From: a virus
DNA length: 64,000 nucleotides
Reading direction: 5' to 3' (one strand)
IMG/VR virus record: IMGVR_UViG_3300025086_000013
Span: 1 to 64,000 of that record
Shown here: in pieces, positions 1 through 64,000 of the stretch
How positions within the stretch are numbered: the first letter of the stretch is position 1
How the letters are laid out: each line of letters opens with the position of its first letter
Notes under the pieces: model-generated
Told to the model about the DNA's origin: nothing
Seen by the model: the letters and a program-made list of their open reading frames with translations, nothing else
The model's database searches: none
Translations under genes and position numbers: made by a program

Positions 1-2
1 AT

Positions 3-902
3 GGATTATTTTGTACTAGATGGTTATCAAAAGGAGATCCTGCAGATGTACTTTCTTGGGCACAAGTTTATAAAGATGTATTTGAAGATGATCTTTATGA
101 TGAAATTGTAAATGATTTAAATAAGATACCTTCAGATGCTCATATTGTAATTGAGTCAGAATGGTTTAGTTCATATTATCATGATACTGCTGCTAATATT
201 AAAAGATTTGAAAAAATGGCTGAAGGATTAAAGAAATTAACTCAAGGTAGCAGATACCATTATTACATTGAATCATTAGATCAGTGGAATGATATACAAA
301 ATAATATGTCTAAACTTGTTTGGGATACTAATATGAATGATCTTGCTACAGAAGATTCTGAAGTAATAAATGAAGAAATGTATATTCAACTTAAAACTAT
401 GCTTGGTTGGGAAAAGACTGACGAAGGTTGTGGTTGGCAAGGTAATAGGGACAAAGAAAATATGAACTTAGCATTAGCAATGATTGCTAATTGTAATATT
501 AAAGAGTCTCATACATACTTAGCTTTGTTATTTTCATTCTTAAGTGATTCTATGAAAGATGCCGGTATATGGAACAGTGTTAACTTTAAATCTGTAAGGA
601 AGAAGTTTCAGAAATATATAGATTTTTCTGGTTGGAATTGGTGTCATGTTTATAATTATTTACTTGAAGAATTAATTAAAGATGATGCATTAACTGAAGT
701 TGCTTGGAAAGAAATTGCTCAGAAAATGTATGATGATGTATTATCTGGTCAATATGGTGTTGATGGTAAGAATAATTTTAGCATTAGTCCTGAGAGTATC
801 CAATTAAAACCGGAACTTAGAGCAAGAATGAAAGTTGAAGAACCTGTGCTTGATGACCTAGAAGCTATGGTTGATATGCATACTGAATCATATAGATTAT
901 GA
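3..902 (+). CDS. Hypothetical phage protein, 5'-truncated (extends beyond window start)
   Basis: The frame of ORF 216..902 is open back to position 3 (GLFCTRWLSKGDPADV...), so the true start lies upstream of the window. Its stop overlaps the next ATG (ATGA at 899-902). Confidence 0.75.
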   Translation, partial: GLFCTRWLSKGDPADVLSWAQVYKDVFEDDLYDEIVNDLNKIPSDAHIVIESEWFSSYYHDTAANIKRFEKMAEGLKKLTQGSRYHYYIESLDQWNDIQNNMSKLVWDTNMNDLATEDSEVINEEMYIQLKTMLGWEKTDEGCGWQGNRDKENMNLALAMIANCNIKESHTYLALLFSFLSDSMKDAGIWNSVNFKSVRKKFQKYIDFSGWNWCHVYNYLLEELIKDDALTEVAWKEIAQKMYDDVLSGQYGVDGKNNFSISPESIQLKPELRARMKVEEPVLDDLEAMVDMHTESYRL

Positions 903-2029
903 AAATACATGTAGTAGGTTGTCCTAGAAATCCATCAACCAACAAAAGGCCTATAGAATCTTTTGCAATGGTTCCATATTATTTAACTACATATTTACAT
1001 AGAAGAGGTCATGAAGTTTATTATTATGGTTATAAAGAATCAAATGTAGAATGCACTAAAAAATTCATATGTGCAGACAAAAAACATTTGAAAAAATATT
1101 ATAAATATAATAATAAAAAAAATGGACATTCAGATATACAAGATTTTGGACATAGTGATAAGGGAAATCTTATATATCATCAAAATGCTTATAAATATTT
1201 AAAAGAAAATTGCAAAGCTAATGAACCTATTATATGTACTTGGTCAGGAATGGTTGAGTACATATATAAACAATCTAGATATTTTAATTATTTTAATAAG
1301 GTTATAGATGGTCATGTTGGTCATCATTGGCCTATTATAAATTGTCATTATACTGTTTATGCATCTTATGCAAATAAACATTATAATTATGGTAAGTTTT
1401 ATAAAGAAAGAATTGAATATAGATATGTGGATGCTGTAATTTATCCTATGGCTAATGAAATGAAAAATTTTACATATAGAAAAAAGAAAAAAGATTATTT
1501 TTTATTTTATGGTAGATTACTTAAAATGAAAGGTGTAGGATTATATTTAGATTTAGCTAGACAATTTCCAAATAAAAAGTTTATAATTGCTGGGCAAGGT
1601 ATATTTAAAGGAGGTATTCTTAATGATGGTTTTAGATTTAAAATGCCACATAATATTGAATTTGTAGGATTATTAGATTTAAAAAATAGAAAAAAATATT
1701 TATCTAATGCTACTGCAGTTATATCACCGTCTGAATATTGTGAACCTTTTGGATTAACAGCTATAGAAGCTGGTTTATCTGGAACACCTATTATTGCAAC
1801 TGATCACGGAGGATATCATGAAACTATTATTAATGGATATAATGGATTTAGATGTAGTTACTATAGTGAATTTGTAGATGCTATTAATAATATTGATACA
1901 ATTAAATCAGAAAACTGTAGAAAACATGCAAAAAGATTTACAGCTGAAGAATTAGTTAAAGATTGGGAAAAATATTTAAAAAATGTTGTTAAAGAAAATT
2001 GGTATTCACCATATAAAAAACCAGAATAA
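899..2029 (+). CDS. GT-B fold glycosyltransferase (GT4 / Glycos_transf_1-like)
   Basis: N-terminal MKIHVVG; 'FLFYGRL..MKG', 'FIIAGQG', 'VISPS..CEPFGLTAIEAGLSGTPIIATDHGG..ETI.NG.NGF' match the GT4 E-x7-E signature. Confidence 0.9.
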   Translation: MKIHVVGCPRNPSTNKRPIESFAMVPYYLTTYLHRRGHEVYYYGYKESNVECTKKFICADKKHLKKYYKYNNKKNGHSDIQDFGHSDKGNLIYHQNAYKYLKENCKANEPIICTWSGMVEYIYKQSRYFNYFNKVIDGHVGHHWPIINCHYTVYASYANKHYNYGKFYKERIEYRYVDAVIYPMANEMKNFTYRKKKKDYFLFYGRLLKMKGVGLYLDLARQFPNKKFIIAGQGIFKGGILNDGFRFKMPHNIEFVGLLDLKNRKKYLSNATAVISPSEYCEPFGLTAIEAGLSGTPIIATDHGGYHETIINGYNGFRCSYYSEFVDAINNIDTIKSENCRKHAKRFTAEELVKDWEKYLKNVVKENWYSPYKKPE

Positions 2030-3021
2030 TGATAGATAAAGTTAAAGAAGATTTGTTTTATAAGGAGGAGTTTAAGTTTAGTTACTCCTCCTTAAACAGG
2101 TTGTTATTTTCACCAAAACTTTTTTATAAAGATTATATCCTTAAAGAAAGGGAAACCAAGATGGAAAAACATCTGATAGAAGGTAGATTAATACACCTGT
2201 TACTATTAGAACCAGATCGGTTTGATGAAGAATTTGTAATGTCTCCATTAAAGATGCCTACAGATTCAGTCAAAAAAATATTAAGAATTGTCAGCAGTAG
2301 AATTGTTGACCCAAATAATTATATGAAGTTAAAAGATTTAGATGATCAAATATTAGAAGCTTTGAAAGAAGAAAACTTATATCAATCATTTAAGGAAGAC
2401 CAAAAGAGATTAGATAAAATAATAACAGAAGAAAGTGAAGCGTATTTTAAATTTCTACAAACAACAGGTAAAACTATAATTGATGCAGATACATTTGCAC
2501 GTTGTATGGATCGTGTTGTTATAATCCGGGCTAATGATGATGTAACTAAGTTGCTAATGCAAGAAGCCACTGATTTTGAAATGGATACTATTCAAGTATA
2601 TAATGAAAAAAAATTAGATTGTAAATTAAATGATTATAAATTTGGATTAAAAGGCATAGTTGATAAATATATAGTTGATGATGAGTCAAAAACAATAACT
2701 ATTGTAGATCTTAAAACTACTGCAAAACCATTAGATAGTTTTGCTGAAACAGTGGATTTTTACAATTATTGGCTACAAGCAGCTGTATATTCACTACTTG
2801 TTGTTAAAAATGTTGATGAAAATCAACAGAAATACAAAATTATTTTTAAATTTGTTGTCATAGACAAGTATGACCAGGTTTATGTCTTTCCTGTATCAGA
2901 AGAAACGTTAGTAAGATGGATGACATCTTTGAAAGAAGCATTACAAGAAGCAAATTATCATTACAGTGAAAGAAAATATGACTTACCATACGTGTTTGCT
3001 AATGGTAATGTAACACTATGA
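2029..3021 (+). CDS. PD-(D/E)XK exonuclease (RecE/ExoVIII-, Cas4-like superfamily)
   Basis: SYSSLN start, 'GRLIHLLLLE', 'KGIVDKY...IVDLKTT', 'YWLQAAVY' motifs; no Cas4 Fe-S cysteine set. Confidence 0.8.
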   Translation: MIDKVKEDLFYKEEFKFSYSSLNRLLFSPKLFYKDYILKERETKMEKHLIEGRLIHLLLLEPDRFDEEFVMSPLKMPTDSVKKILRIVSSRIVDPNNYMKLKDLDDQILEALKEENLYQSFKEDQKRLDKIITEESEAYFKFLQTTGKTIIDADTFARCMDRVVIIRANDDVTKLLMQEATDFEMDTIQVYNEKKLDCKLNDYKFGLKGIVDKYIVDDESKTITIVDLKTTAKPLDSFAETVDFYNYWLQAAVYSLLVVKNVDENQQKYKIIFKFVVIDKYDQVYVFPVSEETLVRWMTSLKEALQEANYHYSERKYDLPYVFANGNVTL

Positions 3022-3572
3022 AACAAATTTATACACAATATTTTCAAAAAAGCAAAGTATTTTTATACCCTCTGCTAGGAGTAGCAAAGGGTATAAGATA
3101 CGTGCCTATACAAACATATACATCTTGGAATGGACATCATGTTGGTAATGAAAATTTACTAATATGTGTTTATGCAATAGAACAAGATTCTAAAAAAACA
3201 TTTGATACATTTCTAAAAAAACATTTAGAAAAAAATGAATTATTTCATTCTAGATATTCTGAAGATGATTTAGAAATTGTTACTTTTGATCTATCTTTTT
3301 TTAAAGGTGATTTAAGAAAATTTGAAAAAGGAAAATATTCTGAATTTTCAATTATGACTAAAAAAATAATTATGGATTTCTTTGGAAATACAGGAACTAT
3401 ATCAGAATATATAGAAAGCTATTTATATCCTGAAAAATATTATGAAGTATATTCTGAAATGCTTAATGTACCAATTTCACTTTTAGAAGAAGTAGTAGAA
3501 TTATGTGATAAACCAAGCATAAAAAAAGAACATTTTAAAAAATCAACAATAGAATTAGAATTATTTAAATAA
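3018..3572 (+). CDS. Conserved hypothetical phage protein
   Basis: 184-aa ORF translationally coupled (ATGA overlap) to the nuclease; no recognisable motif. Confidence 0.75.
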   Translation: MKQIYTQYFQKSKVFLYPLLGVAKGIRYVPIQTYTSWNGHHVGNENLLICVYAIEQDSKKTFDTFLKKHLEKNELFHSRYSEDDLEIVTFDLSFFKGDLRKFEKGKYSEFSIMTKKIIMDFFGNTGTISEYIESYLYPEKYYEVYSEMLNVPISLLEEVVELCDKPSIKKEHFKKSTIELELFK

Positions 3573-3573
3573 T

Positions 3574-3585
3574 TTATTATATTTG
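3574..3585 (+). promoter_or_regulatory. Bacteroidota sigma70-type -7 promoter element (TTATTATATTTG, contains TAnnTTTG)
   Basis: Intergenic; identical 12-mer also at 6048-6059 and 19253-19264, each upstream of a + strand gene. Confidence 0.65.
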
Positions 3586-3604
3586 TTTTTTAAATATTTT
3601 AATT

Positions 3605-4045
3605 ATGACAGAAAAAGTTGGAAAAAATATGATTTTAATACATGCTCCTGATTTTCAAAGCATGGAAAAATCTTTTAAAATGATACCTATCACACTAGAT
3701 TGTCCTTATGTAGAATGTATGTATTCTGCAAAAGATAATGTAATGGCGGTTATCACTAGAACTATGAAGCAGTCTTATCATATGGTTCCTAAGTTAGATG
3801 ATAATGGAGATCCCATTAAAAGCAAAACTAAAAGACCAAATGGTAAAGATTTTAAAGAGGAAAGAAGATTAGTAGATACATTTTCAGAATTCTACTTACT
3901 TACCCCCGAAGAGATCAATGGTTTCATTGAATCTTTTGCAGTAAATGCAAAAACATTTGATTATAAAGCTTTAACTACACCAAAAAAGGATCCAAAAGAT
4001 GAAATAATATCAGTTGGAAAACCTGAATTAGTTAAAAAAGCGTAA
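3605..4045 (+). CDS. Hypothetical phage protein
   Basis: 146-aa ORF with its own promoter motif and followed by a terminator. Confidence 0.75.
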   Translation: MTEKVGKNMILIHAPDFQSMEKSFKMIPITLDCPYVECMYSAKDNVMAVITRTMKQSYHMVPKLDDNGDPIKSKTKRPNGKDFKEERRLVDTFSEFYLLTPEEINGFIESFAVNAKTFDYKALTTPKKDPKDEIISVGKPELVKKA

Positions 4046-4084
4046 GTTTTGGTCAAACTTTAAAATGACCTATTTTTCATGTTG

Positions 4085-4124
4085 ATAGGGAGCTGGTTTG
4101 TGTGACAGCTCCCTATTTTTTTTT
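4085..4124 (+). terminator. Rho-independent terminator
   Basis: Stem ATAGGGAGCTG (4085-4095) / CAGCTCCCTAT (4106-4116) followed by a T run to 4124. Confidence 0.85.
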
Positions 4125-4136
4125 AAATTATTTTAT

Positions 4137-6041
4137 ATGAATCACTGGGTAATGGACTATGAAACATTATCTAATTGTTTTGTGGGTGTATTTACACATT
4201 ACAAAACTGAAGAGACTAAAATCTTTTCAATATGTAAACTACAGAATGATTTTGATAAGTTCATAGAATTCTTAAAAGAAAATATACAGAATAAAGAGTG
4301 GCATATATCCTATAATGGATTAGCATTTGATGCACAGATCACTCACTATATAATAAAAGATTATGAGAATCTAAAAATGATGGATGGTGAATCCATTGCT
4401 CAAGAAATTTACGGTTGTGCACAGAGATGTATAGAAAAAAGTAATAAACATGAATTTCAAGAGTTTCCTGAATGGCACATGTCTATTAAACAAATAGATG
4501 TATTTAAATTAAACCATTGGGATAACATGGCTAAGAGATCTAGTCTTAAGTGGATAGAATATACTATGGACTGGGATAATATCTTAGACATGCCTATACA
4601 CCATGAAACAGAGATAAATACACAAGATCAGTTAGATCTAATTATTGAATACTGTATTAATGATGTGGAAGCAACTAAAGAGATCTTTAATAGATGTAAA
4701 CCTTTAATTGCATTAAGAAAGAACTTAACTGAAAAATATAATATTAACTTGTTTAGTGCATCTGAACCAAGAATAAGTAAAGAAATATTTGCTTATTATC
4801 TTAGTAAAGAACTGGACATGCCAAAATATGAAATTAAGAAGTTAAGAACTTTTAGAAATGTAATTAAAGTAAATGATCTTATATTAGACTATATTAAGTT
4901 TGAAACACCTGAATTTAAAACTTTATTAGAAAAGTTTAGAACAGTAGAGGTAAATCCTAATTATACTAAAGGAGGATTTAAGTCATCTGTAAAATATAAA
5001 GGTGTAAAAACTGACTTTGGATTAGGTGGTGCCCATGGTGCTACTAAAGCTGGAGTGTATGAGTCTGATACTGAGAACGTTATAATGTCATCAGATGTTA
5101 CCAGCTTCTATCCTAATTTAGCTATTGTTAATCAATATGCACCAGCTCATATACCTAAAGAAAAGTTTTGTGAATTATATAAATGGTTCTTTGATGAAAG
5201 AAAGAAGATACCAAAGAGTGATCCAATGAACTATGTATATAAGATTATCTTAAATTCAACTTACGGGTTGAGTAATGATAAGAACTCTTTTCTATATGAT
5301 CCGCAGTTTACTATGTTTATCACTGTTAATGGTCAACTTACACTAATGATGTTGTATGAAATGATTATGACTAGGATACCAGAAGCTGTTGCTTTAATGC
5401 AAAACACTGATGGTGTTGAGACTATAATCCCACGGGATAAGGTAGACTTATATATGGAGATCTGTAAAGAGTGGGAGGAGATTACTAATCTTAACTTAGA
5501 ACATGATCAATATAGTAAACTAGTATTAGCTGATGTCAATAACTATATAGCTGTTGACACTAATGGTAAAGCTAAATGTAAAGGTAGATTTGAATATGAC
5601 GGGTTAGCTCTTCATAAGAACAAGTCTAAACTGATCATTCCAAAAGCATTGTATGCGTACTTTGTTGATGGAACTTTACCAGAACATACAATAAAACATA
5701 ATAGAAATATTCTTGATTATTGTATAGGGGCTAAATCTAAAGGAGCATGGAGACAACACGCTATATATGTTAAAGATAAAATAGCAAAACAGGATGAATT
5801 GCAAAAAATAAATAGATATTATATATCAAATAAAGGATGTAAAATAGTAAAGATAAATAAAAATGACAAAAGAGAAATTCAATTAGAGTCTGGGCAATGG
5901 GTTCAAACTGTAATGAATAAATTAGAAACTAAAGAATGGTCAGACTATGACATTAACGAGAAATATTATCTAAATGCAATTGAGAAAGAAATAAATAACA
6001 TAATTGGTGTAAAAGATAACCAATTAATGTTGTTTGAATAA
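4137..6041 (+). CDS. polB: DNA polymerase family B (crAss-like PolB)
   Basis: Exo I 'MDYETL', Exo II 'YNGLAFD', Exo III 'YCINDV'; Pol motifs 'SDVTSFYP', 'KIILNSTYG', 'NTDG'. The start is more likely ATG 4137 than TTG 4098, which lies within the terminator. Confidence 0.92.
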   Translation: MNHWVMDYETLSNCFVGVFTHYKTEETKIFSICKLQNDFDKFIEFLKENIQNKEWHISYNGLAFDAQITHYIIKDYENLKMMDGESIAQEIYGCAQRCIEKSNKHEFQEFPEWHMSIKQIDVFKLNHWDNMAKRSSLKWIEYTMDWDNILDMPIHHETEINTQDQLDLIIEYCINDVEATKEIFNRCKPLIALRKNLTEKYNINLFSASEPRISKEIFAYYLSKELDMPKYEIKKLRTFRNVIKVNDLILDYIKFETPEFKTLLEKFRTVEVNPNYTKGGFKSSVKYKGVKTDFGLGGAHGATKAGVYESDTENVIMSSDVTSFYPNLAIVNQYAPAHIPKEKFCELYKWFFDERKKIPKSDPMNYVYKIILNSTYGLSNDKNSFLYDPQFTMFITVNGQLTLMMLYEMIMTRIPEAVALMQNTDGVETIIPRDKVDLYMEICKEWEEITNLNLEHDQYSKLVLADVNNYIAVDTNGKAKCKGRFEYDGLALHKNKSKLIIPKALYAYFVDGTLPEHTIKHNRNILDYCIGAKSKGAWRQHAIYVKDKIAKQDELQKINRYYISNKGCKIVKINKNDKREIQLESGQWVQTVMNKLETKEWSDYDINEKYYLNAIEKEINNIIGVKDNQLMLFE

Positions 6042-6047
6042 GTTTTA

Positions 6048-6059
6048 TTATTATATTTG
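6048..6059 (+). promoter_or_regulatory. Bacteroidota sigma70-type -7 promoter element (TTATTATATTTG)
   Basis: Same 12-mer as 3574-3585; intergenic between polB and the DUF932-like gene. Confidence 0.65.
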
Positions 6060-6068
6060 TAAATAAGT

Positions 6069-6123
6069 CCAAGGGGGGCCAAAGGTCGTGGTTACACTTC
6101 ATTCGTGCACGGCCCCCTATTGG
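6069..6123 (+). other. GC-rich stem-loop in 5' leader (possible cis-regulatory RNA)
   Basis: CCAA-GGGGGGCC ... GGCCCCC-TATTGG inverted repeat, with internal CGTG/CACG pairing, in an otherwise very AT-rich genome. Confidence 0.5.
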
Positions 6124-6142
6124 CAATAAACTAACTAAAATT

Positions 6143-7036
6143 ATGGGATACACAAGACCAACAACTACTACAAGAGATATGTTAGTGGCAGCACCACTAC
6201 CTAATCATGGAAAAACTTATACAGTTATTCCTCATAAAGATGTCATAGATGTTACTAAAAATCTATTAGACAACAGTGGCTTTATAATAACAAAAGAACT
6301 TTACAGAGCAAATATGAATGCTAAAGTAGCACAAGGAGTATACCACCTTGCTTCAAATGAAGATGAAGAAATGGGCATGATGTTTGCCTGGACTAATTCT
6401 TATGATAAAAGTACACGGTTTCAGTGTGCTGTAGGAGCTTTTGTAAATGTATGTAGCAATGGAATGTTATGTGGAGACATGGCAAACTATGCTAGAAAAC
6501 ATACAGGTAAAGCAGATCATGATATTCATACTCAGATAAGCTCACAAATTAAATCAGCTAATAAGTACTATACTAAGTTAATTGATGATAAGAATAATAT
6601 GAGAAAAATATTTTTACCTAAGAAAAGTCAAGCTGAATTAGTGGGCAGATTATTTTTAGATGAAGAAATCATAGATGCTTCACAAGTTTCTTGTATTAAA
6701 GCAGAAATGAAAGATCCATCATATAATTATAATGCTGATCTTAATAATGCATGGACATTTTACAATCATGTTACACATTCTTTTAAGAAATCTCACCCAA
6801 GAACATGGATGAGTGATCAAGTTAAGTTTCATGAATTTATGACTGCAGAACTATTGAGTCAATCTGGTTTACACCAAATGGATAAAAACTGGACAGATGC
6901 AAACGGTAATGGTCATGTAGAGGATGGAGTTTATGGATCTGCAGCAGTATATAGTCAAGCTATTATGACAGGATCAGACTTTGATGCTGATATGGAAGCT
7001 CAAGATTATGATACTTTTGAAGAATTTAAAATATGA
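6143..7036 (+). CDS. DUF932/DUF945-like phage protein
   Basis: 'Y.VIPH..V', 'NSYDKS..F...VGAFV.VCSNGM', 'RKHTG', 'NAWTFYNHVT' motifs typical of the DUF932 family. Confidence 0.8.
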   Translation: MGYTRPTTTTRDMLVAAPLPNHGKTYTVIPHKDVIDVTKNLLDNSGFIITKELYRANMNAKVAQGVYHLASNEDEEMGMMFAWTNSYDKSTRFQCAVGAFVNVCSNGMLCGDMANYARKHTGKADHDIHTQISSQIKSANKYYTKLIDDKNNMRKIFLPKKSQAELVGRLFLDEEIIDASQVSCIKAEMKDPSYNYNADLNNAWTFYNHVTHSFKKSHPRTWMSDQVKFHEFMTAELLSQSGLHQMDKNWTDANGNGHVEDGVYGSAAVYSQAIMTGSDFDADMEAQDYDTFEEFKI

Positions 7037-7899
7037 GTTTAATAACTAAAGATATACGTAAAAGCATGAAGATCCGTCCATCAGGGCGGTCTTCAGACTT
7101 TATATCTCCTAGTTTTGGATGGGGATGTTTATATGACTGTTCATATTGTTATATGAAAAGGCACAAACCAAAAGGTTTATCTATACCAAAAAATGTTAAT
7201 CAGATCCTTACAGAAATAAATACACATGTTATATTTGCACAATTAGAAACAAAAAAACCAAATCAAACACACTCAAAATACATTACTTATGATATAGGTT
7301 GCAATGAAGACTTTGCTCTTCATCTTAAACATCATGAATGGAAAAGAATATTTGAATTTTTTAAACATAATGATAAAGCAATGGGAACATTTGCAACTAA
7401 ATATGTCAACCCAGAATTACTTAAATATAATCCAAAAGAAAAAATAAGAATTAGATTTAGCTTAATGCCTGAAGATAAAAGAAAACTGCATGAGCCTAAT
7501 ACATCTACAATAATAGAAAGAATAAAAGCAATAGATCAATTTATAGAAGCAGGATATGATGTACATGTTAACTTTAGCCCTATTATTGTTTATGATGGTT
7601 GGTTATATGACTATGATGAATTATTTTGCATATTAGATAAAGAGGTGAAAAATAAAAGTAAAGTTTTTGCTGAATGTATATTTTTAACACATGAAATAGA
7701 CAAACATTATAAAAATCTTTTAAAACACCCTGAAACCGAAAAAGATTTAAGAATAGAAGAAATGCAAGAAGAAAAAATTTCACAATTTGGAGGTAATAAT
7801 CTTAGATATAGAACAGAATTAAAAAGACAATTTATAAATAAATTTGTAGAACTGCATGATACGTTAATACCTTGGAATAAAATTAGATATATATTTTAA
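7033..7899 (+). CDS. splB: Spore photoproduct lyase-like radical SAM protein
   Basis: 'GCLYDCSYCY' CxxxCxxC, 'YDIGCNED', 'FATKYVN', 'RIRFSLMP', 'VHVNFSPII', C-terminal 'IRYIF'. Confidence 0.85.
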   Translation: MSLITKDIRKSMKIRPSGRSSDFISPSFGWGCLYDCSYCYMKRHKPKGLSIPKNVNQILTEINTHVIFAQLETKKPNQTHSKYITYDIGCNEDFALHLKHHEWKRIFEFFKHNDKAMGTFATKYVNPELLKYNPKEKIRIRFSLMPEDKRKLHEPNTSTIIERIKAIDQFIEAGYDVHVNFSPIIVYDGWLYDYDELFCILDKEVKNKSKVFAECIFLTHEIDKHYKNLLKHPETEKDLRIEEMQEEKISQFGGNNLRYRTELKRQFINKFVELHDTLIPWNKIRYIF

Positions 7900-7902
7900 A
7901 TT

Positions 7903-8097
7903 ATGAAAAAAATTGGAAAATATTTAGTACATTGCATTAGATCAATAAGTGGTATATTTCTACTTGGGATCGTTATATTATTTTGGATAATAGGATTTAT
8001 CCTTAAAGCTACAATAGAAATTGTTACGTGGCTTGAATTAAAACTAACTGAGTTAATGAAAAAAACATTTGGTGATGATATCAACAAATTAAATTAA
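7903..8097 (+). CDS. Small membrane protein
   Basis: 64 aa with one long hydrophobic segment; in operon spacing. Confidence 0.6.
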   Translation: MKKIGKYLVHCIRSISGIFLLGIVILFWIIGFILKATIEIVTWLELKLTELMKKTFGDDINKLN

Positions 8098-8117
8098 CTC
8101 TAAATACTTTTTTAATT

Positions 8118-8273
8118 ATGAAAAAAACCATAAAAGTGTCATTAGATGACATGGGAATGCCTCGCATTCCAAAAAATATTATTAAAGGAAATGAAGTTAT
8201 GGTTAATATGACAAATATTAAAACTTCAGAAAATCATGTTGATAACATGAATATAATTTTAGATGAAAATTAA
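8118..8273 (+). CDS. Small hypothetical protein (51 aa, MKKTIKVSLDDMGMPRIP...), not in ORF track
   Basis: ATG 8118 to TAA 8273 fills the gap and overlaps the start of the next gene. Confidence 0.55.
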   Translation: MKKTIKVSLDDMGMPRIPKNIIKGNEVMVNMTNIKTSENHVDNMNIILDEN

Positions 8274-8583
8274 AGACTTTAATAATCTCTTAGAAAAGAG
8301 ATTTGAAAAGACTAGAGAAACTTATTCTAGAAAAATGAACGAATATGCTACTGATCTAGATGTATTCCAATCATTTAAAAATGGAGTAGGTTTCTCGTTT
8401 CATGATACACCAGAAGGTGTAGCTTGGGAATATGCTTGTAAACATTTTGAATCAATCAAAACTATTTTAAGCAAATTACCTAATGAAGTTCCTACAGATG
8501 AACTCTTAGATGAGAAAATAGGAGATGCCATAAATTACCTTATAATTCTTGAGGGACTTATAAAAGAAAGAGGAGATCAATAG
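8263..8583 (+). CDS. DUF1599/Nmad-like all-helical (MazG-superfamily-like) nucleotide-modification-associated protein
   Basis: 'RKMNEYA...D.FQSF' and C-terminal 'DEKIGDAINYLIIL' pattern. Confidence 0.6.
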   Translation: MKIKDFNNLLEKRFEKTRETYSRKMNEYATDLDVFQSFKNGVGFSFHDTPEGVAWEYACKHFESIKTILSKLPNEVPTDELLDEKIGDAINYLIILEGLIKERGDQ

Positions 8584-8597
8584 TCTCCTCTTTTTTT
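8567..8597. terminator. Bidirectional intrinsic terminator at the convergence of early and late blocks
   Basis: AAAGAGGAGA / TCTCCTCTTT stem flanked by an A-rich run on the left and a T run on the right. Confidence 0.8.
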
Positions 8598-8657
8598 AAC
8601 AATATCTTAACATACCCATAACATACAATTCACATCTGTTTCGTATATTATTTATAT

Positions 8658-8741
8658 ATGGAAAAGAAACAAATAAATATTACAAATGCTTGTTATATAC
8701 TATTAATGATAGTAGCCTTTAGTTTAGGAATAATAATTTAA
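8658..8741 (+). CDS. 27-aa hydrophobic peptide (MEKKQINITNACYILLMIVAFSLGIII)
   Basis: Preceded by the GTATATTAT motif at 8643-8651; its stop abuts the stop of the convergent gene. Confidence 0.4.
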   Translation: MEKKQINITNACYILLMIVAFSLGIII

Positions 8742-8861
8742 TTATCTACCTTGACCTCTATAAGGTTTTTTATAAGAATTTTGAGATTTACTAGCATTTT
8801 TGCTATGAACTCCTTTTCTTTTTTTACCACCTACACTTCTAAAAGTAAATGTGTTTTTCAT
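8742..8861 (-). CDS. 39-aa basic peptide ending in YRGQGR (MKNTFTFRSVGGKKRKGVHSKNASKSQNSYKKPYRGQGR), not in ORF track
   Basis: ATG overlaps the TAA of the upstream gene (TAATG); the C-terminal K.YRGQG motif is one I recognise from small basic phage proteins. Confidence 0.75.
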   Translation of the reverse strand: MKNTFTFRSVGGKKRKGVHSKNASKSQNSYKKPYRGQGR

Positions 8862-9613
8862 TAATTAATCTTTCTATATTCTTTATTAATTCTTTTTTGT
8901 ATTCTTTTTGTTTTTCCAGATTTACCCTTTCCTTTTTTAGCATCTTTTTCTTTACTAGCTCTTCTTTTATTAGATAATTTAGTGAGTTTTTTATTCCAGT
9001 TATGGCTTGGTGTATTAACTTCCCTCTTTATATCTGACATGTTATCTCCCTTTCTTTCCCCTTCTGTTTTTTTCTCCCCTGGAGTTTGCTCTCTTCCTGG
9101 TTCACCACCACTTTGATATTTTTTTGCACCACCATCGTTATACATTCCAGGTACTTTCATTCCTTTATGATTAACTGTTTGTGGACCACCAAATTGATAT
9201 TTATTAGATTTATTTGTATTTGGATTAGATCTATTCTTAGTACCAGGATTGTCACCAAAATTTGTTTTATAATCTGATTTATTTGAATCAATCTTATCAG
9301 GAAATACAGCATTAGTTAAACCAGTCAGATCAGAAATTTCTTTTGCAGCAAGTGCAGGAAGAATCCACTTACCCATTCTTTTAATACCGCCCCAAGCTGA
9401 ACTACCTAATTTACTAGCAGCGTCTCTGTTTGTAATTTCATTCTTTTTATTTTTAGAACCTGTTGGTCTACCTCTTTTTTTACCACTAGTAGGATTTTGA
9501 TTACCTGATTTACCAGCATTAGGTTTGCCACCACCTTTACCACCTTTGCCACCTTTACCACCTTTTTTACCTTTGGGGCCACCAGCTTTCATTTTGTATA
9601 GTTCTTTTGCCAT
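8861..9613 (-). CDS. Basic Lys/Gly-rich protein with QxGG motifs (putative virion core/DNA-binding protein)
   Basis: GGK repeats, AT-hook-like KKRGRP, motifs MKAGG, YQFGG, VPGMYNDGG, YQSGG; C-terminus homologous to part of 12232..13047. Confidence 0.75.
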   Translation of the reverse strand: MAKELYKMKAGGPKGKKGGKGGKGGKGGGKPNAGKSGNQNPTSGKKRGRPTGSKNKKNEITNRDAASKLGSSAWGGIKRMGKWILPALAAKEISDLTGLTNAVFPDKIDSNKSDYKTNFGDNPGTKNRSNPNTNKSNKYQFGGPQTVNHKGMKVPGMYNDGGAKKYQSGGEPGREQTPGEKKTEGERKGDNMSDIKREVNTPSHNWNKKLTKLSNKRRASKEKDAKKGKGKSGKTKRIQKRINKEYRKIN

Positions 9614-9615
9614 GA

Positions 9616-10011
9616 TTATTTCTTTTTAAATTTTTCTACGGATCTACCACCAAAGTAGGCTCCTATTACTGTTATTAATACTAATTGTAAAAGATCTGTC
9701 CATTTCTCTTCTACTTCAAATTTAATTGTACCAGCATCAATAAATATTAATAACATAGTACATACTATTAAAAAAATAAGAACCATAGGTCTTACATTTT
9801 TACTTAACCAACTATCAGAATTCATGTCTGCCGTCCAACGGTCAGTTATGTTTTTTTCCATTTGAGCCTCATGACTCAATATAAGTTCTTTTAGCTTTCT
9901 TTTAGCTTCTAGTTTTTCATCTTTTGTTGTTACTAGGTTGTCTATGACCCCACCTACTGATTCTACCAAGTTGCTTCCTGCACTTGAAAAAATCTTTCCT
10001 AGTATTCCCAT
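9616..10011 (-). CDS. Holin, 3-TM (GTA-holin/DUF3154-like)
   Basis: 'RWTADMNSDSWLSKNVRP' + TM + 'VIGAYFGGRS.EK' signature. Confidence 0.85.
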   Translation of the reverse strand: MGILGKIFSSAGSNLVESVGGVIDNLVTTKDEKLEAKRKLKELILSHEAQMEKNITDRWTADMNSDSWLSKNVRPMVLIFLIVCTMLLIFIDAGTIKFEVEEKWTDLLQLVLITVIGAYFGGRSVEKFKKK

Positions 10012-10028
10012 ACTTTTTGTTTTTTAGT

Positions 10029-10463
10029 TTATAAAATCCCGTTGGGCCCACATGCCCCTCCTCTTTTTAATTCACCTCTTGATAAATCAGTTGTTCCATC
10101 TTCATATTCAACCGTGTGTTTTCCCGGTATATCTTGTTTAGCATTAGGTGAATCATAATTAGGAAACTCACCTGAATTTATTCTATTTAACATTTCCTCT
10201 CTAAGAGCAGGATTAGTAATTTGATTTGCTCTATTAGTATTTACATTAGTTAAACTATCTGTAGCTTCATTATATTTTTTAGTTAAATCAATATATCTTG
10301 TCATTCTTTCTTTAGATGAAGTAGGATTATGAATAACAGGAAATCTTTGATCTATGCTACCTTTAGATTGTATTTGTGCATTTTCAATTTCTTCTTTAAG
10401 TTTGGCATCATTATTACCACCTTCTTGAAATCTTTTTTTCATTTGTTTATAAAAACCGTCCAT
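10029..10463 (-). CDS. Hypothetical protein with N-terminal FQEGG and C-terminal GGACGPNGIL tail
   Basis: Shares its terminal decapeptide pattern with 11386..12213 and 12232..13047. Confidence 0.75.
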   Translation of the reverse strand: MDGFYKQMKKRFQEGGNNDAKLKEEIENAQIQSKGSIDQRFPVIHNPTSSKERMTRYIDLTKKYNEATDSLTNVNTNRANQITNPALREEMLNRINSGEFPNYDSPNAKQDIPGKHTVEYEDGTTDLSRGELKRGGACGPNGIL

Positions 10464-10464
10464 A

Positions 10465-11211
10465 TTAATTTACTTTATATTTAACTTTACCATGTTCTAT
10501 GTAAACACCTTTAGGTCTACGTATAACTTGTCCGTTAAGATTATATAATGTATTATCTTGAAGAGATTTTTCTATTATTTCTTCTATACCACTATTACAT
10601 GGCATACCTGTATCACAATCTATATATTCAGTAAAAATAATTTCTTCATATTCTATTTCTATAATAGTGTCAGTAACAACTAAAGTGTCTGTAATAAAAA
10701 CATCTACATATTCTGTTATGTATTCAATTACATCAATAAATAATGTATCAGTTTCAATAACTTCTACGTACTCTATAACCGGTACAAATACAGTGTCAGC
10801 ATCTGAATATACTGTTACAGTATCTATTAAATAAACATACTCTGTAATAAAATTATCTACAAAAACAGTATCAAGAATAAAATTATCTACAAATATTGTG
10901 TCTGTAACAAATACATCTATATATTCTATTACATCAACATAAACTGTATCACATAATACCTCTATTGCACATTCTGCAACTGTAGTTGCAACAACATCAT
11001 CTCCTTCATCAGAAGCGTCTACACAGTCTACATAATCATCATTAATCCATGATGCTTGAACACAACCATCTGGAGAATATACAGTCCAATTTTCTGGATC
11101 ATCTCCACAATAAAAACCACCTGCTATAGCACAATCTAAACAATTGTTGCTTTCCTGTGAATAGAGTCCTAGACTCATTATCACAAATAAAAACGTAAAT
11201 AACTTTTTCAT
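10465..11211 (-). CDS. Secreted acidic protein: signal peptide, LDL-receptor class A-like module, DT-x repeats, Por/T9SS-like C-terminal tail
   Basis: MKKLFTFLFVIMSLGLYS|Q signal; C-x5-F-x-C...C-V-x3-W-x-x-D-x3-DC-x-D-x-SDE; repeated DT(V/I/L)(Y/F/V)(V/I); 'YNLNGQ...KGVYIEHGK'. Confidence 0.7.
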   Translation of the reverse strand: MKKLFTFLFVIMSLGLYSQESNNCLDCAIAGGFYCGDDPENWTVYSPDGCVQASWINDDYVDCVDASDEGDDVVATTVAECAIEVLCDTVYVDVIEYIDVFVTDTIFVDNFILDTVFVDNFITEYVYLIDTVTVYSDADTVFVPVIEYVEVIETDTLFIDVIEYITEYVDVFITDTLVVTDTIIEIEYEEIIFTEYIDCDTGMPCNSGIEEIIEKSLQDNTLYNLNGQVIRRPKGVYIEHGKVKYKVN

Positions 11212-11213
11212 AT

Positions 11214-11384
11214 CTATTCTATTATTATTACTTTAATTGTATCAGCTTTAATTGTATCTTCATTACAGCAAGATTCTTCAATAATAGGTTTGGCAACATA
11301 ATCAGGATTATATTTATCTCCAGGATTAAATATTCCGCATCCTACAACAATCAATACCCATAAAACTGCTAATTCTCTCATCAT
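11214..11384 (-). CDS. Small putative lipoprotein
   Basis: Likely start MMRELAVLWVLIVVG|C (lipobox-like) directly after the upstream stop at 11386. Confidence 0.6.
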   Translation of the reverse strand: MMRELAVLWVLIVVGCGIFNPGDKYNPDYVAKPIIEESCCNEDTIKADTIKVIIIE

Positions 11385-11385
11385 A

Positions 11386-12213
11386 TTATAAAATTCCATG
11401 TGGTCCCACTGCACCACCACTTTTGTATTTTTTAGAACCTCCGTACTTTTTAATTGTACCTTTTTCTTTTTTCTTTAAAAAAATATCTGCTTGAGTTATT
11501 TGACCGTCTTTATTCATATCAGGAAAACCTCCTCCTTTTTTATACATTTTTTTAGAACCTCCATATTTTTTTGTATGAAAATCAGCCATTTTATCCATTT
11601 GTGGATCAGATGACATTCCATCACTTGGGCCAGCAACCGCATTTTTAATACCTGCTCCTATATTTCTAACGCCTTTGGCACTTTCATCTGCCCAAACACC
11701 TGCTGCTCTAGCTGGAAAACTTCCTTTCATAGCAGATCCAACACCTTCATTTCTAAGTCTACTCATAAAACCTCCTCCTGGTCCTTCAAAACCACTTTGA
11801 GCTTTACGCATTCCTGGAACTTTCATACCTTTTTCAGTATAAATAGGTCCTCCATCTTGTTTTTTATTACCATCTTTCCAATCAGATACTGAATACTTCT
11901 TTTGTCTAATTGGATCTGTTTCTTGTCTATGGTACTTTTTCTGTGGTTCTCTTTTAGAATTAGGATTTAAACCATACTGGTCATTTCTCATTTTAATAGC
12001 ACCCCTAGTTTGATTTCTAACCTGACTACCAGTTCTAGATGTTCCATCAAACCTCATATTTTTAACTCTTGATTCTAATCGCTTTTCCTCAAATGACTTA
12101 TGTTTTTTCTTATTTTTTGGTTTAGATTTACCAAAAATTCTTTTCAAAAGAGATCCACCCTTAGATCCACCTCTTTGATACTTAATTCCAGCTTTTTTCA
12201 TATTTGCAGGCAT
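11386..12213 (-). CDS. Basic protein with QxGG motifs, DxNxDG loop and GGAVGPHGIL tail
   Basis: YQRGG, KQDGG, KVPGM, AQSGFE, duplicated KKYGGSKK, FPDMNKDGQITQAD. Confidence 0.8.
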   Translation of the reverse strand: MPANMKKAGIKYQRGGSKGGSLLKRIFGKSKPKNKKKHKSFEEKRLESRVKNMRFDGTSRTGSQVRNQTRGAIKMRNDQYGLNPNSKREPQKKYHRQETDPIRQKKYSVSDWKDGNKKQDGGPIYTEKGMKVPGMRKAQSGFEGPGGGFMSRLRNEGVGSAMKGSFPARAAGVWADESAKGVRNIGAGIKNAVAGPSDGMSSDPQMDKMADFHTKKYGGSKKMYKKGGGFPDMNKDGQITQADIFLKKKEKGTIKKYGGSKKYKSGGAVGPHGIL

Positions 12214-12231
12214 AACTTTACTTTTTTAAAT

Positions 12232-13047
12232 TTATAATATTCCGTGTGGTCCTTTTGCTCCACCATGTTTAAAATTAAACATGCTTTTAAGACCCCTTGC
12301 AGCTCCACGAGCAGCATTCCCAATTTGATTACCCGCCCACATTCCTGTGTTCTTAGCATAATCTCCTGGTCCATCAAAAGATGCAGGATCAACATATTTT
12401 TTACCATATTCAAAACCCTTTTGAGCTCTTGGTGTAGTTTCAGCCACTTGATCTTTAGGATTTATTTTGTAATACTCCTTATTAATTCTTTTCTGAACTC
12501 TAGACGTATCTTTACCCTTTTCTTTTCTTTTTGTTCTTTTTTTGGTTAACCTATTAAGTTTCTCATTCCAATTAGGTTTATCTTTTTCTATAGCATCCGT
12601 TGTTCTATCAAACGTAAATTTGTTGATATCATCATTTGTTTGATTTTGACCACCATCTTGCATCATACCAGGAACTCTCGTTCCTTTTGCATTATAGACA
12701 GGACCACCAGCTTGCATATGTTTACCTTTTTTATCCTTGAGGTTTCCTTTTATTTCCCAGTTAATATTACTTTCAGGTTTCTTTTTATCCCAAACATTTT
12801 TATATGGATTAGATTTTCTTTTCCACATTTCATTCATATTACTTATATCACTTTTATAATTAGGATTATATTGTTTACCACCTTCTCTTACTTGTCTATT
12901 TACTCTTTTTTCCATGTACTTATCAAGAAGATCTTTATCTTTCTTAGTAAGTCCTCCCGGCTTTCCTTTAGCTTTAGAAAGCTTAAAACCTCTTTTTCCT
13001 TTTGCTCCTCCTTTTTGATACTTATTATTTACGTTTCTTACAGTCAT
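12232..13047 (-). CDS. Basic protein with QxGG motifs and GGAKGPHGIL tail
   Basis: YQKGG, MQAGG, RVPGMMQDGG, AQKGFE, FKHGG. Confidence 0.8.
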   Translation of the reverse strand: MTVRNVNNKYQKGGAKGKRGFKLSKAKGKPGGLTKKDKDLLDKYMEKRVNRQVREGGKQYNPNYKSDISNMNEMWKRKSNPYKNVWDKKKPESNINWEIKGNLKDKKGKHMQAGGPVYNAKGTRVPGMMQDGGQNQTNDDINKFTFDRTTDAIEKDKPNWNEKLNRLTKKRTKRKEKGKDTSRVQKRINKEYYKINPKDQVAETTPRAQKGFEYGKKYVDPASFDGPGDYAKNTGMWAGNQIGNAARGAARGLKSMFNFKHGGAKGPHGIL

Positions 13048-13059
13048 AACTTTTAACTT

Positions 13060-13389
13060 TTAATCTCCAAATGGTACATCTTCATTTAAATCTGAAGGTT
13101 CATCTTTACAAACATGATCATGACTTCCGTCACAACTATTATCTTCATTAGATGTAGTACCACAGACACAGTCTTTAGGAAGGTACTTATCATATATACC
13201 TTCCTTAACTGTTTTTACAAACAAAGCAAATTGATCTTTGGTGAACTCAGTGTAACCTTCGTCATCACCTCCAACAATAACTTTGTCTGAGTCTTTGGAA
13301 ATGTCAATTGCAGGACAGCTTTTACAGCTTGCACAAAAAGTCATCTGAGCTCTTTGATCAGTGACCATAACATTTTTAAGTCCTTTCAT
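13060..13389 (-). CDS. Small metal-binding protein with CDGSH-type Fe-S motif
   Basis: 'CVCGTTSNEDNSCDGSH' plus N-terminal CASCKSCP. Confidence 0.7.
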   Translation of the reverse strand: MKGLKNVMVTDQRAQMTFCASCKSCPAIDISKDSDKVIVGGDDEGYTEFTKDQFALFVKTVKEGIYDKYLPKDCVCGTTSNEDNSCDGSHDHVCKDEPSDLNEDVPFGD

Positions 13390-13538
13390 TATATTTCAAA
13401 TCCAAAGTTTAATACTATAAACCTAAAGCTTTTCTTCGGGTTCCAATTTAATTCAAATAGGGTTATTACCCCAAATCTTAATGTGAAGTCTACAATATTC
13501 TTTTTGTTACCTTCACGCCAACTGTTTATCCAGTTCAT
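13389..13538 (-). CDS. Small hypothetical protein (49 aa, MNWINSWREGNKKNIVDF...GFEI), not in ORF track
   Basis: Fills the gap, TAATG overlap with next gene, preceded by the GTATATTAT motif. Confidence 0.7.
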   Translation of the reverse strand: MNWINSWREGNKKNIVDFTLRFGVITLFELNWNPKKSFRFIVLNFGFEI

Positions 13539-13559
13539 ATATTACGGTTTTGGTTATAC

Positions 13560-13576
13560 TATAATATACAAAAAAA
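13560..13576 (-). promoter_or_regulatory. Candidate phage-specific promoter TTTTTTTGTATATTATA
   Basis: Motif recurs intergenically at 17949-17965, 19273-19291 and 54288-54301 on the same strand. Confidence 0.6.
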
Positions 13577-14674
13577 TTATCTAAATTGATAATTTAGACC
13601 AATATTAAATGTGTTTAGATTTCTGTCCCAATATTTCAACCATTCACTTTCAAGAAATATACCAAATGATTTATTTAATCTAACTCCAGCTATAACACCT
13701 ATGTTATAATCAAACCATTGTCCATCATTAAAAGATTCATAGCTAAAATTATCATCCCCTTGGACGTGCCAATGATATGGCAATAAAGAAGCCCAGCTAT
13801 GTAGCCAGTATTTAGGAGAATAATGATAGAAGTCTAGGCCTGCTATTACTGAAACAGTTCCCATATCTCCTATTTTATTAAACTCACGTTTATTAAAATC
13901 TCTAACTATATTTTCATAAACATGTGTTCTAAAGTCTAAATCAGAGTCTGCAACTCTGTTACCGTCTGGCCCAGTCCAGAAAAAATTCATTTGATCAACT
14001 TGAAAATCACCATCTAGATCCATAGAGTAGGCGTGGTCTGCATAACCATAGTCATAAGCTAGGTCCCACCAAAAATTATTTTCTAAATATTCCTCTATTG
14101 GATTAAATCCATATGGTCTATGTGTACGGTATGCTGTTCCTAAAGAAAGGTTCAGTCTAGCACCAACCTTAAGTCTACCTCTTAGTTCTGCTTGTGTATA
14201 TTTAAGATCTATTAAACCGTTTTGTTGATGTTCAACTCTAGCAAGCCAATTGTCACCTAAGTATCTAACAAAGTATCGTTGATTATTGTAGTTTCTTAAC
14301 TGTTGTTGACCTTCATCGTATTGTAATAAAAACTCAAAACCGTTAACTGCACCTATATTAGAAGATAGAGATACATTGTTTTCAGATCCATCGTAGAATT
14401 GTGTTACTTTTTTCTCATAAGAAAATCTGGCAATTTTTCGTATGCCAAATGTAAATCTATAATCAGGGGTAGCTTCAGGAGTAATGTTTAATACCTCACC
14501 ATCTTGTCGTACAAAGTATCTAGATTCTGGAACAAGAGATGTTCCACCTGAAAAACTAGTATAGATAGTAGAGTATTTAAATACCTTATCAAAAGTTTGT
14601 TCAATTACTGATTGCGCTTGTATTGCACAGGAGTACAATACAAACACAATTAACATTTGTAAAAACTTATTCAT
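13577..14674 (-). CDS. Putative outer-membrane beta-barrel protein
   Basis: Sec signal (…CAIQA|Q), alternating amphipathic aromatic strands, C-terminal 'FNIGLNYQFR' beta-signal-like end. Confidence 0.65.
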   Translation of the reverse strand: MNKFLQMLIVFVLYSCAIQAQSVIEQTFDKVFKYSTIYTSFSGGTSLVPESRYFVRQDGEVLNITPEATPDYRFTFGIRKIARFSYEKKVTQFYDGSENNVSLSSNIGAVNGFEFLLQYDEGQQQLRNYNNQRYFVRYLGDNWLARVEHQQNGLIDLKYTQAELRGRLKVGARLNLSLGTAYRTHRPYGFNPIEEYLENNFWWDLAYDYGYADHAYSMDLDGDFQVDQMNFFWTGPDGNRVADSDLDFRTHVYENIVRDFNKREFNKIGDMGTVSVIAGLDFYHYSPKYWLHSWASLLPYHWHVQGDDNFSYESFNDGQWFDYNIGVIAGVRLNKSFGIFLESEWLKYWDRNLNTFNIGLNYQFR

Positions 14675-14691
14675 CGTAATAAGTATTTTTA

Positions 14692-15063
14692 TTAATACTT
14701 ATCTAATGTCCATGTTCCGTATTCTACTTTTACAGTTCCACTGCTAGCAGTACCTTTTACAGCTCTAGAATCATGAACACAGAAAAAACTCATTTCTCCT
14801 GGTCCAACTTTTAAAGTATTATTACTATCAAACGTTATATCTAACCAAGATGACGCATCTGTATTTTTTATATACATATACATCCCATCACCAGCTCCTG
14901 AACCAGAAGGTGCAGTTGCTATTGTAGTAATAGTTGAAATAGATAATGTACCAGTTTGAATAGCAGGATTCTTTATATGTGCTATTTTAGATGAAGTAAA
15001 ATTTACTCTATCTTTTGCTACACCAGAAGTTGCTAATTGCATTACGGTTGTTAAAGTTGCCAT
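14692..15063 (-). CDS. 'MATLT' paralog 4, putative beta-sandwich virion decoration protein
   Basis: Shares MATLT start, YxYIKNTD, GE-x-x-F and VEYG pattern with 15833-17042 genes. Confidence 0.7.
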   Translation of the reverse strand: MATLTTVMQLATSGVAKDRVNFTSSKIAHIKNPAIQTGTLSISTITTIATAPSGSGAGDGMYMYIKNTDASSWLDITFDSNNTLKVGPGEMSFFCVHDSRAVKGTASSGTVKVEYGTWTLDKY

Positions 15064-15083
15064 ATCTTAAATTTATTTATTAA

Positions 15084-15182
15084 TTAACACTTGTCTTTCT
15101 TACAGCATGATTCCTCACACCACTTTAAACATATATAGTTGAAAGTAACTATACATAATAATTTACATAAAATTTTTTTCAT
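15084..15182 (-). CDS. 32-aa cysteine-rich peptide (MKKILCKLLCIVTFNYICLKWCEESCCKKDKC), not in ORF track
   Basis: Starts 1 nt after the upstream stop, fills the gap; 7 Cys. Confidence 0.6.
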   Translation of the reverse strand: MKKILCKLLCIVTFNYICLKWCEESCCKKDKC

Positions 15183-15183
15183 A

Positions 15184-15549
15184 TTAAAATTTATCTAACA
15201 TTAATTCGTTTATCTCTTTTTGTACTTTTTTAGGAGTTGACTCTGGACAAAGACTAAAAGATATGTCACCTTCAAATCTTTCTATTTCTTCTCCATCATT
15301 AAATACTATAATAGTAGGTAATACAGTTATCTTATTTTTTTTAGCCGCATTAGTATTAAGATCTATTCTATATACCTCTGCTTCTTCTAAATTTTCTAAC
15401 CAAGTACACTCATTTTTAGAATTCCAATCAGCCCAAAACTCTACAACAGTTACACCAACTTGACTATTGTTAAATGTTTTGTCTGTTAAAACTGTTTGAG
15501 CATCTATAGTTGCACCTATCATTAAAAATATTGTTATTAAATATTTCAT
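15184..15549 (-). CDS. Exported thioredoxin-fold protein lacking the CxxC motif
   Basis: Signal peptide; 'VVEFWADWN' where Trx has FWAxWCxxC; 'ITVLPTIIVFNDGEEIERFEG' cis-Pro region. Confidence 0.8.
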   Translation of the reverse strand: MKYLITIFLMIGATIDAQTVLTDKTFNNSQVGVTVVEFWADWNSKNECTWLENLEEAEVYRIDLNTNAAKKNKITVLPTIIVFNDGEEIERFEGDISFSLCPESTPKKVQKEINELMLDKF

Positions 15550-15830
15550 TTAATGTCATCTATTTTATCCTCTATCCTTATAAGTCTATCTTCCAATTTC
15601 TTTACATTTTCTTCAGTATTCTTTATAGAGAGTCTAATATTTTCATCCTTCATCTGAAATTCCATTCTTGTTACTTCAGGATCAGGAGGTGCAGGTAATT
15701 CTTTAGCTTCTGCTATATCAGCTTGTAGCATAAACCACATGCTAATAACAGTGGTCATTGCAAAACCTATACCTACTAAAGTTTTTATACTTACTTTAAA
15801 GCCTGTATCTTCATTTAACTCTTTTGCCAT
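15546..15830 (-). CDS. Single-TM coiled-coil membrane protein
   Basis: Likely start MAKELNEDTGFK at 15830, just after the upstream stop; TM then heptad-rich C-terminus. Confidence 0.7.
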   Translation of the reverse strand: MAKELNEDTGFKVSIKTLVGIGFAMTTVISMWFMLQADIAEAKELPAPPDPEVTRMEFQMKDENIRLSIKNTEENVKKLEDRLIRIEDKIDDIK

Positions 15831-15832
15831 AA

Positions 15833-16207
15833 CTATGCTGCTGAGAATACACCAACCTCCAATATAGGAGCTCCACTTGCTGAAAATGCTAATACATCTA
15901 CTAAGGTTGTCCAAGGAAACATAGCCCATTCTCCACCTTGTAATATTATTTCTCCACCTACTGCTGCAGATAATTGAATTGTTATTACAATACCACCTTT
16001 AGCTTCTCTATTTCTTAAATAAACAATTGTACCTGTTGCATATTCATCAGCTTCAAGAATTTTTTCTCCTGCTGCTGAATTAGTATCTATAGATCTACTA
16101 GTTACACCTCCAGATACTGCAGTATATGTAAAACTTTTATCTATTGAAATAGGATCAGAAGTTATTCCTGAAACATCTGCTTTTAATTGTGCTGTTAATG
16201 TTGCCAT
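15833..16207 (-). CDS. 'MATLT' paralog 3, putative virion decoration protein
   Basis: MATLTAQ..GGVTS..GTIVYLRN..GEWAMFPW..LEVGVFS. Confidence 0.75.
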   Translation of the reverse strand: MATLTAQLKADVSGITSDPISIDKSFTYTAVSGGVTSRSIDTNSAAGEKILEADEYATGTIVYLRNREAKGGIVITIQLSAAVGGEIILQGGEWAMFPWTTLVDVLAFSASGAPILEVGVFSAA

Positions 16208-16232
16208 ATTATTATTTTTATTTTATTAATTA

Positions 16233-16610
16233 TTATGATCCAGAAAATACTCCTACTTCTAATGTAGCAGCACTATCTACTAGAGCATGATATACTTTTA
16301 TATCTGTAGCAGCCTTCCAAGGAAATACTGTCCATGTTAAAGGAGCTAAGCTTATATGTGTTGTACCAGCTGTTAACTCTACTTGAATTGTTTCAGTTGA
16401 ACTCATATTTCTTAGATATATTACAGTTCCTTCAGAATAATAAGTTGCCTCTACAATTGTTAAAGCACTACCTGTTGCTCTTGCTGAAGTTAGTGTTTTG
16501 CTTGTAATACCCCCTGCAATAACAGTAGGAGACATTGTTATATCTAATGCAATAGCATCAGCTACTATATCTGATACTGTTAATTTAGTTTGCGCGGTTA
16601 AAGTTGCCAT
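16233..16610 (-). CDS. 'MATLT' paralog 2, putative virion decoration protein
   Basis: MATLTAQ..GGITS..GTVIYLRN..WTVFPW..LEVGVFS. Confidence 0.75.
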   Translation of the reverse strand: MATLTAQTKLTVSDIVADAIALDITMSPTVIAGGITSKTLTSARATGSALTIVEATYYSEGTVIYLRNMSSTETIQVELTAGTTHISLAPLTWTVFPWKAATDIKVYHALVDSAATLEVGVFSGS

Positions 16611-16628
16611 ATCTTATTATTTTATTTA

Positions 16629-17042
16629 TTATTCAAAAATTAACATCCATTCTACTAATGTAGTAGCAGATGAACATTCTACGTTTATATCTGATGCACC
16701 TGACCATGGAATCCATGCCCATTCATTATTATGTAAAAGACCTATTTTACTTTCTGCTCCTATTGTACCAAGAGAAACTGCTACTGTACTAGCTGACGCT
16801 CCAGCTGCATCTGTATTTTTAATATATAATTTACTAGCTTTATTATCTGTATAAGCAGCATTACCTAAAAGTAATGTTACAGTTGAGGCTGCAAAACTTT
16901 TTCTAGCTAGACCGGTAGTTTTGGTCATACCATCTGTAGTTCCTGCATCATATAAAGTTGTTGTCTCATCTATAGCTATTGCAGAACTTGTTAAACTATC
17001 TGCTGCGCTAGTTATCTTTAATTGTGCTGTTGTTACTGCCAT
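16629..17042 (-). CDS. 'MATLT' paralog 1, putative virion decoration protein
   Basis: MAVTTAQL..LYIKNTD..EWAWIPW..VEWMLIF. Confidence 0.75.
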   Translation of the reverse strand: MAVTTAQLKITSAADSLTSSAIAIDETTTLYDAGTTDGMTKTTGLARKSFAASTVTLLLGNAAYTDNKASKLYIKNTDAAGASASTVAVSLGTIGAESKIGLLHNNEWAWIPWSGASDINVECSSATTLVEWMLIFE

Positions 17043-17044
17043 AT

Positions 17045-17638
17045 CTAATTGTATTTCATTTTAATAAAACCACCTCGTCTTAATGACTCAGCTTTTTCTT
17101 TAATTGCTCTTATATCTCCTGGTGACATCTTTCTATTATTAGGAGGATTCATTTCCATAGGAGTTAGTGGTCTGTTTCTTTCATTAATAACATCAAACGC
17201 TGATCCCCCCATTTGTCTAGGTGTATTTGCATTTGTCATATCTTTTTGTGGTTTTCTACCAGAATTAATAAGTTGTTGCTGTGCAGATTCTGCTGCTTGA
17301 ACTTCCATTTGCTTTTTTAATTCTATATTTTCTCTCATTGCTGCCTCAACAGTATTTATTAATGACTGTTGATCTTTCATGCCTTGCATATAAGTTTGTG
17401 CTTGACTTCTAGCTCTTTCATCTAACATTAGGTTTTGATTACCACCCAACATGCTATCTCTTTGCCAAAGAGCAAAATTATTTTGATCTTTCATAAGATC
17501 TTGTTTTGCTTTTCCTAAAGCATCTTGATTATATTGCTGCCTTGTCATTTTAGACATTTGCTTCTTAGGAGTTTTACCTCCTTCCTGAAACATACCCGGA
17601 ACCTTAGTTCCTTTTCTATTAAATACAGGTCTAGCCAT
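17045..17638 (-). CDS. Hypothetical protein with KVPGMFQEGG, RQMGG and LRRGG motifs
   Basis: N-terminus homologous to the internal PxYxxKGxxVPGM motif of the basic proteins at 8.9-13 kb. Confidence 0.75.
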   Translation of the reverse strand: MARPVFNRKGTKVPGMFQEGGKTPKKQMSKMTRQQYNQDALGKAKQDLMKDQNNFALWQRDSMLGGNQNLMLDERARSQAQTYMQGMKDQQSLINTVEAAMRENIELKKQMEVQAAESAQQQLINSGRKPQKDMTNANTPRQMGGSAFDVINERNRPLTPMEMNPPNNRKMSPGDIRAIKEKAESLRRGGFIKMKYN

Positions 17639-17946
17639 TATACTCTTTTTAATCTATCATTTTCAGCTTCAAGTGATTTAACTCTTTCACGCAGAGTAGC
17701 AACTTCAGCTGTTAATTCAATTACTTTATCTCGGAGATCATCTTTCTCTGCAGAACTTGCACCTAACAAGTCTTCTAATTTGCAAATTCTTCCTTCTAAA
17801 CTATTAACGTAAGCTCTTTCTTTTTCTTCAGCCATGGATTCTTTATTATAATTAATATTAAGTTTTGATCTATAATATCTCCACGCTTCTGTACTAAACA
17901 ATACTGTTAAGGCTGTAATTATAACTGTAAAGATGTACTCCTCCAT
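17638..17946 (-). CDS. N-terminal TM + coiled-coil protein (holin/spanin-like architecture)
   Basis: Hydrophobic N-terminus and long heptad repeat. Confidence 0.65.
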   Translation of the reverse strand: MEEYIFTVIITALTVLFSTEAWRYYRSKLNINYNKESMAEEKERAYVNSLEGRICKLEDLLGASSAEKDDLRDKVIELTAEVATLRERVKSLEAENDRLKRV

Positions 17947-17948
17947 AA

Positions 17949-17965
17949 TATAATATACTAAAAAA
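17949..17965 (-). promoter_or_regulatory. Candidate phage-specific promoter TTTTTTAGTATATTATA
   Basis: Recurrent intergenic motif. Confidence 0.55.
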
Positions 17966-17980
17966 TTACCATTTTTAAAA

Positions 17981-18934
17981 TTAACTTATGGTTATTCCAT
18001 ATTTATTTCCTAAATATACCTTTAAACCTGCTAATTCATCATCAGTTATATATCTATCATACATAATAGTTTCATATATTCCTCCTTGCCAACTAGTTTC
18101 CATAGTACCAGTAGCATAATTTCCACCTATACTTAAAAAAGAAGAACCACTTAAAGTAGTTGATAAACTACTTGGATTATTAAAAAGAATATCTCTATCA
18201 AAACCTGTATCTGTATCTGTTTGAACAACCCCATCTACCTGCATTGTCATATTGTTTGTTCCTGATGTGGCTCTAAACATCATTACATGAGGATTAGTAT
18301 CAAGAACGTCATTTTGTATAGTAGTTTCTAAATCTATTCCTCCTGATGGAATTATTGCTTGAAACATAGAATATTTGTCTGATGTGTTATTTTTAGTTAT
18401 ACGAACAATAGATGATTGTATATTATTATTTGTTTCATTACCGTTTAAATACAAAGAAACATCATGATTTACATCTATATCAGAATCATCATGTTTTAAA
18501 ACTTGTATTATTGTAAAATTATCTGATGTAAACTTTACATCAGAAAAATTATCATCAGCAACACCACCGTCAGTTCTAGCTGAAGTACCTATATTACCAC
18601 TTAAAAAACCTTTAGAATTATCTGTAGCATCATCTCCAAATTGAATATATGGTTGACCACCAGATCCACCGGTTTTAAAAGTTCCTCCATAAGAACTTCC
18701 TGCTACTGGTGAGCGTGCAAAAAATCCTAATACATCTCCATTTTCATTACCATTAGCTAGATTACGTGCCCATTCTACATGATCATTGTTAGCAGTAACT
18801 GCAACTGTACCATCTCTGTCTTGGCGTAAACTATTCATCCTTGTAAAGTCATACCACATAACTAATCCATGTATTGCACTAGGATCATTAATTAATGGAT
18901 TTTTAGAAAGACCAAGTCCTAAACCTATGTTCAT
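17981..18934 (-). CDS. LamG/concanavalin-A-like domain fibre or receptor-binding protein
   Basis: MxIGLGLGL start, 'LVMWYDF', 'WQGGIYETIMYDRYITDDE...YLGNKYGI' typical of phage LamG-type proteins. Confidence 0.65.
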   Translation of the reverse strand: MNIGLGLGLSKNPLINDPSAIHGLVMWYDFTRMNSLRQDRDGTVAVTANNDHVEWARNLANGNENGDVLGFFARSPVAGSSYGGTFKTGGSGGQPYIQFGDDATDNSKGFLSGNIGTSARTDGGVADDNFSDVKFTSDNFTIIQVLKHDDSDIDVNHDVSLYLNGNETNNNIQSSIVRITKNNTSDKYSMFQAIIPSGGIDLETTIQNDVLDTNPHVMMFRATSGTNNMTMQVDGVVQTDTDTGFDRDILFNNPSSLSTTLSGSSFLSIGGNYATGTMETSWQGGIYETIMYDRYITDDELAGLKVYLGNKYGITIS

Positions 18935-18936
18935 AT

Positions 18937-19242
18937 TTAAGATTTTTTATATGCTATACATGATCCACTATCTAAACTTATTTTTGTAAAGTCGCCATAT
19001 ATAATTGCTCCATTTGGAATTACAAAATCAGCATCAAAGTCTACCATTCCACCACCAAAAGTACAATCACTTACATCTAGCTTGCAAGAATTAATACCTT
19101 GTATTGCATAAAAACCTTCAGTATGTGCACTATTTGAGGTGTCATCTATAAACTTAGCACCAGATTTTCCAAACTCTTGGATTGATTCACCTCTAATTAA
19201 GTTTATTAATTGATTACCTTGTTTATCTGTAAAATTTGCCAT
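18937..19242 (-). CDS. Small putative structural protein (MANFTDKQGNQL...)
   Basis: Likely start at 19242; 'IPNGAIIYGDFTKISLDSGSCIAY' C-terminus; the 5' extension in the ORF track runs through promoter DNA. Confidence 0.7.
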   Translation of the reverse strand: MANFTDKQGNQLINLIRGESIQEFGKSGAKFIDDTSNSAHTEGFYAIQGINSCKLDVSDCTFGGGMVDFDADFVIPNGAIIYGDFTKISLDSGSCIAYKKS

Positions 19243-19252
19243 AACATTTTTT

Positions 19253-19264
19253 TTATTATATTTG
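19253..19264 (+). promoter_or_regulatory. Bacteroidota sigma70-type -7 element (TTATTATATTTG) driving the nrdJ island
   Basis: Identical to 3574 and 6048 motifs. Confidence 0.6.
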
Positions 19265-19272
19265 TATACTAT

Positions 19273-19291
19273 AATAATATACAAAAAAAAA
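19273..19291 (-). promoter_or_regulatory. Candidate phage-specific promoter TTTTTTTTTGTATATTATT
   Basis: Recurrent motif; located at the head of the leftward 19.2-8.7 kb gene run. Confidence 0.6.
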
Positions 19292-19298
19292 CAACAAT

Positions 19299-19472
19299 AT
19301 GAAAAGATATGAACTAGGTTTTGAACCATTACCACATAGCCCTCTTATTGGACTGCATATTCAACAATGTGAAATACAAATAGAAGATGAAGAATGGAAT
19401 CCAGCAATAAAAATTGAGTTAGGTTTTTTATTTTTTATAATTAACTTTACATATATTAATTTTAACTCATAA
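19299..19472 (+). CDS. Small hypothetical protein (57 aa, MKRYELGFEPLPHSPLIG...), not in ORF track
   Basis: ATG 19299-TAA 19472 downstream of the TATATTTG promoter. Confidence 0.6.
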   Translation: MKRYELGFEPLPHSPLIGLHIQQCEIQIEDEEWNPAIKIELGFLFFIINFTYINFNS

Positions 19473-19542
19473 TTTTTAACTATATTATTATTACCTGTTT
19501 ATCTCAGGAAACTACATTTATTAACTATTAAATAACAAAAGC

Positions 19543-21402
19543 ATGGAATTAAATAACAAAATTCTTAGTGATATTACTGTCCATATGAAATATGCACGGT
19601 ATAATGCAGAATTAAAAAGAAGAGAGACCTGGAAAGAATTGGTCACTAGAAATATGGAAATGCACATAAAGACATATCCAAAACTTATGAATGAAATTAT
19701 AACTGCATATCGTCATGTAGAAGACAAAAAAGTATTACCATCTATGAGGTCAATGCAGTTTGGTGGTAAACCAATTGAGATTAGTCCCAATAGAATATAT
19801 AACTGTGCATACCTTCCTATAGATCATATAGATGCTTTTAGTGAAACCATGTTTTTATTACTTGGCGGAACTGGTGTTGGTTACTCTGTACAAAGACATC
19901 ATGTTGATAAACTTCCATTAATTAATAAACCATATGTAAAAAGAACTAGACGTTATTTAATTAGTGACTCTATTGAGGGGTGGGCAGATGCCATTAAGAT
20001 GTTAATGAAATCTTATTTAAATGGTAAAAGTTCACGTATAGTATTTGACTATTCAGATATTAGACCTAAAGGTGCAAGGTTAGTTACATCAGGAGGTAAA
20101 GCCCCTGGACCACAACCATTAAAAGAATGTATACTTAAAATTACAGGCATACTAGATAACAAAGAAGATGGAGATGCATTGTCTACATTAGAAACGCATG
20201 ATATTGTCTGTCACATTGCGGATGCTGTATTAGCTGGTGGTATTAGACGTGCTGCATTAATTAGTTTATTTAGTGCTGCTGATGATGAAATGATATCTTG
20301 TAAAGCTGGTGCTTGGTGGGAACTTAATCCACAACGTGGTAGAGCTAACAACTCTGCTGTTCTTATGAGACATAAGATAACTAAGTCTTTCTTTATGGAT
20401 CTATGGAAAAGGGTAGAGCTAAGCAAAGCCGGTGAACCTGGTATATACTTTAACAATGACAAAGACTGGGGAACTAATCCTTGTTGTGAGATTGCCTTAC
20501 GTCCTTTTCAGTTTTGCAATCTTTGTGAAGTCAATGTAAGTAACGTTGAGTCCCAAAAAGATTTAGAGTCAAGAGTTAAAGCTGCTGCATTTATAGGAAC
20601 ACTTCAAGCAGGATACACTAACTTCCACTATCTCAGACCAGTATGGCAAGAGACTACAGAAAAAGATGCATTAATTGGTGTGTCTATGACTGGTATAGGA
20701 TCTGGTAGAATACTGGGTTATGATATGGAAGCAGCAGCTTCTGTGGTAAAGAAAGAGAATGCAAGAGTGGCTAAGTTAATTGGAATTAAGAAGGCAGCTA
20801 GATGCACAACAGTAAAACCTGCTGGTACAACATCATTAACATTAGGAACTAGTTCTGGCATTCATGCATGGCATAATGACTACTATGTAAGAAGAATACG
20901 TGTAGGTAAGAATGAAGCTATATATGGATATCTTGCTAAGAATCATCCTGATCTAGTAGAAGATTGTGTTTTCCGTGCTCATGATACTGCCGTAATAAGT
21001 ATACCACAAAAAGCCCCGGAAGGCTCTATCTTAAGAACTGAATCTGCTTTTCAACTATTAGAAAGAGTAAAGAGAGTAGCAACTGAGTGGGTAAAGACTG
21101 GGCATAGAACCGGGTCTAATACTCATAATGTTTCTGCTACAATTAGTTTAAAAGATGAAGACTGGGATCTAGCTGGTGACTGGATGTGGAAAAACAGAGA
21201 TCACTATAATGGTCTAGCTGTTCTTCCATATGATGGTGGTACATATACTCAAGCTCCGTTTGAAGATATTGATGAAGAGAAGTTTAATCAAATGGCCAAG
21301 TCACTAATGGATATTGATCTGTCTAAAATTGTTGAACAAGATGATGAAACTAATTTAACAGGAGAACTAGCATGTGCTGGTGGTGCTTGTGAAGTCAAGT
21401 AA
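19543..21402 (+). CDS. nrdJ: Class II (adenosylcobalamin-dependent) ribonucleotide reductase, monomeric RTPR-like
   Basis: 'RRETW.E.V.R', 'LPSMR', 'YNC', 'GGIRRAA', 'TNPCCEI', 'TTVKPAGT', C-terminal 'CAGGAC'; no beta-subunit gene nearby. Confidence 0.9.
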   Translation: MELNNKILSDITVHMKYARYNAELKRRETWKELVTRNMEMHIKTYPKLMNEIITAYRHVEDKKVLPSMRSMQFGGKPIEISPNRIYNCAYLPIDHIDAFSETMFLLLGGTGVGYSVQRHHVDKLPLINKPYVKRTRRYLISDSIEGWADAIKMLMKSYLNGKSSRIVFDYSDIRPKGARLVTSGGKAPGPQPLKECILKITGILDNKEDGDALSTLETHDIVCHIADAVLAGGIRRAALISLFSAADDEMISCKAGAWWELNPQRGRANNSAVLMRHKITKSFFMDLWKRVELSKAGEPGIYFNNDKDWGTNPCCEIALRPFQFCNLCEVNVSNVESQKDLESRVKAAAFIGTLQAGYTNFHYLRPVWQETTEKDALIGVSMTGIGSGRILGYDMEAAASVVKKENARVAKLIGIKKAARCTTVKPAGTTSLTLGTSSGIHAWHNDYYVRRIRVGKNEAIYGYLAKNHPDLVEDCVFRAHDTAVISIPQKAPEGSILRTESAFQLLERVKRVATEWVKTGHRTGSNTHNVSATISLKDEDWDLAGDWMWKNRDHYNGLAVLPYDGGTYTQAPFEDIDEEKFNQMAKSLMDIDLSKIVEQDDETNLTGELACAGGACEVK

Positions 21403-21538
21403 GTATTATTATTTTGAAAAAGGCAAGATGGTTATGACTGCAGCATACCACCGTAAAAGGGGGTATTGCTGCGGTAATGGCTGTAGACATTGTCCTTTTA
21501 AACAAAAGGAACACCAGGATCAACGCCCACGGCCTTAA
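21389..21538 (+). CDS. DUF5522-like cysteine-rich small protein, not in ORF track
   Basis: GTG start overlapping the nrdJ end; 'YYFEKGKMVMTAAYHRKRGYCCGNGCRHCPF'. Confidence 0.75.
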   Translation: MKSSKYYYFEKGKMVMTAAYHRKRGYCCGNGCRHCPFKQKEHQDQRPRP

Positions 21539-21667
21539 GGTCTTCAAAAGTTCCAATAACATAATAGTCATTATCAGATATATATAAATCAAGAATAGTA
21601 CCAAAGTCTCTTTTAAGCTCTTCATACTTATCTTTATCTATCTTTATTATTTTTTTATGTACTGGCA

Positions 21668-24600
21668 TTACTTAATGTGGAAATTTTTAATTGTATCATA
21701 TGACCACCATCTATTTAGTGCATATAAACCAGGAGCTACATCTCTTAATTCTTTGTTTAACTTTAATGAACCTTTTTTATCTCCTCTTTGATATGTTACA
21801 CGTGAGTCTAAATAAAACTCATCTTCATCTTTTACTATATATAAATAAGGTGTTTGTACCATACTAACTAAGGCGTCATTCATTTCACCAAGCATTCTAA
21901 TAGAACTAATAGGGTTTTTCATCATGTTGTATGCTTCATACCATCCTACTACAGGCATAAATTGAATCATTTCTCTACGTTGTCTGTCTAATTGAAATAA
22001 TAAAGCATTCTCTGCTCTTTTTCTAGCAACTGATTTATCCTCATCTTCATCATCAAATAAACTTGAAACTATAACTTTTAACATAAATGTTGCCATGATA
22101 AGAGTAAGTTCTGCTGTAGTTCTATAAATATTTTCCATTTTCATTTTAGCCTTATCAGGATCTTGTGATTCTTTCCATTCTGTAGCTGCTTTTCTTGCAC
22201 TTAAAAGATTCTTTGCAACATGTCCTGCAAAACTTACAAAAGTTTTATATCTTCCCTCAACCCATCCTAGGTTTTCATCAAAATATTCTTCTCTATATCT
22301 AGCTTTAATTGCTGGTGCAATCCACTTATGAAACTGTGCAGCCAAATGACCTAATGAATGAGATTGCATAACCATCCTATCTTGATATGCATAGTTACCA
22401 TGAATTTGTTTATTTACTTCTCTAATATAATTTCTTGTATCATATCTGGCATTTTCATCCCATTTAGTTTCTTTTCCTGATTGATAATTAATTAAAGTAT
22501 CATAACCATCTTTCATAGTAAGTTCACCTGTTTGTTGATTATATTGATAGGCATCAAATAAAGATATTACATCATTTGTTTTACTATTTTTTATTTTAGT
22601 TGACATTAATGTAGCCATACCAACTTTAGTTTGTACATTATATTCAGCAGCATCCTGTAACATATAACCCCAACCCATTGCTCTTCTAATTGTACTTTCT
22701 TTTTTAGATCCAAGTTGATTTTGCTCTCGTATATCTGCTTTATCATCCATCATTCTAAACAAATCTACAAGTGCTTCATATTTACTCCCCGGTCTATATT
22801 TATCATATTGACTAGGTCCTAGCCCTGTAACATCTCCTACAAATGTTTGACCATAGGCAATCCTTTTAAAGAAATCAGGAATCATTCTTTTGTTAAATTC
22901 AACTGTAGCTCTAACACCTGCTTTTCTATCATAGTATCTACCTCCCATTGTTTCAACAAAATTATTTAATCTACCTATAGCGTAGTTATTAATATTACCA
23001 AAAGGGTTCATACCTACATAGGTAAGAGATGTATAACTAATTAAACCTTTGGTAACTTTATCAAAAAATCCTTGAGTTTCTTCATCATTATCATAATAAA
23101 CCATCTTCATCCACTTCTTAGCTCTTCTAACTATTAAAGGGTCTTCTAATGCTGTTTTAGATTTAATACCAACCTTCTTTAATTTTCCTTTAACAAAAGT
23201 AGTAATCTTACTTCCATCTGATGGAGAATATTCTCTTTTCTCAAGAACCTTAACCATTGCACTTAAAGTATCTTCAATACCATTCATAATCTCATAGTGT
23301 TCAGCCATTGAACTAAACTTTATAAGATTGTCTGCCATGTCTGTACTAATTTCATTAAGAGCTGGTCTTGATTGTATTTTGTTTCTTTTTCTTTTTAAGT
23401 CTTCAGTTTTTTCATTAAACTCTCCCTCGGTTATTTCTTTAGCTTTACGTTTAGCAATTAAAGAATTTATTTCATTATCAATATTTTGTAATGTTTCTTC
23501 ATTTTTAGGATTACCAACATAATATATAGGAAGGGTATTTGTAAACTGTCCATTCTCATCTGTTAATACAACTTTAGTTTTATAAGTTTTAGTAAAGAAA
23601 TAGTTATATGTATTCTTTGGAATTGAAATAACTTTAGACCAAAGTGACCCAATTATATTAGGTGCATTTTTTACCTTACGTAAACTAGTCTCTTTTATTA
23701 AAGGTATTCTACCTACCATTTGATGATTAACATGCATAGGTAATTTCTTTAATAAGTCATTCTCAAACATTTCAACATACATTTCATAGAACTCTTTTTG
23801 AGCTTGAGCTAATGCATTACCTGCTGGAGGATTCATTAATTTTTTATATTTTGCAGATCTCATATCTTTACCTTCAGAAGATATTTGTCTTTTTTCTACA
23901 TACTCTGGTTTTACAAATGGGTCTGTCATTAATTTAACATGACCATTCATTTCATCACGGGTATAAGAAGCTTTGTAATATTCTTTTGTTTCATAGTATT
24001 TAGTTTGAAAAGATGCAAAATCAATATCATTAACTTTTGCTTTCTTTCTCCATTTACCTTTTCTAAATACCATATATTTAGATCTTTCTGTTAAAAATTC
24101 TTTTGTATACTTATGATACTTACCATCATATCTAACATCATTTAAAACTCTTTCAGCTTTAGCAAAGTCACCAAATGCTTTTCTAGCAGCATGTAATTTT
24201 TTATTATGATCTATTTCTGTTTTTGTAAGATCAGATAAATTATCTTTTACTACATACTCTAATGGATTTCCATCTTCATCTCTTAATGCATCAGATAATG
24301 CTTTTCTCATTTTATAATATTCTTGACCAATAGCTTTAACATAGTGTCCTGTTGGTAAACCATTATCATCAAGAACAAGCATGAAATCATAATTATTACC
24401 TCCTAATTTTTCTATCTTTTTTGCTAATTTTCTTACTGTAGCATTTCTCATTTCAATCTTATCAAGCACTTCTTGAACTTTACGTTTATATAATTTATCC
24501 ATTAATGCTAATATAGTATCTCTAGATGTAGCCATGTCTCCAGTTTGATACTCTAATAAACCAATATCTTTAGCTGTAAGAAGCAAGTTCTCTAATTCTG

Positions 24601-27421
24601 CTTCTGAAAAATCTCTTGATGAATAATTATTAATAAATGTTTTAACATAGTTGTCTATAGCGTCATTTATAATTCCTTCTTTTCCTTCTTTTATATTACC
24701 TAATCCATCATATTCACCATTAACTTCATTAAGTTTTTCTATTAACTTTAATATTAAACTTTTTTGCTTAGACTTAAGACCCGCTATATTTTTAATACTT
24801 GTCAAACCTTCATAAGTACTTATCATTTTTTGAAAGTTTAGAATAACAGATATATATTCTTCAGAGTTCCAGTTGTCTTCGTTATGTGCATACTCTATAA
24901 ACTCATCCATAGTTTCAATTGCTTGCTCAAGTAATTTACTATATGCCGGACTGATCTCACCTTTAACTATTGCAGCATTAATCATAGATGATGTTCTCTG
25001 TATTTCAGAGATCATGTCCTGTTTACTTCTTATAAGCTTTGTGCTATCTGTTAATTTTGAAATTGCTTTATCTCTAGCAATTAATGCAACATCATAATTC
25101 ATCATTACTTCAAGCACAGATTGTTCTGTTTCGTGTGCTAATGCTTGTTCTTCTGCCTGAGCTTCATCATCATTTAATTCTGTAGGATTTACATTAGCTC
25201 TTTTAAACGCGTCATCTAATTTTTGTTCAGCATAAGGATCAATAAAAGGCGTTACAATTTGTTCTAAAGCATAGGTACCATTATCAAGTTTTACATCTTG
25301 TGATGGAGCATGATTTATTTCATCTTCTAATACAAAGTCTTGTAAAAATTTTTGATTTTTACCTTCACCTTTCATACGTACATTCACATGTAATGTAGTT
25401 GCTTGATCAACACTAAAACCCATATTTTGTAGTATTGTTCTATATGAATTAACCTGAAGGTTTTGCAATTGTCTCTTAGAAAATTTTTGCTGATCTTCAT
25501 GTTTTAAAGCAGGATTATAAAACATACTACCATATGTTACAGGATATTTTACATCTTGTTTTAATTGCACACCTTTACTATGCATTTCATATATAGAATT
25601 TTTACTTGTTTTTAAATCTATAATATCCATTGACCCATCTTTATTAACCATTAATAAATCAATAGATCCTGCTGTTTCTGACACAGCATCTGCAATAACA
25701 ACTTGAGGAATTAAAAGACCTGATCTAGATATACCTTTAAGTCTATTTGTAATATCATTATAAAATCTTCTAGCAGTTTCTGGAGTTAAAATTTTTAAAT
25801 CTAAAGTACTTATGTCTTCACCTAAAGCATATGCCTCAACTATAGAATCCATTTCATTTCCAAGTTCTACATTTAGCTGAAAGTCTTTTTCAGGAACATA
25901 TATTTCTGTTAAAGCATCTCCTGCAGAATCTTCTAGTTTTCTTAAATTAGTACCTATAGGATTTAATTTTTCAAGTTCTTCTTTACTAGTATCATATTTT
26001 TTTAATACATCATTTAATTTTTCACCTTTTTTAAGTTGATGACTCTTAGACATATAGCCACCTGCCTTTGTAGTTACACCATTATATTCTTCTAATGTTT
26101 CTATATTAATATATTTGTGATCTGTTTTATTTAATATAACTAATGGATGATTTTGACTACCTGTTATACCAACAGTAAAGTCTCCATATTGTTTTGCTCT
26201 ATCTGCTATAGAAGCATGAAACAATTGTTCAAGTACAATTTTTTGTTGTGGAGATTGAGCCTGTCCTTTTAGCTCTTCATAAACAGCCTTTTTCTGTTTA
26301 GTCATACTATAATAAATACCTGTGTCTCTTTTAATTGCTTTTTCAAGATTAAAGCTTAAACCTCCTGTATTAAGTAGTTTAGCAATATCTGACATGTTAG
26401 TACCAGTACGTATCATTCCGGGAGATAGCTTTAAAGATTCACCTGTAACGTATGCGTTTAGATCCTTAATTATATCCAGTAACCATTGTAAAATTTGTTT
26501 AACTTTATATCTCCAATCCATAGTTGGTTGGGTTTCATACTCTTTTTTAAAGTGTCTAGATAAAGATTGAGTCACAAGTTCTTTGTCTCTATATGTTTGA
26601 TCAAAACCATCTTTATCTCTGTATGCTCTATCAATCTCCTGTCTTAGTGTTGGAAATGTTTTTCTTGCTTCCTTAACTAATCCAGGAAATAAATTAATAC
26701 CATCTGCCTCAAGAGCATTAATAAAAGGATGTAAGACTTCTTCAATTGCTGTTTCTGAAGTTACACGTCCTTTAATTAAAACGGCATAACCTAATGAATA
26801 AAAACTTTTTATATTTTTAAAGTCTTGTTTTTTTTCTGTTCCATATTTAAATTGTGGTAATGCATCATATGCTTGCTTAGCTTGTGTTTCATCAAGAACT
26901 CTAATTTTTACATCAGGAAATAATCTTGTTAAGTGAGAAATAATATCTGCAGTATGAACTGTATCTTCAGAAGGTAAAATATTATCTTTAGTTTTTAATT
27001 TTGTGTGATCAATAGAAATCCTAAATGCTTTAGTAGTTTCTTCCATTATAACTGCATCTGGAGTTATTCCCCATACTTCTAATAATCTTTCTATTTTCTT
27101 TTTATTTAAAGCTAATGTAGCTGGATCAGAAACTGTAGATCCTTGAGGTGTATTATTAACATAAAACTTACCATGTAATCTACTAATAAGTTTTTTATCT
27201 CTTAAGTTTTCTAATATAGTTTCTGCTAGAACTCTACCTTGTATACTATTAAAAGCATTTTGTTTTTGTAAAAACGCTTCTGCTTGTGTTATTGTTGGTA
27301 TAAGATCTGAGTTGTTTACTTTTTGCCAACCGTTGATAATACTATCTACTACAATTGGTTTTTCAAATTTTGCTTCTAAGGCTTGATACTCTGCGGTATT
27401 CTTATTAAAACATGTGGCCAT
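21668..27421 (-). CDS. Large virion cargo protein (1917 aa) with LysM-like and PD-(D/E)XK-like domains
   Basis: Adjacent to the virion RNAP as in crAss-like phages; 'HQLKKGEKLNDVLKKYDTSKEELEKLNP', 'AGSIDLL...IIDLKTS...QVNSY', 'EEVLHPF'. Confidence 0.75.
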   Translation of the reverse strand: MATCFNKNTAEYQALEAKFEKPIVVDSIINGWQKVNNSDLIPTITQAEAFLQKQNAFNSIQGRVLAETILENLRDKKLISRLHGKFYVNNTPQGSTVSDPATLALNKKKIERLLEVWGITPDAVIMEETTKAFRISIDHTKLKTKDNILPSEDTVHTADIISHLTRLFPDVKIRVLDETQAKQAYDALPQFKYGTEKKQDFKNIKSFYSLGYAVLIKGRVTSETAIEEVLHPFINALEADGINLFPGLVKEARKTFPTLRQEIDRAYRDKDGFDQTYRDKELVTQSLSRHFKKEYETQPTMDWRYKVKQILQWLLDIIKDLNAYVTGESLKLSPGMIRTGTNMSDIAKLLNTGGLSFNLEKAIKRDTGIYYSMTKQKKAVYEELKGQAQSPQQKIVLEQLFHASIADRAKQYGDFTVGITGSQNHPLVILNKTDHKYINIETLEEYNGVTTKAGGYMSKSHQLKKGEKLNDVLKKYDTSKEELEKLNPIGTNLRKLEDSAGDALTEIYVPEKDFQLNVELGNEMDSIVEAYALGEDISTLDLKILTPETARRFYNDITNRLKGISRSGLLIPQVVIADAVSETAGSIDLLMVNKDGSMDIIDLKTSKNSIYEMHSKGVQLKQDVKYPVTYGSMFYNPALKHEDQQKFSKRQLQNLQVNSYRTILQNMGFSVDQATTLHVNVRMKGEGKNQKFLQDFVLEDEINHAPSQDVKLDNGTYALEQIVTPFIDPYAEQKLDDAFKRANVNPTELNDDEAQAEEQALAHETEQSVLEVMMNYDVALIARDKAISKLTDSTKLIRSKQDMISEIQRTSSMINAAIVKGEISPAYSKLLEQAIETMDEFIEYAHNEDNWNSEEYISVILNFQKMISTYEGLTSIKNIAGLKSKQKSLILKLIEKLNEVNGEYDGLGNIKEGKEGIINDAIDNYVKTFINNYSSRDFSEAELENLLLTAKDIGLLEYQTGDMATSRDTILALMDKLYKRKVQEVLDKIEMRNATVRKLAKKIEKLGGNNYDFMLVLDDNGLPTGHYVKAIGQEYYKMRKALSDALRDEDGNPLEYVVKDNLSDLTKTEIDHNKKLHAARKAFGDFAKAERVLNDVRYDGKYHKYTKEFLTERSKYMVFRKGKWRKKAKVNDIDFASFQTKYYETKEYYKASYTRDEMNGHVKLMTDPFVKPEYVEKRQISSEGKDMRSAKYKKLMNPPAGNALAQAQKEFYEMYVEMFENDLLKKLPMHVNHQMVGRIPLIKETSLRKVKNAPNIIGSLWSKVISIPKNTYNYFFTKTYKTKVVLTDENGQFTNTLPIYYVGNPKNEETLQNIDNEINSLIAKRKAKEITEGEFNEKTEDLKRKRNKIQSRPALNEISTDMADNLIKFSSMAEHYEIMNGIEDTLSAMVKVLEKREYSPSDGSKITTFVKGKLKKVGIKSKTALEDPLIVRRAKKWMKMVYYDNDEETQGFFDKVTKGLISYTSLTYVGMNPFGNINNYAIGRLNNFVETMGGRYYDRKAGVRATVEFNKRMIPDFFKRIAYGQTFVGDVTGLGPSQYDKYRPGSKYEALVDLFRMMDDKADIREQNQLGSKKESTIRRAMGWGYMLQDAAEYNVQTKVGMATLMSTKIKNSKTNDVISLFDAYQYNQQTGELTMKDGYDTLINYQSGKETKWDENARYDTRNYIREVNKQIHGNYAYQDRMVMQSHSLGHLAAQFHKWIAPAIKARYREEYFDENLGWVEGRYKTFVSFAGHVAKNLLSARKAATEWKESQDPDKAKMKMENIYRTTAELTLIMATFMLKVIVSSLFDDEDEDKSVARKRAENALLFQLDRQRREMIQFMPVVGWYEAYNMMKNPISSIRMLGEMNDALVSMVQTPYLYIVKDEDEFYLDSRVTYQRGDKKGSLKLNKELRDVAPGLYALNRWWSYDTIKNFHIK

Positions 27422-27455
27422 TTTTTTATGGAATTAAATTAATAAATTATTAAAA

Positions 27456-30400
27456 TTACTTATAACATTTTTGCATTTGTTCTAAAAACTGTTCTAAGTT
27501 AAACTGATTATTTGAATCTTCATAATGTTTTATAAGATCTTTTAGTCTATCTCCTCCTAACTTCATGCTTGATATTATTTTTCCTTTTTGCATATCTGTT
27601 AAATCTCCCCACACTTCTGCTAATTTAAACTTATCATTTTGATTAACATCTTTAGATCCTATATCATCTTTAGTTGTACTTGCTTGTACATTGTCTGCTT
27701 TACCAAAATTAAGTACAACTTTTTTTGGTGCTTGTTCTTCTAGTCCCTTTCCTTTTATATTTTTATTCACAATTTCTTCTGCTTTATCTATAGTGGTATC
27801 ACCAACTATTTTATCTTTTTTTATAGCTCTTAAACCTTCATTGCTTGCAGCTACTCTTTCTATATCAGTATCACTAAGAGTTTTTTTCTTTTCATCTTTT
27901 ATCCACTTGTTTAATTTATCTTTTGTATAGTTTTCTTTATACTTAGATAGATCACCAAAGTTATTACCTTTTATTGAAACTTGTTTTTGTTTTTCTCTAA
28001 TTGTTTTGTAAGATGTTCTTCTTTGTAATTTTCCATCTTTACCAATATTAAAAATAAATGCTATAGGTGTTTGTTGTTTACTTCCATAAGGATCAAATTC
28101 TACATATTCAGCTCTTGTTCCATATGCAGCACTTTGTGCTTCATCTACATTAAGCATATCTTTTTGGGCTTTATATTGTCCTTCTGTATATGGAGTAAAT
28201 ATTTTTTCTAACCTGTAGTGTTTTATTTCTGTCCCGTCATCAACTAAATTACCTTTGTCATTTCGTTTTTTTACTGGAACCTCTATTTTGACCGCATAAG
28301 GAAATTTATGAATCTCTTGAGTCTGACCCTCATAATCTACTTCTACTGCTCTAAAACCTGCAGAATTAATTTTTTTAGAATTTTTCCACATCTTACTCTT
28401 TTTGTCATACTTATTCCATTTTCTATATTGTTTTTTACCTTCTTTATATACTATTTTACTTTGTCTAGTACCCGCTGCTTGATCTATAATAAGAGTATTA
28501 TCTTCTAAGTTTAATACTACAGGAGACATTCCTGGTGACTTAACTCCTTCAATTGATGCAGCAACATCTGTATCTATTTTTATAATTTTTTTATCTGTTT
28601 CTTTTATATCATAAACATATAATGTTAATTCATTTGTTGTATCTCTTAACCAGTCTTTAGTAAAATTATATTTTGCATCTGCCACTTTTTCAAAACCTTC
28701 TGACTTTATCATTTTTTCTTTACCTCCAGCTTCTTCAATGTTTAATTCTCCTCTATTTGTAACTTCATAAACTACCATCTTTCCAGTCTTAGGATCTTTA
28801 AACTCAACTAATTTAGATTCTCCTACATTTATGTTTATTTTTTTAGCACTTTCTTCTCTTCTAACAGTTGTGGTTTTTTCCCCTTTTATAATTTTCTTTA
28901 TGTTGCTTTCATCCATTGGTATATTAGCAGCTGTACCTGGTTTTGCTTTTTTCTTTACAGTTGGATTTTTAAATCCAAATTCTTCTAATAATCTTTTTTG
29001 TAAAAAGTCATAAGTCTTTGGTGCTTTTTCTTTTAACTTATATATATCTTCTACACCTACACCCTCTTCATTAAACACAACAGTAGCACCTGTTTCTTCT
29101 CCTGCCTGTTTTATTGCTTCTATAGCATCATTAATTTTATTTTGATTATCTTCAAGTTCACTATCAGTATAGTAAGAACTATCATCCATACCTTTATTCT
29201 TTTTAACAGGGATAGCAAATACATTAGGTAAATTTCTAAGACTACTAAAACCAACATTACCTTGTTGAGCTTCATTATCTGATATAACAAATATTTTATT
29301 TGATTGTTCTTCTATTGTATTCCTTTTTAAATTCTTTTTTAATTCTACTTCACCTTTAAAATCATATTCTTTCTTTTGTAGAACACTAACATATACTACT
29401 GTTTTATCTTTATTTGTTCTATTTAATTTTTGCAATAAATGATCAGCTGATGATGATTCAAAATATAATAATGAATATTCTGCTAATTCGCTAAAGGTCA
29501 TACCAAAAATGTTTTTATAGTCTTCATCTAAACCTTTATACCCTGCTTTTGCTGGTGGTTGTTTTGCAAATAAATTTGCCACATCAGAAGAAGCTTGTAA
29601 AAATCTTTCAAGTAAAACTGGAGGAACTATATTTAAATATGATCCAGCTCTAAATTGAAAACCATCTTTAACTAATAGGTAATTTATTAAATGTGTTACT
29701 GCAGCTCTTGATTTTTTGTCACCATCTAATAATGAAACTAACCCTGCTTGTAGTTTTTGAATTTGACTATCTTTTAATTGTGTCCATGAATTAACTTTAG
29801 CTCTATTTATTCCAGCTTTATTAACAGCTGTATTGGCTTTATCATTAAATAAAAACTCATTAATAAAATCATTTTTAATACCTTCTTTTTTAAGATAATC
29901 TCTAAGACTTGTTATTACTTCTACAATATCTACTGGTCCATCCATTTCTGGATATATTAAAGAATTTCTAACAGAAGATAATGCTTCTGGATCTGCTATA
30001 TCTTTTAGTAATTTTATATATGCAATTCCATCAACAAAACTTAATAAGTCTTTTCTAGCTTTTGATCTTGCAGCTTTTGCAAGAGCTGGGTTTAATGCAC
30101 CCATGTTAGCACTTATAACACTATTAATCTTTTTAAAGGGTTGAGATGCATATATAACTTGTTTTTGTAATAGTTTTTGTGTAAACTGTTTCCATATTCC
30201 ATAAAAGGTGGATTGCATTGTTGTACCTTTTTTTGGTTTAAATATTTTTCTTACATCAATAGATAATTCACTTTCACCCATTTCATTATCTGAGGCTTCT
30301 ATACCTAAAGAAGCAACAGAAGCTTCAGCAGCTTCAACAGCGTCTACATCTCTACCCATACCTTTAAACATATTTGCAAAAGCTGATAACTCTTTTGTTT

Positions 30401-33400
30401 GTTCAGATATAGTTATCATATTTAAAAACTGATTAAGTATAGCAATTTCACTTCTAATATAATCAGTTGACATTCTTGTACCAGTCTCTCTTGCTTCTTG
30501 TTCTAATGCCTCATAGTTTTCTATATGTTCTTCTAATAATGAATCATTAACAGGAACTTGTTTGGCTTCTTTAGCTATTTCTGAAGAGTAGCTAGTTAAA
30601 CTTTTTAATCTTTTTATAACTAAACCTTTAATACCAGGATCAGTAGGTTTATCTTTATGCATTGCAGAAAAATACATTTCTTTTATTTGAGGATGGTTCA
30701 CTAACATAACACTTGTATAAGGATCTATACCTAACGCAACCATATTTGCAACAACCCCTAAAGCATGTTTATTTAAACCCATTTTTCCAGCAAGAACATG
30801 TTTACCGTTATCTGTCATACCAGTTATAAATGAAGATATCCAATATTGAACTCTATCTCCTTGTTTATTTTGCTTACCTGTTTTAGGATCTATAATATAA
30901 TCTACATCATAAGTATTATAACTGTGACTATTAAATCTAGGAATAGGAAGAGATACAAAATCATTTTTTTCTCTAAGTGATATTTTAAAATCTTTTAACC
31001 ATCCTAAATATACATTTGGTAATACAACTGATCCAATATTTCTTGCGCCTTCTTTTACATTAGTATATGCTATGGTCTGGCCATTCATATTATCTATATC
31101 CATACCAGCTTCTCCTGCTTTTGCAGCTAAAGTTGGAAGTCTATCTTTTATTTTTTCCCACATGTCAGCTAAAGGATCAATTACAGCTGGTTCATTTTTA
31201 ATACCTAATCTACGCCCAGGTAATACTTTAGTCATACCATTATTACCAAGAAGAGCAAATTTATAATCTAATATATTATTATTGTAACCACCAGCATAAG
31301 GTTCAGAATATAAAACTCCTGTTTGTTTTTTTCCTTTAGAATCTTTATATGTATATTCTTTTTTATTTGATTCTCTAAATTCTTTATATTCATTTTTTGT
31401 TACAGGTAGTCCTAAAACTTTTAATGCTCCTGCTATATGTTTATTCTTTCCAAAGAATTCCATGATTTGTGCATCAGTAGCTTTTTCATTTACATCTATT
31501 TCATCTTTATATAAAGGATCAAATCCACCTGTTTCATTTTCATTTTTAGTTGGATCATAATCATATCCATTTTCTTTTGCCCATTTAGCTTTTACATTTT
31601 TAGGATCTGTTCCAGATAGTAGTCCAGATTTTTTATCCTTAGTTGCCCATGTTAAGTATTCATCAAATATAACATCAGCAGGTTTTTCAATTTCATACTT
31701 GCTATCATATAAAATACCCTTATTACTTCTCCATTTTTTAACAGCCATTGCCATGGAAGAACCTTTATCATTTTGATATTCTAGTGTTTTATATCTTATA
31801 TAGTCTGCAAATTGTTCATTTAAAGTAGCACCTTTACCATATTCTTTAAAATTACCTTGAGTATCAGTATAAAATTCTTTGTTTTGAATATATAATTTAT
31901 CAATATCAAAGTCAGCTCCTGATACTTCAATTAGTTCTCTAGGAAATACTGCAGTAGATCCTTTAGCAGCTGACATAAAATCAACAATTTTTAAATTTAT
32001 TGCTGAGTGTTTATCTTGAGAAGGAATACGTACACCAAATTGTTTTGCAATAGCATCTGGTATAGGTTTAGTAGGATCTAAGTTTTCCATTATTTCTCTG
32101 AAGTGTGGTGGTAATATAAATTCAGCATATACTAAATCAGTAGGAATTAATTGATTGTTCTCATCTTTCATTAATTTACCATCCTTATTTCTTTTATACT
32201 CTTGAACATCATACCTTAATCTATCTATATATAAATCACCAACTTCTAATCCTGAAAATTTTCCATCTGTATTTTCAGTAGCTACTGGATTCCCTTCATT
32301 ATCTAATGCTAATTTAGATTTTTCTGAATCACTCATTCTTTTAAAACCTTCTGTACTTACAACAGTCCATGCAATAGGGTTGCCATCTTTATCTTTAGCA
32401 TCAACTCTTTTAACTACATTTACACCATAGTCAGACATAAGAACTACATTATGACCTGGTTGTTTTTCACTTAATACACCCTTACTAAAGAATGTCATAA
32501 ATAGTTCTGACATTTTTTGTATAGTAATAGGGTTATTTAATTCATAATTAGGTTGTCCTGTTATTCTATCATAGGAAAAGAATTCTAAGTATTGTGATTT
32601 AGATTGAGAAGATTCTAATGCTGCTATAGCAAAATCTAGAAAAGATTTTAAATCTAAAGAAACTTCATTAGCATTAAAAGATTTATCTATTTCACCTAAT
32701 GCAGTACTAAGATCAAAGATAAGGCTTCTTCTGTCTAAGTACTTAAGCTCTACTCTATTAGATATAGAATAGTGATATAAGCTTTTAAGTTCTCCTATTG
32801 TTATTGTCTTATCACCAATAACAACTTCAACACTAGGATCCTGTTCATTAAGTATTAAATTTTTAATTTGTCTAGGATCAACAATTTCTGTCTTATTAGA
32901 AGGTGTTACTTGTTGAAGTCTCATGTAATCTGCATTAAGCACAGATACATTTTTTGAATTTATAAAAGTATTTGATTCAAATAGATCTGCATGTTCTGCA
33001 ATATTTTTATTAAACATTTTAGAAGCAGATTTAGGAACAGCCATTATAACTCTATTGTTTTCTTTTTCCCATGTCTCTAATTTTGTTCTTAAATTATATT
33101 GTTTTATTCTATGTGGATAAGGAGTTCTTACACCTGTATTTACATCTATGTAACTATCATCGTCTGGTATAAGATATGTTTCTGACATTTTTATAAATAT
33201 ACTTCCATCTCCATATACCCACTTCTTAGAGTTTAATTGTGCATCTAATTGTTTATATCCTATACTACTTTTATCAGCAGCACCAAACATTTCTTCACCT
33301 GTTATTTGTTCTCCTTTTTCAAGTCTATCTATTAGATTTGCTTGTTGTTTAGTTAATTCACCAAGACCAAAATACTTATATCTAAAACCTTTTAATGTAC

Positions 33401-36400
33401 CATATACTTGAGCATCTGTTTGAGAAATTGCATCACCCGGTTTGTCAGTATAAAATTCACTATCAATTTCAGGATCATTAAACACTATCATATCTATTTC
33501 TGTCAAAGTGTGTTTAACACCTAAGCTTGGAGCAGTAATTATTGACTTAGCACTTTTTCCTGCAGCATTTTGCATTTTTGCTCTTTTAATAGCATCTATA
33601 GGATCTTTTATTTTCATTGCTTGATTCCCAAGAAGTAATTGATTTATAGATTTTGTATTGAGCCAATTGCTAAGAAATATTTGCTTAAGGTTATATTCAA
33701 GTTGATTAGCTTTTAAATTTAAAGCTTCCATAGAAGTTTTAGTTTCTTGATTAACACCTCTATCTGCTTTACCTTCTTTTTTATTTATTGATAATTGTGT
33801 TTTAATTCTGTTATCAATAAGTTTTTCTGCTTTTATTTTCTTTGCAGTTTTTATAAACTCATCTGATTGAGCTAATAAAGCTTCTTGAATAAATTCTTGT
33901 GATGTTATTCCGCTTTCATGTTTAAAGCTTGCCATAGCGTCTTTAAAGCTTTTAGCTTTTCTTGCCTCTTTTTCTAAATGTCTTTTTAAAGAATTATCAA
34001 ATACATTTCCTTCTTGCTCAAATTCTCCTAGCTCTGCTCTTTCTATTTGAGCATCTTCAATAGGTTGTATTTTAATTCTATGTAAAATATTATTACCGTT
34101 ACCTTTAACACCATTAAACCATTCTTGTAATCTTTTACTTTTTACATAGTATGTATTATTATCATTGTCAATAACTTCAAATTTAAAAACATCATCTGAA
34201 TCTTTTTGTATTGAGTCACCTAGTTCTTCTATTACAGCATCAATATTTACATCCGTTCTTTGCACTATACCTTGATGTGCTACCTGATACTCTATGCCAT
34301 TTATTATAACTGTAGCACGTGTATTTTCACGCATACCTGTTATACCTCCTTTCTTTAAGAATACTTTTTGAGTAGCTCCTTCTTTTGTAATTAAAGGAAA
34401 ATCAGCTGATCCTAATCTTTTCTTTACAGCGTCTTCAGTAACCTCCACTCTTTTATCTGCTGTTCTTCTTATAGTTGTAACTTCTGAAGTTTGTGTTAAT
34501 TTATAAGCTCTATACTTTTTTTGATTTAAATCATTTTTAGTATCATTAATTTCTTCTAGACTATTAGCATCATTAAATCCATCTATAATATCTTCATCTG
34601 CTGTTGGGTTTAATAATTTTTCTGTTTCCTCTAGAATAATATTATATTCTTTTTCAACTTCTGCAATCCAATTATCAAGATAATCTTTTCTTAAACTAAC
34701 ATCTCCTGTTTTTTTATTTGTTTCAACAGCTTTATTTACAGGAGCTTCTATCCAGTCTGAAGTATTTGATTCACTTAAAACTCTAATTAATATAGGTGAT
34801 GTTGAAAAATAATCAATCTTTCCATTTTCATTTGTATATTCAATTTCATCTATTTTTCCTGTTACAGGATTAAAGTTTAATAAGTACATGTTTATCATGT
34901 TAGCTAAAAACTCATTTGGTCTCATTTCACCATAGCTTACACCTGGCATATTATTAGCATCAAGACCTTTGTTTTCTATAACAGTTCCATCCTTAGTAGT
35001 TGTAGTTGTAGTTTCTTTCATACCTATCATTCTGATAGCTTTAAGTTTTTTCAACTCTCCAAGTTTTTGCATTCTTTTGTCATTAGCTAGAAAGTTCTGT
35101 GCTAAATATCCAGTAGCATCATTATTCATAACTTCCTCTAGTCCACCTTGTTTATTTATCATTGCAATTTTCTGTAAATGATAAGTAGGTAACTGATGAG
35201 CATATATATAATTTCCTTTAGGATCTAAAAATACAGTTGTCCCTACAGTTTCATCAAAAGCAGCATTAGCAAGAGCCCATTTACCAAGTCTTTTTTTAAT
35301 ACCTTCTGGTTTTTCTTGTTCAGCTTTACTTTCTATATCTTCTTGTAAAGCCTCTAACTCTTCTGCATTTTGATTATCTAGAAATAAATTTTCTCCTCTT
35401 ACAAGAGACTGTTCTAATTCTGAAAGGTCTTCTATTGTAACAGGATTTTCATCAAACAAATCTGTTATAGAAGATTGATAAGGTGTAACAGCATCAGTCT
35501 TACCTGTTGATAAAATACTATACTGCACATATGCTGCACTTAAACTAATACCTGTAAGTTTTTCTAAATCTGCTGCAATTTCTTTTGAAACTTTTTTTAA
35601 TAAGGAATCAGATATAGTATTTTTTCTCATTTGTGATCTAAGTCTATCTAACACATCTTGAAGTTGTGTAAAATAAGGAGAATATACATTTACATCTTGC
35701 CCCTTTTTATTAGTTTCTATTCTTGGTTTTAATTTTTGAAATACTTGATCAAATGCTTCTCCCCATAATGCTAGTTGAGAATGTGCATCATCTTTTTTAT
35801 TTGCAGCAAATAAGCTTGTTTTACCTGAAGCTTTATCTCTTAATGCAAATATATAATCAACTCTAAATTGACTAAACCCTTTTATAACTTTTTGGTAAAA
35901 TATAGGATCTAAAGGTGTAGGTACTACTCCCTCTTCCATTATTTTAGTCATTGCATCTTGATAACCATTTTGTCCATACAATCTAACAAAAAAGTTTTTA
36001 ATAACAGCCGCACCATTTACACTTGTTTCACCAAATAGTAACATCTTTTTTAACATAGATATTTCATCTACTGCTCCTGCCATTGATTTAAGCATACTAT
36101 TATATGCTTGTATATAGTCAACACCTGTTCTAAGTACTAATTGATCTTTAGGAGCTGCTTCTGGATTTATTATTATATCTTTACCATATTTATCTTGTTC
36201 TTTGACTGAAGTAGTAGCAATAAATAAACGTAACTCAGTACTAAGATTTTTAAATCCTCCTTGTTGATTTGCTTCATCATCCCATTGTTCACCTCCGTTT
36301 TCTTCTTTACTTTCTAGTGCATCATGTTCATCCACATGAGTTTCAAATTCTTGTTTAGTTTGAAGAAGATCTAAATACTCTCTAGCTCCTTTTCTTATTT

Positions 36401-39400
36401 GTCTTTTATGATCTTTAAGGGCTTCATATTTTTCTTCTTGATCTAATATCTCTAAAGCTGAATAATCATTATATTCAGCTCTATCTGGATTTTGTGTTTC
36501 TACAATTAAATCAACTGCCTTTCTTAAAAGGTCTTTTGGTTTAATTCCTTTTTCTTTAGAAATTTTAGCTTGTGAAATCAGATCCCAATATGCTGCTGCA
36601 ATATTTCTTGTAATTTTATCTGACTCATTTGATGTAAAATAAATTTTAATAGGTGTATCTATTTCTATAATTTCACCAGCTCTTCTTACTTTCTCTTTTT
36701 TAACAATAGTTTTTTTAGGTATGATTGCAAATACTGGTGCTGCTATACCTCCGTTTGTTTCTGCTAAAGCTTCAGTAAATCTATTTGTTTGTCTGTTAGC
36801 TGTTTTAAATTTTCCTGAATCAATTTTTTCAAATAATTTATCTATTTGATTTTCTTTCCACTTTTTAGGAGTAACTTTTGAAAATATACTTATTATCCAG
36901 TCTAAAACTTTTCTGAAAAAACTTTTAATTTCTGGATCAACTTTTGTTTTTTTAGGGTTTATTTTAAACTCTTCAAATCTATCTGCCATCCATTCTTCAG
37001 ACATACGTTCTATTGCCTGTTCTTTAGTCATATCTGTATATACTGGACTTTGTAATTTAAATTCTTCTATGGCTTTATCTAAACTTTTATTTTCAGATTT
37101 TAATTGAGCCATTAAACCTTTTTTACCAAGTGATAAATATTTAACAATTTCTGTTTCAGTTAACATTAATCTAAATACAGCATGGAATGCTTCATGATAT
37201 CTATAAGGAGATGTATTACCAGTATATATTTTACCAAAAAACTTCTCACCTCCAGCAACTTTTCTTAGTTCCATTAAAAAAGCACCTACAGTAATACCAT
37301 TGTTTTTAAGTTTTAATTGTAAGTTGTCTATCTCTTCTATACTAATATAATCAGGAAGATTTTGTTTAACCCAATTTATAAATACATTTATATCTTGTAT
37401 ATCTCTTCCATCCCAATCATCTTTAACCACCTTTAAAACTGATCCTTCTAACTCATCTATTTTTGCTTTTAATGCAATTATTTGAGGATCCTTTGCTACT
37501 TCATCAAGTACCTTACGTCTTAAACCTTTTGTTCCTTCAGGAAAAGTACTTTTTATTTTTTCAAATTTTTGAACCCATAGATCTTTGTATTCTTTTTTTA
37601 ATTTATCTAGATCTTTAACGTCTTGCTGATTCATTGTTTGAGGTGGTGTAAGACCTTCTTCATTTTCTATTTGTTCAGCTTTAGGATCGTTTTGTTTAAG
37701 AGCTGCTACATAATTTAATATTTTACGTCTATTTGCTCTTGATCTAAATATTATATCTTCTTGTTTTTTAAGTTCTTGTTTTTCATTTACTTTTCTAGCT
37801 ATATCTTCAAGCACCGCTTCTGGAACTTTTTCAAAATTATTGTTAAGAGATTTTTCAAAATCTTTCTTGTACCAAGTATCTAAATCAAATACTGTAGTAT
37901 CATCTTCTCCTTGTTGCTCATTTTCTATATTATCATAAGGGTCTGCTGCATTATCTAATATTCTTTGAATACCAGCTGGATCATTAACTACTAAATCCAT
38001 ACGTTGATTATATCTAATCCACGGTTTTATATTAACACTTGTATTGTCTTTTAAATCTTTAAAAGTAGCATCTTTAGGAACACTGTTTCTAAAAGCACTA
38101 GCATCTAATTTAAAATTTGTTTCATGAAACTTAACTTTTCCTTTATGATCTTTTTTTGCTTCTGCTTCTTTTTTATCTAACTTTTCTTGTATTAGTTTAA
38201 TAAATCCCTCTACATCATTACTTTCTATTTTTTCTAAATCTTTAGGATATATTGTTGCATCATAATCTAATTTAACTTCTACATTTTTTCCTCCTACAAT
38301 TGTTTTAAATTTTCTAGAATAATCAACTTGAAGATTACCAAATTCTGTTACTTCAAGTTTTATTGTTTCACCAGGTTTACCTGAAATAAATAAACCTTTA
38401 GAAAAACCAAATATATCTTTTTCACCACTACCGTTATCAAGCTCTTCATTAAATTTATAATTAAATTTTTTATCAACTCTTTCAGGTTGAGATCCTTTTT
38501 CTTTTTTAAAGTTACCACCTTCATCTACATTTAACTTAGTAAGAGAAACTCTGTCTTTAATTTTTTGAATAATGTTAGAAATTTCTGATGTAGATTTAGA
38601 TTCAGATTTCATTTCTGCAAATGTAATTTCACCATCAGGAGTTTTAATAACTAATACATATCTACCAAAATTATTTCTTAAATCAGCTCTATCTGCTGCT
38701 TCTTTTACTTCTGCTCTAAATTCTTTATATTTTTTTTGTTGCCACTTTTCATCTTGTGGAAAATTAGTTATACGGTCAGCTTCAGCTAATCTTTCTTCTG
38801 AACCTAGCTCAGATACACGTTGATCTATAATATAATATATATCTGTTGGTACACCATCTACTTTCATAGTACCAATAGTATTATATTCTAGTTGATCAAA
38901 TTTTGTCATTTCTGACTTCTTCTTAGGATATGCAACTATTCCTTTATTAATTTTTACACCAATCTTTTGCTCATCCATCAGATCTGTAAGTTTCATTTTT
39001 ACAGTTCCATCATCAGATTTGTTTATTAAGTCTTCAAATTTCTCTTCTAATAAATAAGCAGCTGCATATGTTCTTTGTAATTTTTCAGCAGCTTTATCAT
39101 CTTTATTTGTTCTAAATAATTGATGGGCTTGTTCAGAAGTTATTTTTAATGGGTTTATTTTGTTATTATTTTTATCTAATAATATTACATCACTAGGACT
39201 TTGAAGAACTGCTATTTGTTCTTTTCCTGACCACAGAACAACACTGTACTTTGAACCTCCTCTTTTTATTTTTGTATTTACTTCATAACCTTCAAAATTT
39301 TCAAACTGATCTAGATCTTTAGTTTCTTTTCCAGCAACATTAGTTTCATAAGCATCACTCCTTTCAATTCTTATTTCAAAATTAGCTATAGTTTCTGGAT

Positions 39401-42400
39401 CCATTTCCATTATTTGTCTAGCTAATTCTAATCTAGCATCTTCACTATCACTATATAATTTTCTTCCATTAATTTCTGGATTAAAAGCATAAAACTGTAA
39501 AGGTTCTTGCATTCTTAATCTAGTTGTTTTAGTAGCTGGTAAGTTTATTTCTTTTCTGTCTTCTTTCTTGGCTCCTATTTTACTTCCAACAGTCCAACCA
39601 CCATCATCAAAATTTTCTTGATCTATGTATTTAATTTTACCAGTTCCTTCTGTGCTAACAACTTTTAAATTATTATATTCCTCTACATTGTCTTTTGATG
39701 ATGCAACTTGCCATGTATTACCATCTTTATCTTCTACTATATCACCTTTTTTAAAAGTATCTGTTTTATTTTCTGAAGTTTTAAAATCAAACTCTGTAGT
39801 TTCTTGAAGCTTTTCTCTTAAATCCTTCATAGCTTGATCTGCTTCAGATTTATTTGTATAATGATCTTTAAGAAACTTACCTTCTGGATCTAAACCTCTA
39901 TGCATGTCATGTGCATTATCATTAGCAAAAGTTCTTATTTCCCAAAATTTATCTTTTTTATTAGTTTTTTTATTATATGCGTCAGTTCTAACAAGTCTTA
40001 TTCCAATCTTCATTGCATATTCTTCAACCTCATTACTATCAATTTCAGCTTTTACTTTTGTTTTGTTGTTCATTACATTATCATATAATATATCAACAAC
40101 ATCTAAACCTTGAGTATTAACTATTTTTATAATAGAAGCTAGACCTTGATTAGCACTTAGCCACTGATCAAATGTTTTATCTCTTTTTTTAGCGGCACTT
40201 AACTTTTCATATATGGCATATGTTTTTTGTCTAGATCTTGCAAAAGGTGCACCATATTCAGATTTTATAAATTTATTAATATCTATTATTAAAGGACCTT
40301 TATTTGTTGACTTATCATTTGCCCATCTTATTTTATACTCATCATGTAATACATGAAGCATTTCTTTTGTGTTTGGATCTTTATCTAAAAACTTTTGAAG
40401 ATTATCTAAAGTTGTAACTTGTACTGGTGATTGACCAGCACCTTTAGCAATAGCATCAAGGTCTTCTTCAGTAGTGTCATCATCAATAGATCCTTTATCT
40501 ATATTTTCTTTATCTACTTCAGCTTCTTCACCTACTTCTTCTTCTTTAGATTTTTTATCTGCTTCTACAATTAAATTATGATTAGTTTTTTCATCTTGAA
40601 TAATTTTCCAAGCTGCAGGATTTTCTTTTGCTGTAACTACATTAATTTTACTATCTTCACTATAATAGTCTGTTGGAAGAACACCGGATTCTAAAAATAT
40701 TTTTGCTTGATCTGCATCTGCAAAAATTCCTTTTTTTGCTAATGCTGATAAATATTTTGAACGCTCTTGTTTTTTAATAAATGTATCTAATTTTTTATAG
40801 ATATTGTATTTCTTTTTATTTTCTTTCCATATTCTATTCATTGACTCTGACATTCTATCTGCAACTTCAACAAGCATTTCGGAATTGTTTAATACTTGAG
40901 AAGCTTTATAATAGTCAATCATTCTACCGCCTAAAGTCTTATGATCAATAATCATATCAAGAGCTTCATTTAACTTATCTTTATCTGCCCCTCCTCTATT
41001 TTTACCACTAGTTAATGCAAGATGATCTATATAATTATTAAAAGCTTTTCTAAGTTTTGCAATCTTTCTTCTATCAAATTCTGATGTAGATGTTTCATTT
41101 TCTTTGGAATAAAATACATCATAATATTCCTTAAGAAGTTTTAATTTTTCTTTTTTATTTTCATATTGTTTTTTAAAGTCTTTTGGAGCATTTTTTTCAG
41201 GTTCTATTTTTAATTCTTCAGTCAATATACTCATTTCTTGAAGCATAGAATTTCTATCTGTTAATGCTGCAATATCATTAGCAGCTAAATTATCTATAAC
41301 TGGATCTACAGCAAGTTTTTCTAGTATTGATTCCATTCTTTGTATAGATCTCTGATATGTATCATTAGAAAACATTAACATCATTTTAGCTTGTTGGTAT
41401 GCTCTCTCCCTTATTGCTTCTTGAGCCCATGCTAATGAGTTTGTCTTAAATTTACTTGCATCATAAGGATTTATAAATTTATCTTTAAATTTATTATAAT
41501 TATTTTCCATGTCTCCAAGTCTTTCAAGCATTCCTGAAAGTCTTTTTCTAACATCATCAGCACTAGCTTCTGAATCAGAAAACGCTTCTAATAATTCTGC
41601 ATTATCCATATTAAGATAAGCTTGGAATTTCTTTTTAAATTCATTAGCTTTTCCTAGATCAATCATTGTATATAGCTTACTAAATATAGCTTGATCTTTT
41701 GCATCTTTAAAGTTCATTATTCTACCTTCATAAGATGCTGCTAACATTTCTATATTAAGTTGTTTTTGAGTAAGACCATCTATCTTTGTTGGATCAAAAT
41801 AGTTTCTTGGATCAGCCCACATTTCATTGAGAGCATCTACAGAATTTTTTACATACTTTTCCTTTTGTTTTTGATAGTTATCATATTTTTCTTTATCTGT
41901 TACATATGTATATGCTTGAGGCATATGCTCAAATAAAATTTTTTGAAAAGGTTGAACCATACCACCCATTAAAAATCCTGACATAAATGTTTCAAATGTT
42001 ACACCTTCACCATGAATAGCTGCAGCATATGCATCTTTAAATTTAACATTACCAGATTTTCTAGCAGATTCTACAGATGCTATATTTAAATCTAATGACG
42101 TTGACATAACTTCATTAAACAATCCATCATAATAATAACCTGTACCAGCAGCAACTGCTTCTTGTGCTAATTCTTGAAAACCTTCTGCAAAATTAGCTGT
42201 AAGATATCTAAGACCTGCAGCACCTGCACCTTTAGCTCCATTCTTCCAACCTGCATTCCAAACTCCTTTAAGACCAGTTCCTGCATCAAAGAATGCTTTT
42301 TCTGACCCAGCTTTAGATCTAAGAATTCTACCACCAGCACCTTCCATAGTTTCATCTAGCATTCTACCTATAGGTTTAAATCCTCTTAGTGCACCATCTA

Positions 42401-43784
42401 AAACAAGCTTATTACTTAACCATATAATTGGAAAATTTTTCCATGCCGTACTCCATCCTACACCTTTAGATAAATAGTTAATAGCATCCCATTCTTCTTT
42501 TGATAATTCAGCTCCACCATTTTTTTCTAATGCTTCTATGTAATATTGCTCTCTTTTATCTAATTCTTGTATACCACCTTCTAATTTAGATTCTGACCAT
42601 GCTAAATTAATCATTCTTAAATCTCTATAAAATCCACCAAAAGTTTTAGAAGCTTTAGCTAAATTAGAAAGATTCTTAACACCATTTTTTGTAGAGTTTA
42701 TTTTGCTTAAAGCATACGCTGTTTCTGGTGCTATACCAGACATAACCCATCTTCCTGCTCTTGCTGTATATGTATTACCTTTTGCAAAATTATAAAAATC
42801 TCTTGCTTTATCAATAGCACCTAGCTCTTGCATAAAGTTTTGAGTATAGTTTGTTGCAGTTCTTCCTACATCATTAAGTTTGTCTGCAGCAGTAAATAAT
42901 CTTTTTAAATTTCCTGCAGTTCTTAATGCAGCTACTTCACTTGCTATACCACCTGTTGCAACTGTTAAACCACCAAGTGCAACTTCTTCTACAAAAATAC
43001 TACTAATAATACCAGCTGTATAAGAACTATTTAAAAATAAATCATTAACAAATCCACCAACACCACCTCTAGTAGAAGAGCCAACTCTCATTGCATCTCT
43101 CATAGATTCACCACCAACAAGATCTGTTTCAAGACCATCACCAGTAAAGTAATCACCTATTGCTCTCCAGCTACTTGTAAATGCAGGACCAAACATATCT
43201 CCAAAAGCACCCATTGTTCTGCCCATATCATCCCACCATGTACTATTTTGATTATAGTATACTTCATTATCTTGAAAAGGATGAAATCCTATATCTTGAA
43301 ATTTAGGGTGTCTAAAGTATCTATCTGCATTCATTTGCTTTTTACCATAGATAATAGGCTCTCTGTAACCAGCAGGAGTACCAGAAGTACTTTGATTTGC
43401 TACTTCATTTTTTCTACTAATAAATGCCTCTCTTCCTTCAGAAGTAGTTAAGTCAGGTATATTAGATGAATCAGTAAATGGATTTACATTTGGAGAAGAA
43501 TTTCCTGGATAACCATCTCCTATATCTGGAATTTTTGGTAATACTGAATTAATATCATAAGAAGCTCTTTCAATTGCTTTTTTAGTATCAGGATCAACAT
43601 TATAGTTATCAATATCTGTAATTGTAGAAGCCATAAGCTTATCATCTATCTCATCCATTTGATATCCAGATAGTGCTTTTTCCTGTGTACTTATAGGCAT
43701 AGTATTATTTACAGGAGGTTGAGATGTAGGTGTAGCAGGAATTTGGGTATTTGCTACTTGATTATTTGTATTTTCTTCTGCCAT
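27456..43784 (-). CDS. Giant virion-packaged DNA-dependent RNA polymerase (crAss-like, 5442 aa)
   Basis: Catalytic 'GADFDIDKLY' at 31899-31913 preceded by 'GVRIPSQDKHS'; zincin-like 'HEAFH' at 37182-37196; size and synteny typical of crAss-like phages. Confidence 0.9.
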   Translation of the reverse strand: MAEENTNNQVANTQIPATPTSQPPVNNTMPISTQEKALSGYQMDEIDDKLMASTITDIDNYNVDPDTKKAIERASYDINSVLPKIPDIGDGYPGNSSPNVNPFTDSSNIPDLTTSEGREAFISRKNEVANQSTSGTPAGYREPIIYGKKQMNADRYFRHPKFQDIGFHPFQDNEVYYNQNSTWWDDMGRTMGAFGDMFGPAFTSSWRAIGDYFTGDGLETDLVGGESMRDAMRVGSSTRGGVGGFVNDLFLNSSYTAGIISSIFVEEVALGGLTVATGGIASEVAALRTAGNLKRLFTAADKLNDVGRTATNYTQNFMQELGAIDKARDFYNFAKGNTYTARAGRWVMSGIAPETAYALSKINSTKNGVKNLSNLAKASKTFGGFYRDLRMINLAWSESKLEGGIQELDKREQYYIEALEKNGGAELSKEEWDAINYLSKGVGWSTAWKNFPIIWLSNKLVLDGALRGFKPIGRMLDETMEGAGGRILRSKAGSEKAFFDAGTGLKGVWNAGWKNGAKGAGAAGLRYLTANFAEGFQELAQEAVAAGTGYYYDGLFNEVMSTSLDLNIASVESARKSGNVKFKDAYAAAIHGEGVTFETFMSGFLMGGMVQPFQKILFEHMPQAYTYVTDKEKYDNYQKQKEKYVKNSVDALNEMWADPRNYFDPTKIDGLTQKQLNIEMLAASYEGRIMNFKDAKDQAIFSKLYTMIDLGKANEFKKKFQAYLNMDNAELLEAFSDSEASADDVRKRLSGMLERLGDMENNYNKFKDKFINPYDASKFKTNSLAWAQEAIRERAYQQAKMMLMFSNDTYQRSIQRMESILEKLAVDPVIDNLAANDIAALTDRNSMLQEMSILTEELKIEPEKNAPKDFKKQYENKKEKLKLLKEYYDVFYSKENETSTSEFDRRKIAKLRKAFNNYIDHLALTSGKNRGGADKDKLNEALDMIIDHKTLGGRMIDYYKASQVLNNSEMLVEVADRMSESMNRIWKENKKKYNIYKKLDTFIKKQERSKYLSALAKKGIFADADQAKIFLESGVLPTDYYSEDSKINVVTAKENPAAWKIIQDEKTNHNLIVEADKKSKEEEVGEEAEVDKENIDKGSIDDDTTEEDLDAIAKGAGQSPVQVTTLDNLQKFLDKDPNTKEMLHVLHDEYKIRWANDKSTNKGPLIIDINKFIKSEYGAPFARSRQKTYAIYEKLSAAKKRDKTFDQWLSANQGLASIIKIVNTQGLDVVDILYDNVMNNKTKVKAEIDSNEVEEYAMKIGIRLVRTDAYNKKTNKKDKFWEIRTFANDNAHDMHRGLDPEGKFLKDHYTNKSEADQAMKDLREKLQETTEFDFKTSENKTDTFKKGDIVEDKDGNTWQVASSKDNVEEYNNLKVVSTEGTGKIKYIDQENFDDGGWTVGSKIGAKKEDRKEINLPATKTTRLRMQEPLQFYAFNPEINGRKLYSDSEDARLELARQIMEMDPETIANFEIRIERSDAYETNVAGKETKDLDQFENFEGYEVNTKIKRGGSKYSVVLWSGKEQIAVLQSPSDVILLDKNNNKINPLKITSEQAHQLFRTNKDDKAAEKLQRTYAAAYLLEEKFEDLINKSDDGTVKMKLTDLMDEQKIGVKINKGIVAYPKKKSEMTKFDQLEYNTIGTMKVDGVPTDIYYIIDQRVSELGSEERLAEADRITNFPQDEKWQQKKYKEFRAEVKEAADRADLRNNFGRYVLVIKTPDGEITFAEMKSESKSTSEISNIIQKIKDRVSLTKLNVDEGGNFKKEKGSQPERVDKKFNYKFNEELDNGSGEKDIFGFSKGLFISGKPGETIKLEVTEFGNLQVDYSRKFKTIVGGKNVEVKLDYDATIYPKDLEKIESNDVEGFIKLIQEKLDKKEAEAKKDHKGKVKFHETNFKLDASAFRNSVPKDATFKDLKDNTSVNIKPWIRYNQRMDLVVNDPAGIQRILDNAADPYDNIENEQQGEDDTTVFDLDTWYKKDFEKSLNNNFEKVPEAVLEDIARKVNEKQELKKQEDIIFRSRANRRKILNYVAALKQNDPKAEQIENEEGLTPPQTMNQQDVKDLDKLKKEYKDLWVQKFEKIKSTFPEGTKGLRRKVLDEVAKDPQIIALKAKIDELEGSVLKVVKDDWDGRDIQDINVFINWVKQNLPDYISIEEIDNLQLKLKNNGITVGAFLMELRKVAGGEKFFGKIYTGNTSPYRYHEAFHAVFRLMLTETEIVKYLSLGKKGLMAQLKSENKSLDKAIEEFKLQSPVYTDMTKEQAIERMSEEWMADRFEEFKINPKKTKVDPEIKSFFRKVLDWIISIFSKVTPKKWKENQIDKLFEKIDSGKFKTANRQTNRFTEALAETNGGIAAPVFAIIPKKTIVKKEKVRRAGEIIEIDTPIKIYFTSNESDKITRNIAAAYWDLISQAKISKEKGIKPKDLLRKAVDLIVETQNPDRAEYNDYSALEILDQEEKYEALKDHKRQIRKGAREYLDLLQTKQEFETHVDEHDALESKEENGGEQWDDEANQQGGFKNLSTELRLFIATTSVKEQDKYGKDIIINPEAAPKDQLVLRTGVDYIQAYNSMLKSMAGAVDEISMLKKMLLFGETSVNGAAVIKNFFVRLYGQNGYQDAMTKIMEEGVVPTPLDPIFYQKVIKGFSQFRVDYIFALRDKASGKTSLFAANKKDDAHSQLALWGEAFDQVFQKLKPRIETNKKGQDVNVYSPYFTQLQDVLDRLRSQMRKNTISDSLLKKVSKEIAADLEKLTGISLSAAYVQYSILSTGKTDAVTPYQSSITDLFDENPVTIEDLSELEQSLVRGENLFLDNQNAEELEALQEDIESKAEQEKPEGIKKRLGKWALANAAFDETVGTTVFLDPKGNYIYAHQLPTYHLQKIAMINKQGGLEEVMNNDATGYLAQNFLANDKRMQKLGELKKLKAIRMIGMKETTTTTTKDGTVIENKGLDANNMPGVSYGEMRPNEFLANMINMYLLNFNPVTGKIDEIEYTNENGKIDYFSTSPILIRVLSESNTSDWIEAPVNKAVETNKKTGDVSLRKDYLDNWIAEVEKEYNIILEETEKLLNPTADEDIIDGFNDANSLEEINDTKNDLNQKKYRAYKLTQTSEVTTIRRTADKRVEVTEDAVKKRLGSADFPLITKEGATQKVFLKKGGITGMRENTRATVIINGIEYQVAHQGIVQRTDVNIDAVIEELGDSIQKDSDDVFKFEVIDNDNNTYYVKSKRLQEWFNGVKGNGNNILHRIKIQPIEDAQIERAELGEFEQEGNVFDNSLKRHLEKEARKAKSFKDAMASFKHESGITSQEFIQEALLAQSDEFIKTAKKIKAEKLIDNRIKTQLSINKKEGKADRGVNQETKTSMEALNLKANQLEYNLKQIFLSNWLNTKSINQLLLGNQAMKIKDPIDAIKRAKMQNAAGKSAKSIITAPSLGVKHTLTEIDMIVFNDPEIDSEFYTDKPGDAISQTDAQVYGTLKGFRYKYFGLGELTKQQANLIDRLEKGEQITGEEMFGAADKSSIGYKQLDAQLNSKKWVYGDGSIFIKMSETYLIPDDDSYIDVNTGVRTPYPHRIKQYNLRTKLETWEKENNRVIMAVPKSASKMFNKNIAEHADLFESNTFINSKNVSVLNADYMRLQQVTPSNKTEIVDPRQIKNLILNEQDPSVEVVIGDKTITIGELKSLYHYSISNRVELKYLDRRSLIFDLSTALGEIDKSFNANEVSLDLKSFLDFAIAALESSQSKSQYLEFFSYDRITGQPNYELNNPITIQKMSELFMTFFSKGVLSEKQPGHNVVLMSDYGVNVVKRVDAKDKDGNPIAWTVVSTEGFKRMSDSEKSKLALDNEGNPVATENTDGKFSGLEVGDLYIDRLRYDVQEYKRNKDGKLMKDENNQLIPTDLVYAEFILPPHFREIMENLDPTKPIPDAIAKQFGVRIPSQDKHSAINLKIVDFMSAAKGSTAVFPRELIEVSGADFDIDKLYIQNKEFYTDTQGNFKEYGKGATLNEQFADYIRYKTLEYQNDKGSSMAMAVKKWRSNKGILYDSKYEIEKPADVIFDEYLTWATKDKKSGLLSGTDPKNVKAKWAKENGYDYDPTKNENETGGFDPLYKDEIDVNEKATDAQIMEFFGKNKHIAGALKVLGLPVTKNEYKEFRESNKKEYTYKDSKGKKQTGVLYSEPYAGGYNNNILDYKFALLGNNGMTKVLPGRRLGIKNEPAVIDPLADMWEKIKDRLPTLAAKAGEAGMDIDNMNGQTIAYTNVKEGARNIGSVVLPNVYLGWLKDFKISLREKNDFVSLPIPRFNSHSYNTYDVDYIIDPKTGKQNKQGDRVQYWISSFITGMTDNGKHVLAGKMGLNKHALGVVANMVALGIDPYTSVMLVNHPQIKEMYFSAMHKDKPTDPGIKGLVIKRLKSLTSYSSEIAKEAKQVPVNDSLLEEHIENYEALEQEARETGTRMSTDYIRSEIAILNQFLNMITISEQTKELSAFANMFKGMGRDVDAVEAAEASVASLGIEASDNEMGESELSIDVRKIFKPKKGTTMQSTFYGIWKQFTQKLLQKQVIYASQPFKKINSVISANMGALNPALAKAARSKARKDLLSFVDGIAYIKLLKDIADPEALSSVRNSLIYPEMDGPVDIVEVITSLRDYLKKEGIKNDFINEFLFNDKANTAVNKAGINRAKVNSWTQLKDSQIQKLQAGLVSLLDGDKKSRAAVTHLINYLLVKDGFQFRAGSYLNIVPPVLLERFLQASSDVANLFAKQPPAKAGYKGLDEDYKNIFGMTFSELAEYSLLYFESSSADHLLQKLNRTNKDKTVVYVSVLQKKEYDFKGEVELKKNLKRNTIEEQSNKIFVISDNEAQQGNVGFSSLRNLPNVFAIPVKKNKGMDDSSYYTDSELEDNQNKINDAIEAIKQAGEETGATVVFNEEGVGVEDIYKLKEKAPKTYDFLQKRLLEEFGFKNPTVKKKAKPGTAANIPMDESNIKKIIKGEKTTTVRREESAKKININVGESKLVEFKDPKTGKMVVYEVTNRGELNIEEAGGKEKMIKSEGFEKVADAKYNFTKDWLRDTTNELTLYVYDIKETDKKIIKIDTDVAASIEGVKSPGMSPVVLNLEDNTLIIDQAAGTRQSKIVYKEGKKQYRKWNKYDKKSKMWKNSKKINSAGFRAVEVDYEGQTQEIHKFPYAVKIEVPVKKRNDKGNLVDDGTEIKHYRLEKIFTPYTEGQYKAQKDMLNVDEAQSAAYGTRAEYVEFDPYGSKQQTPIAFIFNIGKDGKLQRRTSYKTIREKQKQVSIKGNNFGDLSKYKENYTKDKLNKWIKDEKKKTLSDTDIERVAASNEGLRAIKKDKIVGDTTIDKAEEIVNKNIKGKGLEEQAPKKVVLNFGKADNVQASTTKDDIGSKDVNQNDKFKLAEVWGDLTDMQKGKIISSMKLGGDRLKDLIKHYEDSNNQFNLEQFLEQMQKCYK

Positions 43785-43787
43785 TGG

Positions 43788-46700
43788 TTATTTTTTATCT
43801 TCCTCATTAATATCATTATTTCTTGCAGTCCATTGAACTGCAGCATTTTGTTTAAGGAATTCTTGTGTTGTTGAAAAATGTGCATTTAATTTTCTCACAT
43901 CAACTACTGACTCTGAATGTCTTCCAGCATCTGGCTCAAAGTTTCCTGTGTCAGGATTATATCCATACATAGTAATACGTTCCATATATTGTCCATTACC
44001 ATTAACATAATAAACAACTTCTCCCCCACCTTCTATTGGGACCGGTTGATAAGTTTTAGCAGAAGAATTATCTATAATAATTTGTAGTGCATTAGGTCTG
44101 TTTCTAGACATATTTTTAGGATTGTTTTGTCTGTCAAACTCTTCTTTAACTAAAATTGTTATTTGATTGTTTGTTCCTTTCATTAGGTCTTCAATGTTTT
44201 TAGCATCACCATCATTATTGTTTAAACTAAGACCTGCATATTTTTTCATTTCATCTTGTGGAATTGTTAAAACATATCCTGAGTAATAATCATATTCTCC
44301 AGTTGCTTCATTATAAACTCTGCTTTCTTGACCACCCATCATTTGAGACCATGAAATAGTTGCATTTCTTTCATCTGCTTCAGTATCACCATTTACAAAA
44401 TCCCTTAACCAATGACTTTGAAGAAATAATTTTGCAGCTGCATCATCAGTAGTTTCATCTGGAAATTGAGTTTCATAATTTCCAAATTTAATTATAGTTG
44501 TAGCATCAGGAGCTTTTAAAGCTTGAGTAAGTCCATAGAAATTATCTAAGGCAGCTGGGTTATCTTCAATATTAACACTATTTATATAAGAGAAATTTTT
44601 AGGATAAATTATTTGATCTGATCCTAATATTTCATCTTGACCATATAAATCATTAAATACATGTGGTGTAGGATATTCTCCATTCTTAGCTTTTTCATGT
44701 GTAAATATAGTATTAAGTTGAGTAGTCATATCATCATAGTGTGCATCTGCAAGTTCTAAAGCTTTAACTTTATTATATTGCCAACCGTTGTTTCCATCCC
44801 AATACCAAAGTTCTCCTCTTAAACTATTCTGTCTACTCATAAAATTATTTGCATTAGGATCATCAAATGGTGAATTACCATTTTCATTTTTACCCCCATT
44901 ACCATAATAACTATTTAAATAATTTGTTAGATCTCCAAGGCCATCATTATTATGTGTTACACTTCCATCAGTTCCAACTGTAGCAGTACCTCTACCTTGA
45001 GTTTGCATTAATATCATATTTCTATATTCATTTTTAGATAAATGTATTAAATCAGAATTAAAAATTCTACTACGAAAACTTTCTGTTCCCGTGTATCCTT
45101 CATCTACTAACCAAGGAACTTGTTCTTCAATCCAATCCCAATGATTTTGACCATCTGCTCTTACAGCATCTTCAGGTGCAAATATATCTGCGTCAGTAAA
45201 TCCATATCTACCTAGGTCATAATATCCTTGTGTTACAACTAAATCACTATATCCATTTCTAGCATTTACAGCATATTGAGAATTTGGTTCTTGATTCTTT
45301 AATATATTTAAACCTTGTTGTTCTATCTTTTTAAAGTTTTCGCTAACCTCTGGAAGATAGGCTTCTGCACCTGCAATTTCTACACTAAGTTGTCCTAAAT
45401 TATCTAATAATTGTTCACCCCATTTACCTCTAAAATTAGTTCTTAATGCAACTGCTGGTCCACCACCTTCGGGTTTTATATATTCTACATCTGAATACCA
45501 CTCATGTGCTTGATTGTATATCCTTTTTAATTGATCATAATTTTCAGCTTTTAAAAAATGAGATTTAGCTTCTTGCATACTAACTACATTAGGATTGTTA
45601 GGATCTTTTGAAATATCAAATCCACCACCTGCTCCTCCATTCCATACTGAAGCAGCATCTCCTATATTATCATATATTTGTTCTACAAAACCAAACATAT
45701 ATTTTGTATTATCTTCATATGCATCATTTAAAGCTCCCCAATTTTCTGCAATTACATCAACATCAATTGCTTCTCCAGTTCTAGCAGCATCTCCTGCATC
45801 ATTCCATGTAGAAATAATTTGATCCATAATATCACCTCTACTTCCTTTTCCTTTTCCTGGATCACCATCTTTACCTTTATTCTTTAATTTCTGAAGCTCC
45901 ATGTCATTTGCATGTTTAATAGCTTCCATATTCATGTCATGAATTTGTTGAGATTCTATTTTTGCTGCTTCAAATATTTGTTTTTTTCTTTGTAGTTCTG
46001 CTTTATTTACTTCATATACTTGTTCGTGTGATCTTGTTGCATATTGTACAGCTGTATTATACATATCTGTTTTTAATGCACCATACATATAAGCTCCATA
46101 TGCTTTGTTTGCTAATGCTCTTTCATCATCTGTAGGAGATTTTTGATCTTGAATGTGTGTACTTAATTTATCTCTAGTTTTTCTTTTTAGACTTAATTCA
46201 ACTTGTTTTTTAAATAAGAAATCATCTTCTACACTTCCTGTTTTAATGCCATATGTTTTTTTATATTCTTCCCATTGTTCTACAGTTAAAGCATCACCTT
46301 TTAATTCTGTATCTAGTTTAGCTAATTCTATAGTCTCATCTTTTGTACCTTCTGTTAATTGATCATTTCTCCATTGCCTTTTTGCAGCATTTATGTCTCC
46401 CCCGAATTTATCTTTATTTGCTTCTGCCCATTCTCTTTCTCTTACCTTAGCTTGAACAAAATACCCTTCTTTAATTTTTGGATCATCTTGAAATGCTTGT
46501 GCTAAAAACTCCATGGGTACATTTCTATATTTAGTTTCCCCATTTTCATCTGTATAAGGTTGACTAGTCATACCCATACCATTAACATGCTGCACCATGT
46601 AATCACCTTCAAAGGTTGTATACTTTATTGACATTGCATCTTTAGTATCACCATCACCGTTTGGATCAGATAATAGTCTTTGCCCTTCTAGAAATAAATT

Positions 46701-47216
46701 TGGATTTTTTACATACCTTGGCATTGGTGCTGATAAGGCTGCTTCATCAGTTCCATTTATAAAATCTTGCATTTCATAATCCATCCATACATCACCATCT
46801 CTCCAATAAAGCTCGCGTCTATCTCTATTATTAGAGTTCTTATATCTTTCCATTTCTCTTTTTTGACTTTGGTATCCTTTAGTATACATTAAGTCTTTAA
46901 CTATATTCTTATCTTCATAAAAAGGTCTAAATAAAGCTTTTGCTGTTTCAACATTTTGTTGTAATGAAAGATCTAAACCACTAACTTGTTTTAATTTACT
47001 ACTGAGTTGGTTAGCATATTGATCTCTTTTTATTTTATTATTCTCCCTAGATAAAGGAGCATATACTACTTGTCCATATAAGTCATTAATAGCTTTATGG
47101 TTAGTGTCATACCTATCTTGTCTAATTTGTAATACATCCTGAAGAAATTTATAGTCAGGAGTAAACGGCTCTAACTGAGGTATGTAAGTTTGAACATTTG
47201 GTAAATAACTAGGCAT
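43788..47216 (-). CDS. Putative virion cargo/ejection protein (1142 aa)
   Basis: Immediately upstream of the RNAP; helical N-terminal 'EPFTPDY.FL...LQ.RQ.RYD' region. Confidence 0.65.
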   Translation of the reverse strand: MPSYLPNVQTYIPQLEPFTPDYKFLQDVLQIRQDRYDTNHKAINDLYGQVVYAPLSRENNKIKRDQYANQLSSKLKQVSGLDLSLQQNVETAKALFRPFYEDKNIVKDLMYTKGYQSQKREMERYKNSNNRDRRELYWRDGDVWMDYEMQDFINGTDEAALSAPMPRYVKNPNLFLEGQRLLSDPNGDGDTKDAMSIKYTTFEGDYMVQHVNGMGMTSQPYTDENGETKYRNVPMEFLAQAFQDDPKIKEGYFVQAKVREREWAEANKDKFGGDINAAKRQWRNDQLTEGTKDETIELAKLDTELKGDALTVEQWEEYKKTYGIKTGSVEDDFLFKKQVELSLKRKTRDKLSTHIQDQKSPTDDERALANKAYGAYMYGALKTDMYNTAVQYATRSHEQVYEVNKAELQRKKQIFEAAKIESQQIHDMNMEAIKHANDMELQKLKNKGKDGDPGKGKGSRGDIMDQIISTWNDAGDAARTGEAIDVDVIAENWGALNDAYEDNTKYMFGFVEQIYDNIGDAASVWNGGAGGGFDISKDPNNPNVVSMQEAKSHFLKAENYDQLKRIYNQAHEWYSDVEYIKPEGGGPAVALRTNFRGKWGEQLLDNLGQLSVEIAGAEAYLPEVSENFKKIEQQGLNILKNQEPNSQYAVNARNGYSDLVVTQGYYDLGRYGFTDADIFAPEDAVRADGQNHWDWIEEQVPWLVDEGYTGTESFRSRIFNSDLIHLSKNEYRNMILMQTQGRGTATVGTDGSVTHNNDGLGDLTNYLNSYYGNGGKNENGNSPFDDPNANNFMSRQNSLRGELWYWDGNNGWQYNKVKALELADAHYDDMTTQLNTIFTHEKAKNGEYPTPHVFNDLYGQDEILGSDQIIYPKNFSYINSVNIEDNPAALDNFYGLTQALKAPDATTIIKFGNYETQFPDETTDDAAAKLFLQSHWLRDFVNGDTEADERNATISWSQMMGGQESRVYNEATGEYDYYSGYVLTIPQDEMKKYAGLSLNNNDGDAKNIEDLMKGTNNQITILVKEEFDRQNNPKNMSRNRPNALQIIIDNSSAKTYQPVPIEGGGEVVYYVNGNGQYMERITMYGYNPDTGNFEPDAGRHSESVVDVRKLNAHFSTTQEFLKQNAAVQWTARNNDINEEDKK

Positions 47217-47278
47217 ATATCAAAAATACTAAAATTTTTTAAGTTTTTCTATTAATCTTAATACACTTTTAAGGTGTA

Positions 47279-50170
47279 CTAATATGTGTTTCTTTTTACA
47301 AGTTTCCTTTTTGGTCTCTCTAATCCAAATCTAACAATAGGTAAAAAAGGTGTTTCAGAGCCATATGCTTGTGTAGGCAATGTTTGAGTCAATGGTGTAG
47401 TGTTTAAACCACCTGGATACATTGATTCATTTGCAACTATATTTGCATAAGGACTAACTGATTCTGTTTGTGTACCTGTTGTTTGACTTAATATATCTGA
47501 TACAACCTTTTCACTAATACCATCATCCATATAAGGATCAAGTTTTTCTAGAACATCTAATTGATCTTCTAAAAGATCTTTTTGATTTTCTTTATTTGGA
47601 TAGAATGCTTTAGGATCTGTTATATCAATTATACCACCAGTTGATGGGTCAATATCAAACTGAGGATAAGTCATATTTAAATTATGAGTCTTTGCTCTAT
47701 TAGTATAAGCATTTTGTAATTGAGATGTAATCTTCTCATTTGCAGCTCTTAATGCATTATCATAATTTTCTTCAACTAACATTGTCTTATCATATAAGTT
47801 AGATAATTCTTTTTTGTTAGCTTGCTGAGTTCTCATTTTAATTTCTGCATTTTTAGTAGAAACATCATTTGCAATTTTTGCATTTTGATTATCTACATTA
47901 GCCATTGCATCTGCAATTTGATCTGCTGCAACACCTTGAGCTTTAGCTTGTACAGCAGCAGCTCTTTGTGGACCAGCAAAAGCAGATGCTGTACTTGCAG
48001 CAATTGCAGCTTGTTCACCTATCTTAGCAATTTGTCTTGTAGGATCTAAAAATACTGGATCTATTAAATTCTCTTGATAAGTCATTCCAATAGGATATCT
48101 TTTCTTTAAACTAAACTTATTGTCAACAGCATTCATTATTCCTAATTGATCTTGTAACCAAAACTCTGGATCTTTTTCTTCTATTTGTTGAACCTCTTCT
48201 TCTATATCTTCTCCACATACACAACCTGTTCCTTCTTCATTATATGGTATCCAAGCCTTTCCTGCTGCAGCACAATCTGCTGCTTTTTGTGCAGCATCTG
48301 GACACTCATCTGTTTCATGTAAAGTTGATACACTTTGACGGTTATATGTATTACCATAATAACCATCATCAGATGAAATATTTTTATTTTCTCCTAGCTT
48401 TTCATCACCAACACCGGTTGCTGCAAATGTAGTGCCCTCTAACATATCACCATAATTATCATCTCTAGACATTTGATCCATTGTTATATAGAAATTTTGC
48501 ATTTGCTTTATATCATCTTGGCTCATTGGCTCACCTTCATAACCATGATTTTCTTTTAAATCTTTAATTGTATCATTATATTTCCAATTAACTTCTTCAA
48601 CATACTTACCATCATCACCTTTTATTTTTTTACCATCAGCATCTCTTCTATATTTTGTATCCCAGCCTTCATCACTTAAATAATCAGAATCATAATGCTC
48701 GCCTAAAAGATTTTTTTGTTTTGTATCTTCATAAAACAATTGATCTACTTGAGCCATTTGTTCTGTAGTTAATGAATCTACTCCTAATTGAGTTGCATAC
48801 TTTTTATAAAATTCTGTTCTAAAATCTCCCCATTCATCACTTTCCCAATTTTCTGTAAGATCTGTTCTTTGTTTTTTACTACTAACTTCATTTCCATCTT
48901 GATACCTTGGAGTTCCTCCATATATAAATTCTTTTAAAGGATTTTGCTCAAAAGGATTTCCACCATGTTTTACGTAACTATAGTCTTTATTTGGATCAGG
49001 TATTGTTGAATCAGCTAATGCATTTCTTACAGGATTACCAGCAAACATATCTGCAGTAGCTGCCATTCCTACTACATCTCCAGGACCAGGAACTGCAGAA
49101 ACTAAATTAGTTACAGCATCAGTATTATACCTAGCTTTTAAAGTTGGATCATCTGTTGCCCAAGCTCTACCTTTACTCACTCCCGCATTTACTAAATCAG
49201 GAACTGCACCAAGTACAGGAAAATTTCCTGCAACTTGTAAACCTCCTTGCAATGCATCTAGCCAACCTCCCTTTTGTGCCATAGGAATTCCAATAGGTGG
49301 AGGTGCTCCTTCAATACCACCTTCACCTTGAGGATTAGTTGATCCTTGTCTTGTTCCATATGGTGGAATAGGTTGTGGTGGTTTTGGTAACGTAGATTGA
49401 TAAAAATTATTAAATGTTTGTTTTGTTTCTAAATCTGATATAGGTGCTTCTAAACCTTGCTGTGCTTGTTGCAATTGAGCATTTGCTTGATCTATTTTTA
49501 AAGCAAATTCTTCAGGGTTTATTCCTTGCATTTTTAAATAAGGAAATGCTGCTTTTGGAACACCTGAATCAAATCCTTTTTTAGCTTCTTGAACAAAAGC
49601 AAGATGAGATAACTTTTTCTTATTTTTGTCTAACATGTATTCTGCAGTATCTACAGAAATTTTATCTGCATGAGGATCATCTAAAACTCCAATGAATTTA
49701 TTTAAATCATATTTTTTTGAAACTTTTGCAGGAGTTATTTTTTTCTTAGAATCAATTCCTAGTTCTTTTAACTCTCCTTTATTAAGCTTCATTGATCTTG
49801 TATCTGAATAAATAAATGATTGCTCAGGTAGATTTAAAGGGGTTCCTCCACTGTTATGTCGGTTACCAGCTATGTTATATAATTCAAATGATCCGTCATT
49901 ATTTAAATCAGTTAAAGCTGTTTCACCTTTTTCTGCTTCAAGATTTGCTTCATCTCTAGGAACTGGTTTAAGAGTATTATTAATAGTTCCTCCAGATGGA
50001 AAAAATGGAATATCACCATTAGAACCTGATGGAGTATATTGAGGAAATGTATTTAAACTATAATTACGTTGCACACCAGTTTTAAATCCACCGTGTTGCA
50101 TAGATTTAACAATTTTACCATTTGAAACTGAATACCCTGAAGGTAATTTATTTATTTTAACTCTTGCCAT
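47279..50170 (-). CDS. Modular putative virion cargo protein (963 aa) with QxGG-delimited segments
   Basis: 'ANLEAEKGET...GNRHNSGGTPLNLP..SFIYSD' domain; MQHGG, AQKGG, VKHGG, YQDGNE motifs; Ala/Gln-rich helical C-terminal part. Confidence 0.7.
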   Translation of the reverse strand: MARVKINKLPSGYSVSNGKIVKSMQHGGFKTGVQRNYSLNTFPQYTPSGSNGDIPFFPSGGTINNTLKPVPRDEANLEAEKGETALTDLNNDGSFELYNIAGNRHNSGGTPLNLPEQSFIYSDTRSMKLNKGELKELGIDSKKKITPAKVSKKYDLNKFIGVLDDPHADKISVDTAEYMLDKNKKKLSHLAFVQEAKKGFDSGVPKAAFPYLKMQGINPEEFALKIDQANAQLQQAQQGLEAPISDLETKQTFNNFYQSTLPKPPQPIPPYGTRQGSTNPQGEGGIEGAPPPIGIPMAQKGGWLDALQGGLQVAGNFPVLGAVPDLVNAGVSKGRAWATDDPTLKARYNTDAVTNLVSAVPGPGDVVGMAATADMFAGNPVRNALADSTIPDPNKDYSYVKHGGNPFEQNPLKEFIYGGTPRYQDGNEVSSKKQRTDLTENWESDEWGDFRTEFYKKYATQLGVDSLTTEQMAQVDQLFYEDTKQKNLLGEHYDSDYLSDEGWDTKYRRDADGKKIKGDDGKYVEEVNWKYNDTIKDLKENHGYEGEPMSQDDIKQMQNFYITMDQMSRDDNYGDMLEGTTFAATGVGDEKLGENKNISSDDGYYGNTYNRQSVSTLHETDECPDAAQKAADCAAAGKAWIPYNEEGTGCVCGEDIEEEVQQIEEKDPEFWLQDQLGIMNAVDNKFSLKKRYPIGMTYQENLIDPVFLDPTRQIAKIGEQAAIAASTASAFAGPQRAAAVQAKAQGVAADQIADAMANVDNQNAKIANDVSTKNAEIKMRTQQANKKELSNLYDKTMLVEENYDNALRAANEKITSQLQNAYTNRAKTHNLNMTYPQFDIDPSTGGIIDITDPKAFYPNKENQKDLLEDQLDVLEKLDPYMDDGISEKVVSDILSQTTGTQTESVSPYANIVANESMYPGGLNTTPLTQTLPTQAYGSETPFLPIVRFGLERPKRKLVKRNTY

Positions 50171-50171
50171 A

Positions 50172-53100
50172 TTATATAAATTCTATTTCTGCACCTGCAG
50201 CCATTAATTCTTGTATTGTACTCTCATCTAACTCTATTGTTGTATCAATATCATCATATTGTCTATTTCTTAATTGTTCTGTTCTTCCCCCATCTTGAAA
50301 TTTTAAATTTAAACCTGCTCCAATAAATGGTGATCCTGTATCAACATTGTATCCACCTTTTATACTAACAGGTCCATAACCTGCTTCTAATCCAAGATTA
50401 ATTCCTGAATTGCTATCATATTCTCCATAACCACCAATGTTAGCTCCTGTATATTGTGCATCATTTATCATAATAGGAGAACCAGTATATCCAGCAGATA
50501 ACTTCCCTTTATAGAAAGCTTCTGGACTTATGTTACCTTCTGTAGCATTCATTAAGTTTGTCTGTGCTCCAGCTTCTCCACTTAAGTTTAAACCTAAACC
50601 ACTTCTTCCTGTATAGCCAACATGACTTTTAAGACCACCTTGTAATAAAGCATTATCTAAATCATTTCCTTCAACTCCAACAAAAGCTGAAGCTCCTGAA
50701 TCCACATAAGGATTACCAGCACAACCACCACCCTTACAGCCACCGGCATTTATAAAATTATAATCAGCTTCAAGTCCTCCACCTTGTTGAAATCCTCTAA
50801 ATCCAAAACCTTGAAATAATTGATTATATCCTTGCTTTTGTCTATCTGGATCACTAGATTGAAGGTTATCATCCATTTCTCTAAACTTGTCATCTTTTCT
50901 TAATGTTTCATAGCCTTTATCTATACCCCATTGTACTCCTGGTTCAATAACACCATAATATCCAGCTAACATAGGTAATACTCTACTTCCTACACCACCA
51001 CTAAAACCTTGTAAATTACGTGGATTTCTTAAATATGCTTTTGCCGCATCTTTAGTCCAACCTAATCCTTTAGTAAGATATTGAAAACCTTTATACCAAG
51101 CAGCTCCTTCAACTCCAGCGTTTATAATTGGAATTGGACTTCCACTATCTATTGCATCTGCAATTGCCATACCTGCTTCTTCAACTGCATATGCTGGAAA
51201 TTTAGCAGGGTTGTAACCCCATTCAGCAAAATCTACAATCTCATTAAGAATACCATCCCCAAGTATATTCTCAGTTCCAAATCCAAGTATATTATCTTTA
51301 CTGCTTACACTTACTAAATCTAATAAACCAAAACTTCTATCTCTTAACGCATCTGTGCTTAAAGGAGGTCTAGGATTTAATTTGTTTATAAGACTTCTTC
51401 TTTCATCATCTATATCATCTTGAACATGTGAATAATTCCATTCACCATCTTCACCTTCTCTCCATTTACCTATTTGTTGACAACTGCCATCAGGTAATCT
51501 TATATAACCATTAGGACATAATCCTTGATCTTGTTCTGAATATTCAGGATCTGTAAACATACTAATTACAGGAAGTTGATCCCAATTTCCTATAGGGTCT
51601 GTCATCCAGTCATTTAATTGTGGACTTATATCATAATGACCTTTAACTTTTGTTTCTTCATCTAATAAGTCATAATAATTTTGGCTAAGAGCATAATCTC
51701 CTTCTCCAAGCATCTCTTCTTTGTTAGGTAGAATATTGGTAATTAAATTATTAGATACAACACGTGTGTTGTCCATTTGATTACTATTATCATTATATAT
51801 AGTACCATCTTCTCCTATATTGTATCCAACAATTTTAGACTTAAGTTTTTCATTTTCATATTTTTGTATAACTGCTTTATCTTCTGAAGTATGCTGGTTT
51901 CTTGGATCAAGTGTAGGTAATAATTTAATTCTTTCTTCCATTTCATTTTGTTCCTCTTCTGACATATCCCACCAACCTTCTGGGTATTGTTCTAAATACC
52001 ATTTACTTGCTTCTCCCATTGGATTTTGTTCATATACATATCCAGGAAAATCTGGATTAATTACCAAACCTTCAGTTAATGTATCTCCTGGTAAAGCATT
52101 TAAGTCTGGATAAGCTATATTTAAAGAATCTAAATCTTCTTGACTATGATATTCATAAGGAAAATCTTTCCAATAAACTTCATTTCCATCTTGTATCTCA
52201 TTAGATCCTCCGCCTTGATATATAAATCTATTTAATTCAGTACCAAACTTACCTTGTCTTGATCTAACACGTTTATTTTGAAATCTTCCCCCTGTATTAA
52301 TATCTGTATCTCCTCTATTATCTTCATCACTAGCAGCTACAAATTGATTGTCTGCTAGATTCCATCTTTTCATTCCTTTAAGTCTATCTCTTTCTTTTTT
52401 CTGCTCTAACATTCTATTAAGAGGTTTAGCAATATTAACTATACCTGTAGAAATTTTATCAAATGTTTGTACACCTTTGCTATCCATAAACCTTCTGCCT
52501 TTATTATAAGCATCAGTTGCCCATTGTTCTGTTGTTCTTTTTCCTCCGGGTGTATTATTTACATCTCCATCATTATCAATTGTGTCATCTTCAATATTAT
52601 TATTATTGTTATTGTTGTTGTTATTATTGTTGTTATTATTTCCTGGTCCAGGTTGTATTTGAGGTTCATAATCAAGAGAATGATCAGGATCTCCATAACC
52701 CCAGCCTCCCCAAGCTCCTTGTGTATAATCTCTTTCTTGTAATAAATAAGGTTCTTGTTGATCTGGTGCATTTTGTGTTTGGCTTGTATATAAATTACCT
52801 CCACCTGTTTGATAGTGACTTATAGGTTGTTGAACATCCATTTGACCTCTTGGATTTCTTCTTTTATATTCATAATTTTTAACTCCATACTCATTAAGAT
52901 TTTCAGACCCTATTTGAGCTTTAGGAATAAATCTTCTCAATACATTTTCAGCAGCACCACCTTGTCTTTGTTCTGGAAGATTATAATTACCTTGTTGATC
53001 ATATTCTGAATATGGAACATTATCTGTACCAGTAAACATAGGATTATCTAACTCATCTAAACCTTCATATCTTGCACCACTATATCTAGTACCAAAAACA

Positions 53101-54266
53101 TCAATAAGACCATCTTCATCTTTTACCATTTTGTCTTCTAACCAATAAGGATCATCTTTAAACTCTTGACTACTTGGGTCAATGTCTTTTACTCTAAATC
53201 CCATATAATCTGCATCAGGATTTAAAGCTTCTATTAAATCACCTTTTCCTTGTGTTCCTTCGTCAATATCCCACTCCCCTGTTTCTTCATTATAACTTCT
53301 TTTACCAAATAATGATGGAGCATTCTCATGTCTTTGATCTAATATTTGACCAGTATAGTATTGAGTTTTTTCATCTTCAGTCATTAGATTTCCTGTCTCA
53401 GGATTAACATACATATCTTCATCTGTAGTATTTGTCCATGACTTTCTTTCATAACTTGCTGGATCAGTATCAATATAATTTTCTTTTTTAAAACTATCTA
53501 CTGTACCAGCTACTGCAGCAAATAAATCAAGAAACCCTGTATCACCTACACCAGCAAATCTTGATGTATAAGGCTCTGCACGGGGAACTCCTTTTTTTCT
53601 TTGAGGTCCCTGATACTGTTCATTAGATACATTTTTTGCACTACCAAGACCAGGGTATTTTTGATAAAAATCTTCAGTACCCCATACTTCAGATTGATTT
53701 TGTTCAGAACCATCTTGATATTCAGGTATAAAATCAGTTAAACCTCCATATTGGTATACAGGAGGCATTCCTTCCATCCCTTGAGGAGGAGCAGGTGGCA
53801 TCATTTGTTGAGGTGGTTGTTGCATAGGTTGGGGTATATTTCTTGCTCCTTCTGGAGATTGTGGCTCAACACCAGGTATTGGTGCTTCAATTGCATTAGC
53901 AGTAGCAACGGGCTCTTCTGTTAAAGCTTCTTCAATATATTTTGCTTGTATTGCATAAGAGGCACTATCATCTTCTATGGGACCGCCTTCTTCTACACTA
54001 TCACAAGTCATTCCCGCTTTACATTTAAAATAATTTTTCCAGCAATATCCTACACCTGGTTCTTTGTCATTACAGTTTTGCATTCTTTTAGATACATCAA
54101 AAAGAGCACAACTTTGACAACCACCACCACCATCAGATTCTCTATAATTATTATTTTCTACAGCTGCATTTTCATTAGCTGCTTGTAAATTAGGTATTTC
54201 ACAAGCAGAAGGACAAGCTTTAGCAGCTCCTCCTTTTTGATAACTATATGTTGCTTTATTAGCCAT
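50172..54266 (-). CDS. Modular protein (1364 aa) with about 10 QxGG/QxGxE junction motifs
   Basis: Cys-rich N-module, Pro/Gln-rich linker, poly-Asn, C-terminal Gly-rich beta-strand module, terminal 'IQELMAAGAEIEFI'. Confidence 0.75.
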   Translation of the reverse strand: MANKATYSYQKGGAAKACPSACEIPNLQAANENAAVENNNYRESDGGGGCQSCALFDVSKRMQNCNDKEPGVGYCWKNYFKCKAGMTCDSVEEGGPIEDDSASYAIQAKYIEEALTEEPVATANAIEAPIPGVEPQSPEGARNIPQPMQQPPQQMMPPAPPQGMEGMPPVYQYGGLTDFIPEYQDGSEQNQSEVWGTEDFYQKYPGLGSAKNVSNEQYQGPQRKKGVPRAEPYTSRFAGVGDTGFLDLFAAVAGTVDSFKKENYIDTDPASYERKSWTNTTDEDMYVNPETGNLMTEDEKTQYYTGQILDQRHENAPSLFGKRSYNEETGEWDIDEGTQGKGDLIEALNPDADYMGFRVKDIDPSSQEFKDDPYWLEDKMVKDEDGLIDVFGTRYSGARYEGLDELDNPMFTGTDNVPYSEYDQQGNYNLPEQRQGGAAENVLRRFIPKAQIGSENLNEYGVKNYEYKRRNPRGQMDVQQPISHYQTGGGNLYTSQTQNAPDQQEPYLLQERDYTQGAWGGWGYGDPDHSLDYEPQIQPGPGNNNNNNNNNNNNNNNIEDDTIDNDGDVNNTPGGKRTTEQWATDAYNKGRRFMDSKGVQTFDKISTGIVNIAKPLNRMLEQKKERDRLKGMKRWNLADNQFVAASDEDNRGDTDINTGGRFQNKRVRSRQGKFGTELNRFIYQGGGSNEIQDGNEVYWKDFPYEYHSQEDLDSLNIAYPDLNALPGDTLTEGLVINPDFPGYVYEQNPMGEASKWYLEQYPEGWWDMSEEEQNEMEERIKLLPTLDPRNQHTSEDKAVIQKYENEKLKSKIVGYNIGEDGTIYNDNSNQMDNTRVVSNNLITNILPNKEEMLGEGDYALSQNYYDLLDEETKVKGHYDISPQLNDWMTDPIGNWDQLPVISMFTDPEYSEQDQGLCPNGYIRLPDGSCQQIGKWREGEDGEWNYSHVQDDIDDERRSLINKLNPRPPLSTDALRDRSFGLLDLVSVSSKDNILGFGTENILGDGILNEIVDFAEWGYNPAKFPAYAVEEAGMAIADAIDSGSPIPIINAGVEGAAWYKGFQYLTKGLGWTKDAAKAYLRNPRNLQGFSGGVGSRVLPMLAGYYGVIEPGVQWGIDKGYETLRKDDKFREMDDNLQSSDPDRQKQGYNQLFQGFGFRGFQQGGGLEADYNFINAGGCKGGGCAGNPYVDSGASAFVGVEGNDLDNALLQGGLKSHVGYTGRSGLGLNLSGEAGAQTNLMNATEGNISPEAFYKGKLSAGYTGSPIMINDAQYTGANIGGYGEYDSNSGINLGLEAGYGPVSIKGGYNVDTGSPFIGAGLNLKFQDGGRTEQLRNRQYDDIDTTIELDESTIQELMAAGAEIEFI
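52596..52640 (-). repeat. Mixed AAT/AAC trinucleotide repeat encoding 15 Asn
   Basis: Direct reading of the sequence. Confidence 0.9.
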
Positions 54267-54287
54267 TTAAAAAAATCTATTATATAT

Positions 54288-54301
54288 TATAATATACTAA
54301 A
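54288..54301 (-). promoter_or_regulatory. Candidate phage-specific promoter TTTAGTATATTATA
   Basis: Recurrent motif, about 22 nt upstream of the 54266 start (same spacing as at 13560). Confidence 0.6.
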
Positions 54302-54323
54302 TAATAAGGACATAATCTAATGA

Positions 54324-57300
54324 TTATAACTTTCTGATATGATCATAAATATGTCTTCCTTTCTTTTTAGCATCTGTATAATATAATCTATTTATTTTAT
54401 CAATATATTTCTTAACTCCTTTTTCATCAGATGTACCATCAAATTTTCCATCTATGTATTCATTGTATATTCTAATTTGTGTATTTAAATCAAAAGCTCC
54501 TCCTGGAATATTTTGTTTTATTGCTCCACCTTTTTTTATTTTTGGAGTTCCAATTCCATATATATTATCTGATCCTATTTTATTTTGTGTTTGATGAACT
54601 TCTGGAGGTTTATTATTATTTCCTGCTCCAGGTTGTAATATATAATTACCAACATCTTTCCAAAATCCTGATGATTCATATTCACCTAGAACATCTACTT
54701 TCCCTGGTTGATTTACATCTGCTATATCTAAACTATAAACATCAATAAGTGGATAATAATTTGAAACTCTTTTTGAATAATTTTCTCTTTCTGGATTCCA
54801 TGTTTGAGCTAAATAGTCTCGTACATAATTTTGATCAGATTTCTGTTCTGCTGTAAAATTATCTGTTCTGCTATTGTATCTATGTGCAATTATTGCTTGA
54901 GTTGCTATTGCGGATTTTTGAGGATCCATAAGATCATGCTGACTTGTTATACCTAACTCATTAAGTAATTCTTTTTCTGTATCATCTAAAGCTACATCCC
55001 ATTTTATTTGTGTCCAACCAACACTATCTCTTGAACTTTTTGCACTCAGTTTTTTCTTATTTCCTTTATAATCTATTTCTATATCACCAATCTGACCCCA
55101 ACTATGATATTTTCTATTAACATCAGGATTTGTATTACCAATACCAGATGCTTTAGATATACCAAGACCCATATTAAGAATCTCAGGATTTATATTACCC
55201 ATACCACTTTCTACACCATATATACCAAAACTAGTTGGTATAAGCATGTCATATATATCACTAGGAATTCCTGAATTTACTTTTACAAGTGCATCTAAAA
55301 TTTGTTTTTTATTATTAACTATTGCATTTAAATAAGGTTCTGTATGTTTTTGAAATTCCATATCTTCATGAGCAGCATAAGAATTATAATCTAAATTGCT
55401 TTCTTGAATTTTATTTTTATCTATAGAAATACTTACAGGATGATACTTTATACTTTCAGCACTTCTCATAATACCCTGACCTTCTCTCCATACTTGATCT
55501 TCTGAATCAAAATACCAACCACCTTGGTTTCTTCCTATTTCTCCAGTTTCTGGATGTTCTGGATTTTCTACTTCTCCTTTAAATGAAAGTTTTCCATCTT
55601 GATAAATAAACGTATTTTGATCTTTAAATTCAGGAAGGACATATACATTAGTTCCTTTTTTTATTGTGCCAAGTAACTCATTTAAATCACCACACTTCAT
55701 ATTAATGCATCCATATGATTGTCTATTATCATCTGTAGCATGAGAATATAATCCTTTTTTTCTTTGTTGTTTTTCTTCCCAATTAACAGTATTAGGTATA
55801 CCATGTAAACTCATTGATATATTTTCACCTTCTCCCATTCTATCATGTGTAAGATTAAAAGATGGAACATCTCTTCTTTGACCTGTTTCGTCCCAATAAC
55901 CTGAATCTGGATCTACATTAGAGATAGTAAATATTCCAGCTCCTGTTTGCATATTACCTGCACTCCAATCATATGTCCATAACTTCTTACCATTTTTCCA
56001 TACTTTATCATCGTCATTTATTATACCATCTTTATTTATATCTAAAGGTTTTGTAACTGTTTGTTGATCACCAGGATTTTCTCCAATTAATATATTATAA
56101 CTTCTTGTTGGATCTTTTTGTCCTGGATAATATAAATGTGTTTTACCAGCTATTTTATCTACAACTAAAAAAGGATCACCAGCAGGCTTCTTAACAATTA
56201 AATTTTGACCTGGATAAAGAGTACTGTCTTCACTTAATCCGTTATCAACTAATAATTGTTTTATGCTTGTTTGATTTTCATTTGCTATTTTTCCTAAGTA
56301 GTCTCCGTCTTGTATTGTATATGATAATTCTTCTACAGTTTCATCTGGTTTATTTTCTCCTTCATAGAATAAAATCTTTTCTACATTTTGTAATTTATTT
56401 ATATCTCTATTATTATTTATTTTTCTATCTATATTTCTCCATGGCCCTACTGCATCTTCATAGTCAGGAGTATTCTTATCACTATATATTGAATCAACTA
56501 ATGTATTTTCTATTTCTATTCTATCATTAGTACTACCATTATTTAAACCATTATTTTCTAAATCTGCTTCTGTAGGTGTCCATGCTTCTCCTTTAAGATT
56601 AGTTCTAAATTTATTTCCTCTATAATCAAATATTTTATTTGGTCCTAAATTTTCTCTAGCTTTTTCAAATGCTTCACTAAATGTTTTAAAATCATCATAA
56701 AGTAATTTTGGTGTTTTTTTATTATTAGATGGTGATTCGTTTTTAAGTTTTACAGAATCATCAATTCTAATATGACTTGGATTAGATTTATATTGTGGAT
56801 TTAATTCAAGAACTTCTTCTAAGGTCATATCATTTGATCTAGCAATTCTTGTTAAATTATCTCCCTTTTTAACTTTATAAACACTTCCTCCATCTTGAAG
56901 TTTTGGTATATCATTATCAATTAGTCCATACTCAAACAATTCATCTTTTACAATTCCTGATACTTTACCTCCTTCTTTATATTTTTTTAATTGTTGTTGA
57001 AGTGTTTTAATTTTTTTATCATTTTTTTCATACTCTCCTCCTGCTTCAAATTGTTTTTCTTTTACATCTTCTTCTGTATAATCTCCTAATAACTTTTCAA
57101 CAATTTCTGGAGGTAAATTATTTAAAATATAATCTTCATAAGAACTTGATTTATCATATTCCTCTATAGATTTTCTAAAATGATTTATATATTGTTCTGG
57201 TGTTTTATTTTGTTGATCAGCATTTTCACCATATAAACTTGGAAATACTTCTGATAAAGACTTTCCATCTCTAACAACATATCCAAGATATTCTCTTGTG

Positions 57301-60300
57301 CCTTGTCTCCCTAAAAAGTTAACTAATGCAGCAAGTTCAGTTTTATTAAATGGCATATTTATTTGACCAGAGTATTCACTGTATACTTCATCTGCTGCTG
57401 CTTTTAAACCTCTTTCACCTTTAAACAAACTTCCATCAAATCTTTTTTTGAATGTATTTTCTTGTGCTTCAAAATCTGCTATAAACTCATCTCTTGATCC
57501 ATCATATAAACTATTGTCTGTTAACTCTGAAAATCTTTGACCATATAATCCACTTGCACTAGATTCTGAATTTTTTAATAATTGTCCATTTGCACTTTCA
57601 ACAGCTATAATACCTGCCTTAAGTTTATTATAATCAACATGATAATCATCTATTCTATCTTGAGGTATTCTTACAGGGTTACCATTTTGGTCAACATTAT
57701 TAGGATCATAGTACATTCTACCATATAATTCAAAAGGTTTACCAACTATTTTTTCTGCTGGTATAGTATAAGAACCATCTTCTCCTTTTTCTCCAAATAA
57801 CCAACCTGCTGAAGCAAATGCTCCTTTCATAGGTATATCAAAATCAAACTGATCATAATAAGAAACATAAGGGAGTTTGCGTTCTTCATCATAACCCTTT
57901 GAAAGTTTATAATTATTCATAGCAAAACCTCCAGAAGAAGAATCTTTTATATATAGATTATCTTCTTGTTTTGAATTTTCAGTTTTTGGTCTTTTCTTTA
58001 AAAACTCATATGATAAAACATCACTCCATATATCATCATCCCAATTAAAAGAAAAATATTTTTTAGCTTTTTTTATTGCACCTTTAATAGTTGGTGAAAA
58101 TTTTGATTCAGATATAGTATTATTTTCTGGTTCAAAACCTAAATATTTATCCCAAAGATCTTGTGAAGATTGTTTAATATATTCAGATTGTTCTGGTGGT
58201 AAATTTAAATTTTCTCCAAAAGTATCCCATGTTTGAGTTTTTCCATCCCATTCAAATGGTAATTTTTCACCAGCAATTAGTTCTTTAAAAGCATGATCTA
58301 TATTATATCCAATTGGAGTTACAGAAGATCTCATACGTTGTGCTAGCATTCCTGGTTCTACTTCTCCTTTTTTCTGAAACCTTACAAGTTCTGCTCCATA
58401 CTTAGCTTTAGGTTTTTCAGATTTTTGTAACATTTTTTGAAGAACCTCATAATTTTTTTGACCATAAGCATTTTTAAATATATCTAAATCTCTAATTAAA
58501 TCTTCACTAGTATAATCTTCTCTTTTAGTAGCATCTAATATTGCTTGTCCTGATGTATTTATTTTTGAAGATTGTTTAGTATTTTGTAATTCTCCCATAA
58601 GTTCTTCAACGGTTTCAGAAATTTTAGGAACGTATCTCCATTGATTTTTTCCAAAATAACCAGAATCATCTTTTACTAGATCATAATGTTCTCTTTGGTA
58701 TTCTGCTCCAGGATCATCTGATTTTAACCAGTCAAGTTCGTTTTGAAATGAATCATGTTTATCAGATTTTAAAAGCCATCCATCTTTTCCTACAGAAGGT
58801 CCATGATATTTATTATCATATGTTTCAGGAATCCAACCTTCTTCTCCCCAATAATCAGATTTTTTACTTTGATTAAAATCTTTTGGTTTACCCATAGCCT
58901 CCCAAAGACCTTCCATATTATAGTTAGGATCTTCTGTTTTAAGATTTTCTGGCAAAGTGTTTACAAAAGAGTTATAATCATCTCTTTCATTTTGCATATC
59001 AGGAGTTAAAACAATTTCTGGAATATCTCCAGTAAGAGGTGGTGAACCATAAGAAGCACCTGCTGGTTTAGGAACAAATCTAGATCTTTGAGGTAATTGT
59101 GTTTTTGGATTAGTTGGCATACCATCTATAGTTACCGGATCTAAAGTTATTGTTTGAGAATCTCTCCAATATCTAAAATCAGGATTACTTATATAATCTA
59201 GTAAATCATCATGTTTATGATTAAATCCTTCATCTCTAAAAGCTTGTTTTAATCTTCCAGGATTTTGAAACCACTTCATATCTTTTTGTGAAACTGCAAA
59301 TCTAATACCTCCTCTATCATTTACAATATCTATTTCACCAGTTCTAGGATCTAAACGTAAATGGTCCTTTCCTATTAAATTGTATTTTTGTTTTATATCA
59401 CCAGGAAGCATGTATAAGTCTTCATCTCTAAGTGTATAACTTAAAGGAGTTTTATCACCATAATAATTCCAACCACTCCATGTTTTACCTTGTTTGTTAA
59501 CTCTTAAATCTCTTTGATAACCTTGTTGATACCATTCTTCACGTCCATATTCTTTTCTTTCTTCTGGTGTTAAATCAAACCAACTACTATATTGACTTAT
59601 GGAGCCTTTACCTTTTTTCTTTAAATCTGTTACATATTCTGGATTAAGATTAGCAAGCCCTGATTGATCATTTCCACGTGCATAAGTTCTCCATCCACTA
59701 TTACCTTTGTATTCAAGAGTGTATGTTTTCTTACCTCTATCATTAATATTTTCTCTAACCCTCATGTTTCCTGTAGTGTTATGGACTAAACTTGGCCAAG
59801 CTTGTTGAGAATGTTTTTTTGTATCTTTAAATAATGATTTACCTCTATAGCTTAAAAAATTATCTAATTCGTGTCTTTCTATATCAAAGTATCTTCTTTT
59901 ATATTTTTTATCTTTATAATCATATTCTTCATAATCTGTCCAATCATTTGCAGGAACATATTTTTTTTCATTAGCTCCATACTTTTTAATTTCCCACTCT
60001 TCTTTTTCATCATCATCCTCTCCTCCTTTCTGATATATGTTTAAATCTAATAATGGTTTTCCTGTATTAAGTTTTTCTTGTACTATATTTTTCATAAAAG
60101 GTGCAAAGGGTCCTCTATTGTCTGGCATATTTTCATATTTGTTTAACCATTCTTTTAATTCAGGTTTACTATATTCATCAATTCTTCTTTGAAATAATCC
60201 TAAATCAGATTTTGTTGGAATGTTATCTAATTGATGAGCTTGTGGAGACCATGCGCCTGACCATACATCATCAAATTTTCTTCTAGAGTGTAATCCAAAT

Positions 60301-61307
60301 TCTGGTGATTCTTGATGAGAATAAGGAGAAGATGCTGAACTACTTACACCTCTTAAACCATCTTGTCTATATGGATTATATTTTTCCCAACCTAAATAAT
60401 ACTTACGGTCATTCATATTAATAGGATCTAATTTTAACGAATTAATATATTGATTATGAATTTTTCCATTTTCTAATTTAAGTTGTTTATATTCTGTCAT
60501 TAAAGCATCTCTTTCAGATTTAGAAATATTTTTATCAAATATTTTCATTCTAAGATTTTTAATTTTAGATGCATATTGCATACTTTCTTTACTTAATATA
60601 ACATCATATTTTGAATCTTTTAATCTGTTATACAGTTGATAATCTCCTGTAAAAATTTTTGTTTCATTTGGATATTTAAATTGACCATAAAAATATGTAT
60701 CATTTAATGAATTAGATCTAAGATTACCTGGATTAAGTTTCATAGCTCCATCCATTGGAAGATGTATAGTAGTTAGTGCATCATCCCAATTTCCTACATG
60801 ATGATTTATAACTGAACTTCCACTTCCAGAAAAATGTGTAGTACGTGCATTATTAATCAAGTTTCCATTTTGATCAAAATCTATATATCTTCCTTTATCT
60901 CGTCTTATTAAATTGCCTTCAAAAGGTTTTGTTTCATCTATAAAGTCAAATCTATTTCTTGAAATATTACCAGGCCCTTGCACATTAGATGTTGGATTTT
61001 GTTGCCCAGATGTTCCATAATTAGTAGTGTTTGGCTTTGGTTTTGGATTCCACCAATCTTTTATTTTAGAAATAATACCTTTTTTCTTTTTAGATCCTCC
61101 TCCTTGCATTAAAGGTACTTCAAATACTTCATTACCAGGAAATATATAATCAGCACCAGGCATCATAATTTGACTATTACCAAGGTTATCAGTTCCTCTT
61201 ACAGGAAAGTCTACACCTTTCATAGTTATATTACCTGATGGTATTATATTATAGGGATTGTTTTTATCCTTGCTATTTCTTTTATATCCGTTTTTACTAT
61301 ATTTCAT
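54324..61307 (-). CDS. Modular virion-associated peptidoglycan-active protein (2327 aa): 2x LysM, YkuD L,D-transpeptidase-like, two lysozyme/SLT-like modules
   Basis: LysM 'YKVKKGDNLTRIA..LNP' and 'YTIQDGDYLGKIA..LYPGQNLIV'; YkuD 'SLHG...SYGCINM'; SLT-like 'IIAVES...SASGLYG' and 'GVESGMG...SVGWTQI...DP..SA.AT'. Confidence 0.8.
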   Translation of the reverse strand: MKYSKNGYKRNSKDKNNPYNIIPSGNITMKGVDFPVRGTDNLGNSQIMMPGADYIFPGNEVFEVPLMQGGGSKKKKGIISKIKDWWNPKPKPNTTNYGTSGQQNPTSNVQGPGNISRNRFDFIDETKPFEGNLIRRDKGRYIDFDQNGNLINNARTTHFSGSGSSVINHHVGNWDDALTTIHLPMDGAMKLNPGNLRSNSLNDTYFYGQFKYPNETKIFTGDYQLYNRLKDSKYDVILSKESMQYASKIKNLRMKIFDKNISKSERDALMTEYKQLKLENGKIHNQYINSLKLDPINMNDRKYYLGWEKYNPYRQDGLRGVSSSASSPYSHQESPEFGLHSRRKFDDVWSGAWSPQAHQLDNIPTKSDLGLFQRRIDEYSKPELKEWLNKYENMPDNRGPFAPFMKNIVQEKLNTGKPLLDLNIYQKGGEDDDEKEEWEIKKYGANEKKYVPANDWTDYEEYDYKDKKYKRRYFDIERHELDNFLSYRGKSLFKDTKKHSQQAWPSLVHNTTGNMRVRENINDRGKKTYTLEYKGNSGWRTYARGNDQSGLANLNPEYVTDLKKKGKGSISQYSSWFDLTPEERKEYGREEWYQQGYQRDLRVNKQGKTWSGWNYYGDKTPLSYTLRDEDLYMLPGDIKQKYNLIGKDHLRLDPRTGEIDIVNDRGGIRFAVSQKDMKWFQNPGRLKQAFRDEGFNHKHDDLLDYISNPDFRYWRDSQTITLDPVTIDGMPTNPKTQLPQRSRFVPKPAGASYGSPPLTGDIPEIVLTPDMQNERDDYNSFVNTLPENLKTEDPNYNMEGLWEAMGKPKDFNQSKKSDYWGEEGWIPETYDNKYHGPSVGKDGWLLKSDKHDSFQNELDWLKSDDPGAEYQREHYDLVKDDSGYFGKNQWRYVPKISETVEELMGELQNTKQSSKINTSGQAILDATKREDYTSEDLIRDLDIFKNAYGQKNYEVLQKMLQKSEKPKAKYGAELVRFQKKGEVEPGMLAQRMRSSVTPIGYNIDHAFKELIAGEKLPFEWDGKTQTWDTFGENLNLPPEQSEYIKQSSQDLWDKYLGFEPENNTISESKFSPTIKGAIKKAKKYFSFNWDDDIWSDVLSYEFLKKRPKTENSKQEDNLYIKDSSSGGFAMNNYKLSKGYDEERKLPYVSYYDQFDFDIPMKGAFASAGWLFGEKGEDGSYTIPAEKIVGKPFELYGRMYYDPNNVDQNGNPVRIPQDRIDDYHVDYNKLKAGIIAVESANGQLLKNSESSASGLYGQRFSELTDNSLYDGSRDEFIADFEAQENTFKKRFDGSLFKGERGLKAAADEVYSEYSGQINMPFNKTELAALVNFLGRQGTREYLGYVVRDGKSLSEVFPSLYGENADQQNKTPEQYINHFRKSIEEYDKSSSYEDYILNNLPPEIVEKLLGDYTEEDVKEKQFEAGGEYEKNDKKIKTLQQQLKKYKEGGKVSGIVKDELFEYGLIDNDIPKLQDGGSVYKVKKGDNLTRIARSNDMTLEEVLELNPQYKSNPSHIRIDDSVKLKNESPSNNKKTPKLLYDDFKTFSEAFEKARENLGPNKIFDYRGNKFRTNLKGEAWTPTEADLENNGLNNGSTNDRIEIENTLVDSIYSDKNTPDYEDAVGPWRNIDRKINNNRDINKLQNVEKILFYEGENKPDETVEELSYTIQDGDYLGKIANENQTSIKQLLVDNGLSEDSTLYPGQNLIVKKPAGDPFLVVDKIAGKTHLYYPGQKDPTRSYNILIGENPGDQQTVTKPLDINKDGIINDDDKVWKNGKKLWTYDWSAGNMQTGAGIFTISNVDPDSGYWDETGQRRDVPSFNLTHDRMGEGENISMSLHGIPNTVNWEEKQQRKKGLYSHATDDNRQSYGCINMKCGDLNELLGTIKKGTNVYVLPEFKDQNTFIYQDGKLSFKGEVENPEHPETGEIGRNQGGWYFDSEDQVWREGQGIMRSAESIKYHPVSISIDKNKIQESNLDYNSYAAHEDMEFQKHTEPYLNAIVNNKKQILDALVKVNSGIPSDIYDMLIPTSFGIYGVESGMGNINPEILNMGLGISKASGIGNTNPDVNRKYHSWGQIGDIEIDYKGNKKKLSAKSSRDSVGWTQIKWDVALDDTEKELLNELGITSQHDLMDPQKSAIATQAIIAHRYNSRTDNFTAEQKSDQNYVRDYLAQTWNPERENYSKRVSNYYPLIDVYSLDIADVNQPGKVDVLGEYESSGFWKDVGNYILQPGAGNNNKPPEVHQTQNKIGSDNIYGIGTPKIKKGGAIKQNIPGGAFDLNTQIRIYNEYIDGKFDGTSDEKGVKKYIDKINRLYYTDAKKKGRHIYDHIRKL

Positions 61308-64000
61308 TATCTAAAGGATAGGTTAAGTTTTGTATTAACTAATTTAAGTAACATTTTTCTTTGATGAAGAATAACTTCTCCAGGTTGGAAATGGAATTCG
61401 TCTATCCAAAAACCTTCAGTTTCTTCAACTCTTTTTCTAAGAATTAAGTTATTTACATAATGTCTAAATTTCTTTCTTTCTAATTGAGGTTTATTATAAT
61501 CTAAATAAGCATCATTTAGATCTCTAATATAACCATTTAATTGAGTTATAAACATTGACTCAGAAACATTTCTGTTTGAAGTTATATCCCAAAATTGATC
61601 AAATCTATATTTTTGTTCTACTTTACTATATAGTATTTGAATGTCATTTGCACCAATTATTGGATAAGAAATTATATCATTTACATCAGGTGTTTGCTCT
61701 ACAAGAGTTAACAACCCAGAAACTTGTTCTGTATTATAAATAATAGCTTCATCAAAGTTATACATTAAATCATGCCATCTATCATCACATCCATAATTTA
61801 ATGCACAGCCTTCGTCATCTAATTGTACTTTGTATTCAAAAGCTTCCATTTGATATTCAACACTTCTTACTGTATTAACCGCTTGACCTACAGATTCTAC
61901 AAGTTCAATTTCCCATGGATATTGTATATCATAATAATTATTAAATAAATCACAACGTACATTATGTTTCCATAAACTGCTTGATTCAGTTACAGGAAAT
62001 ACTTGTGGTGCAATATTAAATTCATCTTCACAAATTCTTATTTTACATTCTACACCTATTGTTGACTCTTGTTCATTAAATATTGTTAAACAATCTATTT
62101 CTTCTGCTGGATCCCATGTTCCTATAAAATACATATCATAACCTTCTGGACACTCACATGTTAATGCTGTTAGTTCTATTCCAGTAGTACCACCAGGATC
62201 TACTATTTCAGTTATTGGATCATCAGTTGAGCATTCTAAACAACCTTCATCAAGAGCATCTTGTAAAGTAGGTTCAAGTCTTTGATCTATAACTACAGGG
62301 TGAAATTCCCAAGGAAATTCAAAATCTCCTGTACCTATACCCCATTGACCATAACCCATAATTGTTGCATATTGAACATTTGAATAAAAGTTAGCTGTAT
62401 CAGGTGGTATATTACCTGGGGGATCAAAACATCCAGGTGCTTCAATTGGATCTTCATTATCATCTAATTCACCAGCATCCCATGCTTCATATGTTTCTAT
62501 ATAAGTATCTTGATATGAATTTAAAGTATCTAAAGGACCTCCAAAAAATCCAAAATCAGGATCTGGATCATATGCAGTACAAGAATGAGTATGAGATGCA
62601 CCAAGGTTATGTCCTATCTCATGCATTACAACTTTAAAAGACCAAGATGAATCAAAATCAGAATTTAAAAATCCTTCAGGATTAAATTCTATATTTTGAC
62701 TTAAAGGTGCAGCAATACCATAAGCTCCTGGAGTTGATTCACAATAATCTGGTGATACATCATGGTTACATACTCCACCTATACCCCATGCTTGACCACC
62801 TTCAAGAACTTCATCATTCATACTAAATATATATACTAAACTTCTGTCAACTGCAATTAAATCTGGATCTGTTGTCCACTCAGCAATAAGAGTTTGTAAA
62901 TAACAAGTTCTAATTTTATGAATACTACCATTATCACAACCACCACAAGGAAAAGACATTGAAAAATTATCATTTAATGTCCATATACGAAGATAATTAA
63001 GTGTCACCTGTGTATCTAATTGATCTTCATATACTTCACTAACTCCAGCTATAATCATAGTCACCCAATCTGTAAGTGCATTAATATTATCTGCTTCATC
63101 ACCATTATTAAATTCTTCATAAGTATACTTATCAATTTCAATTGCCATTTTAATACAACCTCCAGTTGAAGATCTAGCTTGTTTTGCAGATGCTTTTCTT
63201 GCTGCTTTTGTAATATCATCAGTGGTTGCACAATCAAATATTGGAATTCGTTTTGAATCAAATGTATTATATAAAATATATTTAGTTTTATCTTTACTTG
63301 CTTTCTTTTTAACATCTGAATCTTCAACAGTAAATTCATAAATTTTCTTACCCTTTCTAATTACTCCAAACATTTTAGTTTCCATAAATGTTATAGATCC
63401 TTTTAAATCTTTTTCTCCACGAATTTTATATGAAACTGCTTTAGATACATATGGATCTTTCACTCTTCCTTTTTCTGTTTCTAAAACTACTTGAAAATCT
63501 TTTGAATGTACATTGACAAGTTCTAATGGTAATTTAAGAGTTTGGTTATCCATAAAAGGAACAGTTATACTAAATCTTTTAGGCTTTGATAATCTAATGT
63601 CTTTAAGTATACTATCTTCTATTTCAAAGTAAATAGAATTATTTTTATTTTTTGTTACACTTGCATTTTCAATATGTATTCTATTAAATGGTGGCATATC
63701 ATCACCATCATCTATAATGGCAAAATCAAATGTAAAATCAGGAGTTCCTTGACCATAATTACCACCATATTCAACTTTACAACATTGTGGAGGATCTAAT
63801 GTTTCATCAAGTTCATAACCAGGACCACACTCCCAAGTTGCATCATTTATACACATACCAAATTCATCCATAGTATACCCTGGAGGACATATTGGATCCA
63901 ATCCTTTTATTGTATTAGTTGTAAGAAAATGATTATAACTAGACATAGTAAGTTCAGGATGCCAATCATGAAATGATATCCATCCTTTAATCTTAGGGTC
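61307..64000 (-). CDS. Tail stabilisation/muzzle-type protein, 5'-truncated, with inserted M12B reprolysin-like metalloprotease
   Basis: Frame is open to the window edge (DPKIKGWISFHDWHPELTMS...); 'W.SFH...P', 'LWKHN', 'YNTEQVSGLL', 'KFRH' motifs resemble crAss-like tail proteins; HEIGHNLGASH at 62591-62623 with Met-turn 'TIMGY'. Confidence 0.7.
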   Translation of the reverse strand, partial: DPKIKGWISFHDWHPELTMSSYNHFLTTNTIKGLDPICPPGYTMDEFGMCINDATWECGPGYELDETLDPPQCCKVEYGGNYGQGTPDFTFDFAIIDDGDDMPPFNRIHIENASVTKNKNNSIYFEIEDSILKDIRLSKPKRFSITVPFMDNQTLKLPLELVNVHSKDFQVVLETEKGRVKDPYVSKAVSYKIRGEKDLKGSITFMETKMFGVIRKGKKIYEFTVEDSDVKKKASKDKTKYILYNTFDSKRIPIFDCATTDDITKAARKASAKQARSSTGGCIKMAIEIDKYTYEEFNNGDEADNINALTDWVTMIIAGVSEVYEDQLDTQVTLNYLRIWTLNDNFSMSFPCGGCDNGSIHKIRTCYLQTLIAEWTTDPDLIAVDRSLVYIFSMNDEVLEGGQAWGIGGVCNHDVSPDYCESTPGAYGIAAPLSQNIEFNPEGFLNSDFDSSWSFKVVMHEIGHNLGASHTHSCTAYDPDPDFGFFGGPLDTLNSYQDTYIETYEAWDAGELDDNEDPIEAPGCFDPPGNIPPDTANFYSNVQYATIMGYGQWGIGTGDFEFPWEFHPVVIDQRLEPTLQDALDEGCLECSTDDPITEIVDPGGTTGIELTALTCECPEGYDMYFIGTWDPAEEIDCLTIFNEQESTIGVECKIRICEDEFNIAPQVFPVTESSSLWKHNVRCDLFNNYYDIQYPWEIELVESVGQAVNTVRSVEYQMEAFEYKVQLDDEGCALNYGCDDRWHDLMYNFDEAIIYNTEQVSGLLTLVEQTPDVNDIISYPIIGANDIQILYSKVEQKYRFDQFWDITSNRNVSESMFITQLNGYIRDLNDAYLDYNKPQLERKKFRHYVNNLILRKRVEETEGFWIDEFHFQPGEVILHQRKMLLKLVNTKLNLSFR

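Follow-up and report, generated by a model that had tools for sequence, protein, structure and literature searches.

A short Gly-Gly-ending peptide at module ends in eight late proteins of a marine crAss-like phage, and its possible role as an uncut handle and hinge

Why should eight late proteins of one phage, three of them giant and five small and basic, carry the same short peptide many times over? The motif, an aromatic or hydrophobic residue followed by Gln or Lys, any residue, and two glycines, occurs in a window of 64,000 nucleotides (positions 1 to 64,000 of IMG/VR record IMGVR_UViG_3300025086_000013). The initial annotation counted more than 30 copies concentrated in eight ORFs, all of which we find in the ORFs to which they were assigned, and proposed either a protease site or a tag for head loading. 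A full-text literature search found no published description of the motif.

The source is a divergent, uncultured marine crAss-like phage with a genome of 94.9 kb and 58 ORFs. Pfam matches were obtained to Crass_capsid (2e-31), CrAss_Ring_1, CrAss_Ring_2, and crAss_MUZ, and the virion genes stand in the conserved order of Crassvirales, with a Crass-type major capsid protein, ring proteins 1 and 2, and the muzzle. More than 599 IMG/VR contigs encode a related capsid protein, the best 80 being at least 78% identical. The muzzle ORF (61307-69970) is followed by ORFs 54324, 50172, and 47279 and then by ORFs of 1142, 5442, and 1917 aa. The first three of these lie between the muzzle and the vRNAP-type genes, the position held in crAss001 by the cargo proteins C1 (gp45) and C2 (gp46), which are largely unstructured and packed in capsid and tail for ejection (PMC10172136). 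Gene position or strand suggests that all eight motif proteins are in the virion; for the five small basic proteins, virion membership is an assumption. The eight proteins are as follows.

54324-61307, minus strand: multi-domain protein of 2327 aa whose gene comes directly after that of the muzzle; motif at aa 67, 425, 1420, 1443, 1470, and 2257, G-x-E variant at aa 968
50172-54266, minus strand: 1364-aa modular protein; motif at aa 9, 91, 171, 485, 683, 1159, and 1323, G-x-E variants at aa 183, 450, and 691
47279-50170, minus strand: 963-aa protein; motif at aa 24, 298, and 400, variants at aa 236 and 423
17045-17638, minus strand: 197-aa protein that opens with the long cassette described below; motif at aa 17, 141, and 186
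12232-13047, minus strand: 271-aa basic protein (24% Lys plus Arg, 0 Cys); motif at aa 10, 53, 111, 129, and 259, variant at aa 208
11386-12213, minus strand: 275-aa basic protein; motif at aa 12, 118, 224, and 263, KKYGG at aa 215 and 255
10029-10463, minus strand: 144-aa protein adjoining the holin gene (9616-10011, assigned with PHROGs); motif at aa 12 and 132
8861-9613, minus strand: 250-aa basic Gly/Lys-rich protein; motif at aa 8, 139, 158, and 166

Enrichment was assessed in all 58 ORFs against within-protein shuffles (n=2000) that kept composition. The core form [YFM]QxGG was observed 18 times with 0.77 expected, the pattern of the initial annotation 41 times with 8.8 expected, and [YFMLAIV][QK]xGG 33 times with 6.9 expected; for each, 0/2000 shuffles gave a count as high. 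This strong enrichment is limited to the eight late ORFs, which hold 17 copies of [YFM]QxGG (0.29 expected), whereas the other 50 ORFs have 1 copy (0.47 expected); by eye, the initial annotation had judged the motif largely absent from the 5442-aa and 1917-aa proteins and from the replication genes. The G-x-E variant is a minor form (8 versus 1.35 expected in the eight ORFs, 5 versus 4.5 elsewhere). About seven copies are not independent because they are part of two longer shared cassettes. An artefact of chance in Gly-, Lys-, and Gln-rich low-complexity proteins could be suspected, since the small proteins contain 11 to 16% Gly and 23 to 25% Lys plus Arg. However, shuffles that keep this composition never reach the observed counts and so refute such an origin, reversed and shifted versions of the motif showed no enrichment in the shuffle controls, and the motif is conserved in relatives; we regard the chance of an artefact as negligible.

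The position-specific signal lies only N-terminal of the glycines, with Tyr, Phe, Met, or Leu at -3, Gln or Lys at -2, and Lys at -4 or -5. The residue that follows Gly-Gly is unconstrained: Pro occurs in 9% of sites, some conserved sites among them, and Trp, Phe, and charged residues are all seen. The adenain register [YFMLIV]xGG, with its hydrophobic residue at P4, was found 10 times with 13.7 expected in the eight ORFs, and enrichment appears only with a hydrophobic residue at P5. The glycine codons are a mixture of GGT and GGA at genome-typical frequencies, and because they vary, the motif is conserved at the protein level and not as a DNA repeat. The same variation rules out a DNA-level repeat or a Shine-Dalgarno-like signal.

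The copies are not placed evenly. In the 2327-aa protein the first lies at aa 67 and in the other seven at aa 8, 12, 12, 10, 17, 24, and 9, bearing out the N-terminal placement described initially, and the product of the seven per-protein chances under uniform placement is about 3e-5. Neighboring copies can be as close as 3 to 27 aa. A short leader closed by the motif stands at the start of seven of the eight proteins, and the motif also precedes conserved terminal tags. The recurrent elements associated with it are listed here.

50087-50170, minus strand: conserved N-terminal element, aa 1-28 of the 963-aa protein, ending in MQHGG
50175-50285, minus strand: C-terminal tail after the last Gly-Gly of the 1364-aa protein, ending in the helix tag L-M-A-A-G-A-E-I-E-F-I
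50301-50777, minus strand: mobile beta-barrel-like cassette, aa 1164-1322 of the 1364-aa protein, bracketed by FQQGG and FQDGG
12649-12708, minus strand: long-form cassette G-G-P-V-Y-N-x-K-G-T-R-V-P-G-M-x-Q-D-G-G; other copies at 9128-9187, 11806-11853, and 17576-17635
12235-12264, minus strand: C-terminal tag G-G-A-x-G-P-[HN]-G-I-L; other copies at 11389-11418 and 10032-10061

The N-terminal element of the 963-aa protein, which has orthologues in five related IMG/VR genomes, ends in those relatives in MQMGG, MRDGG, MQQGG, or YQDGG. The tail of the 1364-aa protein, in which AlphaFold2 predicts a helix at aa 1348-1356, also ends 11 of 13 homologues (P0004, P0006-P0013, and others) and the relatives' proteins at the same position, with a consensus after the motif of L-[IM]-A-A-G-A-x-I-E-x-[IL]. 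In a profile search the long cassette was restricted to small basic proteins of this phage and of the relatives P0002, P0003, P0017, P0021, P0023, P0026, P0027, and P0028. The G-P-[HN]-G-I-L tag also ends P0003 and two small proteins of the relative G002, and one conserved 13-aa peptide has the motif on both sides. The five small proteins matched no PHROGs or Pfam family. Searches by blastn and tblastn of a phage collection with the small-protein region and ORF 47279 gave no match, and IMG/VR scans with ORF 50172 and P0003 as queries found no relative.

Domain assignments in the large proteins bear on what the motif separates. The 2327-aa protein has two LysM domains and a YkuD domain in Pfam, and PHROGs endolysin/transglycosylase matches at aa 1475-1709. 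The first LysM match begins at aa 1475-1478, directly after LQDGG (aa 1470-1474); neither the second LysM nor YkuD has a motif at its boundaries. ORFs 50172 and 47279 matched no Pfam or PHROGs family. The 1364-aa protein contains a Cys-rich domain in addition to the barrel-like cassette, 72 to 78% identical copies of which occupy differing positions in P0004, P0005, P0006, P0009, P0010, and P0013. AlphaFold2 predicts a beta meander for the cassette (aa 1165-1319, pLDDT 64-81), with FQQGG and FQDGG inside low-confidence linkers at its two edges, and Foldseek gave weak matches only, all to membrane beta-barrels (E 0.03-0.5). Mapping onto structure was impossible for aa 1-700 of this protein because the mean AlphaFold2 pLDDT was 29.6 (8 sequences). 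The earlier placement of LQDGG and of the FQQGG/FQDGG pair at domain boundaries holds, although some domain boundaries are without the motif.

Comparison with relatives indicates that the motif is the C-terminal end-piece of each conserved module, its middle residue varying. In alignments, Gly-Gly is where conservation stops, and directly beyond it come indels or unrelated modules; in the alignment of the 271-aa protein with P0002 and P0003, for example, the limits of module A are YQKGG and MQAGG/LRSGG. Internal BLAST breakpoints fall within 8 aa of a motif in 10 of 35 cases, with about 2.2 expected. The homologues of ORF 50172 (P0004-P0016) share modules in rearranged order, and relatives carry these modules reordered or within different proteins, so that modules between motifs are indeed swapped among related genomes. 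At the sequence level, then, modules end in the motif, and what follows Gly-Gly is free to change. Among aligned orthologue sites, 68% retain the Gly-Gly of the motif, versus 49% for other Gly-Gly pairs in the same proteins. Strict copies are much scarcer in relatives whose capsid protein is about 80% identical (9 versus 7.7, and 10 versus 6.4).

Such a pattern might arise with no reader protein at all, if a terminal strand and a Gly-Gly turn were simply inherited with each module, forming joints that keep the neighbors foldable and serve as recombination seams. The motif does belong to the upstream module, the hydrophobic residues before it resemble those of a final strand, breakpoints coincide with it, its abundance follows the module content of the genome, and its flavors drift among close relatives. 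However, unrelated modules, leaders, and small basic proteins share Gln or Lys at -2 and an aromatic residue at -3, which a mere turn would not need, and the Gly-Gly of the motif is retained more than other Gly-Gly pairs. Because the codons differ, there is also no DNA homology to guide recombination. We consider a purely passive seam quite unlikely.

Alternatively, the motif could be a maturation-protease site, with cuts after or within Gly-Gly releasing separate modules from polyproteins and with the leaders and tail tags as targeting peptides that are removed once packaging or ejection is complete, comparable to the T4 capsid-targeting sequences or the phiKZ head proteins; the putative cutter would be the domain around the site below, a host protease, or an unrecognised enzyme.

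37182-37196, minus strand: HEAFH zincin-like motif at aa 2197 of the 5442-aa ORF (27456-43784)

Conservation that resembles a specificity at P5, P4, P2, and P1 while leaving the P' side free, the leaders of 8 to 24 aa in seven proteins, and the 13-aa peptide between two motifs fit a protease site as well, and permuted module order is what would be expected of separately acting modules. HEAFH is the sole metalloprotease-like site among the presumed capsid-internal proteins, and its conservation extends to crAss001 gp47 (aa 2157) and to relatives. Polyvalent phage proteins, moreover, are predicted to be processed by a zincin (PMC5512222).

The protease search recommended in the initial annotation came back empty: about 50 of the 58 ORFs were scanned with Pfam and PHROGs, and no CE-clan, C39-like, or prohead protease was found; of just three matches to the catalytic motif Q-x5-C in a scan of all ORFs, none fell in a capsid-internal or cargo protein. 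Presumed capsid-internal and cargo proteins contain 0 to 2 Cys each. Between the portal and capsid genes lies a 435-aa ORF with 0 Cys and 1 His; it matched no family and returned nothing useful in a sequence search of solved structures; similar searches with ORF 47279 and the HEAFH region were equally uninformative, and the 5442-aa ORF has no match to a Pfam peptidase family. Zincin specificity is usually set by P1', and the Pro, Trp, Phe, and charged residues found after Gly-Gly suit neither zincins nor cysteine Gly-Gly proteases. CrAss001, although without any of these motifs, has the HEAFH domain just the same. The joint at aa 425-428 of crAss001 gp45, considered below, is intact because it lies inside the resolved portal-bound stretch 425-552, a continuous chain. 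A reprolysin in the muzzle was set aside as cutter, being absent from relatives that retain the motif. On balance we judge cleavage to be rather unlikely.

We therefore lean, tentatively, toward an uncut recognition handle and hinge at the module ends of cargo or ejection proteins and small basic proteins, in preference to cleavage. The aromatic-Gln/Lys part would be a short handle read by one putative common partner in assembly or ejection, and Gly-Gly would act as a hinge that frees each module to fold, unfold, and pass through the tail independently of its neighbors, with the joint left uncut in the virion. Confinement to eight ORFs, a one-sided protein-level signal, breakpoints at the motif, higher Gly-Gly retention, and cargo gene position favor the uncut handle and hinge, as do the failure to find a Gly-Gly-type protease in the ORFs scanned, scarce Cys, Pro after Gly-Gly, spacings of 3 to 27 aa, and the intact gp45 joint. 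Counting against a handle are the vRNAP-type proteins without the motif and the different flavor of the crAss001 joint. Because close relatives carry far fewer strict copies, the handle in strict form is not indispensable. Of the initial interpretation, what survives is a mark of module junctions and termini, with swapped modules and large proteins at the cargo position; the scans found no protease, and the lack of the motif in putative vRNAP-type cargo proteins argues against a general loading tag.

CrAss-like phages, which rank with the most abundant viruses, load and eject several megadaltons of protein. The motif offers a concrete approach to how they do so: one short peptide marks module ends in proteins at the cargo position in a widespread marine lineage, allows module boundaries to be predicted where databases give no annotation, and explains evolution by module exchange. 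If it were cleaved, these would be true polyproteins, broken up inside the capsid or during ejection into dozens of separate pieces: cell-wall enzymes, an outer-membrane-type barrel, small basic peptides, and targeting tags cut free. The specificity of the enzyme would be new for phages, polyprotein processing would be established in tailed phages, and the single-chain threading model for crAss001 C1 would need revision.

Known systems offer partial parallels. In T4, capsid-targeting sequences are cut by gp21, and in phiKZ, head and inner-body proteins are cut by gp175 at S/A/G-x-E. As there, short N-terminal leaders stand on small basic, presumed internal proteins, and one short motif runs across many proteins; in T4 and phiKZ, however, Glu closes the site and the phage encodes a prohead serine protease, whereas here the ending is Gly-Gly and the scans turned up no such enzyme. 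Proteases that cut at Gly-Gly include the adenovirus protease, (M/I/L)-x-G-G|x, ASFV pS273R, and the enzymes of C39 double-glycine leaders. Their sites share a hydrophobic residue before Gly-Gly and occurrence in core or basic virion proteins, but here that residue is at P5 and not P4, no cysteine protease was found, and the internal proteins are nearly without Cys. The VENN motif of polymorphic toxins (CdiA) and the inter-effector linkers of MARTX, which are also cut, mark module exchange, and in both one short conserved peptide stands at the exchange points of variable modules, as here. Those, however, are bacterial secreted toxins with other motifs, and their exchange proceeds partly via DNA homology, which is absent here.

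Polyvalent proteins (Iyer et al. 2017, PMC5512222) are giant and multi-domain, are delivered with DNA, and have mosaic domain order; a zincin-like domain was proposed to process them, and no shared junction peptide was described. The present proteins are likewise giant and mosaic with peptidoglycan-acting domains, the 2327-aa ORF uniting several unrelated effector domains (two LysM, YkuD, and a transglycosylase-like match) in one polypeptide and the 1364-aa ORF a Cys-rich domain and the barrel cassette. A candidate for an associated zincin-like peptidase is the HEAFH site of the adjacent 5442-aa ORF, for which no Pfam peptidase model matched. The Pfam polyvalent-protein peptidase family had no match here, and an LPD1 lead from the protein atlas was weak (score 0.90).

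A positional parallel exists with crAss001 C1 and C2, since three large genes follow directly after the muzzle and precede the vRNAP-type giants, although the large proteins here are far bigger and have cell-wall enzyme domains and a barrel cassette. In phmmer searches of gp45 and gp46 against all proteins of this phage, no cargo-position or small basic protein scored better than E 0.35, and the cargo-position proteins matched no Pfam cargo family. CrAss001 has 0 copies of [YFMLIV][QKR]xGG. Its gp45 has an enriched pattern of its own, A-[FY]-G-G, with 4 copies versus 0.1 expected for a pattern picked after viewing the sequence. The copies flank both cryo-EM-resolved stretches of gp45, and they may represent an analogous joint of different sequence flavor.

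The sequence covers the opening 64 kb of one 94,934-bp contig (about 30% G+C), in which Pfam recognized the following structural genes:

84652-86286, Crass-type major capsid protein
87742-90513, P22-like portal
69981-71563, crAss ring proteins 1 and 2
61307-69970, minus strand, crAss muzzle protein of 2,887 amino acids

From the capsid, portal, ring, and muzzle matches we infer that the genome belongs to a divergent member of the crAss-like phages. The nearest GenBank phage has a capsid protein sharing only 29% identity with the one encoded here. Relatives of the latter occur on more than 599 IMG/VR contigs, the best 80 being at least 78% identical; the sources of the close relatives are Tara Oceans and other metagenome assemblies deposited at ENA. 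After the muzzle gene, the minus strand carries ORFs of 2,327, 1,364, 963, 1,142, 5,442, and 1,917 amino acids, in that order; at the same position, crAss001 encodes cargo proteins C1 and C2, followed by polymerase-associated giants (PMC10172136). A 100-amino-acid ORF that is GroES-like, by eye only, adjoins the terminase gene outside the window (G000:C1:92802-93104 of the whole source contig, minus strand).

The initial annotation described a junction motif (an aromatic or hydrophobic residue, Gln or Lys, any residue, Gly, Gly) in eight ORFs, encoding the 2,327-, 1,364-, and 963-amino-acid proteins and five small basic proteins. Every copy that it listed is present in the ORF named. Its own pattern occurs 41 times over all 58 ORFs against 8.8 expected from within-protein shuffles, and the strict form, [YFM]QxGG, 18 times against 0.77; none of 2,000 shuffles reached the observed count for either pattern. 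Only the eight named ORFs are enriched: they hold 17 strict copies (0.29 expected), whereas the remaining 50 hold 1 (0.47 expected). In the same shuffle control, neither the reversed motif nor a motif whose hydrophobic residue is shifted by one position toward Gly-Gly was enriched, and the G-x-E variant was modestly so (8 against 1.35). Information is restricted to the N-terminal side of Gly-Gly, the following residue being unconstrained (9% Pro), and the motif Gly codons are as variable as those in the rest of the genome. The proposed N-terminal placement also held: in seven proteins the first copy lies at most 24 residues from the start, far from random. The junction motif is real, specific, and conserved, and no description of it was found in the literature searched. 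The [YF]-Q-x-G-G flavor is unusually rich in the source genome; in complete relatives whose capsid protein is about 80% identical, strict copies are fewer and other flavors occur, such as G-G-E-L-P-K.

Among homologs of the 1,364-amino-acid protein, the motif stands at orthologous places with a variable middle residue, one site reading YQYGG, FQYGG, YKHGG, or FQEGG and another YQGGG, HQQGG, YQNGG, or YQDGG. At aligned orthologous sites, the motif Gly-Gly is kept in 68% of cases, compared with 49% for other Gly-Gly pairs in the same proteins. Because alignments are conserved as far as Gly-Gly and then give way to indels or wholly different modules, the motif belongs to the upstream module, at its C-terminal end. 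All orthologs of the 963-amino-acid protein share an N-terminal 23-residue element closing in M-Q-x-G-G, and the 1,364-amino-acid protein and 11 of 13 homologs end with a last Gly-Gly and then a tail that includes a predicted helix, L-[IM]-A-A-G-A-x-[IL]-E-x-[ILV]. Internal BLAST breakpoints lie within 8 residues of a motif in 10 of 35 cases (about 2.2 expected). Module swapping among related genomes, which the initial annotation had proposed to check, was borne out. In P0003, a homologous protein from another genome, a module that opens the 271-amino-acid protein here lies, together with its leader and YQKGG, in the middle of a longer chain, and a Gly-rich cassette is 72 to 78% identical at different positions in otherwise rearranged proteins:

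50301-50777, minus strand, mobile Gly-rich cassette of about 160 amino acids in ORF 50172, bracketed by FQQGG and FQDGG

AlphaFold2 predicted a beta meander of about 10 strands for residues 1165 to 1319 of the 1,364-amino-acid protein (pLDDT 64 to 81), with FQQGG and FQDGG both in low-confidence linkers at the module edges. Fold matches to the cassette were weak (E, 0.03 to 0.5), and all were membrane beta-barrels; its predicted last strand closes in an aromatic residue, resembling the outer-membrane barrel signal. Elsewhere, ORF 50172 contains some 17 consecutive Asn residues (about residues 541 to 559; 52590-52646, minus strand), where relatives have a Cys-Pro-rich segment instead.

The motif is one component of a wider set of short conserved peptides. 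This set extends to the five small basic proteins, among which a long cassette and a C-terminal tag occur. The 20-residue cassette, G-G-P-V-Y-N-x-K-G-T-R-V-P-G-M-x-Q-D-G-G, is common to four of these proteins, starts after Gly-Gly, and ends with Gly-Gly; a profile search matched it only in small basic proteins of the source phage and relatives. The tag, G-G-A-x-G-P-[HN]-G-I-L, forms the C terminus of three small proteins, of P0003, and of two proteins of one related genome. In ORF 11386, a D-x-N-x-D-G-x-I calcium-loop pattern of the EF-hand/dockerin type directly follows a YKKGG copy (residues 223 to 245; 11478-11546, minus strand; Pfam Dockerin_1 E, only 0.13). Nearby on the minus strand are four paralogous proteins of about 125 amino acids without a family match, starting M-A-T-L-T or M-A-V-T-T (14692-15063, 15833-16207, 16233-16610, and 16629-17042). 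Also among the late genes is one for a thioredoxin-like protein whose N terminus carries a signal-like segment (15184-15549, minus strand; Pfam Thioredoxin, 3.7e-6).

Tentatively, we read the motif as an uncut handle plus hinge. That it is a passive cap or seam seems improbable. Its use as a cleavage site, as first proposed, is somewhat doubtful: no CE-clan, C39, or prohead protease came up when about 50 of the 58 ORFs were scanned against Pfam and PHROGs, and no candidate cutter of the kind envisaged was found. Also against cleavage, a conserved Pro stands right behind Gly-Gly in the long cassette and at the site after the Cys-rich domain, and most endopeptidases cope poorly with Pro directly after the cleavage point. 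Between the portal and capsid genes lies a highly charged ORF that has one His, lacks Cys, and resembles a scaffold protein. Each presumed internal protein has 0 to 2 cysteines compared with 60 in the muzzle protein, the 5,442-amino-acid ORF having one and the capsid and small basic proteins none. The Cys-rich tail and muzzle proteins fit a disulfide-stabilized tail as in crAss001. Two HExxH sites were found:

62567-63151, minus strand, reprolysin-like (M12B) domain with HEIGH, inserted in the muzzle ORF at 61307-69970 (Pfam Reprolysin_5, 1.7e-14)
37182-37196, minus strand, Y-H-E-A-F-H zincin-like motif at residue 2197 of the 5,442-amino-acid ORF at 27456-43784

The muzzle proteins of three complete relatives that keep the junction motif have no HExxH. 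HEAFH is kept in relatives and in crAss001 gp47 (residue 2157). In polyvalent phage proteins, an associated zincin-like domain has been proposed as the processing peptidase (PMC5512222), and by analogy the HEAFH domain is a possible processing enzyme in that sense. However, its presence does not track the junction motif, and the region matches no Pfam peptidase family. The same ORF has a Pfam DUF7831 match near residues 4815 to 4930.

The virion proteins of crAss001 contain no copy of [YFMLIV][QKR]xGG. Its cargo protein C1, gp45 (NC_049977.1, locus 21988-24516), has four copies of A-[FY]-G-G against 0.1 expected, a pattern picked after looking at the gp45 sequence and of a different flavor, the likeness being treated here as a possible analogy:

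gp45 residues 207-210, 330-333, 425-428, and 560-563, A-[FY]-G-G copies

Cryo-EM resolved gp45 residues 214 to 245 and 425 to 552 (PMC10172136); each stretch begins at or just after a copy, and the second stops ten residues ahead of the next. The copy at 425 to 428 is inside a resolved stretch, so this joint is intact in the crAss001 virion, which by analogy favors an uncut joint over a cleavage site. That the two stretches lie apart, in tail and capsid, could equally well mean that they are separate fragments. On the handle-plus-hinge reading, crAss001 gp45 may be compared as having its own Gly-Gly joint, A-[FY]-G-G, where the source phage has [YF]-Q-x-G-G.
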